The notes under the pieces: model-generated
Told to the model about the DNA's origin: nothing
The model's input: only the letters and a program-made list of their open reading frames with translations
The model's database searches: none
Translations under genes and position numbers: made by a program
Virus record (IMG/VR): IMGVR_UViG_2700988794_000001
Coordinates: 1 to 64,000 of that record
Length of the DNA stretch: 64,000 nucleotides
Reading direction: 5' to 3' (one strand)
DNA from: a virus
Taxonomy: Duplodnaviria > Caudoviricetes
In this document: positions 1 to 64,000 of the stretch, piece after piece
How positions within the stretch are numbered: position 1 is the first letter of the stretch
Layout of the letters: every line of letters begins with the position of its first letter

Positions 1-70
1 ACTGCACCCACACGTGCGGACTATGTTCGTGCAACAGGTTGCACACACAGAAGGGATACGGGAGCACGCA

Positions 71-1261
71 ATGAGCACCCGAGATGAGGACAGCGAAGAT
101 GGTTTGCTGCCGTCCAACGGGACAGGCTACCGTTTTCCCATTCGTGATCGTAGGTTTGAAGGCCGCACCCAGGAGGTAGCCGATGCCGCTGACGGCGACG
201 AAGATATCGATACTGATGCTGTTGATGGCACTGGCAATGGCGATCTTAGTGCCTCTCTCGATCTCACTGGCGTTCGCTCTCGCCGCCGTGTCCCTATGGA
301 AACACATGAGAGTGAGCTTCCTTCACCTCCGCAGGCGTCTGGCGCACCGTCCACGCTCGCCTCCGATGCTCCTGTAGACGACGATCCCACACCTCCAGAG
401 GAGCCGGGCGTCCAGGTTATGGACACACCGCGCTCCTCTCGCGTTCGTAATGCCGCCGCCCGTGCCCGCAATGTGCAACTAACCGACCGCGAAAGCCGCA
501 TGACGGATTTGCTTGGTGGTCGCAACCGCGCCTCCGCTGGCAACGACCCACTTATCGGAATGGTTACCAGCGCGCCACGTGCGCAGCGCGGACAGTCCGA
601 CACCCGCTCGCTTGACGAGTTCGACGCACAATTCCTTGCCGACGCCCAGACCGCCTTCGGTGAAGGCTTCGTTCCTGGCAACATGTTGCCCGGCGACGTG
701 GGCGACCGTATCCGCCATATCGTTCTGGTGGCCAACGTCTACGCCCAAGAGTTCATCCTCGACCAGCTTGAGCGCATGATCCTCTCCAAGGTGCCGGTGG
801 ACACCATCGCTTCGCGCTTCCGCGTCAGCGTCCACACCATTGTGCTTTGGCGCAAGAAGCTGAAGGCGCGTTGGGCCGCTAAGGTCCAGGAGATGAAGAG
901 CGGTGATATCGCCTCTATCATCGGCGAACACATGGCGAAGTTCGAAGTGCGCATGTCGATGGGCATGGCCCTCGCACAGAAGCCGAACGCCACCCTGGCA
1001 GAGATCACACGCGGCATCGACATAGCCGAGCGCGCGCAGACGAACCTGATCAAGTACCAGGACATGCTTGGTCTCCATGACCAGAAGCCGCTCGCCAACA
1101 GCAGCGACAGCACCAACCAGGAAGACCAGCACGTCAAGGGCGCGAAGAACGTCACCAACGCCATCGCCGAACTGTTTGGCATGGCCAGCGCCTTCCCGGT
1201 CGCGGGCGGCGAAGATGATGGCGAGATCGAAGAAGATCAGTATTCGCGGGTTGCCGAATGA
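71..1261 (+). CDS. putative terminase small subunit with long acidic disordered N-terminus
   Basis: Overlaps the TerL start; HTH-like segment VPVDTIASRFRVSVHTIVLWRKK; GGAG before ATG at 71. Confidence 0.6.
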   Translation: MSTRDEDSEDGLLPSNGTGYRFPIRDRRFEGRTQEVADAADGDEDIDTDAVDGTGNGDLSASLDLTGVRSRRRVPMETHESELPSPPQASGAPSTLASDAPVDDDPTPPEEPGVQVMDTPRSSRVRNAAARARNVQLTDRESRMTDLLGGRNRASAGNDPLIGMVTSAPRAQRGQSDTRSLDEFDAQFLADAQTAFGEGFVPGNMLPGDVGDRIRHIVLVANVYAQEFILDQLERMILSKVPVDTIASRFRVSVHTIVLWRKKLKARWAAKVQEMKSGDIASIIGEHMAKFEVRMSMGMALAQKPNATLAEITRGIDIAERAQTNLIKYQDMLGLHDQKPLANSSDSTNQEDQHVKGAKNVTNAIAELFGMASAFPVAGGEDDGEIEEDQYSRVAE

Positions 1262-3330
1262 GCGGCGCGGTCGATCCATTCTATACAGCGACATCAGACA
1301 TCCACCCCGCCAACACAGCGGGGCAACGTCTTTCAGAGCATGAGCAAGAGGCGCTCTTCGATGCCGCCGCCATCCGCTTCGAGCACATGTACGCTCAGAT
1401 GCTGGGAAACAGGCAGTTCCGACAGGCCGCGATCCTGAAGCACGCCGTCGAGCAGTGGCTCGATTATCGGAACGTCACCTGGATGGGCCAACTCATGCTC
1501 CTCCGGCGCTTCCCGGTCACCGTGCGCGAATTCATGGAGAGTGAAGACTTCATGGGGGAGTTGACCAATACTTGGCCCTCCCTGAAGAAGCAGCTTGAGG
1601 AGATGAACCCCGACGTATTCACCGGGGCAACGCCGGTCTACGAATGCCTGCTAGGCGGCGCGACCGGCACGGGCAAGACCTTCCTCTCCGACAAGTCGAA
1701 CAGCTACCAGCTTTACTTGCTGTCGTGCTTCGACCAGCCACAGGCCCTCTGGAACAAGTCACGGTCCACCAGGATCGTCATCATGTTCATGTCGGTCTCG
1801 CAGACCGTCTGTAAGCGAGTTATCTATGAGCCGTTTAGGAACGATTTCCTTGCAATGCCGTATGCCAAACGGTTCATCAAGTATGATAAGTACAAGCAGA
1901 GTTCGCTTGTCCTTTCGGGAAATATCGAAGTCGTTCCTGCACTCGCCGCCCTCAACTCCATGGTCGGTCAGGCCGTTATCGGCGGCATCCTGGACGAAGT
2001 GAACTTCATGGCTCGCGTCGAGAATTCGAAGCAGGTGTCCGGCCCTCGTGGTCTTGGCGGCACCTACGATCAGGCCGAGCAGGTTTACTTCAACATCACC
2101 CGCCGCCGTACCTCGCGTTTCCCCTCGAAGCGTGGCGTCTCCATTGGCAACATCTGCGTCATCTCCTCGACGCGCTACAAGGGCGACTTCCTTGACCGGC
2201 GCATTGACGAAATGGAGCAGATCAGAGGCTCCGATGCCGACGCCGTCGAGAAGGAGATCGCCAGCCATATCGCCACCTTCCGGCGCAAGCGCTACGAAGT
2301 CGTTCCGGAAGAGGATTACTCTGGCAAGAAATTCCGCATCCTGATCGGCTCGGAAAACTGGTCCACGCGCATCCTCGGCGACGATGAAGTGGCTGGCAAG
2401 GACTTCCCGGAGAACGGCAAGGTCGAGTGGGTGCCCATCGAGCACAAGCGCGAATTCATGCAAGACCCGGAGAACGCGCTCCGCGATATCGTCGGCATCG
2501 CCACGGATACGATCAGCGCCTTCATCAAGCAGCGCCACAAGATCGTGGACGCCATCGAGCGCGGACAGCGAAACGGGCTGAAGCAGATCATCGACCAGGA
2601 CATCTGGGATTTGCAGACGGACGGCTTCCCTTACTGGAACCGCCACGTCGTTCGCCAGATGGCCGACGATCCGAAGACCAAGAACAAGGTTCTTTGGGCG
2701 CATATCGACTTGTCCATCTCCGGCGATACGACCGGCGTCTCTGTCGTGCGCTTCGACGGATGGATGAACGTCAGCGACGAAGATGGCAACATCCACGTCC
2801 GTCCGAAGTTCTCTGTCCTGGCAGCGTTCGGCATCAAGCCGTCCGGTAACGAAGAAATCGACCCGGCCAAGGTCCGTGACCTCGTGATGCAGCTTGGCAC
2901 CACCTACGGGCTGGCACTGCGCGAAGTCACCTACGATAGCTACCAGTCGAACGAGAGCATCAAGGAACTGCGCAAGGCCGGTATCCGGTCGCGTGTTATC
3001 TCGACAGTCACCGCCACCACGGCCTACCTCGATCTTCGCTCGGCTCTCTACGAAGACCGCGTCGATATCGTGCCGCCGTCCGACCTCCTCTGGAACGAAC
3101 TTTCCACGCTGGAGTACATCGCCGACAAGGATATCGTTGATCACCCGCCGCGCGGCTCCAAGGACGTTGCCGACTGCGTTGCAGGTGCCATGCAGGCAGC
3201 GATCACTTCGCGCATCCTCCGCAACGGTGGCGGACAGGTCAAGGATACGGGCGAGTACGCCAAGACCAACCTCCCCGCGCCGCCGCAGCGCATGCGGATT
3301 GCCCCAGGCACGCTCACGAAAAAGGATTGA
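1258..3330 (+). CDS. terL: terminase large subunit
   Basis: Walker A GGATGTGKT, Walker B GILDEV, nuclease motifs AHIDLS and DHPPRGSKDVADC. Confidence 0.9.
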   Translation: MSGAVDPFYTATSDIHPANTAGQRLSEHEQEALFDAAAIRFEHMYAQMLGNRQFRQAAILKHAVEQWLDYRNVTWMGQLMLLRRFPVTVREFMESEDFMGELTNTWPSLKKQLEEMNPDVFTGATPVYECLLGGATGTGKTFLSDKSNSYQLYLLSCFDQPQALWNKSRSTRIVIMFMSVSQTVCKRVIYEPFRNDFLAMPYAKRFIKYDKYKQSSLVLSGNIEVVPALAALNSMVGQAVIGGILDEVNFMARVENSKQVSGPRGLGGTYDQAEQVYFNITRRRTSRFPSKRGVSIGNICVISSTRYKGDFLDRRIDEMEQIRGSDADAVEKEIASHIATFRRKRYEVVPEEDYSGKKFRILIGSENWSTRILGDDEVAGKDFPENGKVEWVPIEHKREFMQDPENALRDIVGIATDTISAFIKQRHKIVDAIERGQRNGLKQIIDQDIWDLQTDGFPYWNRHVVRQMADDPKTKNKVLWAHIDLSISGDTTGVSVVRFDGWMNVSDEDGNIHVRPKFSVLAAFGIKPSGNEEIDPAKVRDLVMQLGTTYGLALREVTYDSYQSNESIKELRKAGIRSRVISTVTATTAYLDLRSALYEDRVDIVPPSDLLWNELSTLEYIADKDIVDHPPRGSKDVADCVAGAMQAAITSRILRNGGGQVKDTGEYAKTNLPAPPQRMRIAPGTLTKKD

Positions 3331-3381
3331 ACTTGCACGTGTAGGTGCTAGAGTGGAGTGGCGATAACAGGAGGCCTACAA

Positions 3382-3840
3382 ATGATTTCACCTCGCCCCC
3401 ACGCTAACAGCCGTCAGATCGTGCAACAGGAGATCGACAACCTCAACCGCCAGTCAGACTTGCTCAACCGTCTCCTCCCCGACGTGCCGCGCTTCACCAT
3501 TGTCGTCTCCGCCGCCTTCCCCCATGACACCGATGACATCGAGCTTGAGAAAGAGGATGCCGCCGAGGCCCCGCCCATCCTCGAAAGCTTCACGCTCTAT
3601 CTCCGGTGCGTCAACGTGCACACGGCCATAGACGCGGCCCTGGCCAAGGTTGCCGAGACCATCCGCAGTGACATGGACGATGGCGAGGAGATCGATTTCA
3701 CCCTGTCCTGTGCCGGTGCCTTCGAAGGCCACATTTTGGACTTGTCTGTGGATTATGATTACACCAAGAGCGGCCTGTATGACGAAGAAGCCGCCATTCA
3801 AGATTACGAGGAAAGGGAGCTTGACACCCACACGGGTTAG
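3382..3840 (+). CDS. acidic hypothetical protein
   Basis: AGGAGG RBS before ATG 3382; clean ORF. Confidence 0.7.
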   Translation: MISPRPHANSRQIVQQEIDNLNRQSDLLNRLLPDVPRFTIVVSAAFPHDTDDIELEKEDAAEAPPILESFTLYLRCVNVHTAIDAALAKVAETIRSDMDDGEEIDFTLSCAGAFEGHILDLSVDYDYTKSGLYDEEAAIQDYEERELDTHTG

Positions 3841-3877
3841 TGTATATTAGCAATCGTTCCCTCCCAGAACATGACCT

Positions 3878-3917
3878 AAACCCCGCTGTGATCCTCCTCG
3901 ACGCAGCGGGGTTTTTT
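3878..3917 (+). terminator. intrinsic terminator
   Basis: AAACCCCGCTG...CAGCGGGGTTTTTT. Confidence 0.8.
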
Positions 3918-3943
3918 GTGCAACGTGTTGCACCATTTATAGC

Positions 3944-3972
3944 TTGCCAAAGGATTGGTTCCTTGTTAGATT
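3944..3972 (+). promoter_or_regulatory. sigma70-like promoter, AAGGA-spacer class
   Basis: TTGCCA-17-TAGATT; spacer AAGGATTGGTTCCTT. Confidence 0.75.
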
Positions 3973-3995
3973 GAAACACTGATAAGGAGAACCAC

Positions 3996-4493
3996 ATGCT
4001 GCGCCACGTGCTAGAGGCCGGAGCCACGCCACCTGAAATTCATCGGTTAGATGGATGCTGCGTCCTCGTTTACGGGGCTAAGCATTACTGCACCTTCGGC
4101 GTCGGACTTAACGCACATTCAGTGGAGTTCCCAGGAGAAGGCATCACCAATTGGGTCCGATCCTTGTCCGGGGCGAGCATAGAACTAAGGTCTATGTACT
4201 TCGTTGACGTGGCATACATGTCAGAGCGCATCCCTTCTCTTATTCAGCAGTTCATGTCAGAAGGTGTGATCGTCCTGGCAGATGCACCGCCGGTACTCTC
4301 GCACCGGGTGAAGCATATGAACTTGAGGACGTTCCTTCAGAACCTGTCCAGACGCCTCGACACGGGGATAAGCGTGGACGCGTCCGGGCAGATGCACTTC
4401 ATTGAGACCTTCCACTCCGGCGTCCGCAAGGAACTACAAGGGGTGAAGTATTCATTCGAAGGCACCATTCGTCGCAAGATCAATCTCGACTAA
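3996..4493 (+). CDS. hypothetical protein (C-terminus RRKINLD)
   Basis: GGAGAACCAC RBS; downstream of promoter. Confidence 0.7.
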   Translation: MLRHVLEAGATPPEIHRLDGCCVLVYGAKHYCTFGVGLNAHSVEFPGEGITNWVRSLSGASIELRSMYFVDVAYMSERIPSLIQQFMSEGVIVLADAPPVLSHRVKHMNLRTFLQNLSRRLDTGISVDASGQMHFIETFHSGVRKELQGVKYSFEGTIRRKINLD

Positions 4494-4504
4494 ATAGGGC
4501 AAGC

Positions 4505-5251
4505 ATGGGAAAGAGTTTCAAGTCGGATCGCCGGTTCGAACGTCGGCGTCACCGCGAGCAGTACGACGTTGTCGTCAAGGGCAAGCATAGCAGGGAGTTC
4601 AACGCTTCCAGCAACCTCGAAGAGTTCCACGCCCAGCAGCGGGAGGCGCAGTTCAACAGACTGGTCGCCCGGCAGAGGCAGGCCCTAAGCGAAGAACGCC
4701 TCCGGCAGCAGAGCGAGTTGCACGCGGCGCGCTTCCAGACGGGTGTTGAGCGCCTCCGCGAGGGGTTGCAGCAGGTGTCTGTGATCGTTGACGAGGTCTT
4801 TATCGACCAGTGGCGAGCTAATCTACAATCCTTCGCGCAGCGTGTGAGATCGCGCGTGCTTACCGAGGGCGCTGCAAACGAAATAGTCTCCCGCGCCTGG
4901 GAGCGGCAGGTTAACTTCAGCAGCATAGAGAGCGTCGATGATCTGGTAGCCACGGACGGGCCGATCCACTGCCTCGTCTATCCGGCGAACATCCTCGGAG
5001 CCGTAGGGCCGGAACAGGCAGAGCAGTTGTCCGCGCTCTACAAAGCAGCCGAGATGGGCGGCATCGTCTTCGTAGACCGGGACCACGACATCGTACTCTC
5101 TTTCGGCGATTATTACGGCAATGGGTACGTAAACTTGCCGACGTTCCTCGCCTTATGCGCGAAGAGAACATCCAGCAGCTTCGTGGTCTCCCGCTCGATG
5201 GCGGCAGCAACCACGCAGGCGATCAAGCGTAAAACACGGCTTGACGACTAA
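4505..5251 (+). CDS. hypothetical protein (C-terminus KRKTRLDD)
   Basis: 248 aa ORF directly following the previous gene. Confidence 0.7.
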   Translation: MGKSFKSDRRFERRRHREQYDVVVKGKHSREFNASSNLEEFHAQQREAQFNRLVARQRQALSEERLRQQSELHAARFQTGVERLREGLQQVSVIVDEVFIDQWRANLQSFAQRVRSRVLTEGAANEIVSRAWERQVNFSSIESVDDLVATDGPIHCLVYPANILGAVGPEQAEQLSALYKAAEMGGIVFVDRDHDIVLSFGDYYGNGYVNLPTFLALCAKRTSSSFVVSRSMAAATTQAIKRKTRLDD

Positions 5252-5458
5252 TGCAACCTGTTGCAACCTAATAGAAAGGGGTGATGCGAAGTATCCAAGC
5301 AGTAATAGGGCCGTGGAACCTACACATGTGAATGCGAAATATAGCATATAAGAACGCATAGATTGTTTTTTGGTTCCACTTTGATTAGATTTTTCTTGCG
5401 AACATACCTCACATTTGGTACTTACGTTCGCAGGGCAGCATTAGGGCTAATCCAAATT

Positions 5459-5932
5459 ATGTATAGCGGCGAAGTTGAGTTGCTTGTTCTCATGTGCAAC
5501 AAGCATCCTGATGTTGTAGTTCCGTGTTACGCCAAAGAAGGCGACAGCGGTCTCGATGTCCAGGCGGACATTCTTGAACCCATCACCCTTAATCCGGGTG
5601 AGCGCGAACTCATTCCTTGCGGCGTCAAGTTTGACATCCCACAGGGTTACGAAATCCAGGTCCGGCCTCGCTCCGGGCTTGCACACAATCACGGTATTTC
5701 TATCGTGAATGCTCCTGGCACCGTCGATATGGGCTATCGCGGTGAGATCAAGGTCAACCTGATCAACCATGGCCAAATGCCTGTGACGATAGCTCCCGCG
5801 CAGAAGATCGCGCAGCTTGTCGTCTCTCCTGTAATCAGGGCCATCCTCAGAAAGACCGACACGCTCTCCGAGACACAGCGAGGAGAAAACGGTTATGGTT
5901 CTACCGGAACCCACCATTCTCCAACTCGCTAA
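5459..5932 (+). CDS. dut: trimeric dUTPase
   Basis: Motifs GLDV, RPRSGLA, GTVDMGYRGEI, RGENGYGSTG; start uncertain. Confidence 0.93.
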   Translation: MYSGEVELLVLMCNKHPDVVVPCYAKEGDSGLDVQADILEPITLNPGERELIPCGVKFDIPQGYEIQVRPRSGLAHNHGISIVNAPGTVDMGYRGEIKVNLINHGQMPVTIAPAQKIAQLVVSPVIRAILRKTDTLSETQRGENGYGSTGTHHSPTR

Positions 5933-5946
5933 CCAGGAAACATAGC

Positions 5947-6210
5947 ATGTCATCGGAGCTTCTTTATTCCCTCGCCGTCCTGGCAATGATTGCCGCCTAT
6001 CTTCTCGTCGGCGCGGTTTTTTGGTCGATGGTTAAGGCCAGACTGGAAAAGGATGTCCACGGTATGGTCATCCTCGAACAGGAACGCCAAGGACACTTCG
6101 CGATACTGATCCCCAAGTTCTCAGTCATCGCGTTGTGGCCTCTCGCTGGAACGGTTGCGCTTGCCGCCGCTATCTGGCACTCCCTCCGGCGGGAGGCACC
6201 TGCACTTTAG
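5947..6210 (+). CDS. small membrane protein
   Basis: Two hydrophobic segments; AGGA RBS. Confidence 0.6.
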   Translation: MSSELLYSLAVLAMIAAYLLVGAVFWSMVKARLEKDVHGMVILEQERQGHFAILIPKFSVIALWPLAGTVALAAAIWHSLRREAPAL

Positions 6211-6237
6211 TCTGTCGCAACGGGTTGCACGACCCAC

Positions 6238-6270
6238 ACCCCGGCGTTAGTAATAGCGTCGGGGTTTTTT
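6238..6270 (+). terminator. intrinsic terminator
   Basis: ACCCCGGCG...CGTCGGGGTTTTTT. Confidence 0.75.
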
Positions 6271-6289
6271 CGTAACATAGGAGAGGTAA

Positions 6290-6532
6290 ATGAAAGCACT
6301 GATCTACAGCAAGCAACTCTGCAATTACTGCGTCAAGGCCAAGGCCCTGCTCGAAGAGCGCGGCGTCAGCTTCGAACTCGTTGACTGCACATTCTCGACG
6401 GAACTGACCAAGGAGATGATGAACCGCTCCGGTCAGAAGACCTTCCCCCAGATTTTCCTCGACGGCGTCCACATTGGCGGCTGCGACGATCTTGTGGCCC
6501 TGGACCAGTCCGGCGGTCTTATCGCGGGATAA
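6290..6532 (+). CDS. glutaredoxin (GrxC-like)
   Basis: CNYC active site, TFPQIF, IGGCDDL. Confidence 0.9.
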   Translation: MKALIYSKQLCNYCVKAKALLEERGVSFELVDCTFSTELTKEMMNRSGQKTFPQIFLDGVHIGGCDDLVALDQSGGLIAG

Positions 6533-6616
6533 TTGCACGTGTGGGAGGAGCAACTTAGACCTTGACTTCTCCCCAATCCTTTGGCAGTATGCACCCATAA
6601 CAAAAGCGGTCGCAAC

Positions 6617-7264
6617 ATGCCATTTTATCTCATTGACAAGCAGGGTCATTTACTTGGCCAGATGTGCCTAAACTTCACGCACGGTAAACACGTGCGTCTA
6701 CCCGTCCGGACCAGGACGAGGCTTACATCAAGCATGGTTGGCCAGACCATTCCGGTGACGGCCACCATGGACGTAGAAGACTTCGAGCTAAAGTATGCCG
6801 CCGACTGGTACGACATTGATTTCGCCCTGACGAACAAAGACGGCAGCGAAGACCTTCAGCGGTCCTATGTCTGGAAGTTCCCTTCCTTCGTACCCAATCC
6901 CTTTTACATGGATGATCGTGAGAACTTCAGGCCGCGCTACGCGATGCCGGACGTAGTCATCACCACGGATGGCAACGGCTACGAGGTGCGCCTCTGCGAG
7001 ATGCATGAACGGGTAGGCGTCCTCCCCCGGCGTACCTTAACGGCGCAAGAGTGGGTAAATGACGAAGGTATAAAACGGTGGCGAGAATTTGCCTTGGGGC
7101 AGGAGGATCGTGATCAGACAATCAAATGGCTGGAGCAGGAGAGGAGAGAGAAGGCCACTGAGGCTCGAAAGAAACGTGAAGCAGCCGAAAAAGCCCGGCG
7201 GCTCGAAGATATCAAGAAATCCAAGAATGCCTTGCGCGTGGTGCGTAAGGTGTCACTCGACTAG
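6617..7264 (+). CDS. hypothetical protein (C-terminus RKVSLD)
   Basis: ORF with charged coiled-coil C-terminus; start uncertain. Confidence 0.65.
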   Translation: MPFYLIDKQGHLLGQMCLNFTHGKHVRLPVRTRTRLTSSMVGQTIPVTATMDVEDFELKYAADWYDIDFALTNKDGSEDLQRSYVWKFPSFVPNPFYMDDRENFRPRYAMPDVVITTDGNGYEVRLCEMHERVGVLPRRTLTAQEWVNDEGIKRWREFALGQEDRDQTIKWLEQERREKATEARKKREAAEKARRLEDIKKSKNALRVVRKVSLD

Positions 7265-7272
7265 GAGAGAAC

Positions 7273-8165
7273 ATGCAATACACAGAACCGAAAGTCATTC
7301 TGCTTTCGCAGACTGAAGTTCACCAGGAAGGCCTGGAACGATACCTAGAACTGGCGGGCGCTCCCGAGTGGACGACCGACACGGAGAACGGCAGCGAGAT
7401 CATCGCCGAAGTGGCTGGCCGCTCCTGCTATCGCAGCTTCAAGGAAGGGCTCAACCCGAACGTCACCCGCGTCCGCGAGGGCAACGAGCAGTACCTTGGC
7501 AATATCGCCAAGCAGAAGCACGGCTCGGTATTCGAGCACGGCAGCGCCACGCTTGCCTTCTTCGACGTGTCGCGCATCGTCACCCACGAGCTTGTCCGGC
7601 ACCGGCCCGGCATGGCTTACTCGCAGGAGAGCCTTCGCTTCGTCCGGCTCGACGCCCTGAAGATGTACTATCCGCGCGTCTTTGGCGCTGAATTCCTGAA
7701 GGAAGTCTTCAGCGCTATCGACTGGTCGAAGGTCGCCGAAGACGAAGGCAATCGCACCGCCATCGATCCACTGGAGTGGGCTCGCCGGACGGCGCTGGAA
7801 GTCAACAACCTCTTCCGCGATACCGTCGAGCACCTGGAGAACGTTCAGCTTCGGCTCGCCGAGATCACCAAGATCGACTACTTCCAGGAGAACAAATTCC
7901 ACGTCAAGAAGGCGCTCACGTCCGCGTTCCGCCGTCTTGCCCTGAAGGGCTCGCCACGTCGATCATCGTCACCGGCAACCACCGCTCCTGGCGGCACGTG
8001 ATCACCAACCGCACGTCGGCGGGCGCGGAAGAAGAAATCCGTGATGCCTTCTGGAAGGCGGCGCAGATCATGAGGGATTGCTTCCCCCATATCTATCAGG
8101 ATATGATCGTCGGCGAACGTGTGGACGGCATCCCGCAGATCACGTTCGAGAACGAAAAAATCTGA
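7273..8165 (+). CDS. thyX: flavin-dependent thymidylate synthase (indel near 7942)
   Basis: HGSVFEH, ELVRHR...SQES; continues as PEGLATSIIVTGNHRSW in another frame. Confidence 0.9.
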
Positions 8166-8176
8166 TCGGAGCCAAC

Positions 8177-8475
8177 ATGAGTGAAACCCGTACCCGCGTC
8201 CGTCGCCCGGACGCACCCGCAGAGGAGAATAACGTGGCAGAAGAAACCGTGATCGCCGAAAGCGATGTTGCAACTGTTGCACTGGTCGAAGAAGCCGTCA
8301 GCGCAACGCCTCTTCAGGGACCGTTCCGCCGTGACGGTTTCCATATCGTTGACGCAGCCGGTCGCCGGATCGTCATGGCTGGCGTCGAGGGCGATATCGT
8401 TCGCACCGGCCCCGGCATCGCGGAAGCCTGCTCTTTTACATGAACAGGCAGTACGTCGAAGACGGTCGCCTCTAA
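8177..8475 (+). CDS. hypothetical protein (probable indel near 8428)
   Basis: GGAG RBS; begins MSETRTRVRR. Confidence 0.55.
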
Positions 8476-8496
8476 TGGGCGTTGATACCTAGAGAG

Positions 8497-8521
8497 AGGC
8501 CGGGCATGTCCCGGCCTTTTT
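8497..8521 (+). terminator. intrinsic terminator
   Basis: AGGCCGGG-CATGT-CCCGGCCT-TTTT. Confidence 0.8.
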
Positions 8522-8532
8522 CATATCAGCCC

Positions 8533-8561
8533 TTGACAAAGGATCGGTTCTAGGTTAACTT
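8533..8561 (+). promoter_or_regulatory. promoter, AAGGA-spacer class
   Basis: TTGACA AAGGATCGGTTCTAGGT TAACTT. Confidence 0.75.
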
Positions 8562-8586
8562 GTAGGCAATCGATAGGAGAACCGCC

Positions 8587-9192
8587 ATGATCGAAGTTAG
8601 AACGAGAGCCCGCCCCACAGCGGCCCCAGAGATCGCAGTCCGTACCCGGACCCGCCCAGAGCCCGCCGTCCAGGTGCGCACGCGCCAGCGTGCCGTCCCT
8701 GCCCCGCGAGAGCGCAACGTGGACGTTGAGGCGTTGATCGCCGAAGGCAACGACCAGAAGCATTTCGAGAACGTGCTTCCCGGCATCCGTATCACGTGCG
8801 GCATCTGCTACCAGGAGACCGGCGAACGCGTCTTCCTCGGCAGGATCGTCTACAAGCGGATGGACCAGCCGTGCAAGGTGTTCGTCTACAAGGGCAAGGG
8901 CCACGAGAACGACCCGGCCAGCTACGTGATGGACGCCACCAAGAACTACGATGACGCCGTCGCCGTGCTCCGCAAGCGTCACGAACACCGCAGCGCCGAG
9001 AAGAAGCCCGCCACCCAGAAGGCAAAGGCGAAGACGCCTCCCGCTTGGCGACCGGCACAGACCTATCAAAGGTCCGGAAGAGGGCGCGCTGAGGTGCAAC
9101 AGGTTGCACGGGTTCCGGGTGGACGGGCTAAGCAAGAGGTAGTAGTGGCACAGCCCGGTCAGCTACAGGTGAAAAGAAACGTAAAATTATGA
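8587..9192 (+). CDS. basic hypothetical protein with three VRTRxR repeats
   Basis: GGAGAACCGCC RBS; C-terminus KRNVKL. Confidence 0.7.
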   Translation: MIEVRTRARPTAAPEIAVRTRTRPEPAVQVRTRQRAVPAPRERNVDVEALIAEGNDQKHFENVLPGIRITCGICYQETGERVFLGRIVYKRMDQPCKVFVYKGKGHENDPASYVMDATKNYDDAVAVLRKRHEHRSAEKKPATQKAKAKTPPAWRPAQTYQRSGRGRAEVQQVARVPGGRAKQEVVVAQPGQLQVKRNVKL

Positions 9193-9300
9193 GCCTACAC
9201 GTGGAACTAAAGGGGCTTCCCAAGCGTTGTAGGTTGGTCTATACTAGGGCCGTGTTGTCAGGAATGTCTAACCTGACCACTACAAAAGGGGTAATCTCCA

Positions 9301-9783
9301 ATGACTGTGCTTTCCACAGCGGAAATGAATGTACGTCGTCGTCTCCGTCCTGAAGCGGCGTCTCCTACAAAGGACGCCACCCTTTATGGTGGTTATGACG
9401 AACAGGTGCAGGGTAAGGTGCGTGACGACATTCGTGATCGCGCGGCTTACGTCTACATAACGGGGTCGTTCCCGACGCACCTGCGCAGAAACTACAATGC
9501 CGTCCTTCGGGCCATCACCAGCGTCTTCCGGACGCCGATGGCTTTGGACCAGAGGGGCGGCTCCATCGGTGTCCAGGACGAGGCGGTAACCGACCTTGAT
9601 CTTGAGCATCACCCGATGGTGAAGATGGTCCGCCGTCGTATCCTCGACGGCTACGTCATCCAGGGTGCGAGGAACGTCGTCTCGCGCCGCCCTTACTCGA
9701 AGGTCTTCCTATACCGGAGGGCTGACCCGAGCGACCGGATCACCGTACAGGTGGACGGTTCGACTAAGGAAGGATGGGAATAA
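9301..9783 (+). CDS. hypothetical protein
   Basis: 160 aa ORF followed by a strong hairpin. Confidence 0.65.
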   Translation: MTVLSTAEMNVRRRLRPEAASPTKDATLYGGYDEQVQGKVRDDIRDRAAYVYITGSFPTHLRRNYNAVLRAITSVFRTPMALDQRGGSIGVQDEAVTDLDLEHHPMVKMVRRRILDGYVIQGARNVVSRRPYSKVFLYRRADPSDRITVQVDGSTKEGWE

Positions 9784-9784
9784 A

Positions 9785-9820
9785 ACTTCGGGCGGGATCG
9801 TAAAAAGTCCCGCCCGAAGT
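9785..9820. terminator. 13-bp perfect hairpin, possible terminator or processing site
   Basis: ACTTCGGGCGGGA / TCCCGCCCGAAGT; no + strand U tract. Confidence 0.5.
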
Positions 9821-9853
9821 GTGTCGTGCAACTCGTTGCAAAGGGAAAACGCA

Positions 9854-10225
9854 ATGACAAAGAGCCATAAGCCTGCAAGGGGCTCGCAACAGGAACGCTT
9901 GCTGATCGGTCTCCTCCACGGGGATATCGTGGACCCGATCAAAGCCATCAATGACTACAACGTGCTGATCCCAGCCGCCCGCGTGGCCGAACTCCGGCGC
10001 ATGGGGTGGCCGATCCGCAGCATCCACATAGCTCATCCGAGTGACAAGTTCATCGGGGAAAGCCTGACCGCGTACACGCTCGATAATCACTTCAGGCGAT
10101 GGTACGGCGACCCGGCCAACCTCGGCAAACACCCTGCCCTCTACCCCGGCAAGGACGGGCGCGGCAAGTTCGAGGACTGGCAGCAAGAAGACTTCGAGCG
10201 CGGGGAGCGAGCGCATGCTGGGTAA
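9854..10225 (+). CDS. winged HTH protein (HTH_39-like)
   Basis: SQQERLL...DPIKAINDYNVLIPAARVAELRRMGWPI pattern. Confidence 0.65.
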   Translation: MTKSHKPARGSQQERLLIGLLHGDIVDPIKAINDYNVLIPAARVAELRRMGWPIRSIHIAHPSDKFIGESLTAYTLDNHFRRWYGDPANLGKHPALYPGKDGRGKFEDWQQEDFERGERAHAG

Positions 10226-10916
10226 CGCCTACATCTTTGTGGTCGGGTGCCTCGCAGCGCTTGGTTGCTGGTATATTTCTGTGCGTATCGCCGAGAGCAT
10301 CACCAGCGACACGCCCAAGAAGGAAGAGCCGTTGCCCGCGCCCATACCTGGAGGCTTCCGCATGTCGGACGCCCTCATAGCGGAGGAGCAGCGGATAGAG
10401 GACGAGGAGGAAGCTGCCTACGAAGAAGCGCTAGAACGCGCGGAAGCGGATGCGACCAGGGGTATCGAAAAGAACCTTCTCGTAATCTACTCCGATAAGC
10501 GCCCGCCGGAGCCCCCGCCCTGGACCATTTGCCAGTCGGAGGGAACTCTATGGGTTGTCATGGCCGAGGGCACCATGCGGGCAGACGTGTGGCAGCTAAC
10601 CATGGACGGTAAGTGGTCGAAGATCAGTGACGAACGTTTCGGCACCGTGAAGCACGTGCTGATGCAGCGAGCCAACACGATCCTCGGCCTTACCGCCGTG
10701 ACCGACAAGAACATCCCGAAGTTCACCAAGGTCGTGGAGATGCTCTCCAAGAACGGCAACATAGCGAAGAGCCAGTTGCCGGATAAGTGGATCAAGTGGA
10801 TGGATAAGCTCGACGCCGAGACGAGTGAGGCCCTCTGCGAACTCCTGTCCATCACCGACGACATTCGCGCAAAGCCGACAAAAGAGGGTCGCCGTCTAAT
10901 CGACCTAAGCGATTAG
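10215..10916 (+). CDS. membrane-anchored hypothetical protein (C-terminus RRLIDLSD)
   Basis: N-terminal hydrophobic helix. Confidence 0.65.
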   Translation: MLGNAYIFVVGCLAALGCWYISVRIAESITSDTPKKEEPLPAPIPGGFRMSDALIAEEQRIEDEEEAAYEEALERAEADATRGIEKNLLVIYSDKRPPEPPPWTICQSEGTLWVVMAEGTMRADVWQLTMDGKWSKISDERFGTVKHVLMQRANTILGLTAVTDKNIPKFTKVVEMLSKNGNIAKSQLPDKWIKWMDKLDAETSEALCELLSITDDIRAKPTKEGRRLIDLSD

Positions 10917-10919
10917 GCG

Positions 10920-10948
10920 TTGACAAAGGATCGTTCCTAAGTTAGAGT
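10920..10948 (+). promoter_or_regulatory. promoter, AAGGA-spacer class
   Basis: TTGACA AAGGATCGTTCCTAAGT TAGAGT. Confidence 0.75.
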
Positions 10949-10973
10949 AGGCCATAAGATCAGGAGAACCACA

Positions 10974-12563
10974 TTGGCCTACTTAATCCTTCCCATGCAA
11001 GAAGCCTGTGCCGTGGATTTCACGAAGTGGTCCAGGCCTCCGGTGAGCTTACGGATAAGCGTTCCGCTCAAGGAAATCCGTCACGTCGATTTGCGGGAGC
11101 GCGGGTACGACAACCCCTTCCGCGTCCACGATGAATTCACGCAGATTTGCCCGGTCGCCGACCTGACCAGGATAGACCGTGACGCTCTCCAGGAAAAGTT
11201 GCCCTTCCAGTATCGCGTCGATAGTGACGGCGTCATCTGGTATCAGCCGGGCTCGACGGTGCAGACGCACTACTCCCTGACCCATGAGAAAGAGTTGGAC
11301 GCGCTCAACGTCCCTGATTATTTTTCCTGCCGCGATTGGTTCCCGCAGGACGACTACTACGCGAAGCGCGGCGCATTGCTTGAGCGTGGCCAATATGGCT
11401 CTAGACATATAAGCGTCTTCAACCATAGGGGCGAGCAGACAGGGAGCACGCCGACTTGCCGGTTGATCATTCCCGATGACTTCGAAACGAAGTTCGACAT
11501 TGGCGAGGATGGCTTCTACTACTCCAAGCTATGGGGCTTCGACGTGTCCTATACGAAGGGGAGCAGTATCTCGAAGCTTCAGTCCTTCCTCGACGGCGAG
11601 ATGGGCACGATCAAGGACACCTACGTGGCTCAGGCATTCAAGAGAATGCCGTCTGCGTACATCCGTGGAGACTACGCCAAGAACATCCTCAATCACGGCA
11701 AGAAGTTTGAAAAGGCGTTCCGCGTAGCCGAAGAGCCGGTCAAGCGGAAAGACGTGCAGAAGGCCGTCCGTAACGGCGGCGCGCGCTTCGTCAACCTCGG
11801 AGAAGACAGGGACAACATCGGGTGCTTCCCGGCAAACGCGTTCGTCAATACCCGTGCAACAGGTTGCACCGAGAACCTCGGTTTCCTGCACCTCGGTTTT
11901 AGGACCAACGGCGATAACGTCCTCTTGACGCCGCCGCACGACACGAACCCTTTCCTGACGCCCGCCGGAACCATGCTCGTGCACAAGACAGCGGACGCGT
12001 GGCGCTTCGTCTTCATGTCGCTGATGATGGTCACCAATCACATGCTCGACGCTGACCGTCTGCGATCCTTCCCGGCGCTCTACATGATACCGCAGTACGT
12101 CCACCGCAATGAAGTGACCTTCTCCACCAAGGCGTTTCGCGGCGTCGGCCTGGAGATACAGGAAGCGATATGGGCTACCGAAGGGATGAGCATGGCGATC
12201 AGCCGGGCCATGATGGGGCTCAAGTACGAGATGTCACGCAAGCCGAAAGACTTCGCCCTGAACACTGACCAGATCGCGAAGCTGCCTGAGAACCACAAGA
12301 TAGGTATGATCGGGGTAGGCTATGCGGGCTACATGAAGACCGGCGACACCCTACGGGATTACGCTGGCATGCTGGGTACGGATGGACAGGTTCACCACGA
12401 CGGCCTCTATAACTTGCAGCTAACCAGCCGCCATACGCTCAAGTTTAATCGTGCCGTGGACCTCCTGGATATGATCTTCTGGGACTTGCCACCCAACAGT
12501 TTGGTGCAGGCCAAGCGTAAGGTCGAAACTAAATTCGTCTCGACCCGGAATGTTCGCATCTAG
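10974..12563 (+). CDS. hypothetical protein, 529 aa (C-terminus TRNVRI)
   Basis: GGAGAACCAC RBS before TTG start. Confidence 0.7.
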   Translation: MAYLILPMQEACAVDFTKWSRPPVSLRISVPLKEIRHVDLRERGYDNPFRVHDEFTQICPVADLTRIDRDALQEKLPFQYRVDSDGVIWYQPGSTVQTHYSLTHEKELDALNVPDYFSCRDWFPQDDYYAKRGALLERGQYGSRHISVFNHRGEQTGSTPTCRLIIPDDFETKFDIGEDGFYYSKLWGFDVSYTKGSSISKLQSFLDGEMGTIKDTYVAQAFKRMPSAYIRGDYAKNILNHGKKFEKAFRVAEEPVKRKDVQKAVRNGGARFVNLGEDRDNIGCFPANAFVNTRATGCTENLGFLHLGFRTNGDNVLLTPPHDTNPFLTPAGTMLVHKTADAWRFVFMSLMMVTNHMLDADRLRSFPALYMIPQYVHRNEVTFSTKAFRGVGLEIQEAIWATEGMSMAISRAMMGLKYEMSRKPKDFALNTDQIAKLPENHKIGMIGVGYAGYMKTGDTLRDYAGMLGTDGQVHHDGLYNLQLTSRHTLKFNRAVDLLDMIFWDLPPNSLVQAKRKVETKFVSTRNVRI

Positions 12564-12627
12564 CCACCTTGAAATGTAGGCGACTATTCTATAGTCTCCC
12601 CCGCAAACCGCTTCTTGCGAGGGACCA

Positions 12628-14388
12628 ATGGCAGAGCAAATCAGAACAGCGCCTACAGTAAAGCCCGGTGTCACTCGCGCCGTGCGCCTTGACGATGGGC
12701 AGGAAGACGCCCAGCGCGTCATCAAGGGCGAGTTGAACTCGAAACAGGTCGAAGACCCGTTCAAGAAGTTCTACACCGACAACATGTCGGACCTCGCCAT
12801 TGCTGAGCCGCCCTACAGCTTCCTCGCCCTTCTGCGCATGACGCAGGAGAACGCCATGCTCCGGCAGTGCCTGGAAGCGATGGTGACCAACGTCGAAGGT
12901 CACGGCTATCGCATGGCCTACATCGGGCCGGAGAAGAAGGGCGAGACGGGCGGCGAGGATAGCCCGGCTGCTGCCGCAGAGCTTGAGACGCTCGAAGCAT
13001 TCTTCGACGCACCGAACGACAGCTACTCCCTGGTCGAACTCCGCACCCGCGCTCGCTGGGATTTGGAGAGCCTCGGCAACGCCTACATCGAAGTCGGTCG
13101 TAACCAGAAGGGCGAAGTCACGTCCCTGTGGCATATCCCGGCGCACCTGATGCGCATCACCAACACCGACAACGACGCCACCCCGGTGAAGGCGAAGCTC
13201 GCCCGCAAGTCTGGCGTGGTCGAGCAGACGGTCAACAAATACTTCCGCCGCTTCGTCCAGATCGTCGGCACCAAGAAGGTTTACTTCAAGGAGTTCGGCG
13301 ACCCGCGCAAGATCGACCCGGCCAACGGTCAGGTGAACGACACCCTCGTCCACGAAGACACGGCGACCGAAATCATCCACCTCCGGCTCTACAATCCGGG
13401 CTCGATCTATGGCCTTCCGCGTTGGCTCACCCAGGCACCGTCCATCAAGGGCTCGCGCCAAGCCGAACTGACCAACCTGGAATACTTCACGGACAACGCC
13501 GTCCCGGCCATGGTCATCATGGTCTCCGGCGGGCACGTGGATCAGGCCAGCCTCGATAGCCTCGAAGAGCATATGCAGGGCGTGCGCGGGCGTAAGGCGC
13601 AGCACCGCATTGTCATGATCGAAGCCCGTGGCGATGAGCATGCCGCCGCCGAGAACGGCACCATCGCGCCGCCCAAGCTAGAGATCAAGTCCCTCCAGGG
13701 CGACCGTCAGGGTGACGCGCTCTTCCAGGAGTACGAGAAGGACTGCCACGCCAAGGTCCGGTCGGCTTTCCGCTTGCCGCCGATCTTCGTTGGCCTCTCC
13801 GAAGACTACAACTACGCCACGGCCAAGACCGCGTTCGAAGTTGCCGAGAGCCAAGTGTTCGGGCCGGAGCGCGCAATCATGGATGACATGATCAACCGCA
13901 AAGTCCTCGCCACCTGGGAAGTGAAGAACTGGCAGTTCCGTTCGAACCCGCCGCGCATCTCCGATCCGGAAGAAGTGATCAAGGCAATCGAGACCTTCAA
14001 TCAGGTTGGCGCGATGACACCGAACGTTGCTGTCGGCCTCGCCAACGAAATGTTCGATCTGGATATTCCGACGATTGACGATGATTGGGGCAACTGGCCA
14101 TTCGAAATGGTCAAGGCCCTCGGCGCTGCCGGACGCATCAAGGGCATGAAGGATTTCCTCGAAGAAGTCGATACCCAGGTTGATCCTCTGACAGGTCAGC
14201 CGAAGAAGGCCCCTGCCTCCGCCCCGGCTGGCGAGAAGTCCAAGGCCAAGGAGAAGGCAGAACGCGCCGTCCGCTCGGCACTCCTCGATTTGCGCAACGC
14301 CATCGCTCACCCGGAAGAGCCTGCAACGCAGGAGATCGTCCGCGACGACGGCACCACACTTGAGGTGCGCACGCGTGTTAGGGGTTGA
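12628..14388 (+). CDS. portal protein (PBSX family-like)
   Basis: GNAYIEV, EIIHLR...IYGLP, YFTDNAVP, AFRLPP motifs; first gene of head module. Confidence 0.88.
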   Translation: MAEQIRTAPTVKPGVTRAVRLDDGQEDAQRVIKGELNSKQVEDPFKKFYTDNMSDLAIAEPPYSFLALLRMTQENAMLRQCLEAMVTNVEGHGYRMAYIGPEKKGETGGEDSPAAAAELETLEAFFDAPNDSYSLVELRTRARWDLESLGNAYIEVGRNQKGEVTSLWHIPAHLMRITNTDNDATPVKAKLARKSGVVEQTVNKYFRRFVQIVGTKKVYFKEFGDPRKIDPANGQVNDTLVHEDTATEIIHLRLYNPGSIYGLPRWLTQAPSIKGSRQAELTNLEYFTDNAVPAMVIMVSGGHVDQASLDSLEEHMQGVRGRKAQHRIVMIEARGDEHAAAENGTIAPPKLEIKSLQGDRQGDALFQEYEKDCHAKVRSAFRLPPIFVGLSEDYNYATAKTAFEVAESQVFGPERAIMDDMINRKVLATWEVKNWQFRSNPPRISDPEEVIKAIETFNQVGAMTPNVAVGLANEMFDLDIPTIDDDWGNWPFEMVKALGAAGRIKGMKDFLEEVDTQVDPLTGQPKKAPASAPAGEKSKAKEKAERAVRSALLDLRNAIAHPEEPATQEIVRDDGTTLEVRTRVRG

Positions 14389-15434
14389 TGTCTCCAAGGT
14401 AGATTTCTTTCACTCGACGGGCTGCACATGTTGCGGCCCTTCGAAGTTTGAGGCAACGCTTGTCGATATGCTGACGGTCGCCACGGACATGACCGTGCAA
14501 CGTGTTGCAATCGATGACTGGCTGGATCAGCTTGACGCCAAGGAGGCGGAGCCGGAAGCAGAGATCATCAATCCTGCCGACGATCCTTTCCTCGAATACG
14601 AACTGGTCATCGCTTCCGTCCTGGCGGAGCGCAGCGGCGACTTCGTGAAAGAGGCGGAAGCCATCCTCAAGAAGGCCTTCTACATCCCCGTGGCGCAGAA
14701 GGCAGCGGGCGACAAGACACGCGAGTACACCGCTCGCATCGAAGACGCCATCTCTGCCGTCGAGCAGGCTCGCAAGCTTTGGGAGACACAGGCCTTTCCA
14801 TTGAGGGCGCGAACACGATCAGCTACGCGCTCGGAGACGCCATCTCCTCCGGCACCCGTTCGGCCTACGAGATGACCGGCTCGATGTTGCCGCTCTCCAA
14901 CCAAGCCCGTGACACGATGATCACCGGGATGCTGAACGCCAGCAAGTATTATTCCAACGCGTTCTTCAACACCCAGGTGATGCCCGCGCTGATCCGGGCT
15001 ATCGAGTTGGGCGCGGCACCCAGGGCGAGAACCTCATCTGGTCTACGATCCGCGACGTGCTGCACACCCGCCTCAAGACCGTCCCTTACTGGCGCGTCGT
15101 GGCGAATGCCGCTGCGTCCCGCGCCTACCATTACGGCGTCCTGAAGAGCGGCCAGTCCGCCGGTCGCCGGTACTATGAGTTCTCAGCCATCCTCGACGCC
15201 AAGACATCGGAGACGTGCTGGGCTCTCAACGGAATGCAGTGGCCGGTAGCCGACGCCATCGCTTTGATGGAGCGCATCGCCGCCGCAGAGCCGGAAGAAG
15301 TGAAGACGCTCGCGCCCTGGATCAACTACAAGACCCTCGAACCGATGCTTTCGAACCCGTTCGCGATGCAGTCTTTGGGCGTGATTATCCCTCCCGTGCA
15401 CGGCAATTGCCGCTCAACAATCATTTTGCGTTAA
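14375..15434 (+). CDS. minor head / head morphogenesis protein (Mu gpF / SPP1 gp7-like), two indels
   Basis: AILDAKTSETC and PPVHGNCRS motifs; pieces at 14360, 14779 and 15057. Confidence 0.75.
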
Positions 15435-15521
15435 AAATCTGCAACAAGTTGCACAGGCCTAGTTGACAGCAAATCAATTCAGCCATACAAAAAGCGCACA
15501 CATGTAGGTGACGAGGAAGAG

Positions 15522-16121
15522 ATGGCCGAGGCCCGTTCCAAAATTGTCAGGATTAAAAAGACGGATGATGACAAGCGCATCATCTACGGCGAAGTTTACG
15601 CGCCCTACGTCCTCGACACCTATGCCGAATTCATGCTGCCCGACGACATCGTAGAGATGGCGCACAAGTCGCTCACCAAAGACCTTGCTGCCTTCATCGA
15701 CACGAACCACGACCAGACCGCGAACGGCTCCTACCCTGTCGAGAGCTTCATTGCTCGCAAGGGCGATCCGGACTTCAAGGAAGGCGCGTGGGTCATGGGC
15801 GTCAAAGTTGTCCGTGACGACGTATGGGCAAAGGTCAAGAAGGGCGAGCTTAACGGCTTCAGCTTCCAGGCTCTTGTCATCCCGAAGGAAATGGACATCG
15901 AGTACGTGACCATCCGCGACCACGTCGGCACCACCTACAAGGCGGAGCAGGCAGGCCACGAAGATCACGAGCATGTGTTCTACGTGGAAGTGGATGACAA
16001 GGGCACGATCATCGGCGGCTGGACTGACGAAGGTCCGGACGGCGTTGCGCACCAGATCATTCGCGGTTCTGTCACCCAGATGGCGAACGGTCACAACCAT
16101 CGCTTCTCGTTAGGAGACTAA
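15522..16121 (+). CDS. XkdF-like prohead protease
   Basis: IIYGEVYAP, IDTNHD, VESFIA, GAWVMG, KKGELNGFS. Confidence 0.85.
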   Translation: MAEARSKIVRIKKTDDDKRIIYGEVYAPYVLDTYAEFMLPDDIVEMAHKSLTKDLAAFIDTNHDQTANGSYPVESFIARKGDPDFKEGAWVMGVKVVRDDVWAKVKKGELNGFSFQALVIPKEMDIEYVTIRDHVGTTYKAEQAGHEDHEHVFYVEVDDKGTIIGGWTDEGPDGVAHQIIRGSVTQMANGHNHRFSLGD

Positions 16122-16123
16122 TC

Positions 16124-17415
16124 ATGAACCGTCAGCCGCGTGCTCGCATCATGAAGGCCAAGGCGCTCACCGCCCCGGAACCGGAGTTCGTCTCCATGGT
16201 CCGTGCAGGGCAAATCAGGAACCCCTCCGGGTTGTCAAGATGGACACGGGCATCAGCGAAGTCCTCGCCCTGTTCGAAGCAAAGGAGCTTAATATGAAGG
16301 ACGCAGTTGCGAAGGCAAAGGCCTCTGGCCACGACATCGCGCAGCTTGTCTTCAAGGGCGGTGTATTCCCCGACCGTGCGTCCGTTGACGCATGGCTGAA
16401 GGATGGCGGCTATGAAGACGGCTACGAAGTGACTGAGAAGAAGGACGGCGACGTTCCGGTCTTCGAAGTTGCCTCGACCGTTACCAAGTTCAAGACCGGC
16501 ACCATCAAGAAGGTCAAGGGTCAGGCCGATGGTCTCAGCGTCTTCGTCGGCGAAGTCGAAGGCGAGATCGTCGCTGAAAAGTCTGCCGAGGAAGTAGCCG
16601 CTGAAGAAGCCGCTGCCAAGGCATCCGCGATCACCTCCGCAAAGGGCGACGATGAAGCCGACAAGACCGCCGCAGAAAAAGCCGCCGCCGATGAAGCAGC
16701 GGAAGCAGCCAAGGCCACGGAAGCAGCCAAGTCGGAAGAAGTAGCCGACGCTGTTGCAACTGTTGCAAAGGCTGACGCGGTCGTCGCGGAACTCCGCGCC
16801 AAGTCGCTCTACGACGTGTCCGAACTCGGCTCGATCCTCTACACCCTCCGTTGGATGGTTTCGGACGCCGACTACAACGACACCCCGGAAGAAGTCGTCA
16901 CCAAGATCAAGACCGCAGCCAACACGCTGCTCGATGTCATGGTCGCCTATGCCAACGACGCTGTCGGCAAGCTTGCCGAAGTCTTCAAGTCCGATGCGCT
17001 GAAGAGCGCCAAGGAAGTTTCGACGGAAGTGACCGAGACGGCCACCAAGTCGGACGAAACCACAACGACCGAAAAGGCCGTCGTGGAAACACCCGCCGCC
17101 ACTCCTGCTTCCCCGGTCGCCGCCCTGGACCCGTCCATCGCTGCAATCCTGGAAGGCCTGAAGGGCGCGGTCGAAAGCCTCACCTCTGTCGTCAAGACGC
17201 AGAGCGAGGAACTCGCAGAGGTTAAGGCCAAGGCAGCGGAAGCCGCCGAGGAAGCCTCGAACAAGGGCCAGACCCGCAAGGGTGCTGACGTGGTGCAGCC
17301 CGCCGCAAAGAATGAAGACGCTGCCGAAGTGAAGAAGAAGACGGAACAGGATCACGCAACGCGTCGTCTCCGCTCCGCCTTCGGCTCCTACAAAGGCAAC
17401 GGCTTCGACCTCTAA
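16124..17415 (+). CDS. putative scaffold protein (indel near 16210)
   Basis: Ala/Glu/Lys-rich, between protease and capsid; AGGAG before ATG 16124. Confidence 0.6.
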
Positions 17416-17470
17416 CTGAAACGGGCTCGCCAGTAGGCACCCACACGACCATCGAAACAGGAGTTAAAAG

Positions 17471-18430
17471 ATGGATATCGTACAGCGCGCAGACCTCGCC
17501 TTGGCTGACCTCACGGCCAACGGCGGCTATCTCGATGCCGAGCATCAGGATACCTTCTACCGGAACATCCTCGATGAGCCGACCATTCTCCGCGAAGCTC
17601 GCGGCGTCCAGATGGGCGCTCCCGAATGGCGTCTCCCGAAGATCGGCCTCGGCTCCCGTATCCTGGCACCGGCCTCCCAGACCGGCGGCGCAACGGATAA
17701 CGGCGAGAACAGCCGTCACCTGCTTGCGGCCAAGCGCTTCAAGCCGGACTTCGGCCAGATCACCATGAAGTCCGAAGAATTCATCGCGGAAATCCACATC
17801 CACGACGAAGTTCTGGAAGACAACCTGGAGAAGGGCAACCTCACCCAGACGATCCTTCAGCTTATGGCTGAACGCATCGCGCTCGACCTGGAAGAACTGA
17901 TCCTTCTCGGCGACAAGGCATCGGCTGATGCTTACCTCGCCAAGGTGGACGGCGTCCTGAAGCTCTCGACGGCTCACGTCGTTGACGCTGGCGGCGAAGG
18001 CATCAACGTCGGCATCTTCAACGACATGAAGAAGGCTCTGCCGACGAAGTTCCGTCGTAACCTGAACACCATGCGCTACTACTCGTCCATGGACGTGGAA
18101 AGCGACTACCGTGTTCGCGTTGCTTCGCGCCAGACCAATGCCGGTGACGCAATGCTGATCGGCGGCGCTCCGGTCCCGGTTCTCGGCATCCCGCTCAAGG
18201 GTATCGCCCTGATGCCGCAGACCAACGGCCTGCTCATCAACCCCCAGAACATCATCTGGGGCATGCAGCGTAACGTCCGCATCGAGCGTGAACGTGACAT
18301 CCGCGCCCGTTCGTGGATCATCGTCGTCACCCTCCGCGCCGCTCTCTGCATCGAAGAAGTTGATGCGGTCGTGAAGCTGACCAACCTCGGCGACGTGAAC
18401 TTCGCTGGCGCTGACCCGGTCATCGTCTAA
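17471..18430 (+). CDS. major capsid protein (HK97 fold, XkdG-like)
   Basis: GGYL, EVLEDNLEKG, DLEELILLGD, NPQNIIWG; position in head module. Confidence 0.88.
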   Translation: MDIVQRADLALADLTANGGYLDAEHQDTFYRNILDEPTILREARGVQMGAPEWRLPKIGLGSRILAPASQTGGATDNGENSRHLLAAKRFKPDFGQITMKSEEFIAEIHIHDEVLEDNLEKGNLTQTILQLMAERIALDLEELILLGDKASADAYLAKVDGVLKLSTAHVVDAGGEGINVGIFNDMKKALPTKFRRNLNTMRYYSSMDVESDYRVRVASRQTNAGDAMLIGGAPVPVLGIPLKGIALMPQTNGLLINPQNIIWGMQRNVRIERERDIRARSWIIVVTLRAALCIEEVDAVVKLTNLGDVNFAGADPVIV

Positions 18431-18507
18431 CCCAAACATGGGGGTCGGATAAAACCGGCCCCCTACCAAGTTGAGCAGCACAAAAGGCAGCACAGGAGAT
18501 TACGACA

Positions 18508-18774
18508 ATGGCCGATCAGGCAGCAGCAGTTCCGGAATACTACGAAGCTTTCCTCATCCGTGGCACGACCTACATGTATAAGGGTGTCACCTTCCGTCGC
18601 GGCGTAGCCCAGCGCGTCCGTCCGGAGACGAAGGAATACCTCGAAGAACACGCATTCGATGACGTTTCTGTCGGCGAAGGCGACGACATGGAGATCGAAC
18701 GTCGCGGCAAGTTCGAGTTCAAGGTGCCCGGCGCTCCGGTCGTACCGGCAGCACGCACCCGCAAGCGTTCCTAA
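18508..18774 (+). CDS. small virion-associated hypothetical protein
   Basis: AGGAG RBS; follows MCP; ends AARTRKRS. Confidence 0.65.
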   Translation: MADQAAAVPEYYEAFLIRGTTYMYKGVTFRRGVAQRVRPETKEYLEEHAFDDVSVGEGDDMEIERRGKFEFKVPGAPVVPAARTRKRS

Positions 18775-18794
18775 TCCGGGACGCAAACCCAGAT

Positions 18795-18827
18795 AAGGCC
18801 GGGGCTCTAATAGGCCTCGGCTTTTTT
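18795..18827 (+). terminator. intrinsic terminator
   Basis: GGCCGGGGC...GCCTCGGCTTTTTT. Confidence 0.7.
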
Positions 18828-18844
18828 GCTATTCGGAGAGAAGA

Positions 18845-19572
18845 ATGGAACGCAAGCAGATCGTTACCCGTGCAGAAGCCAAGGCCATCTGCAACATCCT
18901 CCCCACGAAGGAAGACCGCGACGGCATTATCGATGCCCTGATCATGGTAGCGACCGAACAGCTTGAGAAAGCCACGGGCCGTTCCTTCACCTCGCAGAGC
19001 TTCACCGATTACTTCGACACCCGCCAGACGGTTGACTTGGCCTACGTCGATAGCGGCTGGTCGCCGACCATGATGGCACCCGCATCCGCGAGAGCAGCTT
19101 CTTCCTCACGGGCCTCAACGTCCAGACGCTCGGCTTTGATGTCCGCTACGACTACCTTCGTGCGTTCGGCGACGATACCGTGGTTGACCCGGCGGACTAC
19201 TATCTCGACGCAGCCACTGGCAAGCTGACGCTGATGATCGGCACCAACAAATATCAGCGCGCTCTTCGCGTCCAGTACACCGCCGGATGGGACGCATTCC
19301 CGGATACGACGATCACCGATCCGGACGACAACTCGCACCCGATGACCCTGTCCGAGAGTGCCCCGTACTCGATCAAGGAAGCCTGCCTGCTTCAGGTCGG
19401 CTATCTCTACGCCCGTCGCCGCACCGACAACATCGGCCTCGACGGTGACCGTTCTCATGGCAAGGCTGACCAGTATGTGCAGACGCTTGCCTGGGGCTCG
19501 AAGATGGGCCTGACCAAGGAAGCCATCGGTCTCATCCGCGACCTCCGCAAGCCGGTGGTAGGCCGCTACTGA
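18845..19572 (+). CDS. head-tail adaptor (indel near 19060)
   Basis: IDALIMVATEQLEKATGRSF ... VQYTAGW ... IKEACLLQVGYLY. Confidence 0.7.
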
Positions 19573-20210
19573 TGGAAGCGATTGGAGAGATCATCGTAGG
19601 CGGGCGCTCCTACAAGAAAATAGAGCAGGCGTTTGACGACCTCTATGATCAGATGGAAGGTGGCCTCTCCTCTGCGTCCGTTCCGCTGTCTAGGGCGATA
19701 CGGGAAGCGTTGCAACTGGTTGCACGGAAGATGGAGCAGCAGCACTCCAATCCGTGGAACGGCCAGATGGTCAACAACTCCCCCAACCTCCAGAAGCGTT
19801 CGGGCGGCATCGCCAGGATCAAGGATACCATCAAGGTCAAGGGCAGCACTATCGAGACGCTGGAAGGCACCATCGGCACCGCTGGCTTCGCCATCCATGA
19901 AACTGGTGGCACCATCCGCGCCAAGCGCTCGAAGTACCTGACGATCCCTCTCCCGGCGGCTATGGACGGCAGAGGTGTTCCCCTCCGCAAGCGGGCACGG
20001 GATTGGGATAAGACATTCGTCGCCCGGTCCAAGCGTGGCAACCTCCTGATCTTCCGCAAGGAGAACGGTGGCGGCGTCACGCCCCTTTATCTGTTGAAGC
20101 CGTCCGTCCGTATTCCGGCCCGGCTCGGCCTCGAAAAGTCACTCATCAACGATGCTCTCCCTTACTTCGAACGTAAGGCCTTCGAGATCATCAGCAAAGC
20201 AATAGGTTAG
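19572..20210 (+). CDS. neck / tail completion protein
   Basis: AIHETGGTI, IPARLGL motifs; position. Confidence 0.65.
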   Translation: MEAIGEIIVGGRSYKKIEQAFDDLYDQMEGGLSSASVPLSRAIREALQLVARKMEQQHSNPWNGQMVNNSPNLQKRSGGIARIKDTIKVKGSTIETLEGTIGTAGFAIHETGGTIRAKRSKYLTIPLPAAMDGRGVPLRKRARDWDKTFVARSKRGNLLIFRKENGGGVTPLYLLKPSVRIPARLGLEKSLINDALPYFERKAFEIISKAIG

Positions 20211-20218
20211 GAGCAGCC

Positions 20219-20673
20219 ATGGATACCGTCCGCGAACGTATCATGCAGCACTTGAAGGCACGGTATGAAGCCCAGCGCAAAGGCGTCAACGGCTTCAATA
20301 TCACGTGGGACTACGTGCTCCGCCGCCAGCCGACAAAGTCGGAAGGTCGCGAGGGCAATGTGCTCGAATTGATCGATGTCGGCGAGAAGAAGCGCCCAGG
20401 CATCGGCTACGATATGTGTTCTCTCCGCATCGTTGCGGAGTTCCACATCAAGATGATGGAAGGCGATGAGCCTCCAGCGTTTTGAATATGGCGCTAGGGG
20501 ATGTCGTAAGGACAGCCGGGCTGGACATTCAGTGCGGAAACTTGGCGCTTAACCTCGAAGATGAAGGCAACGAACTTGACATTGACGGCGCAAACGATAA
20601 TGTCGTGTCCGGCGTCGTAGTTTTCATCGTCACCTACAGGTGTAAGTCCAACGACCCGACGAAAAAGGTATAG
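20219..20673 (+). CDS. putative tail terminator (indel near 20482)
   Basis: VRERIMQHL start, VTYR end; directly before tail tube. Confidence 0.55.
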
Positions 20674-20684
20674 GAGATTACGTT

Positions 20685-21964
20685 ATGGGCATGCTCGGTG
20701 GATTGCTGACCAAGCGCGCGCTTGTGCTCGCGAAGGTCGAAACTACGACCGGTGTGGATGCAAATCCCACCCCGGAACTCAATGCGGTTCTTGCTAAGGA
20801 ACCGACCCCCACTGCCGACCCGCAGATTTTGGAGCGCGACTTCGTTGCGAACGACCTTTCGCCGTTCGAACACGTCGTAGGCCGTATCGTCGGCGGCTTC
20901 GAATTCTCGATGGACATTGGTGGCAACGGTATCCAGCAGTCCGGCGTTCTCGCCGACGCCCCGACGCTGGCGACCCTCCTCCGTGGTTGTGGCTATCAGG
21001 CCATCGCCGTGGCAGGCACTGCCGCAGAAGCCGCTGTCGGCCCGGTCCCGGACAAGGCCAACCCCGCCACGGCTCCGAAGATCACCTACGCCAAGAGCGG
21101 CACCTCGACTGTTGAGAGCCCCGTGCTCTACACCATCGAAGTCACGACCGGCGGCGCTTCCGGCACGGCGCAGGTGAAGATCACCAACAACAACACCGAC
21201 GAAGACGATCTGTCCGCCGCAGTCCCGGCAGCGATCACCTCCGGCACCCCGAAGGTTCTCGGCGGCTCCGGCGTCTCGGTTACCCCGACCTGGACCGGCA
21301 ACCTCGTCGTCGGCCAGCGTTGGCATGTCTTCGTCCTGCCGAAGGGCACGAAGCTGAAGCCGCGTTCGACCGGTCACGAAACGCTGACCCTCTACATGTA
21401 TAAGGACGGTCTTCTGTTCAAGCTGACCGCCGCCATGGGCACCTTCTCCATCCAGGCGACGGCTGGCGAACTGGCGACGATCACCTTCAACTTCTCGGGC
21501 GCTTGGGTCGATCCGGTGGACAGCCCCACCCCTGACTTCGAACAGCCCGAAACCCTGCCGCCGCAGGTCGAACTGGCCAACCTGACCTGGGGCTCCAACG
21601 TGAACCTCACCACGGAACAGTTCACCATCGACGGTCAGGTCAACGTGGTGCAGCGCCCCGACGTGAACAGCCAGTACGGCTACGCCGGTTCGCGCATCGC
21701 CTCCCGTGCTCCTGAAGGCGGCTTCAACCCTGAAGCCACGCTCGAAGCCGACGAACCGTTCTGGAAGACCTACACGTCTGCCAAGGCGAAGTTCTTCTCG
21801 GCCCGTATCGGCAAGGAGCCGGCAACCAGTTCGCCATCATCGGCCCCCGCACCCAGACCTCCGAAATCGGTTTCGGTGATCGCGACGGCATCATGACTTA
21901 CGAAAAGTCGATTGCCTACAAGCGCTGGGAAGGTGACGACGAGCTTATCTTCCACTTCTGCTAA
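20685..21964 (+). CDS. major tail tube protein (indel near 21818)
   Basis: VLAKVETTTGVD N-terminus; GDDEL near C-terminus in second frame. Confidence 0.7.
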
Positions 21965-21979
21965 CCGGAGGGACCGGGG

Positions 21980-22162
21980 ATGTCCTTGGATAAAGGGACG
22001 ACGACGATCAAGGTCTACGTCATCCTTCAGCACTTCCCCGGTCGAGCCGAAGGTCGCGCAAATGTGAAGGTGTTCGCCGTTCGCCTTACGAGGAAAGCGG
22101 CGGACACCATTGCTTCCACCCTCCCACGCTCGTGGGTGGAGAAGCACGAAGCCAGTAAGTAA
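21980..22162 (+). CDS. small hypothetical protein
   Basis: GGAGG RBS; 60 aa. Confidence 0.5.
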   Translation: MSLDKGTTTIKVYVILQHFPGRAEGRANVKVFAVRLTRKAADTIASTLPRSWVEKHEASK

Positions 22163-22212
22163 CCGTGCAACGCGTTGCACACTAACGCAGCAGCAAGAAA
22201 GGCAGCAGCAAA

Positions 22213-22644
22213 ATGGCAATCATCGGTATGGACCTCTCGACGGAAAAGACCTTCGTGTTCTCCGGCGATCCGGACAAGGGCACCGACAAGGCGACCAAGT
22301 TCCGTTACAGCACTCTGGACAGCCGCATCCTCGGCATCCTCCAGGACAAGGCCACGTCGGTAAAGGTCAACCCGTCCGCTCCGGACGAAGACGTTGACAC
22401 CCAGATCAACTCGAAGGCGTTCCAGTTCGAAGTCGTGCAGTTCGGCTGCAAGGGCTGGGATAACCTGAAGGACGGCAAGGGCAACGATATCGAATACGAG
22501 ACGATCAAGCTCAATCGCGGCGGCAAGTCCTATCGCGTTGTCGATCCGGACACCCTCGCTCGCGTTCCTCGCATCGTCCTGGAAGAATTCGCCGAGAAGA
22601 TCATGTCGGCGAACGAACTGACGGAAGACGAGGGAAACGCGTAA
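22213..22644 (+). CDS. tail assembly chaperone (gpG-like)
   Basis: Between tube and tape measure; KGWDNLKD; slippery site at 3' end. Confidence 0.75.
   Translation: MAIIGMDLSTEKTFVFSGDPDKGTDKATKFRYSTLDSRILGILQDKATSVKVNPSAPDEDVDTQINSKAFQFEVVQFGCKGWDNLKDGKGNDIEYETIKLNRGGKSYRVVDPDTLARVPRIVLEEFAEKIMSANELTEDEGNA
22632..22638 (+). other. programmed -1 frameshift site G GGA AAC
   Basis: X XXY YYZ heptamer in correct phase; the -1 frame is open to 23021. Confidence 0.8.
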
Positions 22645-23021
22645 GGCAGGTAATCTTTGCGGTGGAGCTTTTGCCAGAACTCGATTGCTCCACCTGCACC
22701 CTTAGCCAACAGCGCGAAAGAGGGTGCACCACAGATGCTCCTGCCCCGCATGAACTGGACGGCATGGTTCTCAAGCGATGCCCGCGCCGTCCTCTTCTCG
22801 ATGATCCGCAATTCTTCTCGGAATTGTTTTGGGGTCATCAGCAGTTCAAGAAGGGCATTCTGCCTGAAGAAGGCGGGTTGCTATCACAGCCAGCGAAGCT
22901 GATGCAACTCTACTTCGTTATCGACCGGACCCGGAACCTTTGTGAGAGGGAACTGGAGAAGAAGCGGCAGGCAGAGCAAGCCCGCCTCGCACGTAAAAGG
23001 TTCAAGAAGGGCTTGGGTTGA
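22632..23021 (+). CDS. gpT-like frameshift extension of the chaperone
   Basis: Open -1 frame; CxxC and CP motifs; ILPEEGGLLSQP. Confidence 0.7.
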   Translation, partial: GKRVRQVIFAVELLPELDCSTCTLSQQRERGCTTDAPAPHELDGMVLKRCPRRPLLDDPQFFSELFWGHQQFKKGILPEEGGLLSQPAKLMQLYFVIDRTRNLCERELEKKRQAEQARLARKRFKKGLG

Positions 23022-23045
23022 GCCCTTCTATCATAGGAGACGGAA

Positions 23046-26000
23046 GTGGCGACTAGGAACCGGGATATCGTTTACGTCCTCCGCATGCGCAATGAGGCGC
23101 GTGCCGCCCTCCGGGCATACGGCAGTGACCTCCGCAACGCAGGACAGGCGGCTGCGGAGGCTACTCGCCAAGCCAAAGAGATGGCTAAGCAGGCCAAGTC
23201 CCTCGATACAGCTATTCGCCGCACAGGCAACTCCACAGGTCAGATCGCCACCAACATGGCAGCGGCGACCGCCGGTATCCGTGCGGCCAACAAAGAGCTT
23301 ACCCGCTTCACGGCGGTATCCAATCAGTCGGCGAAGGCCGGGCAGAACCTTGCCGCCGCCAGCCATAACATTCAGAGCGCCGGTCAGGCGCTGAAGTCGA
23401 TCAACTCCGCCTTGAACAGCTTTGCCAAGGCAGCGGAGAAGACTGGCATCCTCGCTCAGCGCCTCCATGCAGGTGCGACTGCCGTCCAGGGTGCAACTGT
23501 TGCACTGCGCGCCGCGACCAGTCAGGCGACCGCTTTTGCTCGTGCCGCCAATCAGGCCGGGCAGGCGATGCAGAACGTCAACAACAATTCCCGCCCCACG
23601 GGCGGCGGCGGAAGCGGCGGCATCTTCGGCTCGCTCCTGGAGAGCGCGAACAAGGCACGTGCGGCCATCCTTAGCGTCGGCGCGGCCCTTGCATCCGTGC
23701 TCGTGGCCAAGGGATTGTTCGGCCTCACGGACGAATTCACAGGCTTGGCAGTCTCAGTTGAAGCTGGTAACCGGCAGCAGCAAGGAACTGACGCAGACCT
23801 ATGACCAGCTTTACAAGATGGCGCAGAACACGCGCCAGAGCTTGGCTGGCACCGTCGAGCTTTACTCCCGCATCACCCGCGCTACCCAGGGCTTGAACCT
23901 GTCGCAGAGGCAGGTGCTCGATCTCACGGACGCCATCAATAAGTCGGTGGCGATCTTCGGCGGTCCCGCGTCCTCGGCAGAAGCCGCGCTCTTCCAGTTG
24001 TCGCAGGCGTTCGCTTCCGGCACGCTGCGCGGCGAAGAACTGAACTCGGTTCTCGAACAGTCGCCCCGCCTTGCCCAGGCCATCGCTGACGGCATGAATG
24101 TCGCGGTCGGCTCGCTGCGCACCATGGCAGAAGCTGGCAAGCTCACGTCCGATGCCGTGCTGAAGGCGATCATGTCGCAGCGCGATAAGCTCGATGCAGA
24201 GTTTGCCAAGATCGGTATCACCGTTGGGCAGGCGTTCACCGTCACACAGAACGCGATCCTCGACTACGTCGGCAAGGTGGACCAAGCCACGAAGGTCTCT
24301 GGCACGTTCGCCAACTCTGTCGTGAACGCAACGCGCCTTCTCCGCGACCCGGCTCTTATCCGGGCTGGCACCCAGGCCATCGAAGCGTTCGGCAAGGCGC
24401 TGGAAAGCGTAGTCGGCGCTGCCGTCTTCCTCGCTCAGCATCTGGACCTCGTCAAGGCTGCACTGGTCGGCTTGGCCGCGTTCGTCGCCCGTGGCGCAAT
24501 CGTCAGCCTCGCCACTGGATTGATCGGAGCCGGTCGCGCCGCCATAGGCCTTGCCACGTCCTTCAACGGAGTGAACATCGCCTTGCTGGCGACGGCTGCA
24601 CGTCTGCGCGTGGTCGCCTTGCTCCTGTCCTCTACTGGCATCGGTCTCGCTGTCACGGCCATCGGGACGGCCATCGGCTATTGGCTCACGTCCACTGACG
24701 ATACTGTGAAGTCCACGGATGAGCTTGCCCGGACGGTCGAGCGCGTTCGCGATGCATATAAGGAAGCAGGCGGCAACATTGACGAAGTCAAGAACAAGGT
24801 CAAAGACCTCACGCTGACCCAGGCGAAGGCGAACTACGAGCAGGCCAAGGCCTACGCCGAGAAGCTCCGCAAGGATACCTTCACGGGCGTGACCGCGACC
24901 AACGACACGTTCAACAAGATCGGCCTCACCAGCGACTTCATGGAGAGCATTGGCCTCGGCTCCGGTAACAAGGAGATGACCAAGCAGCTTGACACGCTGA
25001 CCGATCTTTCCCAGCGCCTGAAGGAAGGCAAAATCTCGCTTGAGGATTTCAAGACCCAGGTCGATGCTATCGGCAAAGCCGCCGCTGGCAAGGAAGTCCT
25101 GAATGCCGCCAGCGAGATGCTCGGCTACGTCGAGAAGATCAAGGAAGCCGACAAGGTCACTGAGCAGTTCTTGGGCGTCCTCGACGCCATGCAGGGCAAG
25201 CTGTCGGACGCGGCGAAGACCGTCGTCGCGAACAAGGATGCTGTGGAGGATTTCAACAACTCCTACCAGAGCGCGGCTATCATCATGTCCGCCTACGGCG
25301 ATGCGCTGAAGAAGCTGACCGACCTGAACCCCGCCGGGAAGAAGGCGAATTCTGCGCAGAACGATGTCACGGCTGCAACGAACGCCTACGGGCAGGCAAT
25401 GGAGAAGCTGAACAAGCTCCACGATCTCGGCACCATCAGCACGAACTACTACACCTCGCAGGTGAAGGTTCTGAAGAAGGCGCTGAAGGATGCGAAGGAC
25501 GACGCCTCCGGCCTCACGGACGCCCTGAAGGATGTCAAGGAGTACATGCAGGCTACCGACTTGGCCTCCATCTACAACGGCAACATCCGCGCCATCGCCC
25601 AGGAGCGCAAGGAATACGAGAAGCTTCGCGACACCCTGAAGAAGGCCGGTGGTGACACGGCGGGCCTGGAGGCATCCTTCAAGCAGCGCATCGCCGCAAT
25701 CGAAGGACAGGCCCGCTATGACCTCGCCAAGAGCCTTTCGGAGACGCTGAAGAACCTCGAAGACGAGAACCGCATGATCGGCTTGAACACCGCTCAGCGC
25801 GAACGTCTGACGGCTGTCATCCAGGCGGAGAATGCCGCGCGTCAGTCCGGCCTCGCCTCCGGCGATCAGAAGAAGTTCCTGGACGATTTCGTCAAGGCCT
25901 ACGACAAGCTCGCTGCGATCCAGAGCGAAGGAAAGTTTGCCGAAGGTCTCGGAGAGCAGATCAAGGAACTGAAGCAGGAAGCCGTCACCATCGGTGTCGC

Positions 26001-27949
26001 CTCCGACAAGCAGGAGCGCTTGAACAAGCTGATCGAGTTCGAAGCCGCCGCCCGTGACGCCGGTCTCACGAGCATCGATAAGTGGCGGTCGCAGTACGTC
26101 GCCGCACTCGATGAAGTGAAGAAGGCCCAGGAAGCCGCCAACAAAAACTTCGCGCTCGGCTTCGGTGAAGGCCTTCGCGATTTCGGACTTGACGCAACCA
26201 ACCTTCGTGCGCAGGCCAAGGACTTGGCGTCTGGCATCGCTGGCGATATCTCCTCTACCCTGAGGCCGGGCTGAAGACTGGCAAGTTCGACATCAAAGAC
26301 CTCTTCTCTAATATCGCTGGCCGCTTCGTGGACATCGGCGTTGACAACCTTGTCGGCTCCATCTCGAAGCAGCTTGGCGGTATGTTCAATGACGGAACCG
26401 ATAATGACCCTGTCGCCAAGGCTAAGGCCGTGATCGCTGCCCAGCAGGACGCCTACACGATGACTGTGCAGGGTGTGCAGGGTGCAGGTGCCACCTTCGT
26501 GCAACAGTTGCAGATGAGCTTTGACGGCATCGTCCAGGGCATCGGAACCATCAACGGTTCGAACGGTAGCAGCATGGCCGCTGGCCGCGCCTCTGATCGT
26601 GCGAGCATGCCGGGCTACTCGGCTGACTACGCCAGCAAGGTCAAAGACCTGAAGACTGATATCATCTCCGAAGTGCTGAAGGCGAACACCTCCGCCAGCG
26701 GCGTCGGCAGCTTCAAGACCACTGGCAACTTCAACGCCATGGGTGCGCAGAACGTCGATCAGCGTCTCGTCCAAATCCTGGAAGAAGCCTCGAAGCGCTC
26801 CGGCATGAACGTCGAAGCCTACTCCGGCTACCGCCCCGGCGATCCTCGCCAGCACGGCCAGGGCTCGGCTATCGATGTCGGCATCCTTGGCGCTGATGGC
26901 AAGCGCCTGCCGAACTACCAGAACGGCCAATACTTCCGCCAGTACGAGCAGCTTGCTCAGACCGCGAAGCAGGTGCAGATGGAACGCTTCCCCGAGATGA
27001 ACGATCAGTTCCGCTGGGGTGGCTACTTCGGCGGTCCGAAGGGCAAGTACGGCGCGATGGACGCCATGCACTTCGACACGGGCGGCAAGAACATGGCGGG
27101 CGGCTCTTGGGCCAACGGCCTGAACCAGAACCAGCGCCAGATGTTCCCCGACGCCACGTCTGTCGGAATGAACGTGCAACAGTTGCAACAGCAGTTGTCC
27201 CAGGTCGGAACCGCTGCACAGACAGCCGCGTCCGCAACGCAGGCCGTCAACACGGCGTACCAGCAGACCGGCACCAATACGCAGACGGCAGCACAGGCCG
27301 TGCAGCAGCTTGCCACGAATAGCCAGCAGGCTGCTACGACCATGCAGACGGCAGGGCAGACCATGGGTCAGGCAGGGCAAGCAGCCGCCGCAGCGGGCAC
27401 ACAGGCGGCGACGGCGACCGCAGGCGTGGGTGAGTTCGGCAAGGGCATCACCGGCCTCCTGTCGCCTCTCCTGAGTGTCATCCCAGGCATCGGTCAGTTC
27501 GGTCAGGCTATCGTCGGATTGCTCGGCAATCTGCTCAAGTCTCCTACGGGTGGCGCTGGCGGCGGGCTGCTTAGCTTCCTGTTCGCCAACGGCGGTATCA
27601 TGACCAACACTGGCAAGATGCCTCTGAAGACCTACGCCAAGGGCGGCATAGCTAAGAAGCCGCAGGTTGCCGTCTTCGGAGAAGGCCGCATGAACGAAGC
27701 CTACGTCCCGCTGCCAGACGGCAAGTCGATCCCCGTCTCCATGTCGGGTGGCTCCGGCGGTGGCGGCGTGTCGATGGGCGATATCAAGATCGATATCAAA
27801 ATGTCGGCTCCTCCGGCGATGCAGAGAAGGATCAGAAGCACGCCGAGAACACGGCTGCGACGATCAACAAGATGCTTGACCAGAAAATCTCTTCTTGGGC
27901 GCTGCGTGAAAGCCGTCCTGGTGGAATGTTGCAGAAGGCGATGAAGTAA
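23046..27949 (+). CDS. tape measure protein with peptidase M15-like domain (three indels)
   Basis: Tape-measure motif QLSQAFASGTLRGEELNSVLEQSP; FANGGI...GEG..EAYVPL C-terminus. Confidence 0.85.
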
Positions 27950-28305
27950 TGACCACCCCTACCCTCCCCTTGCCTGAAGGCGTGGAAGTCTCTGTCGGCT
28001 CGGAAGTAGCGTTCCGGGCTCGCGTCCTCAAGGCCAACTTCGGCGAAGGCTACACCCAGCGCTCCGGCGACGGGCAAAATGCTGTCTCCGCCACCTACAG
28101 CGTGTCCTTCAACACACTAACACGTGTGGAGGCAAAGATTTTGCTTGACTTCTTTGCCGCCCAGGCAGGATACAAGGCATTCTATTACACGATCAAGGGC
28201 GAGACCGACCCACGCATGTGGGTTTGCGAAGAATGGTCCCGCGAACAGGTCACGGCCCTTCTCGATAACGTGAAGGCCACATGGGTTGAGGTTTTCACTG
28301 CATGA
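27949..28305 (+). CDS. distal tail protein (lambda gpM-like)
   Basis: FGEGYTQRSGDGQN. Confidence 0.85.
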   Translation: MTTPTLPLPEGVEVSVGSEVAFRARVLKANFGEGYTQRSGDGQNAVSATYSVSFNTLTRVEAKILLDFFAAQAGYKAFYYTIKGETDPRMWVCEEWSREQVTALLDNVKATWVEVFTA

Positions 28306-29009
28306 CCGCTACATCGCCGGGCGTCCAACAGATTTCGCAGCATCTGGAGACGGATGACCTTGTCGTCCTCTACACGATTGACGTGACGCCGCTCGGCGTG
28401 CCGCAGATGTGGCACTTCACCAACGGCAAGCAGGTGAAGTTCCGTGGCTTCACCTTCGTCGCCGCCGACGTGAAGTCGGATGGCTTCGAGTGGAACGGCC
28501 AGGGCGCAATGCCGCAGCCGACGATCTCGGTATCCAACGCCACCCGCATGCTGTCCGGCATCGTCGGCACCTATAAGGACTTGGTTGGCGCGAAGCTCAT
28601 TCGCATCAAGACCTATGCCCGCTACCTGGACGAAGCGCCGGGCGCGAACCCGGACGAAGCGTTCGCCGCCGACATCTATAACTTCGAGCAGAAGACGGCC
28701 CACGACAAGTACCAGCTTGAGTGGACGCTGTCGGCGGCAATGGATCAGCAGGGCAAGAAGATACCCGGTCGGCGCGTCCTACGGGATGTCTGCATGTGGA
28801 GGTATCGCCGCTGGACCGGTGCGACCTTCGACTACTCGAAAGTGCAGTGCCCCTACAACGGCGTGCAGAGCTATACGAAAGACAAGGTTCCGACCACCCC
28901 CGCCAATGACCGTTGTGGTCGGCATGTGTCGGACTGCGAACTGAGGTTTGGAGCAAATGCAGAGCTACCCTTCGGCGGTTTCCCCGGCGTCACTCGCGTG
29001 CGCCTCTGA
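28302..29009 (+). CDS. minor tail protein L
   Basis: TYARYLD, CMWRYR, C...DRCG..SDCELRFG, FGGFPG. Confidence 0.9.
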   Translation: MTATSPGVQQISQHLETDDLVVLYTIDVTPLGVPQMWHFTNGKQVKFRGFTFVAADVKSDGFEWNGQGAMPQPTISVSNATRMLSGIVGTYKDLVGAKLIRIKTYARYLDEAPGANPDEAFAADIYNFEQKTAHDKYQLEWTLSAAMDQQGKKIPGRRVLRDVCMWRYRRWTGATFDYSKVQCPYNGVQSYTKDKVPTTPANDRCGRHVSDCELRFGANAELPFGGFPGVTRVRL

Positions 29010-29796
29010 GAGCCATCTGACCACGCAATACGTCTCCGCTTTGAACGAGTGGAAGGCGCATGCGGTCAGCAAGTTCCCCAACGAAGCTTGCGGTTTCATC
29101 CTGAAGGATGGGTCGTTCTTGCCGATGGAGAACCTCTCCCCCGAGCCGCGCAAGAATTTCATCATCAATGAGACAGAGGAAGTCTACGAGCGCGGCATCG
29201 TCGCGTTCCTCCATAGCCACACCCCTGACGACCCGGACGAGAACGGTCGCGTGCAACCTGTTGCACTTGGACCCTCCAAGTCGGACATGGAAGGGCAGAT
29301 TTCCTGTGACTACCCGTGGGGCATCTCGGTTTGCGACGGAGAGAACACGACCACGCCGCTTTGGTTCGGCGATCAGCTTGAGCCGCGCCCGCTGCTTGGC
29401 CGCGTCTTTGTGCACGGCATCTGGGATTGCTACTCACTCATCCGCGACTGGCACCGCACAGAGGCGGGCATCATCATCCCCGAGTACCCCAGAGAGTTCT
29501 CGTGGTGGGGCTCGAAGGAAGAGGGCTACCCCGGCGAAGACATGTACGAAGCCAACTTCAAAGATGCCGGGTTCGAGCGCGTCCATCGTGATCGCGGCCC
29601 CCTTCCTGGAGATGTCTTCATCTGTAGGTTAAAATCCACTGTACTTAATCATGCCGGTGTATATATTGGCGACGATCACATCTTGCATCATGCCGCCGGG
29701 GCGCTGTCTATGCGTAGCCCAGCCAGCCGGTGGCACAGCAAGTTGGACTTCTTAGTTCGTCACAAAGATATGCCGGAGCCAGAGGATGCTGCGTAA
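28948..29796 (+). CDS. tail tip protein K (JAB + NlpC/P60)
   Basis: PNEACG, HSH, DCYSL, NHAGVY; start uncertain. Confidence 0.88.
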   Translation: MEQMQSYPSAVSPASLACASESHLTTQYVSALNEWKAHAVSKFPNEACGFILKDGSFLPMENLSPEPRKNFIINETEEVYERGIVAFLHSHTPDDPDENGRVQPVALGPSKSDMEGQISCDYPWGISVCDGENTTTPLWFGDQLEPRPLLGRVFVHGIWDCYSLIRDWHRTEAGIIIPEYPREFSWWGSKEEGYPGEDMYEANFKDAGFERVHRDRGPLPGDVFICRLKSTVLNHAGVYIGDDHILHHAAGALSMRSPASRWHSKLDFLVRHKDMPEPEDAA

Positions 29797-30373
29797 AGTC
29801 TACCTTCACGGTCACGCACGGGAGATGTTCGGAGAGTGTTTTGAGCTTGATATCTCGACACTCTCCGAAGCCGTCAGGGCCATCGGTTGCCAAGTGCCGG
29901 GCTTCCGGAACTACATCGCTCAGCGCCACTTCCGCGTGACGGTCGGCAAGGAACTCCGCAAGGGCCGCGCTCTTGGCGAGAACCAGATCACCGAATACCT
30001 CGGCAAGGGCGACTTGCACCTGATGCCGGTTATCAAGGGTGCGAAGAACGGCGGTCTCATGAAGATCATCGCCGGGGTTCTCATCGCCGCCGTGGCATGG
30101 TGGGCCGCTCCTACCTTGGGTGCAGCCGCCATCGGCAGCGTGACCTACGGCCAGATCGCCATGGTCGGCATCGGTCTTGCAGCGGCTGGCCTCTCCCAGC
30201 TTCTGACCAACAACAAGGCCAGCAAAGAGAAGAAGGATGAGAGCGCCCGCATCGGTGGCGCAATCAACGTAATGGAGCAAGGCGGTCCCGTCCCGCTGAT
30301 CTATGGCAGGTATCGCGTCGGATCGACCATGATTTCGTCCGGCGTCACCACAGAAGACATTCCTATCGGTTAA
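29786..30373 (+). CDS. tail assembly protein I
   Basis: VYLHG, EAVRAI, QGGPVPLIYG. Confidence 0.88.
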   Translation: MLRKVYLHGHAREMFGECFELDISTLSEAVRAIGCQVPGFRNYIAQRHFRVTVGKELRKGRALGENQITEYLGKGDLHLMPVIKGAKNGGLMKIIAGVLIAAVAWWAAPTLGAAAIGSVTYGQIAMVGIGLAAAGLSQLLTNNKASKEKKDESARIGGAINVMEQGGPVPLIYGRYRVGSTMISSGVTTEDIPIG

Positions 30374-30388
30374 GTGGGGCGCTGACAT

Positions 30389-33300
30389 ATGATCATCCGT
30401 AAGGTTCTTAAAGGCGCGAAGGGCGGCGGCAAGGGCGGTTCGAAGGACAACTCCCCGAACTCCCTCCGCTCCGGCGCGTACATCAAGCTTATCGACTTGC
30501 TCGGAGAGGGCGAGATCGGCGGGCTTGTAGACGGTTCGCGCTCTATCTTCTTCGACAACACCCCGCTGATGTCGGGAGGCTCCTACAATTTCAAGGGCGT
30601 CTCCTGGACGCAGCGCGTGGGCTTGCCGGACCAGCCTTACGTCCCAGGCTTCAACTCTGTTGAGAACGAAGAGGCTGTCGGCGTCCAGGTCAAGCATGGC
30701 CTGCCGATCACCCGCAACGTCGAAGGCGAAGACCTTGATGCAGTCCGCGTGACCGTGGAAATCCCTGCCCTCGCAAGGCAGAGTGACGGGCGCTTCAAGG
30801 CGCACTCGGTCGATTTCGCGCTGGAAGTTAGGTACGACGGTGGGCCGTGGACCAACCCTTTCGGCACCTTGACCATCTCCGGCAAGTGCACGTCGCCGTA
30901 TGACCGTAACTACCTGATCAACTTGCCGCGCAATCCCAGCGGCGCAAGCTCGCCATGGTCGATCCGCATGGTTCGCTTGAGCGATGACAGCGAAGACGCG
31001 ACCAAAGAGCAGAACGATACCGTCTTCGCTTCGATGACGAAGATCACCTACGGTAAGTTCACCTATCCGAACTCCGCCTATATCGCCATGCGCGTCGAGG
31101 CAGAGCAGTTCGGCCAGTCGGTTCCGACCCGCTCATACGAAGTCTATGGACGTATCGTCCAGGTTCCGACGAACTACACGACACGCCTCTACAACGCCGA
31201 TGGCGTCATCACCCGCAACGCCTCCTACTCGGGAAGCTGGAACGGCACGTTCAAGTGGGCCTGGACGGATAACCCGGCGTGGGTGCTCTACGACATCATG
31301 ACCAATGATCGCTTCGGTCTTGGCGAGGATATCGACGCCTCGCAGGTGGACAAGTGGTCGCTCTACGAGATCGCGCAATACGCAGACCAGAACGTGCCCG
31401 ATGGCCGTGGCGGCAACAAGCCGCGCTTCACGTTCAACGGCGCGATGTACGATCAGCAGGAGGCATTCGACGCCATCCAGCAAATCGCTTCCGTGTTCCG
31501 TGGCATGGCCTATTGGTCTTCCGGCTCGGTTATGGCGACACAGGATCGCCCGAAGGACGTGAGCATCCTTGCTGCATCTGCCAACGCGGTTGACGGCTCC
31601 TTTAGCTATCAGGGCTCGGCCCTCACTGCCCGGCATACGGTCGCCGTGGTCAAGTTCGATAACCCCGAACTGAACTATGAGCAGGATTTCGTAGTTGTCG
31701 AGGATCGCGACGGCATCGAACTCTACGGCTATAACGAGACCGAAATCCTTGCAACAGGTTGCACCGACCGGGCGCAGGCCTACCGCATCGGCGAATGGGC
31801 GCTGTTCACCGAACTGAATGAAACAAACGTCGTCAGCTACAAGGCTGGTCTCGATCATGCTGGCCTCCGCCCCGGCGACATCATCGCCGTCCAGGACAGG
31901 AGCTTTGCCGGTCCCGATAATGCCGGGCGTCTGAAGGCAGGCAGCAGCGCGTCCACCCTTCTGCTCGACCATGACGTGACCCTGGAGACCGGCCAGAGCT
32001 ATTCAGTTTCGGTCGTGCTGCCGAACGGCACGGTCGAAGAGCGTGATATCGTCGTTTCTTCTTACGACGTTCCTATCAACATCCTTGATGTCTCAGCGCC
32101 CTTCAGCGTAACGCCTGACGAGGAAGCCCTTTGGGTTCTCGCGTCTGATACGCTCGTGCCCTCCTTGTGGAGTTGCATCTCTGTCCGTGAGAGCGAGCCG
32201 CATATCTATGAAGTGGTGGGAGCGCAGTACGAGCCCGCCAAGTTCGAACATATCGACAACTCCGCCCGCTTCGATCCTCTGCCGACGCAGAACAATCCTG
32301 TCGTGCAGCCGCCGATCAACCTGCTTGTGCAGGAAAGCATCTATACCCAGGACGGCGTTCCGCGCACGGCCTTGCTTGTATCGTGGACCTCGCCCGGCAT
32401 CGAGTTTGCCGTGGTCGGTTACGAAGTCGCCTACGACGGCCCGGACGGCTATGTCCAGGTCGGCAGGGTTCCGTCCACGTCCGTGCAGATTTTGGATGCG
32501 CCGCCCGGCGATTACACCTTCTATATTTCGAGCGTGTCGCTTAGCCAGCGCGTCTCTCTGCCAGCCACCATCGACTACGCAACTCTCGGCTGGCAGGGTA
32601 CGCACAATGGCACCATCGCCAACGTTCGCCTGAAGGGCAAGACGCCCGACATCACGTCGTTCACGGGCTCCTCCCCGGAGTTCGTCTGGGATAACGTGTG
32701 GCCCACGGGCACCATCTTCAATCCGGACGGCAGCAGCCCGATCTTCCGCAACAACCTCGTCAGCATCTATGACGAAGTCACCGAAGACCTTCTGCGCCAG
32801 GAGTACACCCGCAACTCGAACTACGTCTACACGCTGTCGAAGAACCGCGCCGACAACGCTGTCTACAATCGTGGTCCGAGCCGCGCGTTCCGCGTCGAAG
32901 TCCAGGTGTGCGACGTTTACGGACGCCAGTCCGATCCGGGCACCATCTCGGTAAGCAACCCGCCGCCTCCCGCCGTCGCCCCTGTAGGCATTCCGGGCTT
33001 TGGTCAGTTCGTCGTTCGCTGGTCTACTCTCAGCGATCCTGACCTTGCAGGCTTCTTGGTTTGGGTATCGAGCGCGCCGGGCTTCAACCCGCTGACCACG
33101 GAGCCCTACTTCGACGGCATGGTGAACGCCATCACCTATGCGGCGTCTTCCGGCACGACCTACTATGTCCGCGTTGGAGCCTACGACACCTTCGGCAAAA
33201 CCGGCCTCAACATCTCTGGCGAGATCGAGTGCACGGCGGTCGGCTCCGATGACCTTGACCCGCCGGACACTCCGACCGGCCTGACCTCGACTACGTCGCT

Positions 33301-36300
33301 GATTTCGGACGTTCAATCCCGCGTCATCTATACCTGGGATGCGAACACCGAACCCGACATGATGGGCTACACGCTGGAGATCAAGGAAGAGGGCGGCGAT
33401 TGGGTCGGCTTCAATACTTCAACGGCGATCTACCCGATCAACGTCCTGCCCTCCACCGCGCTCGATGCACGGGTAAGGGCCTACGACGTGAACGGCAACT
33501 ACTCCGCCTTCACCGCTGTCTACTCGACGGTAGCGGCAGGCGACCTCGTACCTCCGGCGGTCCCGACCAACTGGACGGCCAAGGGTGGCTTCGGTATCGT
33601 GTTCCTGGAAGGTGACCCGAACAGCGAACGCGACTTCCGCGCCTTCGAAGTCTATGCGAGCGAAGCGACTGATGCGCCCGATGGTGCAACTGTTGCAACG
33701 CATACCTCCTCCGCCAATCAGGTGTTCATCACCGATCTTGACGATAACCTGACCCTGAATTTTTGGGTAAGGGCCGTGGACACGTCTGGCAACAAGTCGG
33801 ACTGGACGGCGATGTTCTCCGCCACCACGGTCTCTTCCAACGTCCTCCTGACGACGGAAGCCCTGGAAGGCATCGTGGATCGCACCTCGTTCGCCACCTC
33901 CATCGAAGTGCCGGGCATCGGTAACGCGCTGCCTGACATCCCGTTCGATAGCTCGACGCCCAAGCAGTTCTTCCTTGCCACCGAAGGCAGGATGTACGTG
34001 CAGAAGGTGGACGGCACGGGATGGGTGCTGACCACTTCGACCACGATCCTTGACGGCCAGATCATCACAGGCCAGATCGCTGCCGGTGCCATCGGCACTG
34101 ATCAGCTTGCCGCCAACGCGGTCACGGCCAAGAACCTGTCGATCCGAGACTTCACCGTCCTCGCCGATAACGCAGACATGCAGCTTGGACCGGTGAAGGG
34201 CTGGGCGAATTCGTCCCGCATCTTCAACGACCCGGCGACGGCCTACCCCGGTCAGACGTGGGTGGCTAAGCTCATCGCCTCGGTAACGGTCACGGTCGCC
34301 AACGAACTGGAAGTCCCTTGCAAGGAAGGCGAGAAGTTCTATCTCTCCGCCAGCGTCAAGGCTTCCGGCGCGGCTGGCAGTGGCCGCAAGGGTGTGCGCG
34401 CTCAGTTCCTGGATAGCGCTGGAACGCTGCTCACGCCCGGCACCGCCGATACCACCAGCATCCCCGCCGATTGGGTATCGGTCTCCGGCTTCGCCACGGC
34501 ACCTGCTGGCGCTGTCCGCGTTCGCCTGGAAATGATCGCCTACAACAACGAAGGCGGCACGGTCTACATCGCCAATCCTCGGATGATGCGCGCCGCTGCC
34601 GTGCTTATCGAGCCGAACGGCATCACCTCCGACAAGATCACGACGGGCGAGTTCATCACGCTCTCCGCTCAGATCAAGGATGCGATCATCACCGACGCCA
34701 AGGTTGCCAACCTGTCGGCTGCAAAGTTGACGGCTGGCACCGCGCTTGCTGGAAGCATCACGGTTTCGGGCACGGCGCTTTCGACCATGCAGTCCCAGGC
34801 CAATGACCCGGCGACCCGCATCAATGCGCAGTCCACCCAGATCGACCCAGGCAAAATCCTGATCTCCGGCGCTACCACGCTGGCCTCTTGGCGCGACGGC
34901 ACCGATACCACCTTGATCGCGGGCGGCAAGCTGTCGGCGAACAGCGTGACCGCCAACAAGCTCACTATCGGCGCTCGCGGCATCAACCTGGAGAACATCC
35001 AGTTCTCCTACGACAAGACGGCTGGCACTGTCTCGTGGACGGCGGGAACGCTGCGCTACATGAGCACGAATGCCACGACCGGCGTTGTCGAACAGCGTGG
35101 CCTCGTGGTCTCGGTGCAGGCACTGCCACCTGGACAACCGGGCGTCTCTACATCTACTGGCAGAAGCCCGATCCCGACCCGGCGCAGTCCACGGCTATCA
35201 CGTTCTCCTCCACGAACGTCATCGCCACGGCGAACGCTTCCGATACCGTCGTCTTCGCCACCTACGACGGTGGAACGAAGTTCAACGCCAACTACGGCCA
35301 GACGATCATCGACGGCGCAACGATCCAGACCGGCACCATCGTAGCCGCACAGATCGCGGCGAACGCCATCACGTCGGACAAGATCACGGCGAACGCTGTC
35401 AACGCCACGCACATTGCCGCTGGCATCATCACCGGCAAGCATCTCGATGCTTGTCCGACTACTCGAACGTCGTTCAGGCTGGCGACTTCGATCAGTTGAC
35501 GGCGGCTGACCTGTGGACCTATGGCGGCGGTTCGATCAGCCCGCAGTATTCCGGCTTGTCGAACACGGGCAACTTCTATCTGGAAGCCAACGGTGCGCAG
35601 ACCGGCAAGTACCAGTTGGTTCTTGACCGCAAGAGCACGTCCTACGGCACCAACCTGAATGCCACCCTGGCAAACAAGTTCCCTGTCACCCAGGGCCAGA
35701 CCCTGACCGTGGAAACGTCCTTCTGCACCAAGGGCAGCGCCACGACGGCGGGCTTCTATCTGACGGTGTACTTCTACGACCAGGACGGCGTCCAGACTAG
35801 CTCGTCGTTCCTCTGGAACAACACGGCCATCCCGGCGGCTTATGCCACGGCGACCAAGAAGATCGTTGTCCCGGCGGGCTCGGTTTACTGCGCTATCCGT
35901 CTGACCCATGGCGTGGGCTCGAACTCACAGTACCTGTATGTGGACCGCGTTGCTGTCCGCTATGCGAATGCCGCCACGCTGCTGATCGACGGTAGCGTCA
36001 AGGCCAACCATATCCAGGTTGACGACCTTGCCGCCTTGCAGATCACGGTCAAGAACATCGACATCGAGACCGGCACGATTGGCGGCGAGAAGCTGACCAA
36101 CGGCGCAATCTCGGATGTCTACGTCGATAGCTCTGGATCGTCCATTTACCTTAACGGCTCCTCGAACATCCTCGTTCGTAACATCGCCGTGAAGGCAACA
36201 GAGCGCTTGATCTTCAATGCCACCTGGAACATCCGAAGCTTCATCGACTTTGACACGGAAATCTGCTGGTATGGTTATGCCCAGCTAGTCGTCAACAGCA

Positions 36301-36536
36301 CGGTTATTGCGCAGACTATGATTGTCGGGCCTGCCATTGACGGCTATACGTGTAGCAACCAGTCCATGGCTGGCGCGGCTATTATCGGTTCTGACCAGAC
36401 TGTCACCTGCTACTTCCGCTTCGTCATCGGTTCCGGCGGCACACCTCGTGCAGGCAGCTACAACGGCGGAGCGCTGTCGCAGAACCCGATGTCTAATGAC
36501 GGCGTCTACTGGACCATTCTGAGGGCAAAGAAATGA
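30389..36536 (+). CDS. central tail fibre / host specificity protein J (indels near 35115 and 35450)
   Basis: GEGEIGGL, WTDNPAW, FN3-like repeats, CBM-like domains. Confidence 0.88.
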
Positions 36537-36928
36537 TTTGGTTCCTACTTTACAGGCTGGACGGCTCCATCGCCCAGCACAGCAACGCCCACAACGAAGA
36601 GGAGGCACAGGCGCTCGCTGAGCTTCTTGACCTCTCTCTTCTTGTGCTGGAAGACCAGCTAGAGGATGTCCGTGACTGGTACGTCCTAGACGGCGCGCTT
36701 ACGCAGAGGAGCGAGATCGCCGCCGAAGACACTTACGATATCGTCGCTGATGGCGTGGCCGAAGTGTCCTTCCCCGTCCCGGCGGGAACGAAGATATTCT
36801 TCCAAAGGGAGTGGCACGTGTCGGACGGAACCTTGGCGTTCGCCACCGACACACCCGGCACCTATACTTTCTTCGTAGAGGGCTCGGTAAGCCACAAAGA
36901 AAAGAAGGTGACCATCAATGCGGTTTGA
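36533..36928 (+). CDS. tail-associated hypothetical protein
   Basis: Coupled to the end of gpJ. Confidence 0.6.
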   Translation: MIWFLLYRLDGSIAQHSNAHNEEEAQALAELLDLSLLVLEDQLEDVRDWYVLDGALTQRSEIAAEDTYDIVADGVAEVSFPVPAGTKIFFQREWHVSDGTLAFATDTPGTYTFFVEGSVSHKEKKVTINAV

Positions 36929-37328
36929 TGTCAAAGCTGGCTTGCAGTCCGTCAAGGACGAACTCAAGGCCAAGGTCGATTACGAAGCCTGGCAACTGCG
37001 CTCGCAGTACATCACCACCATCCCAGGGCAGGACATGGTCTACATGGAAAAGCGCCTGGAGGCAGAGATCGTCGTGGCCGACCCTGACCTCGGCGAGAAC
37101 CTGTCCGCTGCCGAAATCCCGCACGTGGCCAAGGAGGCTACCACCTCCGGCGTCAGTCGCTTCGACAAGTCCGTGGAAATCCTGACGCTGGCGAACCTGT
37201 GGAAGCAGGTGTCTCCGGCTATCGAGGATCGCCGCCTGTCAACGAAGAGCGCCATCGACGCGGCAATTACCGTAGCGGAAGCTCGTGCTCTGAGTGTAGT
37301 GGACTGGTCCGACCTGTCCCTTATGTAG
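36918..37328 (+). CDS. tail fibre assembly-like protein
   Basis: RSQYITTIPGQDMVY..K..EA pattern. Confidence 0.6.
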   Translation: MRFDVKAGLQSVKDELKAKVDYEAWQLRSQYITTIPGQDMVYMEKRLEAEIVVADPDLGENLSAAEIPHVAKEATTSGVSRFDKSVEILTLANLWKQVSPAIEDRRLSTKSAIDAAITVAEARALSVVDWSDLSLM

Positions 37329-37417
37329 TGCAACAGTTGCACCGCAGCAGTTTTTGCTTGACATTTATCTCGGCGATAACCTACACGTGTTTCTAATCGC
37401 ACTCGTAGGGATCAACA

Positions 37418-37711
37418 ATGTCCGGTGCTGCACCCAATTCCGTCATCGAGATTACGCGTTCGGAACTCGACGCTATTATCGATGCTGCCGCTGAGCGTGG
37501 CGCTATCAAAGCTTTGAAGAGCCTGGGTCTCGATGATGACAAGGCTCCTCACGATATCCGTGACATTCGTCAGTTGATCACGGCGTGGCGCGACATGAAG
37601 AGCGAAGCGCTGAAGACCGCTGCCAAGATGGTCACGACCGCGATCCTCACGGCCATCGTGATCGGCCTCGGGGTGCAGATGGGCGTGACCAAGCTTTTCG
37701 GAAGCCCCTGA
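37418..37711 (+). CDS. DUF6127-like membrane protein (possible holin)
   Basis: AAERGA..AL..LGLDD..A..DI..IR.L..AWR with C-terminal TM helix. Confidence 0.7.
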   Translation: MSGAAPNSVIEITRSELDAIIDAAAERGAIKALKSLGLDDDKAPHDIRDIRQLITAWRDMKSEALKTAAKMVTTAILTAIVIGLGVQMGVTKLFGSP

Positions 37712-37891
37712 TACCCACTGGACGTAGGGCTTCTTCAGCGCTATAAGGTTTTGCAGGCATCACCTAAACCTACACGTGGAGAAGCCAATGCCAAGTTTTG
37801 GGAAACGGTATCTGGTTTACCTCGCGCTGCTCACTACCCTTGCAATTGTCGTGGGCGTGAAAGTGCAACAGGTTGCAAACGGAGTACCGTC

Positions 37892-38566
37892 ATGACTACG
37901 CAGATCATTGCGCTGATGGGCGCTGCCGGTTCCGGCAAAACCACCGTATCGAAAAAACTTCAGGCCTATGGCTTCTCCCGCTACCGGTTCGCCGGAACGC
38001 TCAAGCTCATGCTCCGCACTCTGGGGCTGACCGAAGAGCAGGTGGACGGCAGCGAGAAGGAAATCCCCTCCGATCTTCTGTGTGGTCGGACGCCGCGCCA
38101 CGCCATGCAGACCATTGGCACCGAATGGCGTGACATGATCCACCCGCATCTCTGGACGCGGGTTCTGGAAGCGCAGATCGTCAACCAGATCGCCGCCAAT
38201 GAAAGCTACGATCCGCCGCGCCCGTCCTTCATCGTCATTGACGATTGCCGCTTCCCCCACGAGGTGGATATGATCAGGCGTCTTGGCGGCGAAATCTGGT
38301 GCATCCGTCGCGCCCAGACCGAGCCCGGCATCGTTACCCGGTGGGTGTCGAAGCTGCCGTGGCCGCTGAAGCGCTTGGCGGCTTTCGTCCTCAACATCAA
38401 GCCTCTGCATCCGTCCGAACTCTACTGGATGGACATTGACGAGGATGTGACCCTCTACAATAACACCTCCGAAGCCGACCTCATGGATACCGTCGAGACG
38501 GCGATCTACGAGCGCATCGAAGGTCCGACCAAGGACACGGAAAATGAACAACTCTCTCTTCTTTGA
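37892..38566 (+). CDS. deoxynucleoside monophosphate kinase
   Basis: GAAGSGKT, FAGTLK, TPRHAMQTIGTEW, IDDCRFPHE. Confidence 0.9.
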   Translation: MTTQIIALMGAAGSGKTTVSKKLQAYGFSRYRFAGTLKLMLRTLGLTEEQVDGSEKEIPSDLLCGRTPRHAMQTIGTEWRDMIHPHLWTRVLEAQIVNQIAANESYDPPRPSFIVIDDCRFPHEVDMIRRLGGEIWCIRRAQTEPGIVTRWVSKLPWPLKRLAAFVLNIKPLHPSELYWMDIDEDVTLYNNTSEADLMDTVETAIYERIEGPTKDTENEQLSLL

Positions 38567-39730
38567 CGCGGTCAAGCGGTCGCTCTTCGGCGGCTCGCTG
38601 ACGGACGAACAGCGTCGTGGCATGACGGCCATCCTCAACGTCTGGATTGCCCGTGGGACCAACGACGTTCGCCACCTAGCCTATGTGCTGGCCACGGCCT
38701 ACCATGAGACCGGGACACGCATGATCCCCGTCCGTGAGGGCCAGGGCCAGCGCAAGCTGTGGTCCGACGCCCAGGCACGCAATGCCGTCGCGCTCCTCCT
38801 GAAGGCCAAGAAGATCAAGCGCAACTACGCGCTGCCCGGCTCCTATGGCAACAGCTTCTATGGTCGCGGCTATGCCAGATCACCTGGGAGACGAACTACA
38901 AGCGGATGAGCCCGCTTACTGGCGTCGATCTTGTCCGCTACCCCGACAAGGCCCTGGAGCCGGAGATCGCCGCGATCATCCTTATCGAGGGTTCGACCAA
39001 GGGCGTATCGCTGAAGGGCGACTTCACCGTCTATTCGCTCGAAGACTTCATCGCCGGAGACAAGTGCGACTACGTCAACGCCCGCAAGGTCATCAACGGC
39101 CTGGACCGGGCTGGAGACGTTGCCAAGTACGCGCTGAAGTTCGAAGCCGCCCTGGAAGACGCGGGCTATGAGCACGTTCCGGCCAAGGCACCCAAGAAGA
39201 TCAAGGCTACCCCCGCCAAGCTCACCAGCGAGCAGCTACGTGGCATACAGCAGGCCCTGAAGGACAAGGGCTACACCATGGTCGGGCGCGTCGATGGTGA
39301 ATGGGGCGACAACACCGAAGACGCGATCCTCGCCTTCCGGCGCAAGAACGGCCTCCCACTCGTCCCGGTTATCGATGACGAATTCAAGGCTGCTCTCTGG
39401 TCCGGCGAGAACAAGGCCGTCAGCGATGTCCGCTCTACGGCAAAGCTGGCAGACCTGAAGGGCATTGCGCCCGGCGCTTCCGAAGTGGCCCTCCTGAAGA
39501 AGGGAGCTACTTATGTCGGTCTCGGCTCGTTCGCAACCGGCGGCGCGCTCTCGACCGACGACATCACCGGAGTGACCAGCAAGATCAGCGCCGCCAAGGA
39601 ACTGATGGCCATGCTGCCGTCGCCGGGAACGCTCTTCCTCATCGCAGGTGGCGCGCTCCTGCTCTACTTCCTGGTAACCCGCGTGGGTTCGAAGATCGTC
39701 CACGCCTACCGTGAAGGAAGCATCTCATGA
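38544..39730 (+). CDS. endolysin: GH19-like domain, PG-binding domain, C-terminal TM segments (indel near 38875)
   Basis: YVLATAYHET, YGRG, QITW.NY, ARKVING; VDGEWG..T..AI.AF. Confidence 0.82.
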
Positions 39731-40026
39731 GCGCCTTGTTTCGGATCGGCGGAGAAGTCATCCCGTGGTTGATGAGCTTCAGCATCACCAGGGTTCTCCT
39801 CATGACAATCGCCGCCGGGGTTATGTGCTTCGGCGGTTACGTCTTCTTCAGCGGCCAGACTGCCAAGACGACGGTCGAGGTTCTACGCCGGGAAAACCAC
39901 ACGCTCGCCCGTGGCAAGGCGGCAATCGAAATGCGCGTCCAGTCAGACGGCAAGGTTGGCTCCCTGGAGAACGCCGCCAAGGTGAAGGAGCTACGCCGAT
40001 GGGCCGTAAGTACAAAAAAGGAATAG
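39727..40026 (+). CDS. i-spanin (Rz-like)
   Basis: N-terminal TM helix; follows endolysin. Confidence 0.55.
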   Translation: MSALFRIGGEVIPWLMSFSITRVLLMTIAAGVMCFGGYVFFSGQTAKTTVEVLRRENHTLARGKAAIEMRVQSDGKVGSLENAAKVKELRRWAVSTKKE

Positions 40027-40277
40027 ACTGGAACGGCGTCGTCTTCGCGATCTTCATGGTTGCCCTGGTCGCCGTCCTGTCGTCTTGCGTCACCACCAAC
40101 GCGGCGGTTGATCCCGGCAAGGCTCCGCTACCTAACTTCTGCGAAGTCCAGGTCGCCTACCGTCCGCCGGAAGCAGAGTTGCAACATGTTGCCAAGTCGC
40201 CGTACACGGTGGACTATCTCTTGAAGCTCAATCAGTTTGGGCAACAGGTATGCGGCTGGGAGGAAAGTGTGAAATAA
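39999..40277 (+). CDS. o-spanin lipoprotein (Rz1-like)
   Basis: Lipobox LSSC; overlaps the 3' end of the i-spanin. Confidence 0.6.
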   Translation: MGRKYKKGIDWNGVVFAIFMVALVAVLSSCVTTNAAVDPGKAPLPNFCEVQVAYRPPEAELQHVAKSPYTVDYLLKLNQFGQQVCGWEESVK

Positions 40278-40372
40278 TTTGTAATATGTCGTTGACATGT
40301 AGTGTGGATGTGTTACAACCAAATCGTTCCTTGAAGCCTGCCCTTTGGCTCTTTGGAGTTGCGACAAAATCG

Positions 40373-40407
40373 AGCCGTTTGATCTGCCCTGATCAAACGG
40401 CTTTTTT
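40373..40407 (+). terminator. intrinsic terminator
   Basis: AGCCGTTTGATC / GATCAAACGGCT + TTTTT. Confidence 0.85.
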
Positions 40408-40418
40408 CATTTTAGGTG

Positions 40419-40447
40419 TTGACAAAGGATCGTTCCCAAGTTAGACA
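40419..40447 (+). promoter_or_regulatory. promoter, AAGGA-spacer class
   Basis: TTGACA AAGGATCGTTCCCAAGT TAGACA. Confidence 0.75.
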
Positions 40448-40499
40448 TATGGATGGCTACCACGAGCCACCACGAAACCTTAAACGGAGAGCACTGACA

Positions 40500-42173
40500 A
40501 TGGTCGGAGCACAGCTTACAAACGAACAGGCGGTTGTTCGAAATGCGGACGGGTTCCGCTCGAAACTCGCCATCCTCGATAAGGCCGCAGTCGGCGTTAT
40601 CCTCTGCCGCACCCGCGAGCCCTATCGCGCCCTGGACACCATCAAGGACTACGCATTCGGCGAAGACGTTGAATGCCGCCTCTGGACGGTCCTGTATGGT
40701 TGGGCCAAGTACAACAAGGCCGACCCGACCGCTGCGCCCCAGGTGGACAACCTGAAGGAAATCAACGGCGCTCTGATGGCCATCGGCGACATTGCTGGCA
40801 GCACGACCGGCTTCCCGAACGGCTTCTACGCCATGATGTACGCTCACTTCTGGCTGAAGCCGGGCCAAGCCAACCCGGTGACGATCCAGATCATCAAGGA
40901 ATATTGCCGCCTCTTCACGCAGAACGAAAAGCGCCTGATCCTTCTCGCGCCGCTCGGCTACAGCCTTCCGCAGGAACTGGAAGAAGACGTTCTGATCCTG
41001 GACTTCGACACGCCGTCGCACGCCGAGATGGGCGACATTTACGACGTGGTCATGGAAGGCTTCGGCGACAAGAAGCCGAACTTCAACAAGGACGCCAAGA
41101 ACCGCACGCTTGCGGCGGCGGCTGGCATGTCGCAGCAGGAGTTCGAAACCTCGCTGTCACGCGCCGTGGTCACGCACCGCAAGCATCTGCCGAATGTCGA
41201 TCCGGACCTGATTATCGGCGAGGTCATGCAGTCCAAGGTGGAAGTCGTCAAGCGCTCGGAAGTGCTGGAGGTGATGGAAGCCACCAACATGTCGAACGTC
41301 GGCGGTCTCGAAAACCTGAAGGAATGGTTGCGCAAGCGTGCTCCCACCTTCGGCGAGGATGCCAAGAAGTTTGGTATCGATGCACCCAAGGGCATGGCCC
41401 TGATCGGCCCTCCTGGTACGGGTAAGTCACTTTGCGCCAAGGCGACCGCCAACTTGCTCGGCTTGCCGTTGATCAAGTTTGACATCAGCCGCGTGTTCCA
41501 GTCGCTTGTCGGTCAGTCCGAGGAGCGTGTCCGGGCGGCGCTGAAGATGCTCGATGCCATGGCACCCTGTGTCGTCATGCTAGATGAAGTGGACAAGGCC
41601 TTTCAGATGGGCTCTGGCGGCGACAGCGGCGTCTCTCAGCGCATCTTGGGTCTTATCCTGACCCACATGCAGGAGACCCACGCTCCGCTCTTCTGGGTGG
41701 CGTCGGCGAACCGCGTCGATAACCTGCCTTCCGAGTTCCTTCGGCGCGGACGCCTGGACGAGGTGTTCTCTGTCTCGGTTCCGGAAGACGATGAACGGCT
41801 CGACATCATCAAAATCCATCTGCGCAAGCGCGGCCAAGACCCGGACAAGATCAAAGACCTGGACGTGGCAGTGCAGAAGTCGAACGGCTACGTTCCCGCA
41901 GAGTTGGAAGCGGCAGTCAAGGACGCCTTGATCGACGCCTTCAGCGACAACATTCCTGTGACCGGCGAACTGATCGGCAAGCAGCTTGGCAACATGAAGC
42001 CGCTGTCTGTCGCCTTCGCGGAACAGTTCCAGCGCATGACCGAGTGGGCGGATAACAACGCACGCCCGGCGTCGAAGTCCAAGGAGGAGAAGGTTGCCGT
42101 CCGTGCCCGGTCAAGAACCGCACCGGCAGTGGCTTCCTCCGGCAAACGTGCAGGTATGTCACTGGACAGCTAA
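40500..42173 (+). CDS. Ycf46-like AAA+ ATPase
   Basis: VGGLENLKEWL, GPPGTGKS, LDEVDK, EFLRRGRLDEVF; degenerate N-terminal AAA domain. Confidence 0.85.
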   Translation: MVGAQLTNEQAVVRNADGFRSKLAILDKAAVGVILCRTREPYRALDTIKDYAFGEDVECRLWTVLYGWAKYNKADPTAAPQVDNLKEINGALMAIGDIAGSTTGFPNGFYAMMYAHFWLKPGQANPVTIQIIKEYCRLFTQNEKRLILLAPLGYSLPQELEEDVLILDFDTPSHAEMGDIYDVVMEGFGDKKPNFNKDAKNRTLAAAAGMSQQEFETSLSRAVVTHRKHLPNVDPDLIIGEVMQSKVEVVKRSEVLEVMEATNMSNVGGLENLKEWLRKRAPTFGEDAKKFGIDAPKGMALIGPPGTGKSLCAKATANLLGLPLIKFDISRVFQSLVGQSEERVRAALKMLDAMAPCVVMLDEVDKAFQMGSGGDSGVSQRILGLILTHMQETHAPLFWVASANRVDNLPSEFLRRGRLDEVFSVSVPEDDERLDIIKIHLRKRGQDPDKIKDLDVAVQKSNGYVPAELEAAVKDALIDAFSDNIPVTGELIGKQLGNMKPLSVAFAEQFQRMTEWADNNARPASKSKEEKVAVRARSRTAPAVASSGKRAGMSLDS

Positions 42174-42194
42174 GTCTGCCACGTGATATAAAGG

Positions 42195-42307
42195 GCTTGC
42201 TCGGCGCATCCGTTCGCCGGGCAAGGATGAGCGGGGCCGGTTCGTGGTTCCTTCATCCCGCAACCGGGAGGGTTTGAGGTGGTTCTCCGCCCTCCCGGCA
42301 TCCTTTT
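42195..42307 (+). ncRNA. candidate three-hairpin small RNA with anti-RBS loops
   Basis: Stems 42196-42225, 42231-42261, 42264-42298; loops CGTGGTTCCTT and GGTGGTTCTCCG; possible TGGACA-18-TATAAA upstream. Confidence 0.55.
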
Positions 42308-42327
42308 GCAACATGTTGCATTAAGGC

Positions 42328-42356
42328 TTGACAAAGGAACGGTGCCAAGTTAAATT
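42328..42356 (+). promoter_or_regulatory. promoter, AAGGA-spacer class
   Basis: TTGACA AAGGAACGGTGCCAAGT TAAATT. Confidence 0.75.
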
Positions 42357-42385
42357 CCTATTGTGAACCACCACGGAGAACCACA

Positions 42386-43024
42386 ATGCTCATTTCCGCA
42401 ATCACTGGCGACCAGAACTTCCCGAACGGCAGCGCGAAGCTGCATCTCTTTTTCGTCCCGACGCGGCAGCGCATGGGGCAGGAGGTTCATATTGGTCAGC
42501 TTGCCCGAGGCGTCAACCCAGACGTTCCCTGCTCTGCCACCAACATCCGCCGCTTCAATGCGATGAATGGCGCTCCCGAAACCCTTGGGAAGTGGACGCA
42601 GGCCAACTACGATGTCCCAGAGGGTGTCGTGCTCAAGCTCTTCGGCACCCGGCGCACCTCCATCCAGGGGCAGAACATCGGGTCCGCCTCCGCAGTCATC
42701 TATGTCCAGGCGCGCTCGAATGCGGCGCTGACAAGCATCGACTTCAGCCTTATCCCTAACGACCGTTCGCCGATCACGCGGGCAGAGTTGCAGGGTAGGT
42801 TCGACATTCTCACAGGTGCGGAACTCGCACAGCTTGGCGTCTCCATGAACCAACAGACGCTGATGTCCATGAGCGAGCGCAACGTGAGCCGGGTATTCGC
42901 GTTGAGAACCCTTGAACGGCAGCTTCAGGCAAAGCAGACCGTCCGGACCACCACCGTGAATAATTCTGATGGCGAAGCTGTCGTCATTCAGAAGCAGGTA
43001 GCAAGGCGTGCCGTCAAGCTCTGA
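42386..43024 (+). CDS. hypothetical protein (C-terminus RRAVKL)
   Basis: CGGAGAACCAC RBS. Confidence 0.7.
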   Translation: MLISAITGDQNFPNGSAKLHLFFVPTRQRMGQEVHIGQLARGVNPDVPCSATNIRRFNAMNGAPETLGKWTQANYDVPEGVVLKLFGTRRTSIQGQNIGSASAVIYVQARSNAALTSIDFSLIPNDRSPITRAELQGRFDILTGAELAQLGVSMNQQTLMSMSERNVSRVFALRTLERQLQAKQTVRTTTVNNSDGEAVVIQKQVARRAVKL

Positions 43025-43033
43025 ACATAGGCC

Positions 43034-43062
43034 TTGACAAAGGATTGGGGTTAAGTTAGATT
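43034..43062 (+). promoter_or_regulatory. promoter, AAGGA-spacer class
   Basis: TTGACA AAGGATTGGGGTTAAGT TAGATT. Confidence 0.75.
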
Positions 43063-43102
43063 AGTCATAGTGGAATTGACCACGAAGGAAAGGAACCACG
43101 GA

Positions 43103-43546
43103 ATGTCTCATACCACCACACTGAAGGGCGTCCAGATCAAGGACATCGCCGCGCTTCGCGCAGCGGTCGCTGAACTCATCACCCAGGGCGTCAACTGCGC
43201 TCTCCTGGAGAACGCCAAGCCGCGCATGTTCTACGCGAGCCAGCACACCAACTGCGATTACGTCCTGAACCTGAAGGACAGCCAGTACGACGTTGGCTTC
43301 GACAAGCAGAAGGACGGCTCCTACGCTCCGGTGTTTGACGAATGGTCCAACCACGTCTCGGCGAAGATCGGCGCTTCCTGCCCGCTGCCGACCACGGCGG
43401 AAGGCAAAGCCCAGCACCAGATCGGCAAGCTGCTTCAGTCCTACCAGAAGCACGTCGCCATCAACGCCGCCGTCATGTCCGGCTACTCTGTCGAGAGCGC
43501 CGACTACGACAAGGAAGGCAACCTCCAACTCGTGATCAACGCGTAA
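43103..43546 (+). CDS. DUF1257 (Ycf35-like) protein
   Basis: MSHTTTLK..IKD..AL..A, YDVGF...DGSY..V.DEW, L.Q.Y. Confidence 0.75.
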   Translation: MSHTTTLKGVQIKDIAALRAAVAELITQGVNCALLENAKPRMFYASQHTNCDYVLNLKDSQYDVGFDKQKDGSYAPVFDEWSNHVSAKIGASCPLPTTAEGKAQHQIGKLLQSYQKHVAINAAVMSGYSVESADYDKEGNLQLVINA

Positions 43547-43600
43547 GGGCTCCGGCCCTTACCGCCCACCCTCGAAACACAGAAACGGAAAGCAACTCCA

Positions 43601-43819
43601 ATGAGCATGAAGCAGATCAAGGTCACCATCGATCCCATCGGCAACTCCAAGGTCGAAGCAATCGGCTACAACGGCGTCGGCTGCGAAGCCGCCACGAAGA
43701 CGGTCGAAGACGCGTTGGCCGGTGGCAAGGGCGGTGTTGACCGCGTCATGAAGCCGGAATGGTCGAACCCGAACACCGAAGAGCAGACCCAGCAGCAGGG
43801 CATCCCGACCTGGGGCTAA
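43601..43819 (+). CDS. DUF2997 protein
   Basis: IKVTIDP.G...VEA.GY.G.GC..AT...E.AL, KPEW. Confidence 0.8.
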   Translation: MSMKQIKVTIDPIGNSKVEAIGYNGVGCEAATKTVEDALAGGKGGVDRVMKPEWSNPNTEEQTQQQGIPTWG

Positions 43820-43971
43820 GACGATCCGCGAGGGGCTGGCAACGGCCCCATCGCTTCCAAGGTGAAGCCAGCCTCCTCTCATAGCCGCCGCATCATATGA
43901 GAGTGACACTTAAACCCTTCCTCGTGGGGTTTGGCTGGCTTCTCCCTGCAAGCGAAGAGGAGAACCACCCT

Positions 43972-44340
43972 ATGCAGCAAGTCATCACAATCCAGCCGGA
44001 CGGCACCATGTCCGGCCTCCAGGTCAAGCCCGGCAAGGGCATCGACCTCACCAAGCTCGGAAAGGCCCACGTGGTCCGGGCTTCGGAAATCCTCTGGCAT
44101 GAAGAGAAGCAACTCTGGTATGTCAGCCTCCTGAATGAAGAGCGCCAGATGGACGGCCTCTTCGGAACGCTGACCTGGGATATGTGGACAGATGCCGGTC
44201 TCGACCACGAGCAGCTTCCAGCGGCCACCACCTTCTCGGTAGTCCGTGACAACCTCGCTATGTTCTTCCCGGACTATGACAGGGCAGTAATAGCGGAGAT
44301 TGCATACCTCGACGCCATGCGTCTGAAGGGCATCTTCTAA
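43972..44340 (+). CDS. hypothetical protein, probable DUF2997-cluster partner
   Basis: GGAGAACCACC RBS; ITIQPDG...LG...V.RASEI...W...AV.AEI.YL. Confidence 0.65.
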   Translation: MQQVITIQPDGTMSGLQVKPGKGIDLTKLGKAHVVRASEILWHEEKQLWYVSLLNEERQMDGLFGTLTWDMWTDAGLDHEQLPAATTFSVVRDNLAMFFPDYDRAVIAEIAYLDAMRLKGIF

Positions 44341-44526
44341 GACATCCGCCCTGCCGTGCAACCCGTTGCATTGCAGGGCTTTTTAGCGTCTAGTGGTAAG
44401 GAGGCGACACACCTACAAGATGTAGTAGGCTTGACATGTAGGCCCGTTAGGGCTTATGAATACCCCTCGATCCGGCCAGGGCACCTAGCAAGGTATCCGG
44501 ATCAAGTCGCACCCAAAGGAATAACA

Positions 44527-45945
44527 ATGCAGCATGTTCAAGTGCATGCGGAGAACGGCTATGTGTACGTTCCCGCCAATACCCCTCTGTCTCGTAAGCA
44601 CGTAGACCAACCCGTGGTCTCAGTGGCGCTCCCCACCGACAAGCGCCTCTATACGCTCAAGGTCAAGACCTTCCTGCATCAGCAAGCGTGCCGCCTCCTG
44701 GCACCTCTCCTCACCGCCGCACAGTTCACCGTCTTCTGCCAAATCTTCGACCGGTCGATTGGTTGGGGCCGGACGCAGTGCTTCACCACCGCCATCAACA
44801 TCGCCGAGGGTAACGGCAAAGACTGGCACGGGTGTGGCGTCACAGAGCGCACTGTAAAGCGCTGTGTGACAATCCTCTGCGAGATGGGCGTGATCTCCAA
44901 GACCTCCACCCGGAACCGTGGAACCCTCTTTACCGTCAACCTCGAATGGAAAGGCGATGAACCGATGCTGTCGATCCCCAAGCGTTTGAAGGGCGAACAG
45001 CCCGCGAAACAGGACCGTGTGTCCCTTATCGCACCCCGGAAAAGGGACATTGTGTCCCAAGGAATAGAAACAGAAAATCATTCCTTCCCTTCGGTCAGTC
45101 ATGATGAAACAGGATACTCGCCGGAAGCGAGGGAACCGGAAGAAGAAAAGGCTTCGCCGGAAGAGAGTGCAGGGAATTCCTTGGCCCGCGAAAATATCCA
45201 GGCCCTGGTAGAGCGCACCAACGCTCGCATCGAGAAGAAGCGGGAAAAGAACGTCGAGCGCGCCAAGCAGAAGGGCAACCCGCTCTCCCTCGAAACCATC
45301 TGGCGTCACGCCGTGGCGATGCACTTCCCGGAGATCGTGGTCGCCCCGGCCTGGACCAAGACGCAGCACGGGATCATCATGGCAATCGCTAAGAAGTGGA
45401 CGCAGGGCGGCAAGCTGGCGGACTTCGCGGCCTTCCTAGAATGGTGCGTCGTCTCGTGGCCCGCCATCATGCGCCAGCAGTTCAAGTGGATGACCAAGCA
45501 GAAGCCGCCGATGGCTCCAGACTTCCGGTTTTGGGCCAAGTTCCACGAGGAATTCCTCAACTGCTACCACTCCGGCAAGCTCTCAAAGTGGATGCGCGCC
45601 GCCGAACGCAGCCGCCTCGAATTCCTGAAGGCCCGTGGCAAGACCCACGAGGAAGCCTTGTTCATCATCGCCGAAGAGCAGGCGAAGGAAGCGATGTCCA
45701 GGGAGAACCGTGAGACCCTGAACGCCGTCCGGCAGACAGAGCAGCGCATCGCCCAACGCCAGAAGATGCTGCGTGAGCAGGAAGATAGGGGCGCTCGCGG
45801 CGTTCCGGTACACCCCAAGAGCGAGGAAGCGAAAAAAGCCTCTGGCGTGCAACCTGTTGCACCTATCCAGGAGCCGTCTTCTGATGTAGACCTGGACGAA
45901 CTGGAAAAGATGCTTGCCGATATTCCGGAGTGGAACGAAGAATGA
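44527..45945 (+). CDS. putative replication initiator (N-terminal wHTH)
   Basis: IFDRSIGWGR...CGVTERTVKRCV..L..G.I; precedes loader and DnaB. Confidence 0.6.
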   Translation: MQHVQVHAENGYVYVPANTPLSRKHVDQPVVSVALPTDKRLYTLKVKTFLHQQACRLLAPLLTAAQFTVFCQIFDRSIGWGRTQCFTTAINIAEGNGKDWHGCGVTERTVKRCVTILCEMGVISKTSTRNRGTLFTVNLEWKGDEPMLSIPKRLKGEQPAKQDRVSLIAPRKRDIVSQGIETENHSFPSVSHDETGYSPEAREPEEEKASPEESAGNSLARENIQALVERTNARIEKKREKNVERAKQKGNPLSLETIWRHAVAMHFPEIVVAPAWTKTQHGIIMAIAKKWTQGGKLADFAAFLEWCVVSWPAIMRQQFKWMTKQKPPMAPDFRFWAKFHEEFLNCYHSGKLSKWMRAAERSRLEFLKARGKTHEEALFIIAEEQAKEAMSRENRETLNAVRQTEQRIAQRQKMLREQEDRGARGVPVHPKSEEAKKASGVQPVAPIQEPSSDVDLDELEKMLADIPEWNEE

Positions 45946-46502
45946 GCCTCAGCGCCGATCACAAATGGTCATTGAACCGCGCCGGTATTGGAGCGGCCTA
46001 CCATGACAAAAGCATGATGACGGACTTCGGCCCGGAAGGCATCATGCTCGCACAGTGGGTGCAGGACAGCCGGAACAAGGTCAAGAGCGGGCATTCCGTC
46101 CTGATGACCGGGCTCCGCTCCAGGGAGCTTATGATGATGGTGGCGCGTGGCTTCCATCTCAATGGCATGGGCGTCTATGTCACGCCGCTTGTCCGCGTCG
46201 GTCAGGTGCTGTTCGACGCCGCCACCAAAGAGCAGGTGCGTGAGAACGAAATCCTCGTCATCACCGGGTTCCAGCAAGAGGGCGAGTGCCCGCTGAAGTC
46301 CAGCCTCCTCTACGAGACCGAGCATCTGATCAACGACCGTTCCGACCGTGGCAAGACCACCTTCGTGACGATCCCGATTGGCGATGAGCGCCAGCCCTTC
46401 GATCCGGAGAGCTTCGAAGGCTGGTGGTGGAGCATGGAGCTTGTCGATACCATCCTCGACCGCTACGAAATTCTTGATATGAGCAGCAGGGTTCGCACAT
46501 GA
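45942..46502 (+). CDS. DnaC-like helicase loader, degenerate P-loop
   Basis: AGI...Y, VLMTG, LINDR...KTTFVT, ILDRY; synteny. Confidence 0.5.
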   Translation: MSLSADHKWSLNRAGIGAAYHDKSMMTDFGPEGIMLAQWVQDSRNKVKSGHSVLMTGLRSRELMMMVARGFHLNGMGVYVTPLVRVGQVLFDAATKEQVRENEILVITGFQQEGECPLKSSLLYETEHLINDRSDRGKTTFVTIPIGDERQPFDPESFEGWWWSMELVDTILDRYEILDMSSRVRT

Positions 46503-47797
46503 GCATTGGTCTACAGCTTGTCCGAGCGGCAATTGAAGGCGGCTCTCGGGAAGCCTTGCGGCAGGTTCCGATCACCCTGTTTACCCCAGACGAGTTGCCT
46601 CGCGTGCAGTTCGTCGTCAACCATATCAGCAACCACGGTGCCCTGCCCTCCATCCAGATTTGCACCGAGAACGGCATCACGTTCCCCGGCACAAATGGAG
46701 GTAACTTCTCCTATTTCATGACGCGCCTTCGTCAGCGCGCCATCACCAACTCGGCGACCGCTGGCGCTCAGGGGCTGCTCGCAGCTATCCGCGCCCGCAA
46801 CGACCAGGACATCGTCAGCATCGTAGAGAACATGCATGGTCAGATGACCTCTGTTTCTCAGAACGAAAGCACGATGCCTATCACGAACGCCATCCAGGCG
46901 GCGTGGCAGGAATACCATGAAGCCCGTGCAAACCCAGGCATGCGCGGCATCACGACCGGCTTCAGCGTCCTTGACCGCGTGACCGCTGGTCTCCGCCCCG
47001 GCGACGTTACGACCATCGTGGCACGCCCCGGCGTCGGCAAGTCCTGGACGATCCTGAACATGGCTCTTCGGGCTTGGCTGGCAGGAAACTCTGTCTGCTT
47101 CGTTTCGATGGAAATGACCGCCATCGAAACAGCACGCCGCCTGATCGGTATGGCGACTGGCGTCAACCCCGACTTCATCTCGCGTGGCACCGTCTCGCAT
47201 TGGGCGGAAGACAACGTCGAGCAGTGGATCGCCACCGTGCCGGGCCGTCCGCCGTTCATCCTCATGGTTGGCGACCTGTCGAAGTCCGTCCAGGACGTTG
47301 ACTACATGATCATGGAGTACGAGCCCGACATCTGCTATGTCGATGCCTCGTACCTCCTGAAGCCGACCGAAGGCAACATGTTCCGTGGCAAGCGCTGGGA
47401 GAGTGCCCAGCAAGTCGCCGAAGGCATCAAGGGTGTCGCCCTCAAGCGCCACCGCCATATCGTCCAGACCGTGCAGTTCAACCGCTCTCAGACGGTTGAC
47501 GAAGAGATGAGCCTCGACAACATCGGCGGCACCGACGCTTACGCGCAAATCTCCTCCCTCGCCATGGGTATCCGCATCGGCGCGGCTCCCAACGAACGTA
47601 GGCAACGCCGCTACGGCTTGCTGAAGAACCGCCACGGTATCGATTGGCTGACCTTCGAGACCAACTTCATCTTCGACCCGTTCAACATGGACGTTCTCGG
47701 CAGCAACCTCCCCGCTGACCTGGACACTGACGTGTTGCCTGAAGACGCTCCGGACCCGATCCCCGGCGAAAACTTCGGACACATGGAGAACCTGTAA
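46499..47797 (+). CDS. DnaB-like replicative helicase
   Basis: ITTGF..LD..T.GL, ARPGVGKS, SMEM, QFNR, KNRHG. Confidence 0.9.
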   Translation: MSIGLQLVRAAIEGGSREALRQVPITLFTPDELPRVQFVVNHISNHGALPSIQICTENGITFPGTNGGNFSYFMTRLRQRAITNSATAGAQGLLAAIRARNDQDIVSIVENMHGQMTSVSQNESTMPITNAIQAAWQEYHEARANPGMRGITTGFSVLDRVTAGLRPGDVTTIVARPGVGKSWTILNMALRAWLAGNSVCFVSMEMTAIETARRLIGMATGVNPDFISRGTVSHWAEDNVEQWIATVPGRPPFILMVGDLSKSVQDVDYMIMEYEPDICYVDASYLLKPTEGNMFRGKRWESAQQVAEGIKGVALKRHRHIVQTVQFNRSQTVDEEMSLDNIGGTDAYAQISSLAMGIRIGAAPNERRQRRYGLLKNRHGIDWLTFETNFIFDPFNMDVLGSNLPADLDTDVLPEDAPDPIPGENFGHMENL

Positions 47798-50624
47798 TGC
47801 CAGCTATGCGACCACGCCATGTGCAGCTTGAAGAAAAACGACCGGTGCAACAAGTTGCAGGCGCTACCCACATGCGTCGGGCGGAGGAAGGCGGTCGCCA
47901 CACCTTCAGCTTCGGACCCTACGACCACCCGGTAACCGATGAGAAGTGCGGCGACATCCTGGTTGTATGCGATGCGCAGAATTGGGATGCTCAGCGTTGG
48001 GGCTACCCGATGCATCCCGATAGCATGAGGATGTTCGCCAAAGCCGCAGAGAAGGCTGGAGTTCCTGACGGCAAGATCACCTTCCTCGGCCTCTGCCCGC
48101 CCGTGCCGACCCAGGACATCAAGTCCGCCGCCCGCACCTGGAAGCACGTCGAGAAGTTCGTGCCCGGCGTCATCGAGTACATCAATCAGCAGAAGCCGAA
48201 GGTCGTCGTCACCCTTGGCGCGCTCGCCAGCCGTGCCGTCTTCGACCGTTCCGTGTCGATCACCAAGGCCCGTGGCGTCCTCGTGCAGCCGCACCCCCAC
48301 CGCCCTCACGTCTTCCCGATGCTGTCGCCCGGCTTCATTGCCCGCGTCCCGGAACACCAGAAGACTTTCGAAGGCGACATTGGCACGCTCTCGAAGTTCG
48401 TACATGCCGGGTTCGATCCGAATGGCATCATGACGATGGAGACCGACTACCAGTGGTGCTACGATCTCCAGTTCATGATCGACAACCCGCCACAGGCCCT
48501 TGCCGTTGACACAGAAGGCACAGGGCTGCGTTGGCACCAGGACAGCACTCGGAACCTCACCGTACAGCTATCCCCTCGCCCAGGCGTCTCCTATATCATC
48601 CCCGTGGACGAAGCCTATGTGATGAAGTGGGCGAAGTTCTTCCCACCTCGGCTTGCCGGTCGCTTGGCCGGTTGCGCGAGCAGTTGAAGCAAATTCTGGA
48701 AAACCCCGACATCCAGAAGATGGGCCACAACATCAAGTTCGACCATATGATGATCCGCAAGATGGGCATCAATATGCAGAACGTCAAACACGATACGCAA
48801 ATGATGGCGTTCGGTGTTGACGAGAACATGATGTCCAAGACCCTGGACGATTGCGTCCGCGTCTGGGTTCCGCAGATGTCCGGCTATGCCGACGACTTCA
48901 ACACGCACGTTGACAAGAACAGGATGTTCGACGTGCCACCCGAAGACATCCTGGACGAAAACGGCAAGGTCATCCAGTACGGCATGCGCCGATACGCAGG
49001 CGGCGATACCGATGCCACCTTCCGGCTTGCCCGCGCCCTCTATCCGTTGCTTCGGCGCGAGCCCAGCCAGTGGAACATCTACGAGCGCATCCATATGCCC
49101 GCCCTGATGGCCTTCGCTAATCGCCTGGAGCGGTATGGCATGGTTATCGACCAGGAAGCGCTACGCAAGCTCTCTGGCGACGTGAAGGCATGGCTGAAGG
49201 ACGAGTTCCGGGCGCTGATCCGTATGGTGCCTCCTGCCGTCCGCCGCAAGCATCTCGAAGCCGGTCTCAAGTTCTCCCGTGACCAGTTCGTCCGTGATAT
49301 CCTCTTCAGCGAAGACGGCTTCAACCTCAAGCCCCAGGTCTTCACCAAGTCCACCGAAGACCTTTCGGATGAGACCAAGCGCGTGCCGTCCGTCTCGACC
49401 AAGGATCACATGCCCTACTTCGTGACCCGCAAGGACACGGCAGGGCAGTTCGTCACCCGTCTGATCGAGTACCAAAAGACCTCGAAGATGGATAGCACGT
49501 ATTGTGGCAACGAAGAGGAAAGGACCGGGTTCTGGCAATACCTGAATAGCAGCAGCCGCATCTTCCCATCCTTCGCGCTGCACAAGACCAACACAGGCCG
49601 CACCGCATCTAGCGATCCGAACGGCCAGAACTATCCGAAGCGTGGTCAGTGGGCCAAACCGTTCCTGAAGGTCTTCAAGCCCAACCCAGGCTACCGCTTC
49701 GTCGCCGCCGACTTGTCGCAGATCGAACTGCGCATCGCTGCCTGGGAAAGCGGCGATGAAACAATGCTTGACATTTATCGCAATGACGGCGATATTCACA
49801 TGATGACAGCGGCAGCAACTATGCGCCTCTCTGTCGAAGAATTCCTACAACAAGAACCTGCCATCCGTAAGTTTAAACGCTTCGCCGCTAAAGCTGTGAA
49901 TTTCGGCTTCGTTTACGGAATGGGTGCAAAAGGCTTCCGGACCTACGCTAAGACGCAGTACGGCGTGGATTACTCCGAGCGTGAAGCCTACGAGACCCGC
50001 GAACTGTTCTTTGCCACCTACCGGCAACTCATCGCATGGCACGAACGTCGCAAGACCGAAGCACGTCGCCAGGGCTTTGTGTCCTCGCTGCACGGCGCTA
50101 TCCGTCACCTGCCGTCGATCTACTCCAGCGACCAGGGCGTGGCGGCTATGGCAGAACGGCAGGCCGTCAACGCGCCTGTCCAGCGCTTCGGCTCCGACCT
50201 CGGCGTCATGGCCCTAACCCGTCTCTCATGGCAGGCAGACCCGGAAATCATGCGCCCGGTCGGCTTCGTCCATGACCAAGTCATCTGTGAGGCCAAGATC
50301 GGCCACGAACTGGAAGCGGCCAACGCCCTGGTATGGGCTATGGAAAACCCGCTGCTCGAAGAGTGGTTTGGCATCACCGCGCCGCTGCCGATCAAGGCCG
50401 AGCCGGATATCGGCGACACCCTCGGCACCACCCTCGAACTGAACGAAATGCCGAAGAACGAAGACGGCTCTCTGAAGGTTCCCGACTGGTGGAGCGAGAC
50501 TGGCATCGAGTGCGTCAACGTCAACGGCACATGGAAGGCCCCGTTCGCCCCGGCCAAGCCCACATGGTGGAACGACAATGAGGCAGAAGCGCAGGAGCAG
50601 TTCACCCGCTTCCTCCACGTTTAA
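47797..50624 (+). CDS. family A DNA polymerase with N-terminal UDG-like domain (indel near 48660)
   Basis: AVDTEGTGL, GHNIKFD, TGRTAS.DPNGQN, ADLSQIELR, AKAVNFGFVYG, FVHDQ. Confidence 0.9.
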
Positions 50625-50651
50625 ATGCAACTTGTTGCACCATTTTAGGTG

Positions 50652-50680
50652 TTGACAAAGGATCGGTTCCAAGTTAGATT
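50652..50680 (+). promoter_or_regulatory. promoter, AAGGA-spacer class, with inverted spacer copy downstream
   Basis: TTGACA AAGGATCGGTTCCAAGT TAGATT; GGAACCGATCCTT at 50696-50708. Confidence 0.8.
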
Positions 50681-50734
50681 GCTTACAGGATCAAAGGAAC
50701 CGATCCTTCTGGAACCGCAACCGAGGAGTTTTTC

Positions 50735-51148
50735 ATGCCCCGTACAGCCCGCGCCGTCAACCTCAGCACCGAACTGACGGCTGACGAAAAAGAACAACAG
50801 ATGAAGGCCAAGCTGGCGAAAATCCGCCAGTACGCCAAGGCCGAGAGCAAGGCCCGCTCCGACAAGGACAAGCTCTTGCGTCAGCTTGAAAAAGAGATGA
50901 CGGCGGCTGGAAAGCGCAAGCTCGAAGTCTTTTACGACAACGAGACCATCATCGGCGAGATCGGCACTGGCGACCCGCGCAACGTCGTGGACACTGCCCT
51001 GCTCGCTTCCAAGATCACACATGCTCAGTTCGTGTCCATCGCCACCGTCGCTGGCGGCGCGGTCAAGGAAGCCTTCGGCACCGGCATCCTCAATCAGGTG
51101 CTTGTCGAAAAGGAAGGCGAGCGCAAGCTTCGCGTCGAGGTCGCGTAA
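50735..51148 (+). CDS. hypothetical protein
   Basis: GAGGAG RBS; begins MPRTARAVNL. Confidence 0.7.
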   Translation: MPRTARAVNLSTELTADEKEQQMKAKLAKIRQYAKAESKARSDKDKLLRQLEKEMTAAGKRKLEVFYDNETIIGEIGTGDPRNVVDTALLASKITHAQFVSIATVAGGAVKEAFGTGILNQVLVEKEGERKLRVEVA

Positions 51149-51154
51149 TCCATC

Positions 51155-51658
51155 ATGTCGAAGGTTGTCACTCATTCGCGGTTTCAGCTTAGTGATATCA
51201 ACGCTGAAACCCTGAAGGGTATGGGGGTGGAAGTCCTAGCGGATTTCCCCTCCGACGCCGACCTGGGGCTTACCACCCCGGCCTACGGCGAGGAAGTGCT
51301 CGGCACCCTCTCTGTCGAAGAGTTCTCCATCTTTGTCGAGATGAACCATCTTAGCAAGGAAATCGAGCGCATCACCAAGTCTATCGCTGCCCGCAAAATG
51401 CGGGAAGTGGCAGATCGCATGGAAGGCGATGACGACCTTATGTCAGCCGCAGTCATGGGTGTTGAGAGCGCAGGGAAGAATTTCTTCGACAACGAAGAGG
51501 AGGAAGACCACTTCCATACCCTGAACGCCAAGTTCGCCCTTCTCCGGTCTACCCTCTATTGGGTTCTTGGGGAACGGTATCACGTCCACTCCTGGCGTTG
51601 CGGCATCCGTGCCAACCGCCGGTTCGTCAAAGTCGAGAAGCGCCTACCGAATGGATGA
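51155..51658 (+). CDS. hypothetical protein
   Basis: 167 aa ORF in operon. Confidence 0.65.
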   Translation: MSKVVTHSRFQLSDINAETLKGMGVEVLADFPSDADLGLTTPAYGEEVLGTLSVEEFSIFVEMNHLSKEIERITKSIAARKMREVADRMEGDDDLMSAAVMGVESAGKNFFDNEEEEDHFHTLNAKFALLRSTLYWVLGERYHVHSWRCGIRANRRFVKVEKRLPNG

Positions 51659-52721
51659 AGCTCCGCTCCGCAGTATTCTCGCAAGGCTTGGGATTAGAAA
51701 TTTTCCCAAGCCTAACCATGCTGGATGGGGCCACGTGGCTTGCCCGTTCGCCCGCTACATGCCGCAGCACAAGTCCGGCGTTGACCGCTCACAGGGCTTC
51801 GCTATCAAGGTTGAGAAGGACGGGCCGTCTGCCTTCAACTGCCCTGTCTGCAAGATGCATGGCCGCATCTCCAACCTCGCCATGAACCTTGGCCGGTTCC
51901 ATGACCGGGACTACACCGAGGTGGCCTACGACGCCGACATGGCCGACCTGGACGCCCTCAACTACCTGCCCGCATTCGAAGCCGTCGAAGTGGACTTGCC
52001 GCCGACGCCCTTGGATGATGCGATCTTTGATGGCATGTTCGAAGAGCCCTGGAAGGTGCACAACCGCTACCCGCAGGCCGTACGCTTCCTCCAGGCCCGT
52101 GGCGTCTCCCAGGCGACCGCCGAGAAGCTCGGCCTCGGCTACGATCCAGAGAAGAAACGCATCACCTTCCCGGTGCGCGGCTTCAAGGGGGAGCTTTACG
52201 GCTTCTCCGGTCGAACGATCATGCCCGACCACAAACCGAAGGTGCTGGACTATGAGAACCTCCCCAAGCGTTGGCTCATTCTTGGCGTCGAGTTCTGGGT
52301 TCCCGGTCGCCCCATTGTCATGGTCGAAGGCCTGTTCGCCTACGCTCACTTCCATGAGATCGGCGCGGCTGAAAACTACAACGTCGGCGCTCTGCTTGGA
52401 TCGTATCTCACGCCCGAAAAGGCTGACATCCTTAAGTCCTATGACGAACCCGTGTACTGGTTCACCGATCCGGACCCGGCTGGCGATGATTGCCTCTTTG
52501 GCCGCGTTCTTCCGGGCCAGGATCAACTGCCAGAGGAAGACGACGAGCCGGGCGAGCGCGAGCTTCTCCGAGACCGCTCCACCTCTGCTCTATATGCGCT
52601 GAACGGTCACGTGCCGCAGTACGTCCCGAACTACCCCGTGGACGATCCGGACGATCTGACGGTGCAACAGTTTCACTGGATGATGGACAACGCCGAACTT
52701 TGGCTTCCCGACGCCAAGTAG
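51651..52721 (+). CDS. DNA primase (Zn finger + TOPRIM)
   Basis: CPF...H, CPVC, ITFPVR, GFSGRTI, VEGLF, DPDPAG. Confidence 0.85.
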   Translation: MDEAPLRSILARLGIRNFPKPNHAGWGHVACPFARYMPQHKSGVDRSQGFAIKVEKDGPSAFNCPVCKMHGRISNLAMNLGRFHDRDYTEVAYDADMADLDALNYLPAFEAVEVDLPPTPLDDAIFDGMFEEPWKVHNRYPQAVRFLQARGVSQATAEKLGLGYDPEKKRITFPVRGFKGELYGFSGRTIMPDHKPKVLDYENLPKRWLILGVEFWVPGRPIVMVEGLFAYAHFHEIGAAENYNVGALLGSYLTPEKADILKSYDEPVYWFTDPDPAGDDCLFGRVLPGQDQLPEEDDEPGERELLRDRSTSALYALNGHVPQYVPNYPVDDPDDLTVQQFHWMMDNAELWLPDAK

Positions 52722-52773
52722 GTAGCTTGACATCATTCGCCCTATATGTAACAAAGGATCAGGGAGTAGTTAC

Positions 52774-53004
52774 ATGGAAGACCTTTTCGAAAAACTATAC
52801 ATCCATCGTTACGTGGTGGGTAACATAGGTGAGAAGCGCTTATTCCTCGTGCTGCTCTCTAACACAAGCTTCATGGTCTCACTGGAAAATGACGGCTGCT
52901 ACGTTGTCGAAGGCATCGAGAAGCCGGTATTCTCCACAGACCTGATGGGCGCAGGGTTTGACTTCCTCACGGCCCTGCCGTCACTATTATCGTTGAGGAG
53001 CTAA
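52774..53004 (+). CDS. small hypothetical protein
   Basis: GGGAG RBS. Confidence 0.5.
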   Translation: MEDLFEKLYIHRYVVGNIGEKRLFLVLLSNTSFMVSLENDGCYVVEGIEKPVFSTDLMGAGFDFLTALPSLLSLRS

Positions 53005-53067
53005 GACAGTGGCTCGGAAGAGACCCTATGGCGGCGTCTGATGTACGCCTTTTGGAGAAGAGAAAAG

Positions 53068-54116
53068 ATGACTGACACACCTGAAGTCCGCACGCGTTCT
53101 CGCACAGCGGCACCATCCACGGAAAGCAATCAGGGCGAAGCAACGGGCGGCATGCGCCGTACCCGCGTTGCCATGGCTACCGGCTCGGCAGGATCGACCG
53201 GCGGCGAAGACACTTCGTGGATGCATACTGGCGACGAAGGCGCGGCCCAGGCCGACAAGGTTCGTCAGGAGCGTGCATCGCAGGACGCGGAAGCTGCCAA
53301 GCGCCCGTCAAGCCCATGCGCTTCAAGCTGGCGTGGAACTTCCAGGATAGCGGCTTCGGCGAAACTGCCGACGTGGTCATCCTCGACGCGAAGCCCGGCC
53401 CGCGCTTCTGGGAGCATACCGCTCGCAACCCGCGTACCGGCTACTGGACGGAATTCGAGCAGTGCCCCCATGAATGGGACAATTGCCCGCTTTGCCCTCC
53501 GGATGGCGAGAAGTCTCCCTACTATGTCATGATGCTTACCGTCATCGACATGCGCGAATTCACTGACCGCGAAGGCAAGGTATGGGCAGCGACCCGTAAA
53601 CTGCTTCCGGTCAAGATCGAGCAGCAGGGCTTCTTCGACGGGCTCTATAAGCAGCATGGATCGCTTCGCGGCATCCGTCTGATCATGACCCGCGATGGTG
53701 GCAAGATGTCGTCGCCGATTGGCAACAACATCCAGTTCGACTGCATCCACACTGAAGAGGAAATGACCGAATACTGCACGTCCTCCGGCCTCTGGGAAGA
53801 GTACAAGCAGGACAACGGTCGCGTCATCTGGGGTGAAGGCGAATTCATCCAGGCCTACAATTACGGCAAGATTTTCGAACGCCCTTCCGGTGCCAAGCTG
53901 CGCCTGAAGTACAACCCCAGCGGCCAGGGCGACACCATCGGTGGTCGCGACCAGCAGCAGGGCGAAGGCTGGCGTTCGGGAACCAATCCGGGCCGGGCAA
54001 CCGGCATGGCACAGCGTAGCTCGCAGCGCCGCGTCAATCTTGACGACACCAAGGGAACCGGCGGCTCGGCTGGCGGACCCAACAGTAACGAAATGGATGA
54101 CAACATTCCGTTTTGA
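53068..54116 (+). CDS. single-stranded DNA-binding protein (indel near 53305)
   Basis: CPLC zinc site; Gly-rich tail ending MDDNIPF. Confidence 0.7.
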
Positions 54117-54150
54117 TGAGTAACCGGCTTCTCCCGGTGCAACAGGTTGC

Positions 54151-55619
54151 ATGCGCATGAATGACATGGTCACAAACGTAGGGAATTCTACGCCGCTAGT
54201 GGGCTCACTCGGCGGCTGGCTCTACGTGCCTTACGATGTCATCGGCGACTATGCCGCCCTGCATCGGGAGAAGACGGCCTTAACCTATCTCCCGAAATTC
54301 GCAGAGACAGACAATGACACAGTTCGCCTATATGAAGATGTCCCTCGCCGCAGGGTTCTCGGCGTTCCGCGCGCTTACGGCCTGGAGCGCTTTGGTCATC
54401 TGCTCAACCCGCGAGACCTCCGTACCTTTGGCGAGCGTATGGGTCCGATCCCGCGTCTTCCAAGTCCAGATCATCCAAGCGTAAAAGACCCGCATGCGCA
54501 GGCCAAGTTTATGGCCGACCTCGAAGCCGCCGCCCGCCAGCACTTTCACTTTCTGGCAGAGGCACCGACCGGCTCCGGCAAGACCGTGTGCGCTATCCGC
54601 ACCGCTGCCGTGATCGGGCGCAAGACCGTGGTTAACGTCCACCTGGAGCGTCTTCTAGGCCAGTGGATGGACGAGATACACAACAAGACCGGCCTCCCCT
54701 ACGACCGCATCGGAATGGTGCAGGGCGACAAGTGGGATTGGCGTGATAAAGATTTCGTAGTGGCGATGATGCCCACGTTGGCCTCGCAGAATGGTCGCAT
54801 CGATCCGGCCTTCTTCCAGTCCTTCGGCACGGCTATCTATGACGAAGTGCACAGGGTCGGCGCTCCCATGCTTGGGCAGACGGCGCACCTCTACCCGGCT
54901 CACTATCGTTGGGGCTTCTCCGCCACGCTATACCGCAAGGACGGCGGCGAACGGACCTTCTACTGGCACATTGGGCCGGTGCGCGTGACCTCCCAGGCCG
55001 CTGCCCTGCCGATGACGGTCTACGTCAAGAAGTACACCGCATACGGAAAGCTATGGGGCAAGAACCACGGAAGCCGGATGCAGTGCCTGTCGCAGGATTG
55101 GTCCCGGAACCAATTGCTGGTGGTCTTCATCCGCCGCTTGCATCGCGCCGGGCGTCAGACGCTGATCGTCGGCGACAGTGTTCAACATCTACAGCACCTG
55201 ATGGACCTTTGCGCCCAGGCAGGTGTTTCCCGTGAAGACATGGGACAGTTTACGAGCGAGCGGCACATACTTCAGGAGTACGTGAACGAAAAAGGGGAAA
55301 AGAAGACACGGGTTCGGAAAATCAAGATCAAGCCGGAAGAACTGGATGCCGTTAAAGAGAACGCGCAACTGATCTTTGCCACGTATGGATGATGACGGAA
55401 GGTATCGACATACCCCGTCTCGACGCTGGCATCGACGTGCTACCACGAGGAGACGCAACACAACTTATTGGCCGCATTCGTCGGCCACGCCCTGGAAAGC
55501 CAGAACCTGTCTGGATCACCCTACTCGATACCAAATGCTTTATGAGCAAGAAGTATTTTGAGCGCAGGTGCAAGGACTATCAGGCTACCGGTGCGATAAT
55601 CAGAGAAGGTGCAATATAA
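54151..55619 (+). CDS. SF2 helicase (UvsW-like; indel near 55388)
   Basis: APTGSGKT, DEVH, SAT, EGIDIP.LD, Q.IGRI.R. Confidence 0.88.
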
Positions 55620-56095
55620 TGACCGCCGCCGCAGCAACTGACAAGACTTATAAGGATCGCAATGCGCGCCGCCGTGCTCGCTATGCGGAAGACCCTGCCT
55701 ATCGCCAGAGCATCATCGAACGTGAGCGCTCGAAGCGCACCACGGTCGTGACTGACTGCCGGGAGAATTTGGCCCACCTCGAAACGTTTGGCCACGTCCG
55801 CGAATACCACAAGCCGAATGGCGTGGTTGACACGGGCCTGACCTTCACCATCGAAGAAGCCGCCTCCGCCATGGGCCGGACACCGAAGAGCCTCTACAAA
55901 TATTATAGCAAGGACATGTTCCCTCGCCCGGTCTATACCGTGAAGGGTCCGACTGGCCTTGTGCAGGAGGCTTACACCGAAACGCAGATGCGCGCCCTGA
56001 TCAACGTCTTCGGCGCTCACCTCGCAGAAACGCCATACTACGGCGTCTACCACAAGCAGACCAGAGCAGCCCTCTTCGGCTGTATCGGTCAGTAA
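55619..56095 (+). CDS. HTH DNA-binding protein (MerR/excisionase-like)
   Basis: FTIEEAASAMGRTPKSLYKY...FPRP...YT..Q. Confidence 0.6.
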   Translation: MTAAAATDKTYKDRNARRRARYAEDPAYRQSIIERERSKRTTVVTDCRENLAHLETFGHVREYHKPNGVVDTGLTFTIEEAASAMGRTPKSLYKYYSKDMFPRPVYTVKGPTGLVQEAYTETQMRALINVFGAHLAETPYYGVYHKQTRAALFGCIGQ

Positions 56096-56106
56096 CAGGA
56101 GCAGTC

Positions 56107-56499
56107 ATGTCCACGGGAGATTTGACGGTGCGCACTCGTAACAGGGTGCCACCGCCGGAACCACAAGCCGCCCCTCGGAGGGCTGTCAACCTCCACGTCG
56201 AACCGGAATTGGTCATCCACGAAGGTTCGGTCCAGGTCAGTCGCGTCATGTACGGCGTCGAGACCGAGAGCGTCAACGAGAAGGTCGCCGTGCCGATCTT
56301 TCACACCGCTCCGGCTCGCGTCCGCATCAGCGGCGGCATCACCAAGAACCTCGGCGACTATAATAGCGCCCGGTTTGATGTCTCGATGGAGCTTCCCTGC
56401 TATCCGGAAGACAGCGAGATCGACAGAACGAAGAGCTACATATCGGCCAAGGTCGAGCAGTATCTTCTGGAAGAAATGGAACAAGCCGGAGTGCCATAA
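56107..56499 (+). CDS. conserved phage hypothetical protein
   Basis: TKNLGDYNSARFDV; AGGAG RBS. Confidence 0.65.
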   Translation: MSTGDLTVRTRNRVPPPEPQAAPRRAVNLHVEPELVIHEGSVQVSRVMYGVETESVNEKVAVPIFHTAPARVRISGGITKNLGDYNSARFDVSMELPCYPEDSEIDRTKSYISAKVEQYLLEEMEQAGVP

Positions 56500-56500
56500 G

Positions 56501-57681
56501 ATGACTGAAGTCCGTTCCCGTAGCCGTCCCGCTGCCGCACCTGCCGCCGTGCAACCTGTTGCACCGACCATCGCCACACCCGCCTACAATCGTGGCGAGT
56601 TGGCTGGCGTCCTGAAGGCCGTCAACAAGAGCCATGGCGAGGGCATCATCTCCCGTGGCAACGTCAAGCCCGTGATCGAGCATATCCCCACCGGCATCTT
56701 TGCGCTCGACATGGCGACCTTCGGCGGCATCCCGCAGGGCCTTGTGACGCTGCTCTACGGCTGGGAAAGCTCCGGCAAGACGACACTCTCCATGAAGGCC
56801 ATCGCGGGCGCTCAGAAGAAGTACCCGTCGAAGGCTGTCACGGTTATCGACATCGAAGGCACCTTCGATATGAATTGGGCTCGCAACGGCCACGGCGTCG
56901 ATACCGACAGTCTGGTCTACGTCAGCCCGTCCTCTGGCGAGCAGGCGCTGGATATCGCCGATGGCATCTTGCGTGCCGAGGAGACCTCGCTGATCCTGGT
57001 GGATAGCTTGGCCGCGCTCATCCCCACCAAGGAACTGGAGAAGAGCTTCGAAGACGGCGTCGTCGGCGAGCAGGCGCGTCTGATCGGTCGCTTCGTCCGC
57101 AAGGTGCAGCAAGCCGTCCTGGAAGAACGTCGCCGTGGGCACGCTCCTGCCATCATCCTGGTCAACCAGTGGCGCTACAAGGTCGGCGTCATGCACGGCG
57201 ATCCTCGCACCCTTCCGGGCGGCATGGCGCAGCACTACGTGGCCGGTCTCAAGATCGATATCAAGAACAAGGAAAAAGCCGGTCGCGATGATCGTAACAT
57301 CGAAGTGATCGACTACAACGAGCACTCGTTCACCATCGCCAAAAACAAGATGGGCAACGGCATCCGCACGGGTGAGTTCGAGATGATCCGCAACCCGTCG
57401 CATTGGCTCGGGCCGGGCTTCATTGACGACGCCAAGACCGTTGTCTCCTACGCCATCAAGATGGGCCTTGTCGGCGGCTCCGGGGTCGCTACACCTTTGA
57501 CGGCCTCCCCAATGAGACCTTCCGCAAGTACGATGACATCGCCGAATACATGTACCAAGACCTGGACTTCTTCGACGCCACCAAGCATCGCCTGATCTCG
57601 CTTCAGCGCATTGCTTCCGGCCTCGAAGGCACGGGCTGGTACGTACCGGAAAGCCAGCAACTCTTGCAGGCCGCAGAATGA
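56501..57681 (+). CDS. recA: RecA-like recombinase (indel near 57485)
   Basis: IPTG..ALD, YGWESSGKTT, VDSLAAL, QARL, NQWR.KVG, KNK. Confidence 0.9.
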
Positions 57682-57806
57682 GGGGCTACATCGGTATCAT
57701 CGTTGTCATGGTCGGCGTCAGCGTCGGCCTTGTCACCCTCAAGTATAGCGCTTGCCGATACGAGAACCTCGGCAGGCTCTACTGCGCTTTCCAGAGCATC
57801 CGCTGA
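57678..57806 (+). CDS. 42 aa membrane peptide (not in ORF track)
   Basis: ATGA and TGATG coupling at both ends; MRGYIGIIVVMVGVSVGLVTLK. Confidence 0.55.
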   Translation: MRGYIGIIVVMVGVSVGLVTLKYSACRYENLGRLYCAFQSIR

Positions 57807-58171
57807 TGGCCCTCGCAACTCCCAAGCGGCTGCAAGCGCCGACACCCTCACATGCCCGCTCCAAGGTGCAGGAGAAGACGCAAGCCAAGCGCGTCGGCGG
57901 CAAGGTCACTACCGGCTCTGGCAACAAATATGAGAAGGGCGATGTCCGACTGAAAGGTGTCGCCCGGATCGAAGCCAAGACCACGAAGAACTCCAGCTAC
58001 AGCGTCACCAAAGAGACGATCCGCAAGCTGGAAGACGCGTGCTTCGGAGCGGGGGAAATCCCGATCCTCCACGTCGAGCTTGAGCTTGGCAACTGCAAGT
58101 TTGTCGTCATGCCAGATTATGCCCTGGACATGGTTCTGGACGTACTGAGGGAAAAGAATGGCACTGCTTAG
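57806..58171 (+). CDS. PD-(D/E)xK nuclease, Holliday-junction resolvase-like
   Basis: QEK..AK..GG, GSG, KGDV, IEAKTT. Confidence 0.7.
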   Translation: MALATPKRLQAPTPSHARSKVQEKTQAKRVGGKVTTGSGNKYEKGDVRLKGVARIEAKTTKNSSYSVTKETIRKLEDACFGAGEIPILHVELELGNCKFVVMPDYALDMVLDVLREKNGTA

Positions 58172-59089
58172 GAACATTGTCCGGGCCGCACAGGGCAGCA
58201 CAGCAGCCAGGGAGGGCCAACCAATGACGGGATACCCGTGGCCCCTCGCGGCCTCATGCCACGCATGCCGACGATCCCTGATGACTACATTAAGGAAACC
58301 GTCAAGCGCCTGGACAACGCTCCGCAGGCGTCCCGGCTCAACCACCCAGGCTATGTGCACGTCTCCTCCCTGATCAACGTCTGTGCCCGGCAATACGCCC
58401 TCGCACACCGCTACCAAGTCGAGGTGATGGAAGCTAGCCCGACCGGCGGTCACCGTGTCATGTGGAAGATCGGGCGCGCTGTCGAAAAGCATGTCCGGTC
58501 GCAGTTCATCGTTGGGCAGGGCCGTCAAGGTATCTATGGCGTCTGGAAGTGCATGTGCGGTCGCATCGACCATCTCGGCATGTTCCCCGCCCGCACATGT
58601 AACTATTGTGGAGAGCAGGCCACCAAGTATTGCGAGCCTGTTCTTCATGATGACGAGAACAAGATCGTCGGTTCGCCGGATATCACCTTCCTCGTCGGGC
58701 GCTATTACTTCGTGCCGGTCGAACTGAAGTCTATGAACAAGACGGATTGGGATGCGCTCGAAGCGCCAGTGCCCGATCATATCGCCCAGGCGGCAATGTA
58801 TCGGCACCTCTACTCTATCAAGGGCTACCACGTTCACGACAACGTGAAATTCGTCTACACGACCAAGGACTTCAAATGGGGTGATCCCTATAAAGAGTAT
58901 CAGGTCGATTGCACCCAAGAAGCCGTCGTCAACGTGGTTAACGCCATGGTCGAAGCGGCTCGCCGTATCAGGGTGTCGGGCGAGACCCGCACCTTGCCAA
59001 ATCGTACCGTGTGCCGGACGGCGGGCAATTCCCGCGCCAAGGCTTGCCCGGTCGCACACCTTTGTTTCTCTATGGGAGAGAGCCAGTGA
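58158..59089 (+). CDS. Cas4-like PD-(D/E)xK exonuclease (indel near 58225)
   Basis: SSL..C.R, GSPD, ELKS, Q...Y, C-terminal cysteines. Confidence 0.7.
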
Positions 59090-59688
59090 ACAACGACATA
59101 TACGCACAGTTCCTCCGGTCATCGCAGCCGGTCGAGGGCTATGAGCATGGCATGACCGTCATGGGTATCGATCCGAGCCCGAACAACACAGGCATCGCTA
59201 TCCTCTCGATGGGCAGGATCAAGTTCTTCACCATCGGTTGGGGAACCGAGGTCAATCAGGTGGAACGGCTGGCGCTCTTCAGCGAGGAGATCGACGGCAT
59301 CTTGAGCCGCTACGAGCCGAAGGCTATCGCCATTGAGGGCTACTCGTTCGCCTCCAAGTTCTCGCAGTCGCACAAGCTTGGCGAACTCGGCGGCACGATC
59401 AAGCTGGCGATCCGGCGCTACTCGAAGCAGACCAACGCCCCGCTGATCATCACCCCGCCGACGACCCTGAAGCAGTTCGTTCGCGGCATCGGCAAGGGCA
59501 GCAAAGCGGACATGCTCAAGGACGCCAAAGCCCGCTGGGAATTTAAAACATCTCAAAACGACGAAATCGACGCGGGTGCACTTGCATTTGTAGCCGCCAC
59601 GGTGCAGTACCGTGCAGACCAAAAATTCGGTCATGTCCTCTTCCACGATGGGAAGGGCAAGGGAGGGGTGGAAGTCTTTAAGTGGTGA
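59086..59688 (+). CDS. RuvC-like resolvase
   Basis: MGIDPS..TG, IAIEGY, PTTLKQF, DEIDA. Confidence 0.8.
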   Translation: MNNDIYAQFLRSSQPVEGYEHGMTVMGIDPSPNNTGIAILSMGRIKFFTIGWGTEVNQVERLALFSEEIDGILSRYEPKAIAIEGYSFASKFSQSHKLGELGGTIKLAIRRYSKQTNAPLIITPPTTLKQFVRGIGKGSKADMLKDAKARWEFKTSQNDEIDAGALAFVAATVQYRADQKFGHVLFHDGKGKGGVEVFKW

Positions 59689-59718
59689 TATTTTGTTGCA
59701 ACTTGTTGCAGCGAGGTG

Positions 59719-59747
59719 TTGACAAAGGATTATTCCTCCCTTAGATT
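59719..59747 (+). promoter_or_regulatory. promoter, AAGGA-spacer class
   Basis: TTGACA AAGGATTATTCCTCCCT TAGATT. Confidence 0.75.
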
Positions 59748-59794
59748 GCAGTTGTGAAGTGAAGATTGGAAGCCAACAAATGGAGGTTTTACCT

Positions 59795-61150
59795 ATGGCA
59801 TCCGAGTACAAGCAAGGCGACATTGTCGCGTTCAAAGACTACGAAGACAGCGCCAAGGCGGCTGAAGGTTTTGTGGCCATCCTGGAACCCGGCCAGACCC
59901 TTCGGATCGAAAAGGTCGGCGATGACGGTTCTCTGATCGTCGTTGCGATTGACGAGGAAGGCGCTGCCATTCTCGGCGACGACAACAAGCCGGTCGCAGA
60001 TCAGGTGTTCCCGGAAGAAGTCGAAGAACTCGCTGGCGACGAAGCCACCGAAGAAACCGACACGGACGGCGCATCCGCCACCGACGCCGCCACGGCTGAA
60101 GAAGCCGCTCCGGCCAAGACCGAAGCCCCGGCCCCGGCTGGCAAGCGTGCCGCTGGAACCGGCAAGGCAAAGCCCGCTGCTGCCGTGAAGGAAAAGGCAC
60201 CTACCGCCGCCGAGAAGAAGGCGAAGGAAAAGGCCGACGCCAAGGCGGCTGCTGAAAAGGCAAAGGCTGACGCCGCTGCCAAGAAGCTCGCCGACAAGGA
60301 AGCTGCCGACAAGGCCAAGGCGGACGCCAAGGCTGCGAAGGAAGCCGAGAAGCAGAAGAAGGCCGAAGCCAAGCTGGCAACGCCGGACAATGATGACCCG
60401 CTGATGATCCGGGTGGACGAGACCAAGACGGTCACCGAAATCCTGAAGGACCAGTCGGCTCTCGAAGCGGCCAAGATGCTGGTCAATCGTTCGGAGCAGA
60501 CCGACTTCACCCTCGGCGGCGTTCTGCACAACATCTACGTGACCGGCGCGTTCAAGTCGATTGGCTACGACGGCAAGCGCGGCTTCTCCGACTACGTGGA
60601 AAGCGAACTCGGCGTTCAGTACCGCAAGGCGCGCTACCTGATCACCATCTACACCACGTTCGCCCAGGTGTTCCGCGCCAAGGGTATCACGGAAGACGAC
60701 CTCCTGAAGCTCGGCTGGTCGAAGGCCAAGGAACTCGCCCGTATCCCGGTCAACAAGCTGGTCGAAGACTACGACAAGCTCATCGCCATGGCCGTGGACA
60801 AGGAGAAGTCCCGCGACGATCTCATCGCGCACATCAAGGACAACTACGAAGTCGTCCAGCGTGAAGAAACCGTCAAGGCCATCGACCTGAAGTTCCGTCT
60901 GGTCGCCGACGCCGCTGACGTGGTCAATCAGGCCCTGGAAAAGGCCAAGGGTCTCGTCGGCGAAGGCGCTGACCTCAACAAGGCCCTGGAATACATGGCT
61001 GGCGATTGGCTGAACACAGCCGCAAGCGAAACGACGATGACGCTCCAGTCGTTGATCGACTTGGCTTCGGCTCAGTTCGGTGTTACCCTGGTCGCCGCCG
61101 AGGAAGGTTCCACTTCGGAAGCCGGTGAAGTAGCCGAACAGGCCGCTTAA
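59795..61150 (+). CDS. hypothetical protein with Ala/Lys-rich linker and probable DNA-binding C-terminal domain
   Basis: AK repeats; FSDYVESELGVQYRKARYLI...LGWSKAKEL. Confidence 0.65.
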   Translation: MASEYKQGDIVAFKDYEDSAKAAEGFVAILEPGQTLRIEKVGDDGSLIVVAIDEEGAAILGDDNKPVADQVFPEEVEELAGDEATEETDTDGASATDAATAEEAAPAKTEAPAPAGKRAAGTGKAKPAAAVKEKAPTAAEKKAKEKADAKAAAEKAKADAAAKKLADKEAADKAKADAKAAKEAEKQKKAEAKLATPDNDDPLMIRVDETKTVTEILKDQSALEAAKMLVNRSEQTDFTLGGVLHNIYVTGAFKSIGYDGKRGFSDYVESELGVQYRKARYLITIYTTFAQVFRAKGITEDDLLKLGWSKAKELARIPVNKLVEDYDKLIAMAVDKEKSRDDLIAHIKDNYEVVQREETVKAIDLKFRLVADAADVVNQALEKAKGLVGEGADLNKALEYMAGDWLNTAASETTMTLQSLIDLASAQFGVTLVAAEEGSTSEAGEVAEQAA

Positions 61151-61207
61151 TCAGGCGGGGGAGGGGAGGTGGTTAGCCTCCATTCTCCTCTCCCCTCCCA
61201 TACATAG

Positions 61208-61228
61208 GCCCGCTTCGGCGGGCTTTTT
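61208..61228 (+). terminator. intrinsic terminator
   Basis: GCCCGC-TTCG-GCGGGC-TTTTT. Confidence 0.9.
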
Positions 61229-61253
61229 CTTTGCAACTTGTTGCACTTAGCTG

Positions 61254-61282
61254 TTGCCAAAGGAACGGTTCTACGTTAGATT
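61254..61282 (+). promoter_or_regulatory. promoter, AAGGA-spacer class
   Basis: TTGCCA AAGGAACGGTTCTACGT TAGATT. Confidence 0.75.
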
Positions 61283-61310
61283 ATAAACATCGAAACGGAG
61301 AACCACCGCA

Positions 61311-61901
61311 ATGAACACCCCCACTACTGCAAAGCATCTCCAGGGCGTAATGCACCTCCTCCCGGCCAAGGACCAGTCCTTCGCGAAGAGCCTGATCAGC
61401 GCCCGTAACCCGACCGAGAAGCAACTCTTCTGGATCGGCAAGCTGTTCGACCGCGCCGTAGGTGCCGAGTGCAAGCCGGAGCGCGAGACCGCCACGGTCG
61501 GCGACATGGCTGGCATCAACGCAATGTTCGACCGCATCGGCAAGACCAAGCTCCGCCGCCCGGCTATCGTGCTCCACACCGACTACTGCGGAGATGTCCG
61601 CCTCAACGTCGCCGGTCCCGGTGCCCAGGTGCCCGGCTCGATCAACGTGGTCGCTGTCGATGGCGGACAGTGGTTCGGTCGCGTCACCAAGTCTGGCGTG
61701 TTCGAGAAGTCCTTCAAGCATGAGACGCCCGACAGTGTCGTGGACATCCTCCGCGAGTTCGCCGCCGAGCCCCTGGAGGTTGCGGCTCGCCACGGCAAGC
61801 TGACAGGCCGCTGCTGCTTCTGCAACCACGGTCTGAAAGACCCGAAGTCCACCGCCCGTGGCTACGGCCCTATTTGTGCTCGTGCCTGGGTTGGGGCGTA
61901 A
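61311..61901 (+). CDS. DUF6011-domain protein
   Basis: CCFCNHGLKDPKSTARGYGPIC; CGGAGAACCACC RBS. Confidence 0.7.
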   Translation: MNTPTTAKHLQGVMHLLPAKDQSFAKSLISARNPTEKQLFWIGKLFDRAVGAECKPERETATVGDMAGINAMFDRIGKTKLRRPAIVLHTDYCGDVRLNVAGPGAQVPGSINVVAVDGGQWFGRVTKSGVFEKSFKHETPDSVVDILREFAAEPLEVAARHGKLTGRCCFCNHGLKDPKSTARGYGPICARAWVGA

Positions 61902-62019
61902 GCCCTTCCTCACGGTGAAACTTGTTGCACTCGAATTTTGTTGCCTACATATGTTGACCTGTATATAGTGGTACGCTGGGAACGGCACCCACCACATACA
62001 GACATCATTGGAGCAATGG

Positions 62020-64000
62020 ATGAGTACCGAAGCGGCAACGTATCGCCAGTTCGCGCCCGGCATGGGCCAAGCAGTAGCAGAGCGGACCATTCTCCGCAAA
62101 ATTCTCAAGGATGGTATCGAACTTCCGAGCCTTCTCTCGGTTCACCCCAAAGACCCAGATCGTGGTCATATCATCCGCATCTGCCAGGAACGTGGCATCG
62201 GCTTCGCTCTCGACCCGGAACAAGAAATCCGCTTCGCGAACTACCTGGAATGGGAGAATTGGGCCACGTCGCCGACCGCGTATCGCACGGCAACTCCCTT
62301 CTTGACCCTCGTGGCTCAGTCCACCGTGCAGACGAATTCTTCTCGATGCTGCACCATCTCCGCCAAGCTTCGATCCTGATGTCCGGTCGCCACCTTCAGC
62401 ACGGCGACGAAAATCAGCCCACCCGCAACATGGAAGTCTTCACCAACTGCTCCACGGCGGCAACTACCTTCCTCCTCTTCTATCTCCTCCTCAATGGTTC
62501 TGGCGTCGGTCGCTCATACGATGACGCCATGATCAAGGCCGACCTCAACTTCATGCCCATCGTCGTGCCGACCATCGAATGGTCACACCCAGATGCAGCA
62601 AGCGGCGCGGTCACCGGCTTCCTCACGAAGCGCGATGCCGAGCATCTCTATGCCGGTCGCAAGATCACCGTCTTCAACGTCCCTGATGACCGCGAAGGAT
62701 GGGCCAAGGCAATCGAGAAGATCGAAGTCATGGCTCGCCAGAAGCGCCGCGAGGAAGTGCTGATCCTGGAGTTCTCTGGCGTCCGCGAGAAGGTCGCCCG
62801 ATCATGGGCATGCAGGTCGCCCGGCTTCCGGTCCCGGCCCGCTGATGTCCGCCATCGCCAACATCGCCAAGCTTCGTGACGCAGGCATGGAACCGTGGCG
62901 CGCTACCATGTACGCCGACCACTACGCCGCCGAGTGCGTGCTCGTGGGTGGTGCCCGCCGTGCCGCTCGCATGGCTACCAAGCACTGGAAAGACAAGACC
63001 ATCTTCGGCTTCATCGAACTGAAGCGTGGTGGGTTCCTCTGGTCTTCGAACAACTCCATCGCCATTGACGATGAGTTCCGCCAGCGCGTGACGAAGGTGG
63101 TCAACCTGATCGGCTCCCAGGACGTTCCTGGTTCTGTCGGTTACGCAACGATCCTCCGTTGCTCTGGTCAGATCGATGAGTGGGACTTGCATGCCTATAA
63201 GGTTCTCTGCGAACTGGCGAAGGCTGCGTACCACGACAAGACCGGCGAGCCGGCCTGATCAACGTGGACAAGCTCACCCACAAGAACGACGGCATTCAGG
63301 CATACGTTGACGGCCTCTACGCCGAGGGCAACAAGTACGCTCCCGACGAAGACGCTCGCCAGCTTATGATCGACATCGCCGAGGTGGTGCTGGGTCTCAG
63401 CTACACGATGATCACCAATCCGTGTGGCGAGATTTGTTTGCTACTCTTAGGTGCATACTGTGTCATCGCCGACGTGGTGCCCTTCCATGCGCAGAACGAT
63501 GACGACGCCGAAGACGCCTTCCGCACCGCCGTCCGTGCCCTCATCCGTACCAACCTCATGGACTGCCTCTATAACCGCGAGGTGTCGCGCACCAACCGCA
63601 TCGGCGTCGGCATCACCGGGTTCCATGAATGGGCCTATGCCCGCTTCGGCTTCACGTGGCACGATCTCGTGGACGAGGAGAAGTCCAAGGAACTCTGGAT
63701 GACGCTTGCCCGGTTCAAGCGCGCCATTGACGACGAAGCCCAGACCTATTCGAAGGTGCTTGGCGTCACCGTCCCGCACACCAACACGACGTTCAAGCCC
63801 GCAGGCACAACGTCCAAGCTGTTCGGCCTCACTGAAGGCGCACACCTTCCGTCGATGCGCGAATACCTTCGCTGGGTGCAGTTCCGCCACGACGACCCGC
63901 TCGTGCAGCAGTACGAAGAACGCGGCTACCCGATCATGCACCTGAAGAGCTACGAGGGAACCACAGTTGTAGGCTTCCCGACAAGGCCGACCATCTGCGA
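62020..64000 (+). CDS. nrdJ: class II (B12-dependent) ribonucleotide reductase, partial, several indels
   Basis: MSGRHL, TNC, GSGVG, TNPCGEI, RIGVGITG, TTFKPAGTTSKL. Confidence 0.8.

Follow-up and report, generated by a model that had tools for sequence, protein, structure and literature searches.

The window analysed here is a 64,000-nt stretch of the 109.6-kb genome of a Rhizobium phage, and the 29 exact copies of the palindrome TGCAAC-N1-2-GTTGCA that the initial annotation had listed across it were all recovered, as were its four one-mismatch copies. Rhizobium phage RHph_I4, about 80% identical to the genome studied, served as the comparison phage. The copies are given below in window positions, all with strand '.', followed by their context and, where available, the position or state of the RHph_I4 counterpart; the coding and intergenic assignments come from rough gene calls made in this analysis.

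30..43, exact (TGCAAC-AG-GTTGCA), intergenic; identical RHph_I4 site at 21956
3919..3932, exact, intergenic, after a T-run and 11 bp before the -35 of promoter 3944; RHph_I4 25834
5252..5265, exact, intergenic, 1 nt past a stop codon; region without RHph_I4 alignment
6216..6229, one mismatch (CGCAAC-GG-GTTGCA), intergenic; same mismatch in RHph_I4
8269..8281, exact, 1-bp spacer, coding; RHph_I4 30176, with a 2-bp spacer
9095..9108, exact, coding; region not alignable to RHph_I4
9827..9840, exact, intergenic, winged-helix gene 9854 starting 14 nt downstream; RHph_I4 32095
11855..11868, exact, coding; kept in RHph_I4 (34169) despite a flank identity of 0.61
14496..14509, exact, coding; RHph_I4 36813
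15440..15453, exact, intergenic, 9 bp before a TTGACA box; RHph_I4 37757
16755..16767, exact, 1-bp spacer, coding; RHph_I4 39073, displaced by 9 nt
19711..19724, exact, coding; RHph_I4 42022
22166..22179, exact, intergenic, 4 nt past a stop codon; RHph_I4 44486
23492..23504, exact, 1-bp spacer, tape-measure gene; RHph_I4 45815
26500..26512, exact, 1-bp spacer, tape-measure gene; RHph_I4 48823
27175..27187, exact, 1-bp spacer, tape-measure gene; lost in RHph_I4, which has site 49697 instead
29252..29265, exact, coding, gpK-like tail gene
31750..31763, exact, coding, gpJ-like tail gene
33685..33697, exact, 1-bp spacer, coding, gpJ-like tail gene
37329..37341, exact, 1-bp spacer, intergenic, 1 nt past a stop codon; RHph_I4 57728
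37864..37877, exact, intergenic, 15 nt before a start codon; RHph_I4 58268
40180..40193, one mismatch (TGCAAC-AT-GTTGCC), centre of the widest interval between exact copies; mismatch shared with RHph_I4
42307..42320, exact, intergenic, 7 bp before the -35 of promoter 42328; RHph_I4 62715
44357..44370, exact, intergenic; RHph_I4 64760
45848..45861, exact, coding, within the 3' end of the gene for the O-like initiator; RHph_I4 66254
47846..47859, exact, coding, 5' part of the DNA polymerase gene; RHph_I4 68255
50626..50639, exact, intergenic, 12 bp before the -35 of promoter 50652; RHph_I4 71032
52663..52675, one mismatch, 1-bp spacer, coding, mid-gap; same mismatch in RHph_I4
54138..54151, exact, intergenic; RHph_I4 74553
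56550..56563, exact, coding (RecA); RHph_I4 76961
59697..59710, exact, intergenic, 8 bp before the -35 of the promoter of a 451-aa gene; RHph_I4 79993
61232..61245, exact, intergenic, after a terminator-like T-run and 8 bp before the -35 of promoter 61254; RHph_I4 81515
61916..61929, one mismatch (TGAAAC-TT-GTTGCA), intergenic; exact copy in RHph_I4

Only 0.01 exact copies are expected in the window (100 dinucleotide-preserving shuffles: mean 0.01, maximum 1). The whole phage genome contains 59 exact copies, 12 with a 1-bp and 47 with a 2-bp spacer, together with nine one-mismatch copies (0.39 expected), and it has no copy with a spacer of 0 or 3–14 bp and none with the arms swapped. The palindromes account for 59 of the 86 TGCAAC hexamers in the genome; once they are removed, 27 TGCAAC and 23 GTTGCA are left (about 27 and 21 expected, by a hand estimate from base composition), and as the half-sites alone are not enriched, the unit under selection is the whole palindrome. 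The motif is exclusive to the phage in a comparison with four Rhizobium replicons, whose 2,702,074 bp contain no copy; a check of abundance in the host had been suggested by the initial annotation.

Purifying selection acts on the arms and not on the spacer. Relative to RHph_I4, 9 of 552 arm positions have diverged (1.6%; 12 arm bases per site), compared with 24 of 83 spacer positions (29%) and 542 of 2457 positions in the 30-nt flanks (22%), and a partner is found at the homologous place for 44 of the 47 sites in alignable DNA (about 3 expected). The proposal of the initial annotation that selection is exerted on the DNA rather than on the encoded protein held up under codon-preserving shuffling, in which 300 synonymous shuffles yielded a mean of 0.27 coding copies (maximum 3) against 24 observed, and under a comparison of third codon (synonymous) positions, of which 8 of 68 within arms have diverged from RHph_I4 against 36.1% genome-wide. 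The coding palindromes of the whole genome are read in all three frames (2 in frame 0, 12 in frame 1 and 10 in frame 2).

Besides being conserved, the sites are spaced more evenly than chance, with a coefficient of variation (CV) of the gaps between exact copies of 0.52 (P <= 1e-4), and this is also the case in RHph_I4 (CV 0.57, P 2e-4) and Pseudomonas phage SM1 (CV 0.55, P 8e-4); in Aeromonas phage HJ05 evenness is not significant (CV 0.76, n = 16). The earlier statement that no gap exceeds about 3.9 kb is correct if one-mismatch copies are counted; exact copies alone leave a gap of up to 4443 bp (from 37864 to 42307), which the one-mismatch copy at 40180 divides in two. The one-mismatch copies fall in the widest gaps: their mean distance to the nearest exact copy is 1114 bp, and that of random points is 597 bp (P 4e-4). 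For the tape-measure site lost in RHph_I4, the substitute lies about 180 bp away in the same gene. Taken together, the shuffle, conservation, exclusivity and spacing results provide good support for selection that acts at the DNA level, on a symmetric duplex site covering the whole genome, and none of the computational tests by which the initial annotation could have been refuted went against it.

By the rough gene calls, 35 of the 59 palindromes are intergenic, though intergenic DNA makes up only 11% of the genome; in the window the corresponding split is 15 coding and 14 intergenic, in agreement with the earlier estimate that about half lie inside genes. Part of the intergenic set is associated with a conserved sigma-70-type promoter present in 28 copies in the genome, the following of which (all on the + strand) are considered here:

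3944..3972, +, sigma-70-type promoter TTGMCAAAGGAT-N-GTTAGATT, palindrome upstream
8533..8561, +, same class, no upstream palindrome
10920..10948, +, same class, no upstream palindrome; last before a promoter-less stretch to 40419
40419..40447, +, same class, no upstream palindrome
42328..42356, +, same class, palindrome upstream
43034..43062, +, same class, no upstream palindrome
50652..50680, +, same class, palindrome upstream
59719..59747, +, same class, palindrome upstream; drives the 451-aa gene
61254..61282, +, same class, palindrome upstream

A palindrome lies 7–12 bp upstream of the -35 in 15 of the 28 promoters (14 of 26 in RHph_I4), and 13 of the 28 are without any palindrome. The six copies previously placed ahead of -35 boxes (3919, 15440, 42307, 50626, 59697 and 61232) are indeed there, at 11, 9, 7, 12, 8 and 8 bp respectively, and the layout of palindrome and promoter ahead of the 451-aa gene recurs in RcTiptonus and in plasmid p7. 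Since the distance to the -35 varies over 7–12 bp, a bound protein is unlikely to touch RNA polymerase directly from one constant face of the helix. Overall, about half of the sites are at transcription-unit boundaries, either past stop codons or terminator T-runs or 7–12 bp before the -35 of the conserved promoter, which is of the host type, and a one-mismatch copy directly 3' of a -10 (genome position 81674) is kept in RHph_I4. Between 10920 and 40419, among the structural genes, there are none of the 28 conserved promoters, yet 14 palindromes.

The conservation extends through the clade. TGCAA-N4-TTGCA is the core common to the lattices of distant syntenic phages, with 46 sites for Rhodobacter, 17 for Aeromonas, 30 for Pseudomonas and about 9 for Vibrio, and a 109-kb 'plasmid' of Rhizobium bangladeshense is a phage-like genome with 43 core sites. 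Among IMG/VR loci, 36 of 80 carry at least 3 core copies. Of the 21 whole records (at least 90% complete), 15 have at least 15 copies (0–7 for a reversed-pattern control) and six have only 2–8; at least some of these low-copy complete relatives carry variant motifs. The occurrence of the same core in phages of different hosts suggests that the binder is encoded by the phage rather than by the host.

The following genes were considered as encoding the putative binder:

59795..61150, +, candidate 1, 451-aa protein, no family assigned
55619..56095, +, candidate 2, 158-aa MerR-like winged-helix protein
genome 66658-67983, candidate 3, ParB_N-domain proteins
9854..10225, +, winged-helix (HTH_39) protein, palindrome 14 nt ahead of the start codon

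We rank the 451-aa protein above the MerR-like protein and the latter above the ParB_N-domain proteins as candidates. The 451-aa protein consists of an N-terminal domain, a linker rich in Ala, Lys and Glu, and, at the C-terminus, a conserved domain that includes an HTH-like segment; this segment is nearly invariant across motif classes. No Pfam or PDB entry matches the family, and an hhalign comparison with a Rhizobium RepB reached a probability of 2.6%; a likeness to ParB-type HTH domains is suggested by sub-threshold ESM-Atlas leads and by our reading of the sequence. The MerR-like gene is flanked by those for the helicase and RecA in every lineage compared, and the model of its product (pLDDT 84.7) has DNA-bound MerR-family winged helices as best fold matches, which are weak (E 0.07, probability 0.93); its HTH is highly variable among phages with the same motif, which counts against it. 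The ParB_N proteins are related to Noc, ParB and KorB and have no recognisable HTH; the copy closest to those of other lineages has a 1-nt deletion in this genome, and tblastn found no such protein in Vibrio phage SIO-2. Two of the four binders named in the initial annotation, 59795 and 55619, are still candidates, while 9854 is a weak one because it is found only in this phage and RHph_I4, and the product of 50735 has no recognisable domain.

The initial annotation had read the palindromes as sites at which a dimeric protein organises, protects, segregates or road-blocks the whole genome. Selection on a symmetric duplex site and the distribution of such sites over the whole genome are well supported; that a protein encoded by the phage binds there, covers the genome and affects transcription is what we infer. 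We consider it probable (roughly 0.75) that the palindromes are arrayed binding sites of a protein factor that the phage itself encodes, the rival reading being that they are targets of an enzyme. Rigid dimers rarely tolerate a spacer that varies between 1 and 2 bp, and the variation seen in the phage palindromes counts against a binder of this kind; the protein may be a two-fold symmetric dimer or act as two monomers. A core of this type can be recognised by symmetric dimers of proteins: the PadR-family protein AphA prefers ATGCAA-N4-TTGCAT (PMC6855506), and TGCAA-N4-TTGCA is the site listed for HrpS (PMC8657755).

How such a binder would act is more tentative, and the following nucleate-and-cover scheme, with a side effect on transcription, falls slightly short of even odds in our judgement. 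The palindromes would be high-affinity duplex sites for a sequence-specific phage protein conserved through the clade, and a site roughly every 2 kb, at most about 4.4 kb from the next, would provide nucleation or anchor points from which the protein may spread, bridge or simply occupy the whole phage chromosome. As about half of the sites are at transcription-unit boundaries, and one copy covers a transcription start, silencing or insulation of transcription would be a further effect of this protein, as it is for KorB, which acts on its 12 OB sites on plasmid RK2. The proposed lattice resembles both the NBS sites occupied by Noc and the stoperators occupied by repressors, and the nearest precedent for it is a still unexplained 17-bp repeat found in Cluster O mycobacteriophages. 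That distant syntenic phages have lattices of their own, as do many contigs in IMG/VR and one Rhizobium 'plasmid', is new here.

The initial annotation had described 29 perfect copies of the palindrome TGCAAC-N1-2-GTTGCA (hereafter the lattice site) in the window, and our search recovered all 29 exactly where they had been placed, compared to 0.01 on average and at most 1 in dinucleotide-shuffled sequences. The whole virus record (109,558 bp, 59% G+C; its coordinates are marked "genome" below) contains 59 such palindromes, in which the spacer measures 2 bp (47 copies) or 1 bp (12 copies); spacers of 0 or 3-14 bp and swapped arms gave zero copies genome-wide. Fifty-nine of the 86 TGCAAC hexamers in the genome fall within palindromes, and the hexamers outside them (27 TGCAAC and 23 GTTGCA) are close to the numbers estimated by hand from base composition (~27 and ~21 respectively). 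As isolated half-sites are about as frequent as expected, the selected unit is the whole symmetric site, and an oriented oligomer of the Chi or uptake-sequence type was rejected because lone TGCAAC and GTTGCA are not enriched outside the palindromes. The four one-mismatch copies reported earlier were found among nine genome-wide (0.39 expected), six of which carry the identical mismatch in Rhizobium phage RHph_I4, a close relative. Abundance in the host had been suggested as a check, and a background of four Rhizobium secondary replicons with no chromosome among them (642,517, 505,334, 870,021, and 684,202 bp, i.e., 2.7 Mb) has 0 copies. Relative to these 2.7 Mb of secondary replicons, the motif is exclusive to the phage and is a phage trait.

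A second palindrome, ACAYRTGT, was seen near some gene starts, 30-70 nt downstream of certain lattice sites, with six of its seven copies being intergenic. Seven copies compared to 4.1 expected is not significant, and it was rejected as a second significant motif. Its recorded positions are:

5322, 15498, 37383, and 61947 (window), ACAYRTGT palindromes
64691 and 97562 (genome), ACAYRTGT palindromes

Our own rough gene caller predicted 177 genes in the whole genome, 174 of them on the + strand, which cover ~89% of the DNA; AT skew is positive throughout the window. RHph_I4 (MN988552, 108,441 bp) aligns to 76% of the genome at 79.7% identity by blastn, no other close relative was found by megablast, and a single 5-kb fragment with a capsid gene was found in IMG/VR. 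Based on the RHph_I4 annotation and our searches, the phage has a siphovirus layout with terminase, portal, capsid, tape measure, and lambda-like tail tip genes. It also has a replication and recombination set consisting of an O-like initiator, DnaB, PolA, primase, helicase, RecA, two resolvases, and a Cas4-like exonuclease, and further genes encoding RNR, ThyX, ParB_N proteins accompanied by IbrA/IbrB-like genes, and an AAA ATPase accompanied by DUF1257 and DUF2997. Neither an integrase nor an immunity repressor was recognized by Pfam in 30 of the ~178 predicted proteins or in the RHph_I4 annotation, and the Pfam matches among these 30 proteins were only HTH_39, ParB_N, PAPS_reduct, HNH, and several DUFs. 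The AAA ATPase is conserved and has homologs in Cluster O mycobacteriophages, and PHROGs assigned no function to it:

40500-42173, AAA ATPase, followed by the DUF1257 and DUF2997 genes

From the mixed reading frames of the coding copies, the initial annotation argued that selection acts on the DNA, and this is borne out, as the 24 coding copies represent all three frames. Synonymous codon shuffles, one of the checks it proposed, keep only 0.27 coding copies on average (maximum 3 in 300) compared to the 24 observed. Conservation in relatives, another of its checks, points the same way: RHph_I4 has 52 palindromes, and 44 of the 47 alignable sites (of 59) have a RHph_I4 site no more than 30 nt off, compared to ~3 expected at 80% identity. 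Among the 46 fully aligned pairs, the two genomes differ at 9 of 552 arm positions, all in three lost sites, at 24 of 83 spacer positions, and at 542 of 2457 positions in the 30-nt flanks. Likewise, third codon positions in the 17 coding pairs have diverged at 8 of 68 in the arms and 7 of 13 in the spacers, the genome-wide value being 36.1%. The lattice is therefore real and strongly non-random, and purifying selection acts strongly on it as DNA.

The sites are also spaced more evenly than chance. The gaps between them in the whole genome have a coefficient of variation (CV) of 0.52 (~1 if random), which none of 20,000 random placements equaled in evenness, and the largest-gap statistic gave P = 1e-4 by the same kind of placement. 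It had been claimed that no gap exceeds ~3.9 kb; this is correct when one-mismatch copies are included and fails for exact copies alone, where the largest gap is 4443 bp. The one-mismatch copies lie midway in wide gaps, at a mean of 1114 bp from the nearest exact site vs. 597 bp for random points (P = 4e-4). Even spacing was also found in RHph_I4 (CV 0.57, P = 2e-4) and Pseudomonas phage SM1 (CV 0.55, P = 8e-4) and more weakly in Rhodobacter phage RcTiptonus (CV 0.74, P = 0.03), and no evenness was detected over 16 sites in Aeromonas phage HJ05 (CV 0.76). RHph_I4 has lost the tape-measure site at 27175 and has another site ~180 bp onward in the same gene. The structural-gene stretch 10920-40419 carries 14 sites, mainly within genes, and zero copies of the conserved promoter described below. 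A reading of the sites as origin iterons was rejected, as they never cluster and the closest pair is 117 bp apart. This sole close pair (genome 90695 and 90812) is kept in RHph_I4 (108330 and 4), and HJ05 has one pair of sites 46 bp apart; such a close pair could mark a special locus, e.g., an origin or a packaging start.

With regard to genes, 35 of the 59 sites are intergenic, compared to ~11% of the genome, and 24 are coding, including three within the tape-measure gene. A conserved host-type promoter, TTGMCAAAGGAT-cggttc-N3-gTTAgatt, has 28 copies in the whole genome, all on the + strand, and its invariant spacer AAGGATCGGTTC may be a regulatory site itself. Within the window it is found at:

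3944, 8533, 10920, 40419, 42328, 43034, 50652, 59719, and 61254, + strand, conserved promoters

The palindrome ends 7-12 bp upstream of the -35 box at 15 of the 28 promoters (14 of 26 in RHph_I4), frequently in the order of a stop codon or terminator T-run, the palindrome, and the promoter. By our own count from the distances, fifteen intergenic sites start 1-9 nt past a stop codon, and a few sites precede a start codon by 12-18 nt. One of the one-mismatch copies (genome 81674) directly follows a -10 box, a typical operator position, and is kept in RHph_I4. The palindrome is thus linked to transcription units, although promoters can do without it and its helical phase is not fixed.

Besides RHph_I4, distant syntenic phages (30-50% identity to this phage in the terminase or capsid protein) were scanned de novo for over-represented palindromes, with the following results:

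Rhodobacter phage RcTiptonus, 46 sites, T(G/A)CAATCGATTGCA
Aeromonas phage HJ05, 17 sites, tTGCAAC-YG-GTTGCAa
Pseudomonas phage SM1, 30 sites, gTGCAA-RCGY-TTGCAc
Vibrio phage SIO-2, ~9 sites, YGCAAT-NN-ATTGCA

The core TGCAA-N4-TTGCA is common to the four motifs, and position 6 and the motif center, in some cases also positions 1-3, differ between phage lineages. As the hosts belong to two classes of Proteobacteria and the motif varies with the phage lineage, a reader encoded by the phage is much likelier than one encoded by the host. On the coding strand of RcTiptonus (L012 and L013), we counted from the listing 14 sites of the form TACAAT...ATTGCA and 4 of the mirror form ending in ...ATTGTA, a half-site strand bias that could reflect mutational skew or an orientation preference. 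The lattice is also present in plasmid p7 of Rhizobium bangladeshense PLR8-1a, a circular, phage-like replicon of this clade (109,431 bp) with 43 exact TGCAAC-N1-2-GTTGCA sites and the same gene order as this phage, including capsid (49% identical), AAA ATPase, DnaB, Pol, and RuvC genes (NZ_CP071625.1, region 29009-69674, L023). Some members of the clade may therefore exist as plasmid-prophages or in a carrier state.

We further sampled 80 IMG/VR loci of 4.6-21 kb, each encoding a homolog of a 451-aa protein discussed below as a candidate binder. At least three TGCAA-N4-TTGCA sites are present in 36 of the 80 loci and at least three GCAA-N4-TTGC sites in 47, while other loci have variant arms (TGAAAT, GGCAAT, TCCAAT, or GGAAAT) or a form with a 1-bp spacer. 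For whole-record counts, 50 of the 80 loci, mostly those on longer contigs, were submitted and 48 were searched. Among the 21 records with a completeness of 90% or more, 15 have 15-75 copies of the 8-base core, compared to 0-7 for a reversed-pattern control.

The reader of the lattice should be conserved across all of these lineages. Three candidates were considered:

59795-61150, 451-aa protein
55619-56095, 158-aa MerR-like protein
66658-67983 and 69252-69782 (genome), ParB_N proteins by Pfam (E = 4e-7 at 67288-67983, weakly at 69252-69782)

The gene of the 451-aa protein has its own palindrome-plus-promoter unit in this phage, RHph_I4, RcTiptonus, and p7. The protein has an Ala/Lys/Glu-rich linker of ~110 residues (about 80-195), reminiscent of histone H1 or the tails of other nucleoid proteins, and a C-terminal domain with the segment F..YVE.ELG..YRKA.YLI.IY...LGW(S/T)KLKEL, which hardly varies from one motif class to another. 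The family comprises 4474 representative clusters at E<=1e-3 and has neither an annotation nor a match in Pfam or the PDB. Pfam searches with 30 members and 10 long members gave nothing consistent, hhalign found no match between the family and a Rhizobium RepB (probability 2.6%), and in ESM-Atlas it was associated with clusters bearing DUF3102 and a ParB-type helix-turn-helix (HTH), below the tool's own threshold. Sequence searches of the PDB with the 451-aa, 472-aa, and 158-aa proteins were empty or returned noise.

The 158-aa protein matches a PHROG family of transcriptional regulators, and in each of the lineages looked at, a counterpart is flanked by the helicase and RecA genes. In its AF2 model (pLDDT 84.7), the best fold matches are winged helices of the MerR family on DNA, although weak (E = 0.07), and include HiNmlR, CueR, RacA, and BldC. 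Its HTH is highly variable among phages with an identical motif. When homologs of the 451-aa and MerR-like proteins were aligned by motif class, with phylogeny uncorrected, RKA was replaced by RTI in a GGCAAT-class locus and retained in a GGAAAT-class locus; such covariation of protein and motif, uncorrected for phylogeny, may be taken as a hint only.

The phage ParB_N proteins match the N-domains of Noc, ParB, and KorB, and the best sequence match of the 231-aa paralog among solved structures is Noc (E = 1e-5). No HTH is recognizable in them, and the AF2 model of the RHph_I4 ortholog (pLDDT 75) shows only a confident two-helix C-terminal unit, which in this model could be a ribbon-helix-helix. 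The ParB-like gene at genome 66658-67295, orthologous to EVC24_113 of RHph_I4, is split into two frames by a 1-nt deletion (relative to RHph_I4) near 66855, and this reflects either a recent frameshift or an error in the assembly. Of the copies in this genome, it is the one that most resembles those in the other lineages, and the 7 closest of 24 public relatives are all 212-215 aa long. By tblastn, no ParB_N protein was found in SIO-2. The surrounding cluster (genome 66.6-69.8 kb) contains two ParB_N proteins, a PAPS-reductase (IbrA/DndC-like), and an IbrB-like ParB_N protein, and could be a DNA-modification module; a palindrome conserved in RHph_I4 lies 13 nt upstream of the IbrB-like start. 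Among the genomes compared, the IbrA/IbrB genes are present only in this phage and RHph_I4. With low confidence, we tentatively rank the 451-aa protein as the first candidate binder, followed by the MerR-like protein and then the ParB_N proteins.

We consider the lattice to be most likely a coverage array of putative binding sites for a conserved phage protein, which would also act at the boundaries of transcription units. One specific form of this reading, which we regard as unlikely, is a centromere-like loading grid of a phage chromatin system with a "split ParB". Here the large family of the 451-aa protein, whose linker is Ala/Lys-rich and histone-H1-like, would recognize the 14-bp sites via a ParB-type HTH, and separate ParB_N (CTPase-like) proteins, possibly with the AAA ATPase, would spread from the sites in trans. 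The resulting protein coat over the entire phage chromosome would mark it as self, and could protect it against nucleases or host defenses and set the transcription program. A purely transcriptional alternative, in which a single global repressor or activator of the phage uses the sites as operators or roadblocks, is possible but doubtful. Such a set would time early, middle, and late expression or, following the logic of stoperators and P1 C1, silence lytic genes during plasmid-like persistence, and the even spacing would follow from the need to stop stray transcription everywhere. It would fit the intergenic majority, the sites just upstream of more than half of the promoters, the site over a transcription start, and the many sites shortly before start codons or just past stops. 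The location of the genes on one strand would make roadblocks effective, a relative is recorded as the circular R. bangladeshense "plasmid", and the syntenic MerR-like "transcriptional regulator" is conserved in all compared lineages. However, symmetric sites cannot be oriented with transcription as stoperators are, the 24 sites within genes (three of them in the tape measure) would need read-through, and those 1-9 nt past stop codons would probably stall RNA polymerase inside the upstream gene. Nor was an integrase or immunity repressor recognized in the 30 of ~178 proteins searched by Pfam or in the RHph_I4 annotation. Further, the authors describing the RcF phages report having seen no evidence for lysogeny (PMC8601537), and those describing the dispersed repeat of Cluster O mycobacteriophages deem a transcriptional role unlikely (PMC4351075).

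Instead of a passive binder, a DNA-processing enzyme may target the sites, e.g., as T5-like nicking sites, as hotspots for the phage's own recombination set (RecA, helicase, resolvase, and Cas4-like nuclease), as places where priming starts or a helicase loads, for packaging, or for base modification; we find this unlikely as well. Homodimeric nucleases and methyltransferases typically use palindromes, and a spacing of ~2 kb is within the range of Okazaki fragments and recombination tracts. RecA, the two resolvases, the Cas4-like exonuclease, helicases, primase, and the O-like initiator are conserved clade-wide, the "nuclease-like" ParB_N, IbrA-like, and IbrB-like proteins are encoded at genome 66.6-69.8 kb, and the authors of the Cluster O study infer recombination between repeats (PMC4351075). 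On the other hand, a 12-bp cutter acting on 59 sites of its own genome would fragment it, the unenriched half-sites argue against Chi-type recognition of a single strand, the sites form no origin-like iteron cluster, the Ibr genes, among the genomes compared, were found in this phage and RHph_I4 only, and the enrichment just upstream of promoters is left unexplained. Recruitment of a host protein common to Proteobacteria, such as a nucleoid protein of the IHF/HU type, appears more improbable still. The inner CAA-N4-TTG is similar to a portion of the IHF consensus WATCAANNNNTTR, but the twelve invariant positions far exceed what proteins of the IHF type specify. An identical core is found in phages whose proteins share only 30-45% identity; nevertheless, the Rhizobium replicons lack the motif, and the hosts span Alpha- and Gammaproteobacteria while the motif details vary by phage lineage. 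Two host regulators do read this core with the same geometry: the respective papers give ATGCAA-N4-TTGCAT as the preferred operator of AphA, a PadR-family protein of Vibrio (PMC6855506), and TGCAA-N4-TTGCA as the enhancer site of HrpS (PMC8657755). As these sites share the core, a two-fold symmetric protein is able to read it; unlike the lattice, they serve host regulators, which have either one such site or a few dozen. Neither a PadR nor a sigma-54-activator domain was found by Pfam in 30 of the ~178 phage proteins, or by PHROGs in the AAA ATPase. Least probable of all is a motif acting in RNA, i.e., a small hairpin for processing, stability, antitermination, or translation. With genes on one strand, every site would be transcribed in the same sense, several lie 12-18 nt before start codons, and a 5-6-bp stem with a 3-4-nt loop is possible. 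However, four folded sites were no more stable than shuffled sequences (z = 0.25, -1.42, -0.97, and 0.80), and the arms are invariant without covariation, none of the nine one-mismatch copies having a change that preserves pairing through G-U. In RcTiptonus, by our count from the listing, the pair-breaking form outnumbers the wobble-preserving one (14 vs. 4), and many sites lie between terminator T-runs and promoters, where little RNA is expected. Rfam and tRNA scans had no matches, and a REP element, an intrinsic terminator, and a structured RNA were rejected on the same grounds of folding, invariant arms, and empty Rfam results.

The closest precedent for the lattice comes from Cluster O mycobacteriophages, i.e., Corndog and its relatives, which carry a 17-bp palindrome. 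According to its description, TGTTCGG-N3-CCGAACA is present in more than 30 copies per genome, in and between genes, is conserved in relatives, and has no copies in the host; the authors proposed dimeric regulatory proteins without settling on a function (Cresawn et al., 2015, PMC4351075). Like it, the present lattice consists of over 30 invariant inverted repeats that have a free spacer, lie within as well as between genes, and are absent from the host (here, from 2.7 Mb of secondary replicons). The two differ in sequence, arm length, and host phylum, and also in spacing: in our recount, Corndog has 34 copies concentrated in one arm (gap CV 1.06), whereas the lattice here is even. Unlike the Cluster O repeat, the present lattice has a core conserved over many phage genera, of which Corndog has 0 copies (TGCAA-N4-TTGCA). 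Corndog encodes a homolog of the AAA ATPase at 40500-42173 (30% identity) and an annotated ParB-like protein. It was rejected as a true relative, because tblastn shows the AAA ATPase as the sole shared protein; this ATPase links two phage groups that have dispersed palindromes, the present clade and Cluster O.

Among functional models, the nearest by analogy may be KorB-OB on plasmid RK2, Noc-NBS, RacA-ram, and the stoperators. KorB, a global regulator of the partition (ParB) family, has 12 OB operators on RK2 (TTTAGCSGCTAAA), 13-bp palindromes whose central base is free. They are spread over the whole replicon at a density of roughly one in 5 kb, some near promoters and others far away from them. 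Similar to OB and parS, the lattice site is a palindrome of 13-16 bp repeated over the replicon, both near to and far from promoters, and ParB_N proteins are encoded here, although without a recognized KorB-like HTH. The lattice sites are denser and many are in coding sequence, and TGCAAC-N1-2-GTTGCA shares no half-site with the consensus sequences of parS, NBS, and OB. Noc-NBS, SlmA-SBS, MatP-matS, and RacA-ram each consist of tens of dispersed 14-16-bp palindromes and one dimeric protein that organizes DNA instead of controlling individual genes, and are cellular systems tied to division or segregation. The lattice resembles them as a dispersed palindrome array, with Noc being the sequence match of the 231-aa ParB_N protein and RacA a fold match of the 158-aa protein, and differs from them in site sequence; our data support no role in membrane binding or division. 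Cluster A stoperators and P1 C1 operators are dozens of copies of one short asymmetric site, located in and between genes, oriented with transcription and bound by the immunity repressor of a temperate phage. The lattice is similar in its many copies genome-wide, 35 intergenic and 24 coding, and different in that its site is a perfect palindrome that reads the same on both strands.

A full-text literature search, covering papers without their supplements, found no description of this lattice motif in phages, and neither "palindrom" nor "motif" occurs in the main text of the Rhodobacter phage paper. Dispersed perfect palindromes had been noted previously in one phage cluster (Cluster O, 2015) without explanation. 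New here are the purifying selection on the lattice at the DNA level, its evenness beyond chance, its exclusivity to the phage, and the shared core TGCAA-N4-TTGCA, which spans a large clade of 80-120-kb siphophages of Alpha- and Gammaproteobacteria. With this, a former curiosity becomes a trait of an entire clade, and its few candidate binders are testable in culturable pairs (Rhizobium and RHph_I4, Rhodobacter capsulatus and RcTiptonus, and Aeromonas and HJ05). A split-ParB grid in particular would be a genome-wide organizer so far undescribed for tailed phages. Should the binder organize or mark the whole chromosome, it would represent a new layer of phage genome biology, i.e., self-marking, chromatin-like coating, or global silencing, and would provide a function for an unannotated protein family with thousands of members.

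Follow-up and report, generated by a model that had tools for sequence, protein, structure and literature searches.

An R-x-[V/I]-x-[L/I] peptide at the ends of unrelated proteins in a Rhizobium phage and its relatives, a putative docking tag

Genes and tagged proteins in the window

The phage genome measures 109.6 kb, and the window, i.e. the whole stretch of DNA analysed here (64,000 nucleotides), is its first 64 kb. Rhizobium phage RHph_I4 is a relative, with DNA approximately 80% identical to that of the phage under study. A simple ORF caller of our own called 77 ORFs in the window and 180 in the whole genome. The assembly shows many frameshifts relative to RHph_I4, and some of the called termini are therefore artefacts. 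The strict tag was defined as R.[VI].[LI], a pattern fixed beforehand when applied to relatives. All 14 peptides quoted in the initial annotation, whose coordinates are gene starts and not tag positions, are present at the named genes in frames of the + strand (Table 1).

Table 1. Tags and cassette genes in the window (positions in nucleotides; "end" marks a peptide at the C-terminus)
Feature	Position	Strand	Remarks
Internal tag-like RNVQLTD, small terminase (TerS) residue 133	467..487	+	RHph_I4 has RNVQLSD
C-terminal tag RRKINLD (end)	4470..4490	+	ORFan 3996..4493; retained in RHph_I4 orthologue
C-terminal variant KRKTRLDD (end)	5225..5248	+	ORFan 4505..5251
C-terminal tag VRKVSLD (end)	7241..7261	+	ORFan 6617..7264
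C-terminal tag KRNVKL (end)	9172..9189	+	Protein 8587..9192
C-terminal tag RRLIDLSD (end)	10890..10913	+	ORFan 10215..10916
C-terminal tag TRNVRI (end)	12543..12560	+	529-aa protein 10974..12563, gene just upstream of portal gene
N-terminal tag RAVRLDD, portal residue 17	12676..12696	+	Portal 12628..14388
Ycf46-type AAA+ ATPase, candidate receptor	40500..42173	+	PF00004 residues 299-425; phrog_8638 full length
Degenerate tag KRAGMSLDS (end), AAA ATPase	42144..42170	+	Weak form
C-terminal tag RRAVKL (end)	43004..43021	+	212-aa protein 42386..43024, gene adjoins AAA gene
DUF1257 (Ycf35-like)	43103..43546	+	Pfam above cut-off; conserved AAA cassette partner
DUF2997	43601..43819	+	Pfam above cut-off; conserved AAA cassette partner
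N-terminal tag RHVQLEE, DNA polymerase I residue 7	47815..47835	+	Start 47797
N-terminal tag RAVNLS, residue 6	50750..50767	+	Protein 50735..51148
Tag RRVNLDD in disordered SSB tail	54027..54047	+	22 residues ahead of stop; acidic end ...DDNIPF
N-terminal-leader tag RRAVNL, residue 24	56176..56193	+	Protein 56107..56499

Seven tags directly precede the stop codon (genes 3996, 4505, 6617, 8587, 10215, 10974 and 42386). In the variant of gene 4505, Thr replaces Val/Ile, and the strict pattern is not matched. ORFan 3996 had no Pfam or PHROG family. Protein 8587 possesses two RTRxR motifs at its N-terminus, and its counterpart in RHph_I4 (30960..31463) also ends in KRNVKL. The RHph_I4 orthologue of 6617, 52% identical overall, ends in RKVHLE, and that of 10215 ends in RRRVDLDD despite only 38% identity. 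Orthologues of the 529-aa protein, 21-24% identical, end in RRVQLDM and RMVELD in the related phages G001 and G002, respectively. The portal C-terminus is VRTRVRG, and in the small terminase the flank of the peptide has a disorder-promoting residue fraction of 0.71.

The replication module also encodes tagged proteins. The start of DNA polymerase I is backed by the RHph_I4 annotation and by tblastn. The G002 orthologue of protein 50735 (27% identical) carries RAVELD at residue 32, and that of protein 56107 carries VRNRAP-RAVDLD at residues 7-18. In protein 56107 itself, VRTRNR lies ahead of the tag. The SSB of the control phage RcDurkin has RKIAL at its N-terminus in place of the tail tag.

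In a logo of 62 terminal instances, Arg holds position 1 in 62/62, and the last position is always L or I (62/62) and never aromatic, followed by the chain end (18), D/E (24) or G (7). The fuller form is thus [KR]-R-x-[VI]-x-[LI], then Asp/Glu or the chain end. An element V-R-[TS]-R-x-R often accompanies the tag; this second motif, Arg-x-Arg-x-Arg, was missing from the initial annotation. A few matches are structural false positives: in RHph_I4 the deoxyribonucleotidase matches through a HAD-type motif, and tail assembly protein I matches at its N-terminus, as it also does in the tag-negative phage Y1_11.

Enrichment and conservation of the tag

Six C-terminal matches to R.[VI].[LI] were found among the 77 ORFs of the window, where interior density predicts 0.45 (P=7.7e-6), while the N-zone of the same ORFs was not enriched (2 vs 1.13 expected). 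For the 180 ORFs of the whole genome, the N-zone gave 12 matches vs 2.45 expected (P=1e-5) and the C-zone 7 vs 0.98 (P=7e-5). Total genome matches amounted to 59, compared with 31.8 +/- 5.7 in 300 whole-protein shuffles. Local shuffling of the last 9 residues, or of residues 2-15, of each protein (1000 shuffles) yielded 1.32 matches at C-ends and 2.04 at N-ends, and 0/1000 shuffles reached the observed 8 and 13, respectively. The excess is therefore set by residue order and not by composition. Terminal enrichment over background, the check proposed in the initial annotation, is thus borne out by the C-end excess in the window and by the local shuffles genome-wide; the N-terminal enrichment, which lies outside the window, had been missing from it. 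When gapped triplets were scanned without supervision in a reduced alphabet, basic-x-aliphatic-x-aliphatic came top in RHph_I4 and second in the studied genome. Tagged genes number 27/180 genome-wide, and the tag occurs in about 1/8 of proteins in the studied phage and its relatives. Among promoter-proximal genes 4/22 are tagged, compared with the genome-wide 27/180, so a shared promoter is not specific evidence.

The codons of the three fixed positions are mixed in the 23 terminal instances: CGC/CGT/CGG/AGA/AGG for Arg, GTG/GTA/GTT/GTC/ATC for Val/Ile, and CTC/CTG/CTT/CTA/TTA/ATC for Leu/Ile. Because tag codons vary, selection acts on the protein level; the initial annotation had likewise read the signal as one at the protein level. 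Its description of the carriers as unrelated also agrees with our results, since the seven C-tagged window proteins share no Pfam or PHROG family (0) and within-genome blastp found no two RxVxL-tagged proteins to be paralogous. The only tagged protein with a paralogue is 8587, and its partner 107309 is untagged.

Of 23 tags whose proteins have an RHph_I4 orthologue, strict alignment finds 18 preserved there, and three of the five 'lost' ones are gene-call or alignment artefacts. Identity to RHph_I4 is 56/69 at the R/V/L positions vs 185/327 in the flanks, and the tag persists in fast-evolving ORFans. The pattern replicates in six relatives, strongly in RHph_I4, the IMG/VR phages G001, G003 and G006, and the Rhizobium "plasmid" p7, and weakly in G002. 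C-terminal tags number 9 in G003 (0.61 expected), 10 in G006 (0.47 expected, with a GC content of only 0.50), 10 in p7 (0.63 expected) and 5 in G001 (0.49 expected). With the same caller, the control phages gave 0 (Y1_11), 0 (G005), 0 (SM1) and 1 (RcDurkin). The occurrence of the tag throughout a clade of roughly 80-110-kb phages was likewise missing from the initial annotation.

The pattern might instead lack any function and stem from sequence composition, errors of gene calling, unrecognised paralogy or a DNA repeat situated at gene borders. Such an artefact might be suspected from our own-made caller, from the frameshift-ridden assembly and from the general enrichment of basic residues at protein ends in all phages compared. 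However, composition is excluded by the local shuffles and a DNA repeat by codon variety. The tagged termini match the CDS ends and starts deposited in GenBank for RHph_I4, the carriers show neither common families nor BLAST paralogy, and the pattern replicates at GC 0.50-0.62 and is absent from the four controls. Such an origin is hardly credible.

The motif is selected at the protein level, is conserved throughout the phage clade and occupies flexible termini of numerous proteins that show no relationship to each other. Portability, unrelated carriers, conservation and replication with clean controls are what would be expected of a short linear motif for docking or targeting, and we consider it very probable (about 0.85) that the tag is such a selected motif. 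It resembles a label that addresses proteins to a single shared, putative binding partner; our literature search found no description of such a terminal tag.

The PP1 docking motif is RVxF. Docking of a modifying enzyme, e.g. the phage PPP-family Ser/Thr phosphatase, would fit the resemblance of [KR]-R-[AHKNR]-[VI]-[RKQN] to the RVxF consensus save the last residue, and a PPP phosphatase is encoded in the studied genome and in RHph_I4. Nevertheless, the last tag position is never aromatic, which makes this kind of partner extremely improbable. The phage-encoded phosphatase is largely refuted, since no homologue was found in G006 (complete, 10 tags), G001 or G002.

The AAA+ ATPase cassette and candidate receptors

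The AAA+ ATPase is a protein of 557 aa. Its core resembles the Cdc48/VAT/p97 D2 domain (E=1e-78), with the protein unfoldases Cdc48/VAT/p97, PAN and FtsH as the closest proteins, and its N-domain resembles Ycf46 N-domains (TM 0.8). The C-tail contains VRARSR at about nt 42102-42116. Of 37 homologues, 51-89% identical, 28 carry a loose and 11 a strict terminal tag, and RxRxR occurs in the tail of 27. The tail is variable in these homologues except for R537, R539 and R550, each at least 90% conserved. Among distant full-length relatives (34-55% identical), strict terminal tags are found in 3/119 and loose ones in 16/119. The RRAVKL end of the adjoining 212-aa protein hardly varies among 11 homologues, the most distant of which is 34% identical, and its positional counterparts end in RRAIDLGD (G002), RRGRKITI (RcDurkin) and RAINLD (G006). 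RcDurkin keeps this tag though it lacks a proteome-wide one.

The gene order of the cassette is the same in RHph_I4, G001, G002, RcDurkin, SM1 and p7. The full cassette is present in 4/4 complete tag-positive genomes (studied phage, RHph_I4, G006 and p7) and in the near-complete G001 and G002, whereas Y1_11 and G005, the controls without any terminal tags, possess an AAA-core homologue only; this co-occurrence covers few genomes, which are phylogenetically related. The cassette is not sufficient for tagging, because RcDurkin and SM1 have it (AAA about 32% identical) with no proteome-wide tag, and G002 has it (61% identical) but few tags.

Of the hubs suggested in the initial annotation, circumstantial evidence favours the AAA ATPase: no tag copies are more conserved than those on its own tail and on the neighbouring protein. 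The phage's own Ycf46-type AAA+ module is the best candidate for the receptor, and we propose it tentatively. R, V/I and L would share one face of an extended strand, which would dock by strand addition into a groove on a single shared receptor, and a carboxylate, either the free C-terminus or an Asp/Glu side chain, would close the contact. The candidate module would comprise the N-domain, the Cdc48/VAT-like AAA core, DUF1257, DUF2997 and the 212-aa partner. A conserved acidic stretch of the N-domain (A1 consensus ELEDDVxILDFD) could accept the basic strand. The ATPase would recognise the terminal tags of its clients in order to unfold, remodel or recruit them, and the tag on its own tail may serve as a competing or self-docking ligand. 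On the other hand, a self-tagged AAA fits equally well as a client of another receptor, and it is not obvious why an unfoldase would act on portal, small terminase, polymerase or SSB.

Recruitment to another hub or place, such as a replication/packaging scaffold, the host sliding clamp, the nucleoid or a polar matrix, with the AAA ATPase as one client, is possible but doubtful. It would account for tags on polymerase, SSB, two small replication-module proteins, small terminase, portal and AAA, and the position of the RcDurkin SSB tag at the opposite end is as expected if only tethering counts. The RxRxR element could add nucleic-acid affinity. Clamp-binding motifs likewise occur at N-termini, C-termini and loops, as described in part of PMC11139829. 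Against this, no candidate scaffold splits tag-positive from tag-negative genomes beyond general divergence. The clamp motif itself was rejected: its form in that part of PMC11139829 is Q-aliphatic-x-[LM]-[FL], or one x more, and the tag has an invariant Arg at position 1 and a hydrophobic register of 3 and 5.

If the tag were read by a host AAA+ protease, e.g. ClpXP, as a degron or an adaptor-like signal, it would time the removal of early phage proteins or titrate the protease. Small ORFans make up most of the carriers, sigma-70-like promoters are scattered over the genome, and, in the portion of PMC8138137 used here, ClpX reads short signals at either terminus, including the C-terminal RRKKAI of MuA, basic then aliphatic as are RRKINLD, RRAVKL and KRNVKL. 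However, the N-terminal M-R-x-V-R-L-D-D is unlike the N-terminal ClpX signals tabulated there. The restriction to one clade calls for more than a host receptor, because Y1_11 shares the host species and is untagged, and the tight conservation on the phage AAA tail and on the neighbouring protein suggests a circuit within the phage. We therefore regard a host-protease signal as unlikely.

A capsid-loading signal would bring cargo proteins into the procapsid, comparably to the T4 capsid targeting sequence or encapsulin cargo-loading peptides. The tags are terminal and portable, and they occur on the portal and on the product of the gene directly upstream of it. BLAST homologues of the scaffold protein occur only in tag-positive genomes, a weak point that may reflect divergence. 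Yet the approximately 25 carriers include polymerase, SSB and the 557-aa ATPase, implausible cargo, many are encoded in the ORFan-rich region with sigma-70-like promoters, and C-terminal tags stopping exactly at Leu cannot be protease-removable leaders. Loading of cargo is thus a very improbable role.

Comparison with known systems

Capsid and compartment targeting peptides include the T4 capsid targeting sequence, encapsulin cargo-loading peptides and jumbo-phage nucleus import. Similar to these, the tag would be a proteome-level address label on phage proteins, but its sequence is unrelated, and replication enzymes as well as the ATPase are among its carriers. To our knowledge, no compartment has been described for the siphophages of the tagged clade.

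The tag would be similar to the beta-clamp motif as a hub-binding type found at both termini and in loops, and in the contribution of a C-terminal carboxylate or Asp to binding that part of PMC11139829 describes for the clamp motif. It differs by the invariant Arg in place of Gln and by hydrophobics at 3 and 5, not 2, 4 and 5. Phage and transposon proteins engage an AAA+ unfoldase through ClpX-type signals listed in Table 1 of PMC8138137, and the tag shares with the MuA signal given there its terminal position and its basic then aliphatic residues. Unlike ClpX signals, the tag has a fixed R-x-[VI]-x-[LI] register followed by an acid, is used at N-termini, and is confined to a phage clade and not to one host.

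N-domains of classic-clade AAA proteins bind short linear motifs, such as the p97/Cdc48 cofactor motifs and the Vps4 MIT-MIM pair; we know of no ligand for the Ycf46-type N-domain. The phage system differs from these in its bacteriophage setting and in the motif sequence, and binding of the tag is putative. As in the p97/Cdc48 and Vps4 systems, a short peptide lies in disordered termini of many unrelated proteins, the ATPase possesses a separate N-domain and a Cdc48-like core, and its C-tail carries a conserved peptide.

A terminal peptide shared by unrelated proteins

More than 10%, about an eighth, of the proteins of this phage carry a short peptide of the form R-x-[VI]-x-[LI], followed by an acidic residue or the end of the chain (the tag). 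All fourteen peptides listed in the initial annotation are present in the sequence. Seven of them run right up to the stop codon, and so does an eighth, weak one at the end of the AAA ATPase; the positions quoted for them lead to the right genes, but are gene starts. The enrichment at termini that had been proposed was borne out by the strict pattern R.[VI].[LI], which matches six C-termini of the window where 0.45 would be expected (P=8e-6). In the whole genome (109,558 bp, of which the window forms the first 64 kb), seven C-terminal matches (0.98 expected) and twelve N-terminal ones (2.45 expected) were found. Past 64 kb, the tag directly follows the start codon of many small proteins, such as MRYVRLDDD, MKRHVRLDD, MRKVRLEE, VRSIRLDD, and MARNIRID. 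When just the 9 or 14 residues at the ends of each protein were shuffled, none of 1000 trials per end attained the observed counts, which rules out terminal composition as the cause. When gapped triplets were scanned without supervision, basic-x-aliphatic-x-aliphatic came first in the related Rhizobium phage RHph_I4 and second in this genome.

The statements of the initial annotation that codons vary and that carriers are unrelated also held. The Arg codons include CGN as well as AGA/AGG, and five or six different codons are used for Val/Ile and likewise for Leu/Ile. This variety, together with the persistence of the tag at a GC of 0.50, rules out a DNA or RNA element at gene borders. No Pfam or PHROG family, and so no common one, was found among the seven C-tagged proteins of the window, and blastp within the genome revealed no paralogous pair of RxVxL-tagged proteins; hidden paralogy is therefore ruled out. 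The only tagged protein with a paralogue in this search starts at 8587, and its partner is untagged.

Sixty-two terminal instances from four genomes gave the logo [KR]-R-[AHKNR]-[VI]-[RDKQN]-[LI]. The Arg is fixed, Val and Ile alternate in a proportion of 39/23 and Leu and Ile of 49/13, and a basic residue occupies position -1 in 28 instances. The Leu/Ile is followed by the chain end in 18 cases, by Asp/Glu in 24 and by Gly in seven, and a carboxylate, whether of the chain terminus or of an acidic residue, follows the Leu in 42/62. As Arg, Val/Ile and Leu alternate, they fall on one face of an extended strand. The tag would bind by strand addition, with the involvement of an element that reads the carboxylate. 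Disorder-promoting residues are modestly more frequent in its flanks (0.59) than proteome-wide (0.50), by a composition proxy alone. Few fixed positions, unrelated carriers, placement at termini or in disordered segments, and evolutionary plasticity characterise the tag as a short linear motif. We consider it highly probable, at roughly 85%, that the tag is under selection as a portable peptide for docking or targeting.

Genome context, gene ends and promoter-like sequences

Nearly all genes of the window lie on the + strand, and its GC content is about 0.59. The structural region shares about 80% DNA identity with RHph_I4 (MN988552.1, 108 kb), the sole close relative in the phage collection searched. 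The gene order agrees with the annotation of RHph_I4, namely terminases, a block of small genes, portal, head, tail, lysis, the AAA ATPase cassette, replication and recombination genes, ribonucleotide reductase (RNR), and about 45 kb of small ORFans. At least twelve large genes are frameshifted relative to RHph_I4, with frame changes in ThyX, head morphogenesis, scaffold, tail tube, tape measure (three), endolysin, polymerase, SSB, helicase, RecA, and RNR (three). These breaks are numerous and fall in essential genes, which suggests that they are probably indel errors of the assembly rather than biology. ORFs were predicted with a home-made gene caller, and because of the frameshifts the called termini were checked against the deposited RHph_I4 CDS. 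We regard it as extremely improbable that the tag itself is an artefact. The triplet [KR]-G-Y is the most terminal-enriched one in this genome (10 terminal vs 3 interior, 0.5 expected) and is missing from the top triplets of RHph_I4; frameshifted ends could partly account for its excess.

An 8.5-kb insert separates the large terminase gene from the portal gene and is an unusual location for the genes within. It holds the nucleotide metabolism genes dUTPase, glutaredoxin, and ThyX, named after the RHph_I4 annotation, six tagged ORFans, and at least three copies of a promoter-like sequence. This conserved sequence, TTGACAAAGGATCGGTTCC.AAGTTAGATT, consists of sigma-70-like -35 and -10 elements and a conserved spacer, which may be an operator. 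The window has seven matches where 0.6 would be expected, and the genome has 23, all of them some 55-130 nt 5' of a gene start. The form TTGACAAAGGATCGGTTCC..GTTA precedes the AAA gene, its neighbour, and several tagged genes. Co-regulation was rejected as evidence for a link between tag and ATPase, as tagged genes were not preferred (4/22 promoter-proximal vs 27/180 genome-wide).

Coordinates of features in the window and in the whole genome
Feature	Coordinates	Strand	Remark
Frame changes relative to intact RHph_I4 genes	window 7938-7950, 14785-15015, 16210-16225, 21812-21815, 23747, 26268-26271, 27734-27806
Further frame changes	window 38873-38879, 48639-48666, 53292-53316, 55389, 57484, 62331-63252
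Insert between large terminase and portal	window 3996-12563
Ycf46-type AAA ATPase gene	window 40500..42173
Ycf46-type AAA + DUF1257 + DUF2997 module	window 40500-44340
V-R-[TS]-R-x-R(-P)	window 8177-8215, 8587-8660, 14365-14385, 18750-18771, 42102-42116, 56125-56145, 56510-56530; genome 107309..107842
R.R.R match	26328..27944		probably a frameshift artefact
Promoter-like sequence	window 8533, 10920, 40419, 42328, 43034, 50652, 59719	+
Promoter-like sequence, elsewhere	genome 65991 to 108449		16 more copies
Promoter-like sequence, variant	before 3996

Conservation of the tag and the Ycf46-type cassette

Between this phage and RHph_I4, identity is 38-68% for tagged ORFans and 80-93% for core proteins. 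Under strict alignment 18 of the 23 tags are kept; of the five that seem lost, three are artefacts of gene calling or alignment. The R, V and L positions are identical in 56/69 comparisons, against 185/327 for the flanks. The predefined pattern was applied to genomes outside the view of the initial annotation, few and related, and with the same caller for the controls. C-terminal matches were found in the IMG/VR relatives G003 (9 vs 0.61 expected, P=2e-8), G001 (5 vs 0.49, P=1.6e-4), and G006, a complete genome with a GC of 0.50 (10 vs 0.47, P=9e-11), and in p7, a phage-like 109-kb replicon of Rhizobium bangladeshense (10 vs 0.63, P=1.4e-9). A further relative, G002, possesses two C-terminal tags and two in N-terminal leaders. 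Among the control phages, no C-terminal tag was counted in Y1_11, a phage of the same host species, in G005 or in SM1, and one in RcDurkin.

Among the genomes compared, N-terminal use of the tag is specific to this phage and RHph_I4, and the portal is tagged only in these two. Orthologues gain, lose or move the tag; that of SSB lies near the C-terminal end here and at the N-terminal end in RcDurkin, and is absent in G001 and G002. The replicon p7, labelled a plasmid (NZ_CP071625.1; 109,431 bp, circular, non-mobilizable), is near to G003. Its genes for a capsid, tape measure, tail proteins, the AAA cassette, and replication are arranged as in this phage. Either p7 is a phage-plasmid, or the genome of a phage was assembled along with that of its host. 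RcDurkin lacks the R-x-V-x-L tag, yet many of its termini are alike in another way, both at N-termini (MAFKKRIT, MAFVKRST, MAFVKRSS, MAIKPPVRK) and at C-termini (RRKLK, KRIGKK, STRRKK, RRIRKAA, and KPGKK on the AAA tail). This likeness may be a lineage-specific counterpart of the tag.

Within 30 residues of the termini a second motif is enriched, V-R-[TS]-R-x-R, in many cases with a Pro after it. Matches to R.R.R in these residues numbered 21 against 6.6 expected in this genome, 17 against 4.4 in RHph_I4, 12 against 1.7 in G003, and 12 against 2.2 in G002. The motif was deemed absent from Y1_11 (1 vs 0.2) and RcDurkin (1 vs 4.6). Its carriers include the RecA N-terminus, the portal C-terminus, the ATPase tail, the protein starting at 8587 (twice), and several tag carriers. 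Sometimes it stands 8-15 residues ahead of the main tag, with which it may make up a bipartite signal.

The AAA gene of the cassette encodes a 557-aa ATPase with one AAA domain (PF00004, E=1.7e-29). Its core is nearest to the D2 domain of VAT/Cdc48/p97 (E=1e-78), and also to PAN and FtsH, and the single AAA core alone aligns. Membership of these unfoldase classes, defined by a score over the curated family cut-off and by tandem D1-D2 or a protease domain, was rejected (CDC48 127 bits vs a cut-off of 803, PAN 105 vs 500, FtsH 94 vs 600). The ATPase resembles Cdc48/VAT/PAN/FtsH unfoldases but is not a member. Its N-domain superposes on Ycf46 N-domains (TM 0.79-0.82, clusters labelled PF30482); one AAA domain after a Ycf46-type N-domain, with adjoining DUF1257 and DUF2997 genes, places it in the Ycf46 family. 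Searches with PADLOC and NCBIfam gave generic AAA-core matches only. An IMG/VR locus search with the AAA alignment was dominated by the Walker-A pattern, and just 2/41 loci were family members.

Four genes lie 3' of the ATPase gene, encoding a 212-aa protein, DUF1257 (Ycf35-like) and DUF2997 proteins, both over their cut-offs, and a protein of about 120 aa. This order is identical in RHph_I4, G001, G002, p7, RcDurkin, and SM1, and G006 possesses the AAA gene and a tagged neighbour, assigned by position. PDB sequence searches with DUF1257, DUF2997, the 212-aa neighbour, and the 122-aa protein returned nothing below E=0.002, and the Atlas model of the neighbour, with a pLDDT of 0.35, is uninformative. 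The module of Ycf46-type AAA, DUF1257 (Ycf35), and DUF2997 is kept in Rhizobium, Rhodobacter, and Pseudomonas phages. Plasmids of cyanobacteria and actinobacteria encode full-length AAA relatives. In relatives the ATPase gene is also a target of inteins, since some homologues, 830-1000 aa long, contain intein/Hint or LAGLIDADG domains (P0076, P0085, and an Atlas cluster). DUF2997-ycf35 is described as a conserved cluster in cyanobacteria (PMC4284462). The literature on the DUF pair and on Ycf46/Ycf35 yielded no function for the module.

Both the ATPase and its neighbour carry the tag. The neighbour ends in RRAVKL, an ending that hardly varies among 11 homologues with identities as low as 34%, and its positional counterparts end in RRAIDLGD, RAINLD, and, in RcDurkin, RRGRKITI. 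The variable C-tail of 37 ATPase homologues with 51-89% identity contains [VP]-R-x-R-x-R and, 8-15 residues on, ends in G-x-R-x-[VMT]-x-L-D-G. The strict tag was found in 11/37 of these tails, the loose tag in 28/37, and RxRxR in 27/37; in more distant AAA relatives the strict tag is rare (3/119) and the loose one uncommon (16/119). Every complete or near-complete tag-positive genome possesses the full cassette, and Y1_11 and G005 an AAA-core homologue alone. The cassette is at most necessary, and not sufficient, for the tag, because RcDurkin and SM1 possess it without a proteome-wide tag. Basic tails were rejected as a mark of cassette phages: the share of proteins with at least three K/R in the last eight residues was 12-27% in cassette phages, against 14% in Y1_11 and 6% in G005.

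Candidate receptors and known docking signals

Tentatively, the Ycf46-type AAA module of the phage is ranked first as receptor, because the tag is conserved on the ATPase tail and on the neighbour, the core is unfoldase-like, and classic AAA N-domains, which read short peptides, provide a precedent. A broader proposal, possible but slightly less probable, is that the clade has its own tag-directed protein-handling system. Here a Cdc48-like Ycf46 AAA+ machine, with Ycf35/DUF1257 and DUF2997, would read a bipartite terminal code, V-R-T-R-x-R and then R-x-V-x-L-acid or chain end, on over 10% of the proteome. The machine would unfold, recycle or deliver tagged proteins, with possible roles in the removal of early takeover proteins and in the assembly of replication and packaging factories. 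Ranked second, and rather doubtful, is another hub of the phage or the host, of which the ATPase would be a mere client. A search for the receptor by presence and absence in 10 genomes found many lineage-specific proteins that fit and singled out none. A capsid loading signal belongs to the last group and is very improbable.

One peptide links about 25 proteins of unknown function with the polymerase, SSB, portal, and AAA ATPase. Phage ORFans are usually treated singly, and a 7-residue peptide offers a single experimental handle on their common partner. If the Ycf46 reading is true, the tag would provide the first recognition code and the first client list for the Ycf46/Ycf35/DUF2997 module, which is also conserved in cyanobacteria and red-lineage plastids without a known mechanism. 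The function of this module, from phage to cyanobacteria and plastids, would then become directly testable. If the partner is a host hub, the tag would mark a set of host-takeover proteins and might serve as a portable targeting or degradation tag for alpha-proteobacteria. As the pattern is simple, proteome-wide terminal motifs can be screened in other phage clades.

No account of such a tag was found in the literature, covered mainly at abstract level, on short linear motifs of phages, on this phage by name, on Ycf46/Ycf35, or on the DUF pair. The PP1-type RVxF docking motif has an aromatic last residue and a PPP phosphatase as receptor. The tag is ruled out as this motif by its last residue, L/I in 62/62, and docking to the Ser/Thr phosphatase of the phage is largely refuted and hardly credible, as the homologue is absent from G006, G001, and G002. 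The beta-clamp-binding motif has Gln at position 1 and aliphatic/L/F residues at positions 2, 4, and 5 (PMC11139829). It is likewise ruled out, with Arg at position 1 in 62/62 and hydrophobic residues at positions 3 and 5. A signal for a host AAA+ protease is ranked third and is unlikely. The MuA-type signal recognised by ClpX, a C-terminal basic cluster followed by aliphatic residues (RRKKAI; PMC8138137), resembles the C-terminal tags, but the N-terminal and internal tags do not fit it. A search for the SspB family yielded no host sequence that could be used. As a kind, docking motifs and degrons are known; a terminal code across the proteome, on about an eighth of the proteins of a phage and tied to a Ycf46 module, is new as far as we can tell.

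Follow-up and report, generated by a model that had tools for sequence, protein, structure and literature searches.

A conserved three-hairpin RNA element behind the AAA-ATPase gene of a probable Rhizobium phage carries a loop antisense to a shared translation start motif

The window (the whole stretch of 64,000 nucleotides that was analysed) is the first 64 kb of the 109.6-kb genome of what is probably a lytic Rhizobium phage, with a DNA identity of ~80% to Rhizobium phage RHph_I4, a relative that carries 167 of its 168 genes on the + strand and whose name occurs in one paper, solely as a capsid best match. The genome holds 27 near-identical promoter cassettes of the sigma-70 type, from which most operons probably run. 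One of these cassettes drives a gene for an AAA-ATPase, the product of which is 89% identical to the RHph_I4 ATPase, and the element described here lies directly behind this gene, in the following arrangement.

40372-40403, + strand: intrinsic terminator of canonical type preceding the AAA-ATPase unit, a 13-bp stem followed by a T run, kept in RHph_I4
40419-40447, + strand: promoter cassette driving the AAA-ATPase gene, TTGACAAAGGATCG...GTTAGAC, one of the 27 cassette copies in the genome
40500-42173, + strand: AAA-ATPase gene, 557 aa (Pfam AAA, E=1.7e-29), with the element in its 3′ untranslated region
42162-42192, + strand: possible own promoter of the element, CTGGAC / TGGACA, spacer, TGaTATAAA, from a reading of the sequence and the RHph_I4 comparison
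42196-42225, + strand: hairpin 1 (predicted fold), stem of 10-11 bp, loop of 8 nt
42225-42258, + strand: hairpin 2 (predicted fold), outer helix GGAUGAG/UUCAUCC, inner helix GGGGCCG/UGGUUCC, loop GUUCG
42264-42298, + strand: hairpin 3 (predicted fold), 10-bp GC-rich stem, loop at 42274-42288
42278-42287, + strand: conserved anti-RBS core GGTGGTTCTC in the hairpin 3 loop, from the RHph_I4 comparison
42299-42306, + strand: tail CATCCTTT 3′ of hairpin 3, non-canonical as a terminator tail in the terminator scan
42307-42320, no strand assigned: palindrome TGCAACATGTTGCA upstream of the next promoter, one of 47 genome copies
42328-42356, + strand: promoter cassette of the next gene, TTGACA-17-TAAATT, from the promoter scan and the cassette list
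42363-42388, + strand: next gene (212 aa), its leader plus start region, containing GAACCAC twice, GTGAACCACCACGGAGAACCACAATG, by sequence reading

Three stem-loops had been claimed between the AAA gene and the next promoter in an earlier note on this DNA, and they are indeed predicted at 42196-42225, 42225-42258 and 42264-42298. The element as a whole reaches a minimum free energy of -69.6 kcal/mol (z = -4.3), and none of 200 shuffles folds equally well. Hairpin 2 contains four G-U pairs in both phages; in the window three of them lie in its inner helix, and the GTGGTTC motif at 42244-42250 is part of its 3′ arm. The earlier note had also seen an antisense "loop 2"; CGTGGTTCCTT and a variant RBS AAGGAACCACG do stand at 42243-42253 and 43090-43100, but the former is not looped out, as TGGTTCC (42245-42251) is paired with GGGGCCG and has an unpaired probability of ~0. 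In hairpin 3, GGTGGTTCTCCG was confirmed at 42278-42289 by sequence reading and the motif does fall in the loop, whose size (15 nt in the window, 13 nt in RHph_I4) is greater than is usual where a hairpin has a purely structural role. Its claimed display is nevertheless incomplete, because a 4-bp GAGG/UCUC inner helix is predicted to close the window loop in part, with UGGU and a few neighbouring bases as the only ones left open. The greater part of the anti-RBS core in the window is thereby predicted inside a helix, which speaks against an anti-RBS reading; the RHph_I4 loop is predicted to be more open.

No Rfam family was reached at the gathering score in the window, nothing relevant appeared for 42120-42420 at E up to 10, neither a tRNA nor a tmRNA turned up, and no open frame on either strand of the element is conserved between the window phage and RHph_I4. 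In both the window and RHph_I4, the terminator scan reported no site in the element and the promoter consensus scans none within it. A short U run follows hairpin 3 after 5 nt in the window, and the RHph_I4 tail, CATCCGCTT, has none, so that a discrete small RNA would need processing. A start from the promoter candidate at 42162-42192 may fall at the foot of hairpin 1; its CACGTG-TATA-AAG is kept in RHph_I4 between diverged flanks. The consensus promoter scan of the window did not report this candidate, and TATAAAG and CACGTG-TATA have zero sibling sites in the other intergenic DNA of the genome.

The + strand RNA is the folded species, since the G-U pairs of the element (seven in the window, six in RHph_I4) become C-A mismatches on the minus strand. 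The whole element folds at -69.6 on the + strand and at -57.0 on the minus strand, and every hairpin folds better on the + strand except hairpin 1 of RHph_I4 (-18.4 on +, -18.6 on -). Hairpin 2 goes from -18.1 to -10.6 in the window and from -15.6 to -7.7 in RHph_I4, a loss of about 8 kcal/mol in both phages. The earlier note had offered as an alternative a minus-strand RNA that would show GGAGAACCAC as an RBS mimic and titrate a protein or ribosomes. Such an RBS-like sequence would sit in the minus-strand loop of hairpin 3, but hairpins resting on conserved G-U pairs, the weaker minus-strand folding, the near-uniform + orientation of the RHph_I4 genes and the absence of a minus-strand promoter from the scans of the window and RHph_I4 make this decoy very improbable.

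RHph_I4 is the one relative found with the element, and it keeps all three hairpins in a much altered form. Its hairpin 1 is almost wholly rewritten, again an 11-bp hairpin but of different sequence and with an unconserved loop, its hairpin 2 has a re-registered outer helix, and its hairpin 3 has a stem lengthened by paired insertions in both arms around an identical 10-nt loop core. Of the three loops, solely loop 3 is thus conserved in sequence (10/10 core bases). This core was kept through stem remodelling while the other loops drifted, which suggests that the sequence of loop 3 itself is read by something. The conservation of loop 3 alone is not exceptional, because blocks of 9-11 nt that are fully conserved between the two phages make up about half of the element. 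Both GTGGTTC copies, 35 nt apart in hairpins 2 and 3, are conserved as well.

Searches of phages with blastn and tblastn returned RHph_I4 as the sole match carrying the element. Scans of viral contigs gave zero matches when seeded with the next gene's protein or the AAA-ATPase and zero with exact patterns, and the capsid scan gave one 5-kb fragment in which the region is absent. The hairpin 2 pattern had 107 matches in metagenome contigs, apparently by chance in GC-rich coding or repeat DNA and in no case with the hairpin 3 motif, and a three-block pattern had a single match in genome contigs, from Prevotella, that was judged to be chance. The distant AAA-ATPase phages HJ05, JP1 and RcTiptonus have either a plain terminator or no spacer at the element's place; as the terminator stands there in both Aeromonas phage HJ05 and Agrobacterium phage JP1, the three-hairpin element is a lineage-specific addition.

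The loop 3 core GGUGGUUCUC, the same in both phages, is the exact antisense of GAGAACCACC, the most frequent motif at the translation starts of both phages. Among 166 RHph_I4 start regions, the commonest 10-mer is GGAGAACCAC (14/166) and the second GAGAACCACC (10/166). On the + strand of the window, GGAGAACCAC occurs in exactly five copies, every one of them just 5′ of a start codon, and its one copy on the minus strand is loop 3; genome-wide there are 11 copies on the + strand and two on the minus strand, the second of the latter being the RBS of a minus-strand gene. About 14-15 + strand genes of the genome bear the motif; six of these lie in the window, the immediate downstream neighbour of the element among them. 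The candidate target sites at a distance from the element, assigned by complementarity, are listed below.

3986-3995, + strand: candidate target RBS GGAGAACCAC, gene start 3996
8576-8586, + strand: candidate target RBS GGAGAACCGCC, gene start 8587, loop match containing one G-U pair
10963-10972, + strand: candidate target RBS, gene start 10974
43959-43969, + strand: candidate target RBS GGAGAACCACC, gene start 43972, without an upstream cassette promoter
61296-61307, + strand: candidate target CGGAGAACCACC, gene start 61311, longest match (12 nt)

All the complements to loop 3 that had been claimed are present at these places, with lengths of 12 nt at 61296-61307, 11 nt at 42374-42384 and 43959-43969, 10 nt each at 3986-3995 and 10963-10972, and 11 nt with one G-U pair at 8576-8586. 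The flanks of the loop differ between the phages, yet in each they lengthen the match: the window loop pairs with CGGAGAACCACC, and the RHph_I4 loop with GAGAACCACCAUG(AUC), with wobbles, over up to 16 bp. At three motif sites of this genome a clean A-to-G variant (CCGC, for CCAC in RHph_I4) faces a U of the loop and retains a G-U pair. A covariation of loop and RBS, proposed earlier as a check, is not seen in the two genomes, in which loop core and motif are identical; this is conservation without true covariation. The leader of the next gene is unique in carrying two GAACCAC copies, matching the two GTGGTTC copies of the element. The supposed targets had been placed downstream of one promoter class (AAGGA), and this holds for four of the five exact window sites and for 8576, 43090 and 50711 but fails for 43959. 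The further suggestion of an early regulon found no support, as the motif start sites lead operons genome-wide, including the packaging/head region, where the starts 3996 and 10974 lie (their RHph_I4 orthologues follow the terminase gene and precede the portal gene). When six candidate targets were scanned, two matched PHROG families of unknown function and one DUF6011, the other four matching nothing.

Partners of the element were predicted with 18-nt windows and opening energies, in place of an unrestricted duplex search that had returned meaningless full-length duplexes, and the RHph_I4 start regions were taken from its 167 annotated + strand genes, our own gene calls being dropped as too noisy. 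In RHph_I4, eight of the ten top-ranking start regions among the 166 annotated ones pair through loop 3, with energies from -15.0 to -10.8 kcal/mol where the median is +1.0. In this genome, the top six rows among 3,122 seventy-nt windows correspond to five motif start sites at -14.3 to -12.1 kcal/mol, where the first percentile lies at -8.1; the energy predicted for loop 3 at 61296-61307 is -13.3 kcal/mol after opening costs. The motif start sites are hence the best predicted genome-wide partners in both phages after accessibility costs, with a margin of only 1-3 kcal/mol over the best non-start sites. The start region of the next gene is middling (-8.8 kcal/mol in the window, -11.2 in RHph_I4), that of the AAA gene itself (GGAGAGCAC) is not among the predicted loop 3 partners, and the hairpin 2 region has its predicted matches on ordinary coding sequence, not on start regions, down to -11.6 kcal/mol. 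When the elements were shuffled with dinucleotides preserved, a comparable antisense 10-mer arose in 41 of 20,000 cases for the window and in 29 of 20,000 for RHph_I4, the criterion being antisense to any of the eight ten-mers present in at least 5 of the 166 RHph_I4 start regions. If all non-coding sequence and every repeated motif open to a match are taken into account, this per-element chance of 0.15-0.2% of shuffles is estimated to rise to between several per cent and 10%.

These results raise the possibility that the element, closing the AAA-ATPase transcript at its 3′ end, is an anti-RBS RNA that acts by base pairing in the manner of NfeR1 or P1 c4, a proposal that we hold tentatively and at somewhat less than an even chance. 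In such a scheme, the element would be a ~110-nt structured + strand RNA forming the 3′ end of a one-gene AAA-ATPase transcript, or might alternatively arise from a weak promoter of its own just past the AAA stop codon. A stable body would be provided by hairpins 1 and 2 together with the hairpin 3 stem, and the apical loop of hairpin 3 (GGUGGUUCUC) would be the working part, pairing with the extended start region GGAGAACCACC(AUG) on the first gene behind many cassettes. Such pairing would mask the Shine-Dalgarno sequence and the spacer, keep the 30S subunit off and thus lower translation. The AACCACC bases beyond GGAG presumably have no match to the 16S rRNA tail; since the loop reads beyond GGAG into AACCACC, the RNA would address the start sites of the phage, not those of the host. 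What stands of the small-RNA reading given in the earlier note is therefore a structured + strand RNA with a conserved antisense loop 3 and start regions as best partners, while its "early" timing and the loop of hairpin 2 have fallen away.

The known small RNAs of phages come mostly from prophages and act mostly on host genes, and among the closest known systems are bacterial RNAs. The published account describes the NfeR1/alpha-r14 "cuckoo" RNAs of rhizobia and other alpha-proteobacteria as having three hairpins with variable stems and a retained unpaired motif, the anti-Shine-Dalgarno sequence CCUCCUCCC lying identical and unpaired in all three hairpin regions of NfeR1; one RNA is predicted to reach many mRNAs, with repression by RBS occlusion (PMC10746234). 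Like NfeR1, the element has three hairpins with variable stems and a motif antisense to the ribosome-binding region, and many mRNAs are predicted for the one RNA, with RBS occlusion proposed here by analogy; the rhizobial group is also the host group of the relative RHph_I4. Unlike NfeR1, it shows a loop motif solely in hairpin 3, of the sequence GGUGGUUCUC(C), which shares just CUCC with the anti-Shine-Dalgarno and continues with 6-7 bases specific to the phage; the element sits in the 3′ region of a phage protein gene, its predicted targets are the phage's own genes, and it is without an Rfam match. The NfeR1 family motif CCTCCTCCC is absent from 42195-42312, and by motif as well as by Rfam model the element does not appear to be a member of that family.

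The c4 RNA uses a pair of loop segments to bind two segments of its target and is released from the same transcript by RNase P; Rfam contains a C4 family model, and no Rfam family matches the element, so none does for C4. In a recent review, c4 of P1/P7 is named as a phage RNA blocking the RBS of a phage gene, being phage-encoded, structured, upstream of its target in the same transcription direction, with short complementary stretches, thought to lie in loops, that pair around the target RBS and block translation (PMC12197685). The element at 42196-42298 similarly lies upstream of the start region at 42363-42388, both on the + strand, and its two GTGGTTC copies face two GAACCAC copies, but the copy in hairpin 2 is paired rather than looped. 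While c4 has one target operon (icd-ant), the motif addressed by the element is common to 14-15 start sites.

It is also conceivable that the three hairpins are only structural, serving in 3′ exonuclease protection, as a non-canonical terminator or as a processing site, with the antisense incidental or left over from an inverted cassette, and we regard this as a serious though rather unlikely explanation. The element directly follows a stop codon where relatives carry a terminator, its stems are GC-rich, conserved blocks are many and not confined to the loop, the 27 cassettes could seed inverted fragments, and the estimated chance of the match is non-negligible after the look-elsewhere correction. 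A GC-rich hairpin right behind the gene, at the place of the HJ05/JP1 terminator, and the short U run 5 nt past hairpin 3 in the window would likewise suit a terminator. The phage, however, uses canonical terminators elsewhere (40372-40403), and unlike these the element has no U tract next to the stem (its tails read CAUCCUUUUGC and CAUCCGCUUGC), goes unreported by the scan in both phages, and consists of three hairpins with a conserved loop of 13-15 nt where 3-8 nt is typical, so that by its sequence it does not qualify as a canonical intrinsic terminator. The retention of the 10-nt core in the large loop of hairpin 3, when the loops of hairpins 1 and 2 drifted, and a match that hits the single commonest start motif at the shuffle frequency given above also argue against a purely structural role. 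A loop sequence so conserved would fit any sequence-specific reader, and GUGGUUC(UC) in hairpins 2 and 3 could be bound by an RNA-binding protein from the phage or its host, such as a processing nuclease or a factor that controls the AAA-ATPase mRNA, with an RBS complementarity that plays no part in pairing. The conserved double occurrence of the motif at a 35-nt distance is consistent with this, but the copies stand in unlike settings, paired in hairpin 2 and looped in hairpin 3, no candidate protein is at hand, and the exact antisense to the commonest start motif would be left unexplained; we consider such a protein site quite improbable.

A further explanation confines the element to the read-through RNA from the AAA promoter, in which it would bind the next gene's leader and start ~90-130 nt downstream, so that this gene would be translated only from transcripts of its own promoter at 42328, which, with its palindromic operator, is situated between the pairing partners. 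For T4 genes e, soc, 49 and I-TevI, the published account places an RBS-pairing sequence 5′ of the promoter and the RBS 3′ of it, the RNA from the near promoter lacking the inhibitory half (PMC3014915), and here, too, the anti-RBS lies upstream and the RBS downstream of a promoter. The two GAACCAC copies unique to the next leader, its 100% conservation in RHph_I4 from -23 to +9, and the absence from the scan of a canonical terminator between the two genes, which HJ05 and JP1 have, all fit such an insulation. Separate control of the two genes is plausible as well, given that the palindrome found upstream of the next gene's promoter is missing from the AAA promoter, and in both phages the read-through RNA has a minimum free energy fold in which the downstream leader is paired with the hairpin 2 region. 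Unlike in T4, where both halves form one short local hairpin, the partners stand 90-130 nt apart with the antisense in the loop of an independent stable hairpin, and the long-range pairing is not dominant in the predicted ensembles: the folds have a low frequency (0.005), and the pairing is mostly lost in the centroids, of which that of the window keeps a part and that of RHph_I4 none. A plain local hairpin would suffice for control in cis, whereas antisense in an apical loop is the usual design for a separate partner, and several distant start sites match loop 3 better than the adjacent one. In conservation (0.91) the next leader is tied with two other leaders among the 27 cassettes compared. 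In nested co-folding in RHph_I4 the adjacent start region ranks 21st of 166, and a special fit of hairpin 2 to it was dropped on that rank. An action in cis only is accordingly regarded as unlikely.

To return to the anti-RBS RNA, its widest form would have the extended RBS GGAGAACCACC serve as an "address" that marks the first gene of about half of the cassette operons, with one RNA from the 3′ end of the AAA-ATPase mRNA lowering the whole set in trans, and this larger claim is to be taken as doubtful. The promoter class that would drive the element is also that of its supposed targets, and with both in one class a simple temporal switch is not obvious. Should the match prove incidental, the element would remain a conserved structured 3′ region that replaces a terminator. 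If the pairing is true, it would explain the conservation of AACCACC across paralogous and orthologous start sites, offer a compact and easily tested model of one loop and one motif, and allow a phage with one promoter type to grade or time its expression post-transcriptionally. A set addressed as a whole would amount to a post-transcriptional regulon internal to the phage, with the start region instead of the promoter as its defining feature, and invisible to host mRNAs.

The window covers the first 64 kb of a virus record of 109,558 bp. The element lies between the stop codon of the AAA-ATPase gene and a sigma-70-type promoter, in a 4-kb stretch with 80.6% DNA identity to Rhizobium phage RHph_I4 (MN988552), whose + strand holds 167 of its 168 annotated genes. 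The features of the locus are as follows:

40372-40403, + strand, canonical terminator upstream of the AAA-ATPase gene (terminator scan)
40419, + strand, the AAA-ATPase gene's own promoter cassette
40500-42173, + strand, AAA-ATPase gene (Pfam AAA match)
42162-42192, candidate own promoter of the element, CTGGAC / TGGACA, spacer, TGaTATAAA (read by eye only, not reported by the scan)
42196-42298, + strand, the element, with hairpins 1, 2 and 3
42328-42356, + strand, downstream sigma-70-type promoter, TTGACA at 42328 and TAAATT ending at 42356 (promoter scan)

A terminator upstream and its own promoter cassette make the AAA-ATPase gene a transcription unit of one gene, and the element is therefore its 3′ region. 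Scans of the window and of RHph_I4 found no terminator or promoter inside the element, and no open frame conserved between the two phages was found there on either strand. No non-coding stretch in the RHph_I4 genome is longer than the counterpart spacer (222 nt). Downstream of the AAA-ATPase gene, the window (42386-44340) encodes a 212-aa protein without family, a DUF1257 protein and more small proteins; this order recurs in RHph_I4, with a DUF2997 protein, and in the more distant relatives retrieved, several small genes likewise trail the ATPase.

The three stem-loops claimed in the earlier note are thermodynamically real, with a minimum free energy of -69.6 kcal/mol (z = -4.3) that none of 200 shuffles equaled, and all its quoted sequences and coordinates were right on re-reading. 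Its observation is largely correct and needs amending in two respects, the hairpin 2 motif and the exposure of loop 3. The motif assigned to loop 2 is not in a loop: within hairpin 2, UGGUUCC is the 3′ strand of the inner helix, where it pairs with GGGGCCG, three of the pairs being G-U. The other motif does lie in the loop of hairpin 3 (15 nt in the window, 13 nt in RHph_I4), but in the window its exposure is predicted to be partial, as a predicted 4-bp helix (GAGG/UCUC) would leave just UGGU open, along with a few neighboring bases. The + strand folds more strongly than the - strand, both for the whole element (-69.6 vs -57.0) and for hairpin 2 (-18.1 vs -10.6 in the window; -15.6 vs -7.7 in RHph_I4), owing to its G-U pairs (seven in the window, six in RHph_I4). 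This indicates that selection acted on a + strand RNA, and argues against both a minus-strand decoy, the alternative offered in the earlier note, and a purely DNA-level site.

Among the phages searched, RHph_I4 was the only other genome found to carry the element. All three hairpins are retained there despite sequence change: hairpin 1 is almost wholly re-written with another loop, hairpin 2 has its outer helix shifted in register and paired with a new 3′ arm, and the stem of hairpin 3 is longer through mutually paired insertions on both arms. Only loop 3 has kept its sequence through this remodeling, with the core GGTGGTTCTC identical in both phages. A large loop preserved in this way suggests that something reads it, most simply the start region that the loop mirrors. 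Nevertheless, about half of the element falls in blocks conserved between the two phages, so that loop conservation is not decisive by itself, and two genomes with identical loop and identical motif give conservation without covariation.

The mirrored motif belongs to a repeated arrangement of promoters and start sites. A near-identical sigma-70-type cassette, TTGACAAAGGATCGGTTC...GTTAGATT, occurs 27 times in the genome and 26 times in RHph_I4, followed by short, partly homologous leaders; one promoter type seems to drive most phage operons. Many cassettes are preceded by the palindrome TGCAAC-NN-GTTGCA.

3944, 8533, 10920, 40419, 42328, 43034, 50652, 59719, 61254, promoter cassettes in the window (18 more outside it)
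30, 3919, 9827, 37864, 42307, 50626, 54138, 61232, examples of the 22 palindrome copies in the window

The palindrome has 47 copies in the 109.6-kb genome and 45 in RHph_I4 (shuffle expectation 0.015) and is probably the DNA site of a dimeric phage protein; thirteen copies lie 15-30 nt upstream of a cassette -35, and the rest are scattered, some within genes and some directly before ribosome-binding sites.

The first gene behind 11 of the 27 cassettes begins with GGAGAACC(A/G)C, and a twelfth cassette (105556) has the near variant GGAGAACCGAC. On the + strand of the window, GGAGAACCAC has exactly five copies, every one directly upstream of a start codon, and its single - strand copy is loop 3; genome-wide, there are 11 + strand copies, all ribosome-binding sites, and two - strand copies, one of them serving a minus-strand gene. 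GAGAACC(A/G)C precedes the start codon of 14-15 + strand genes, six of them within the window. In the 166 annotated start regions of RHph_I4, GGAGAACCAC is the commonest 10-mer (14) and GAGAACCACC, of which the loop 3 core is the exact antisense, the second commonest (10). The loop flanks differ between the phages, yet each lengthens the match: the window loop pairs with CGGAGAACCACC, and that of RHph_I4 with GAGAACCACCAUG and, by wobble pairing, past it to a maximum of 16 bp. At three separate loci (window 8577; genome 79806 and 108489), one and the same A of the motif is replaced by G, giving GAGAACCGC where the RHph_I4 orthologues have GAGAACCAC; the variant (CCGC vs CCAC) faces a loop U, so a G-U pair would persist. 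The products of the motif-bearing genes have no known function, and the label of an early regulon has no support, as these genes lead operons genome-wide, including beside terminase and portal genes. Two leaders show further inverted repeats. In that of the RHph_I4 orthologue of window gene 3996 (25887-25913), GTGGTTC lies 10 nt upstream of GGAGAACCAC, and a local 7-bp hairpin, absent from the window leader, would hide the gene's own RBS. The spacer of the 50652 promoter, AAGGATCGGTTCC (50658-50670), recurs inverted and without mismatch over 13 nt, as GGAACCGATCCTT, in the leader that this promoter drives (~50695-50715), an arrangement only partly retained in RHph_I4; the two could pair in read-through RNA only.

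Pairing was scored for 18-nt element windows, with the opening cost of both partners added. Loop 3 of RHph_I4 reaches eight of the 10 best start regions among the 166 (-15.0 to -10.8 kcal/mol; median over all +1.0). Among 3,122 + strand windows of 70 nt in this genome, the top six rows were five motif start sites (-14.3 to -12.1; first percentile -8.1). This leaves a narrow margin: the G-rich hairpin 2 region reaches -11.6 against ordinary coding sequence. When the element was shuffled, a 10-mer antisense to any of eight common start-region 10-mers arose in 41 of 20,000 shuffles (29 of 20,000 for RHph_I4), a chance of ~0.2% for the element alone; once every non-coding stretch and every repeated motif that could be matched is taken into account, we estimate several per cent or more.

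The favored explanation, though somewhat less likely than not, is that the element is a base-pairing anti-RBS RNA, either forming the end of the AAA-ATPase mRNA on its 3′ side or made from a weak promoter of its own just past the stop codon. Loop 3 would pair with the start region, covering the Shine-Dalgarno sequence and spacer, and thereby keep the 30S subunit off. The candidate promoter at 42162-42192 is conserved in RHph_I4 and its start would fall at the foot of hairpin 1. A weak point of the proposal is that the element and its supposed targets would share a promoter class. Directly 3′ of the AAA stop, CACGTG-(A/G)-TATA(TA)AAG (42180-42192) is kept in RHph_I4 with changed flanks and has no sibling sites elsewhere in intergenic DNA; its possible roles are those of a -10 region preceded by TG, of a single-stranded AU site of the RNase E type, or of a site for a protein. 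The element may act in trans on the whole set of motif-bearing genes, or in cis on the next gene alone, following the logic of T4 gene e (PMC3014915). That gene's leader bears two GAACCAC copies, and no terminator occurs here, whereas Aeromonas phage HJ05 and Agrobacterium phage JP1 have one. However, the predicted long-range pairing is not dominant, co-folding puts the adjacent start region only 21st of 166, and its pairing reaches only -8.8 in the window and -11.2 in RHph_I4. In HJ05 and JP1, the AAA-gene terminator is followed by the palindrome TGCAAC-NN-GTTGCA or by TGCAAA-CA-TTTGCA.

The anti-RBS interpretation is plausible but unproven. Rhizobial NfeR1/alpha-r14 RNAs have three hairpins and exclude 30S by pairing over the RBS (PMC10746234), and P1/P7 c4 RNA, encoded upstream of its own target, blocks the RBS in the same mode (PMC12197685). 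The element resembles the former in its three hairpins and both in its proposed RBS occlusion, but it lacks their motifs and matches no Rfam family, and thus belongs to neither. Base-pairing anti-RBS RNAs are already known as a kind of mechanism; what would be new, if true, is that a phage encodes one within a 3′ region and directs it against an extended, private start motif common to many operon-leading genes of that same phage.
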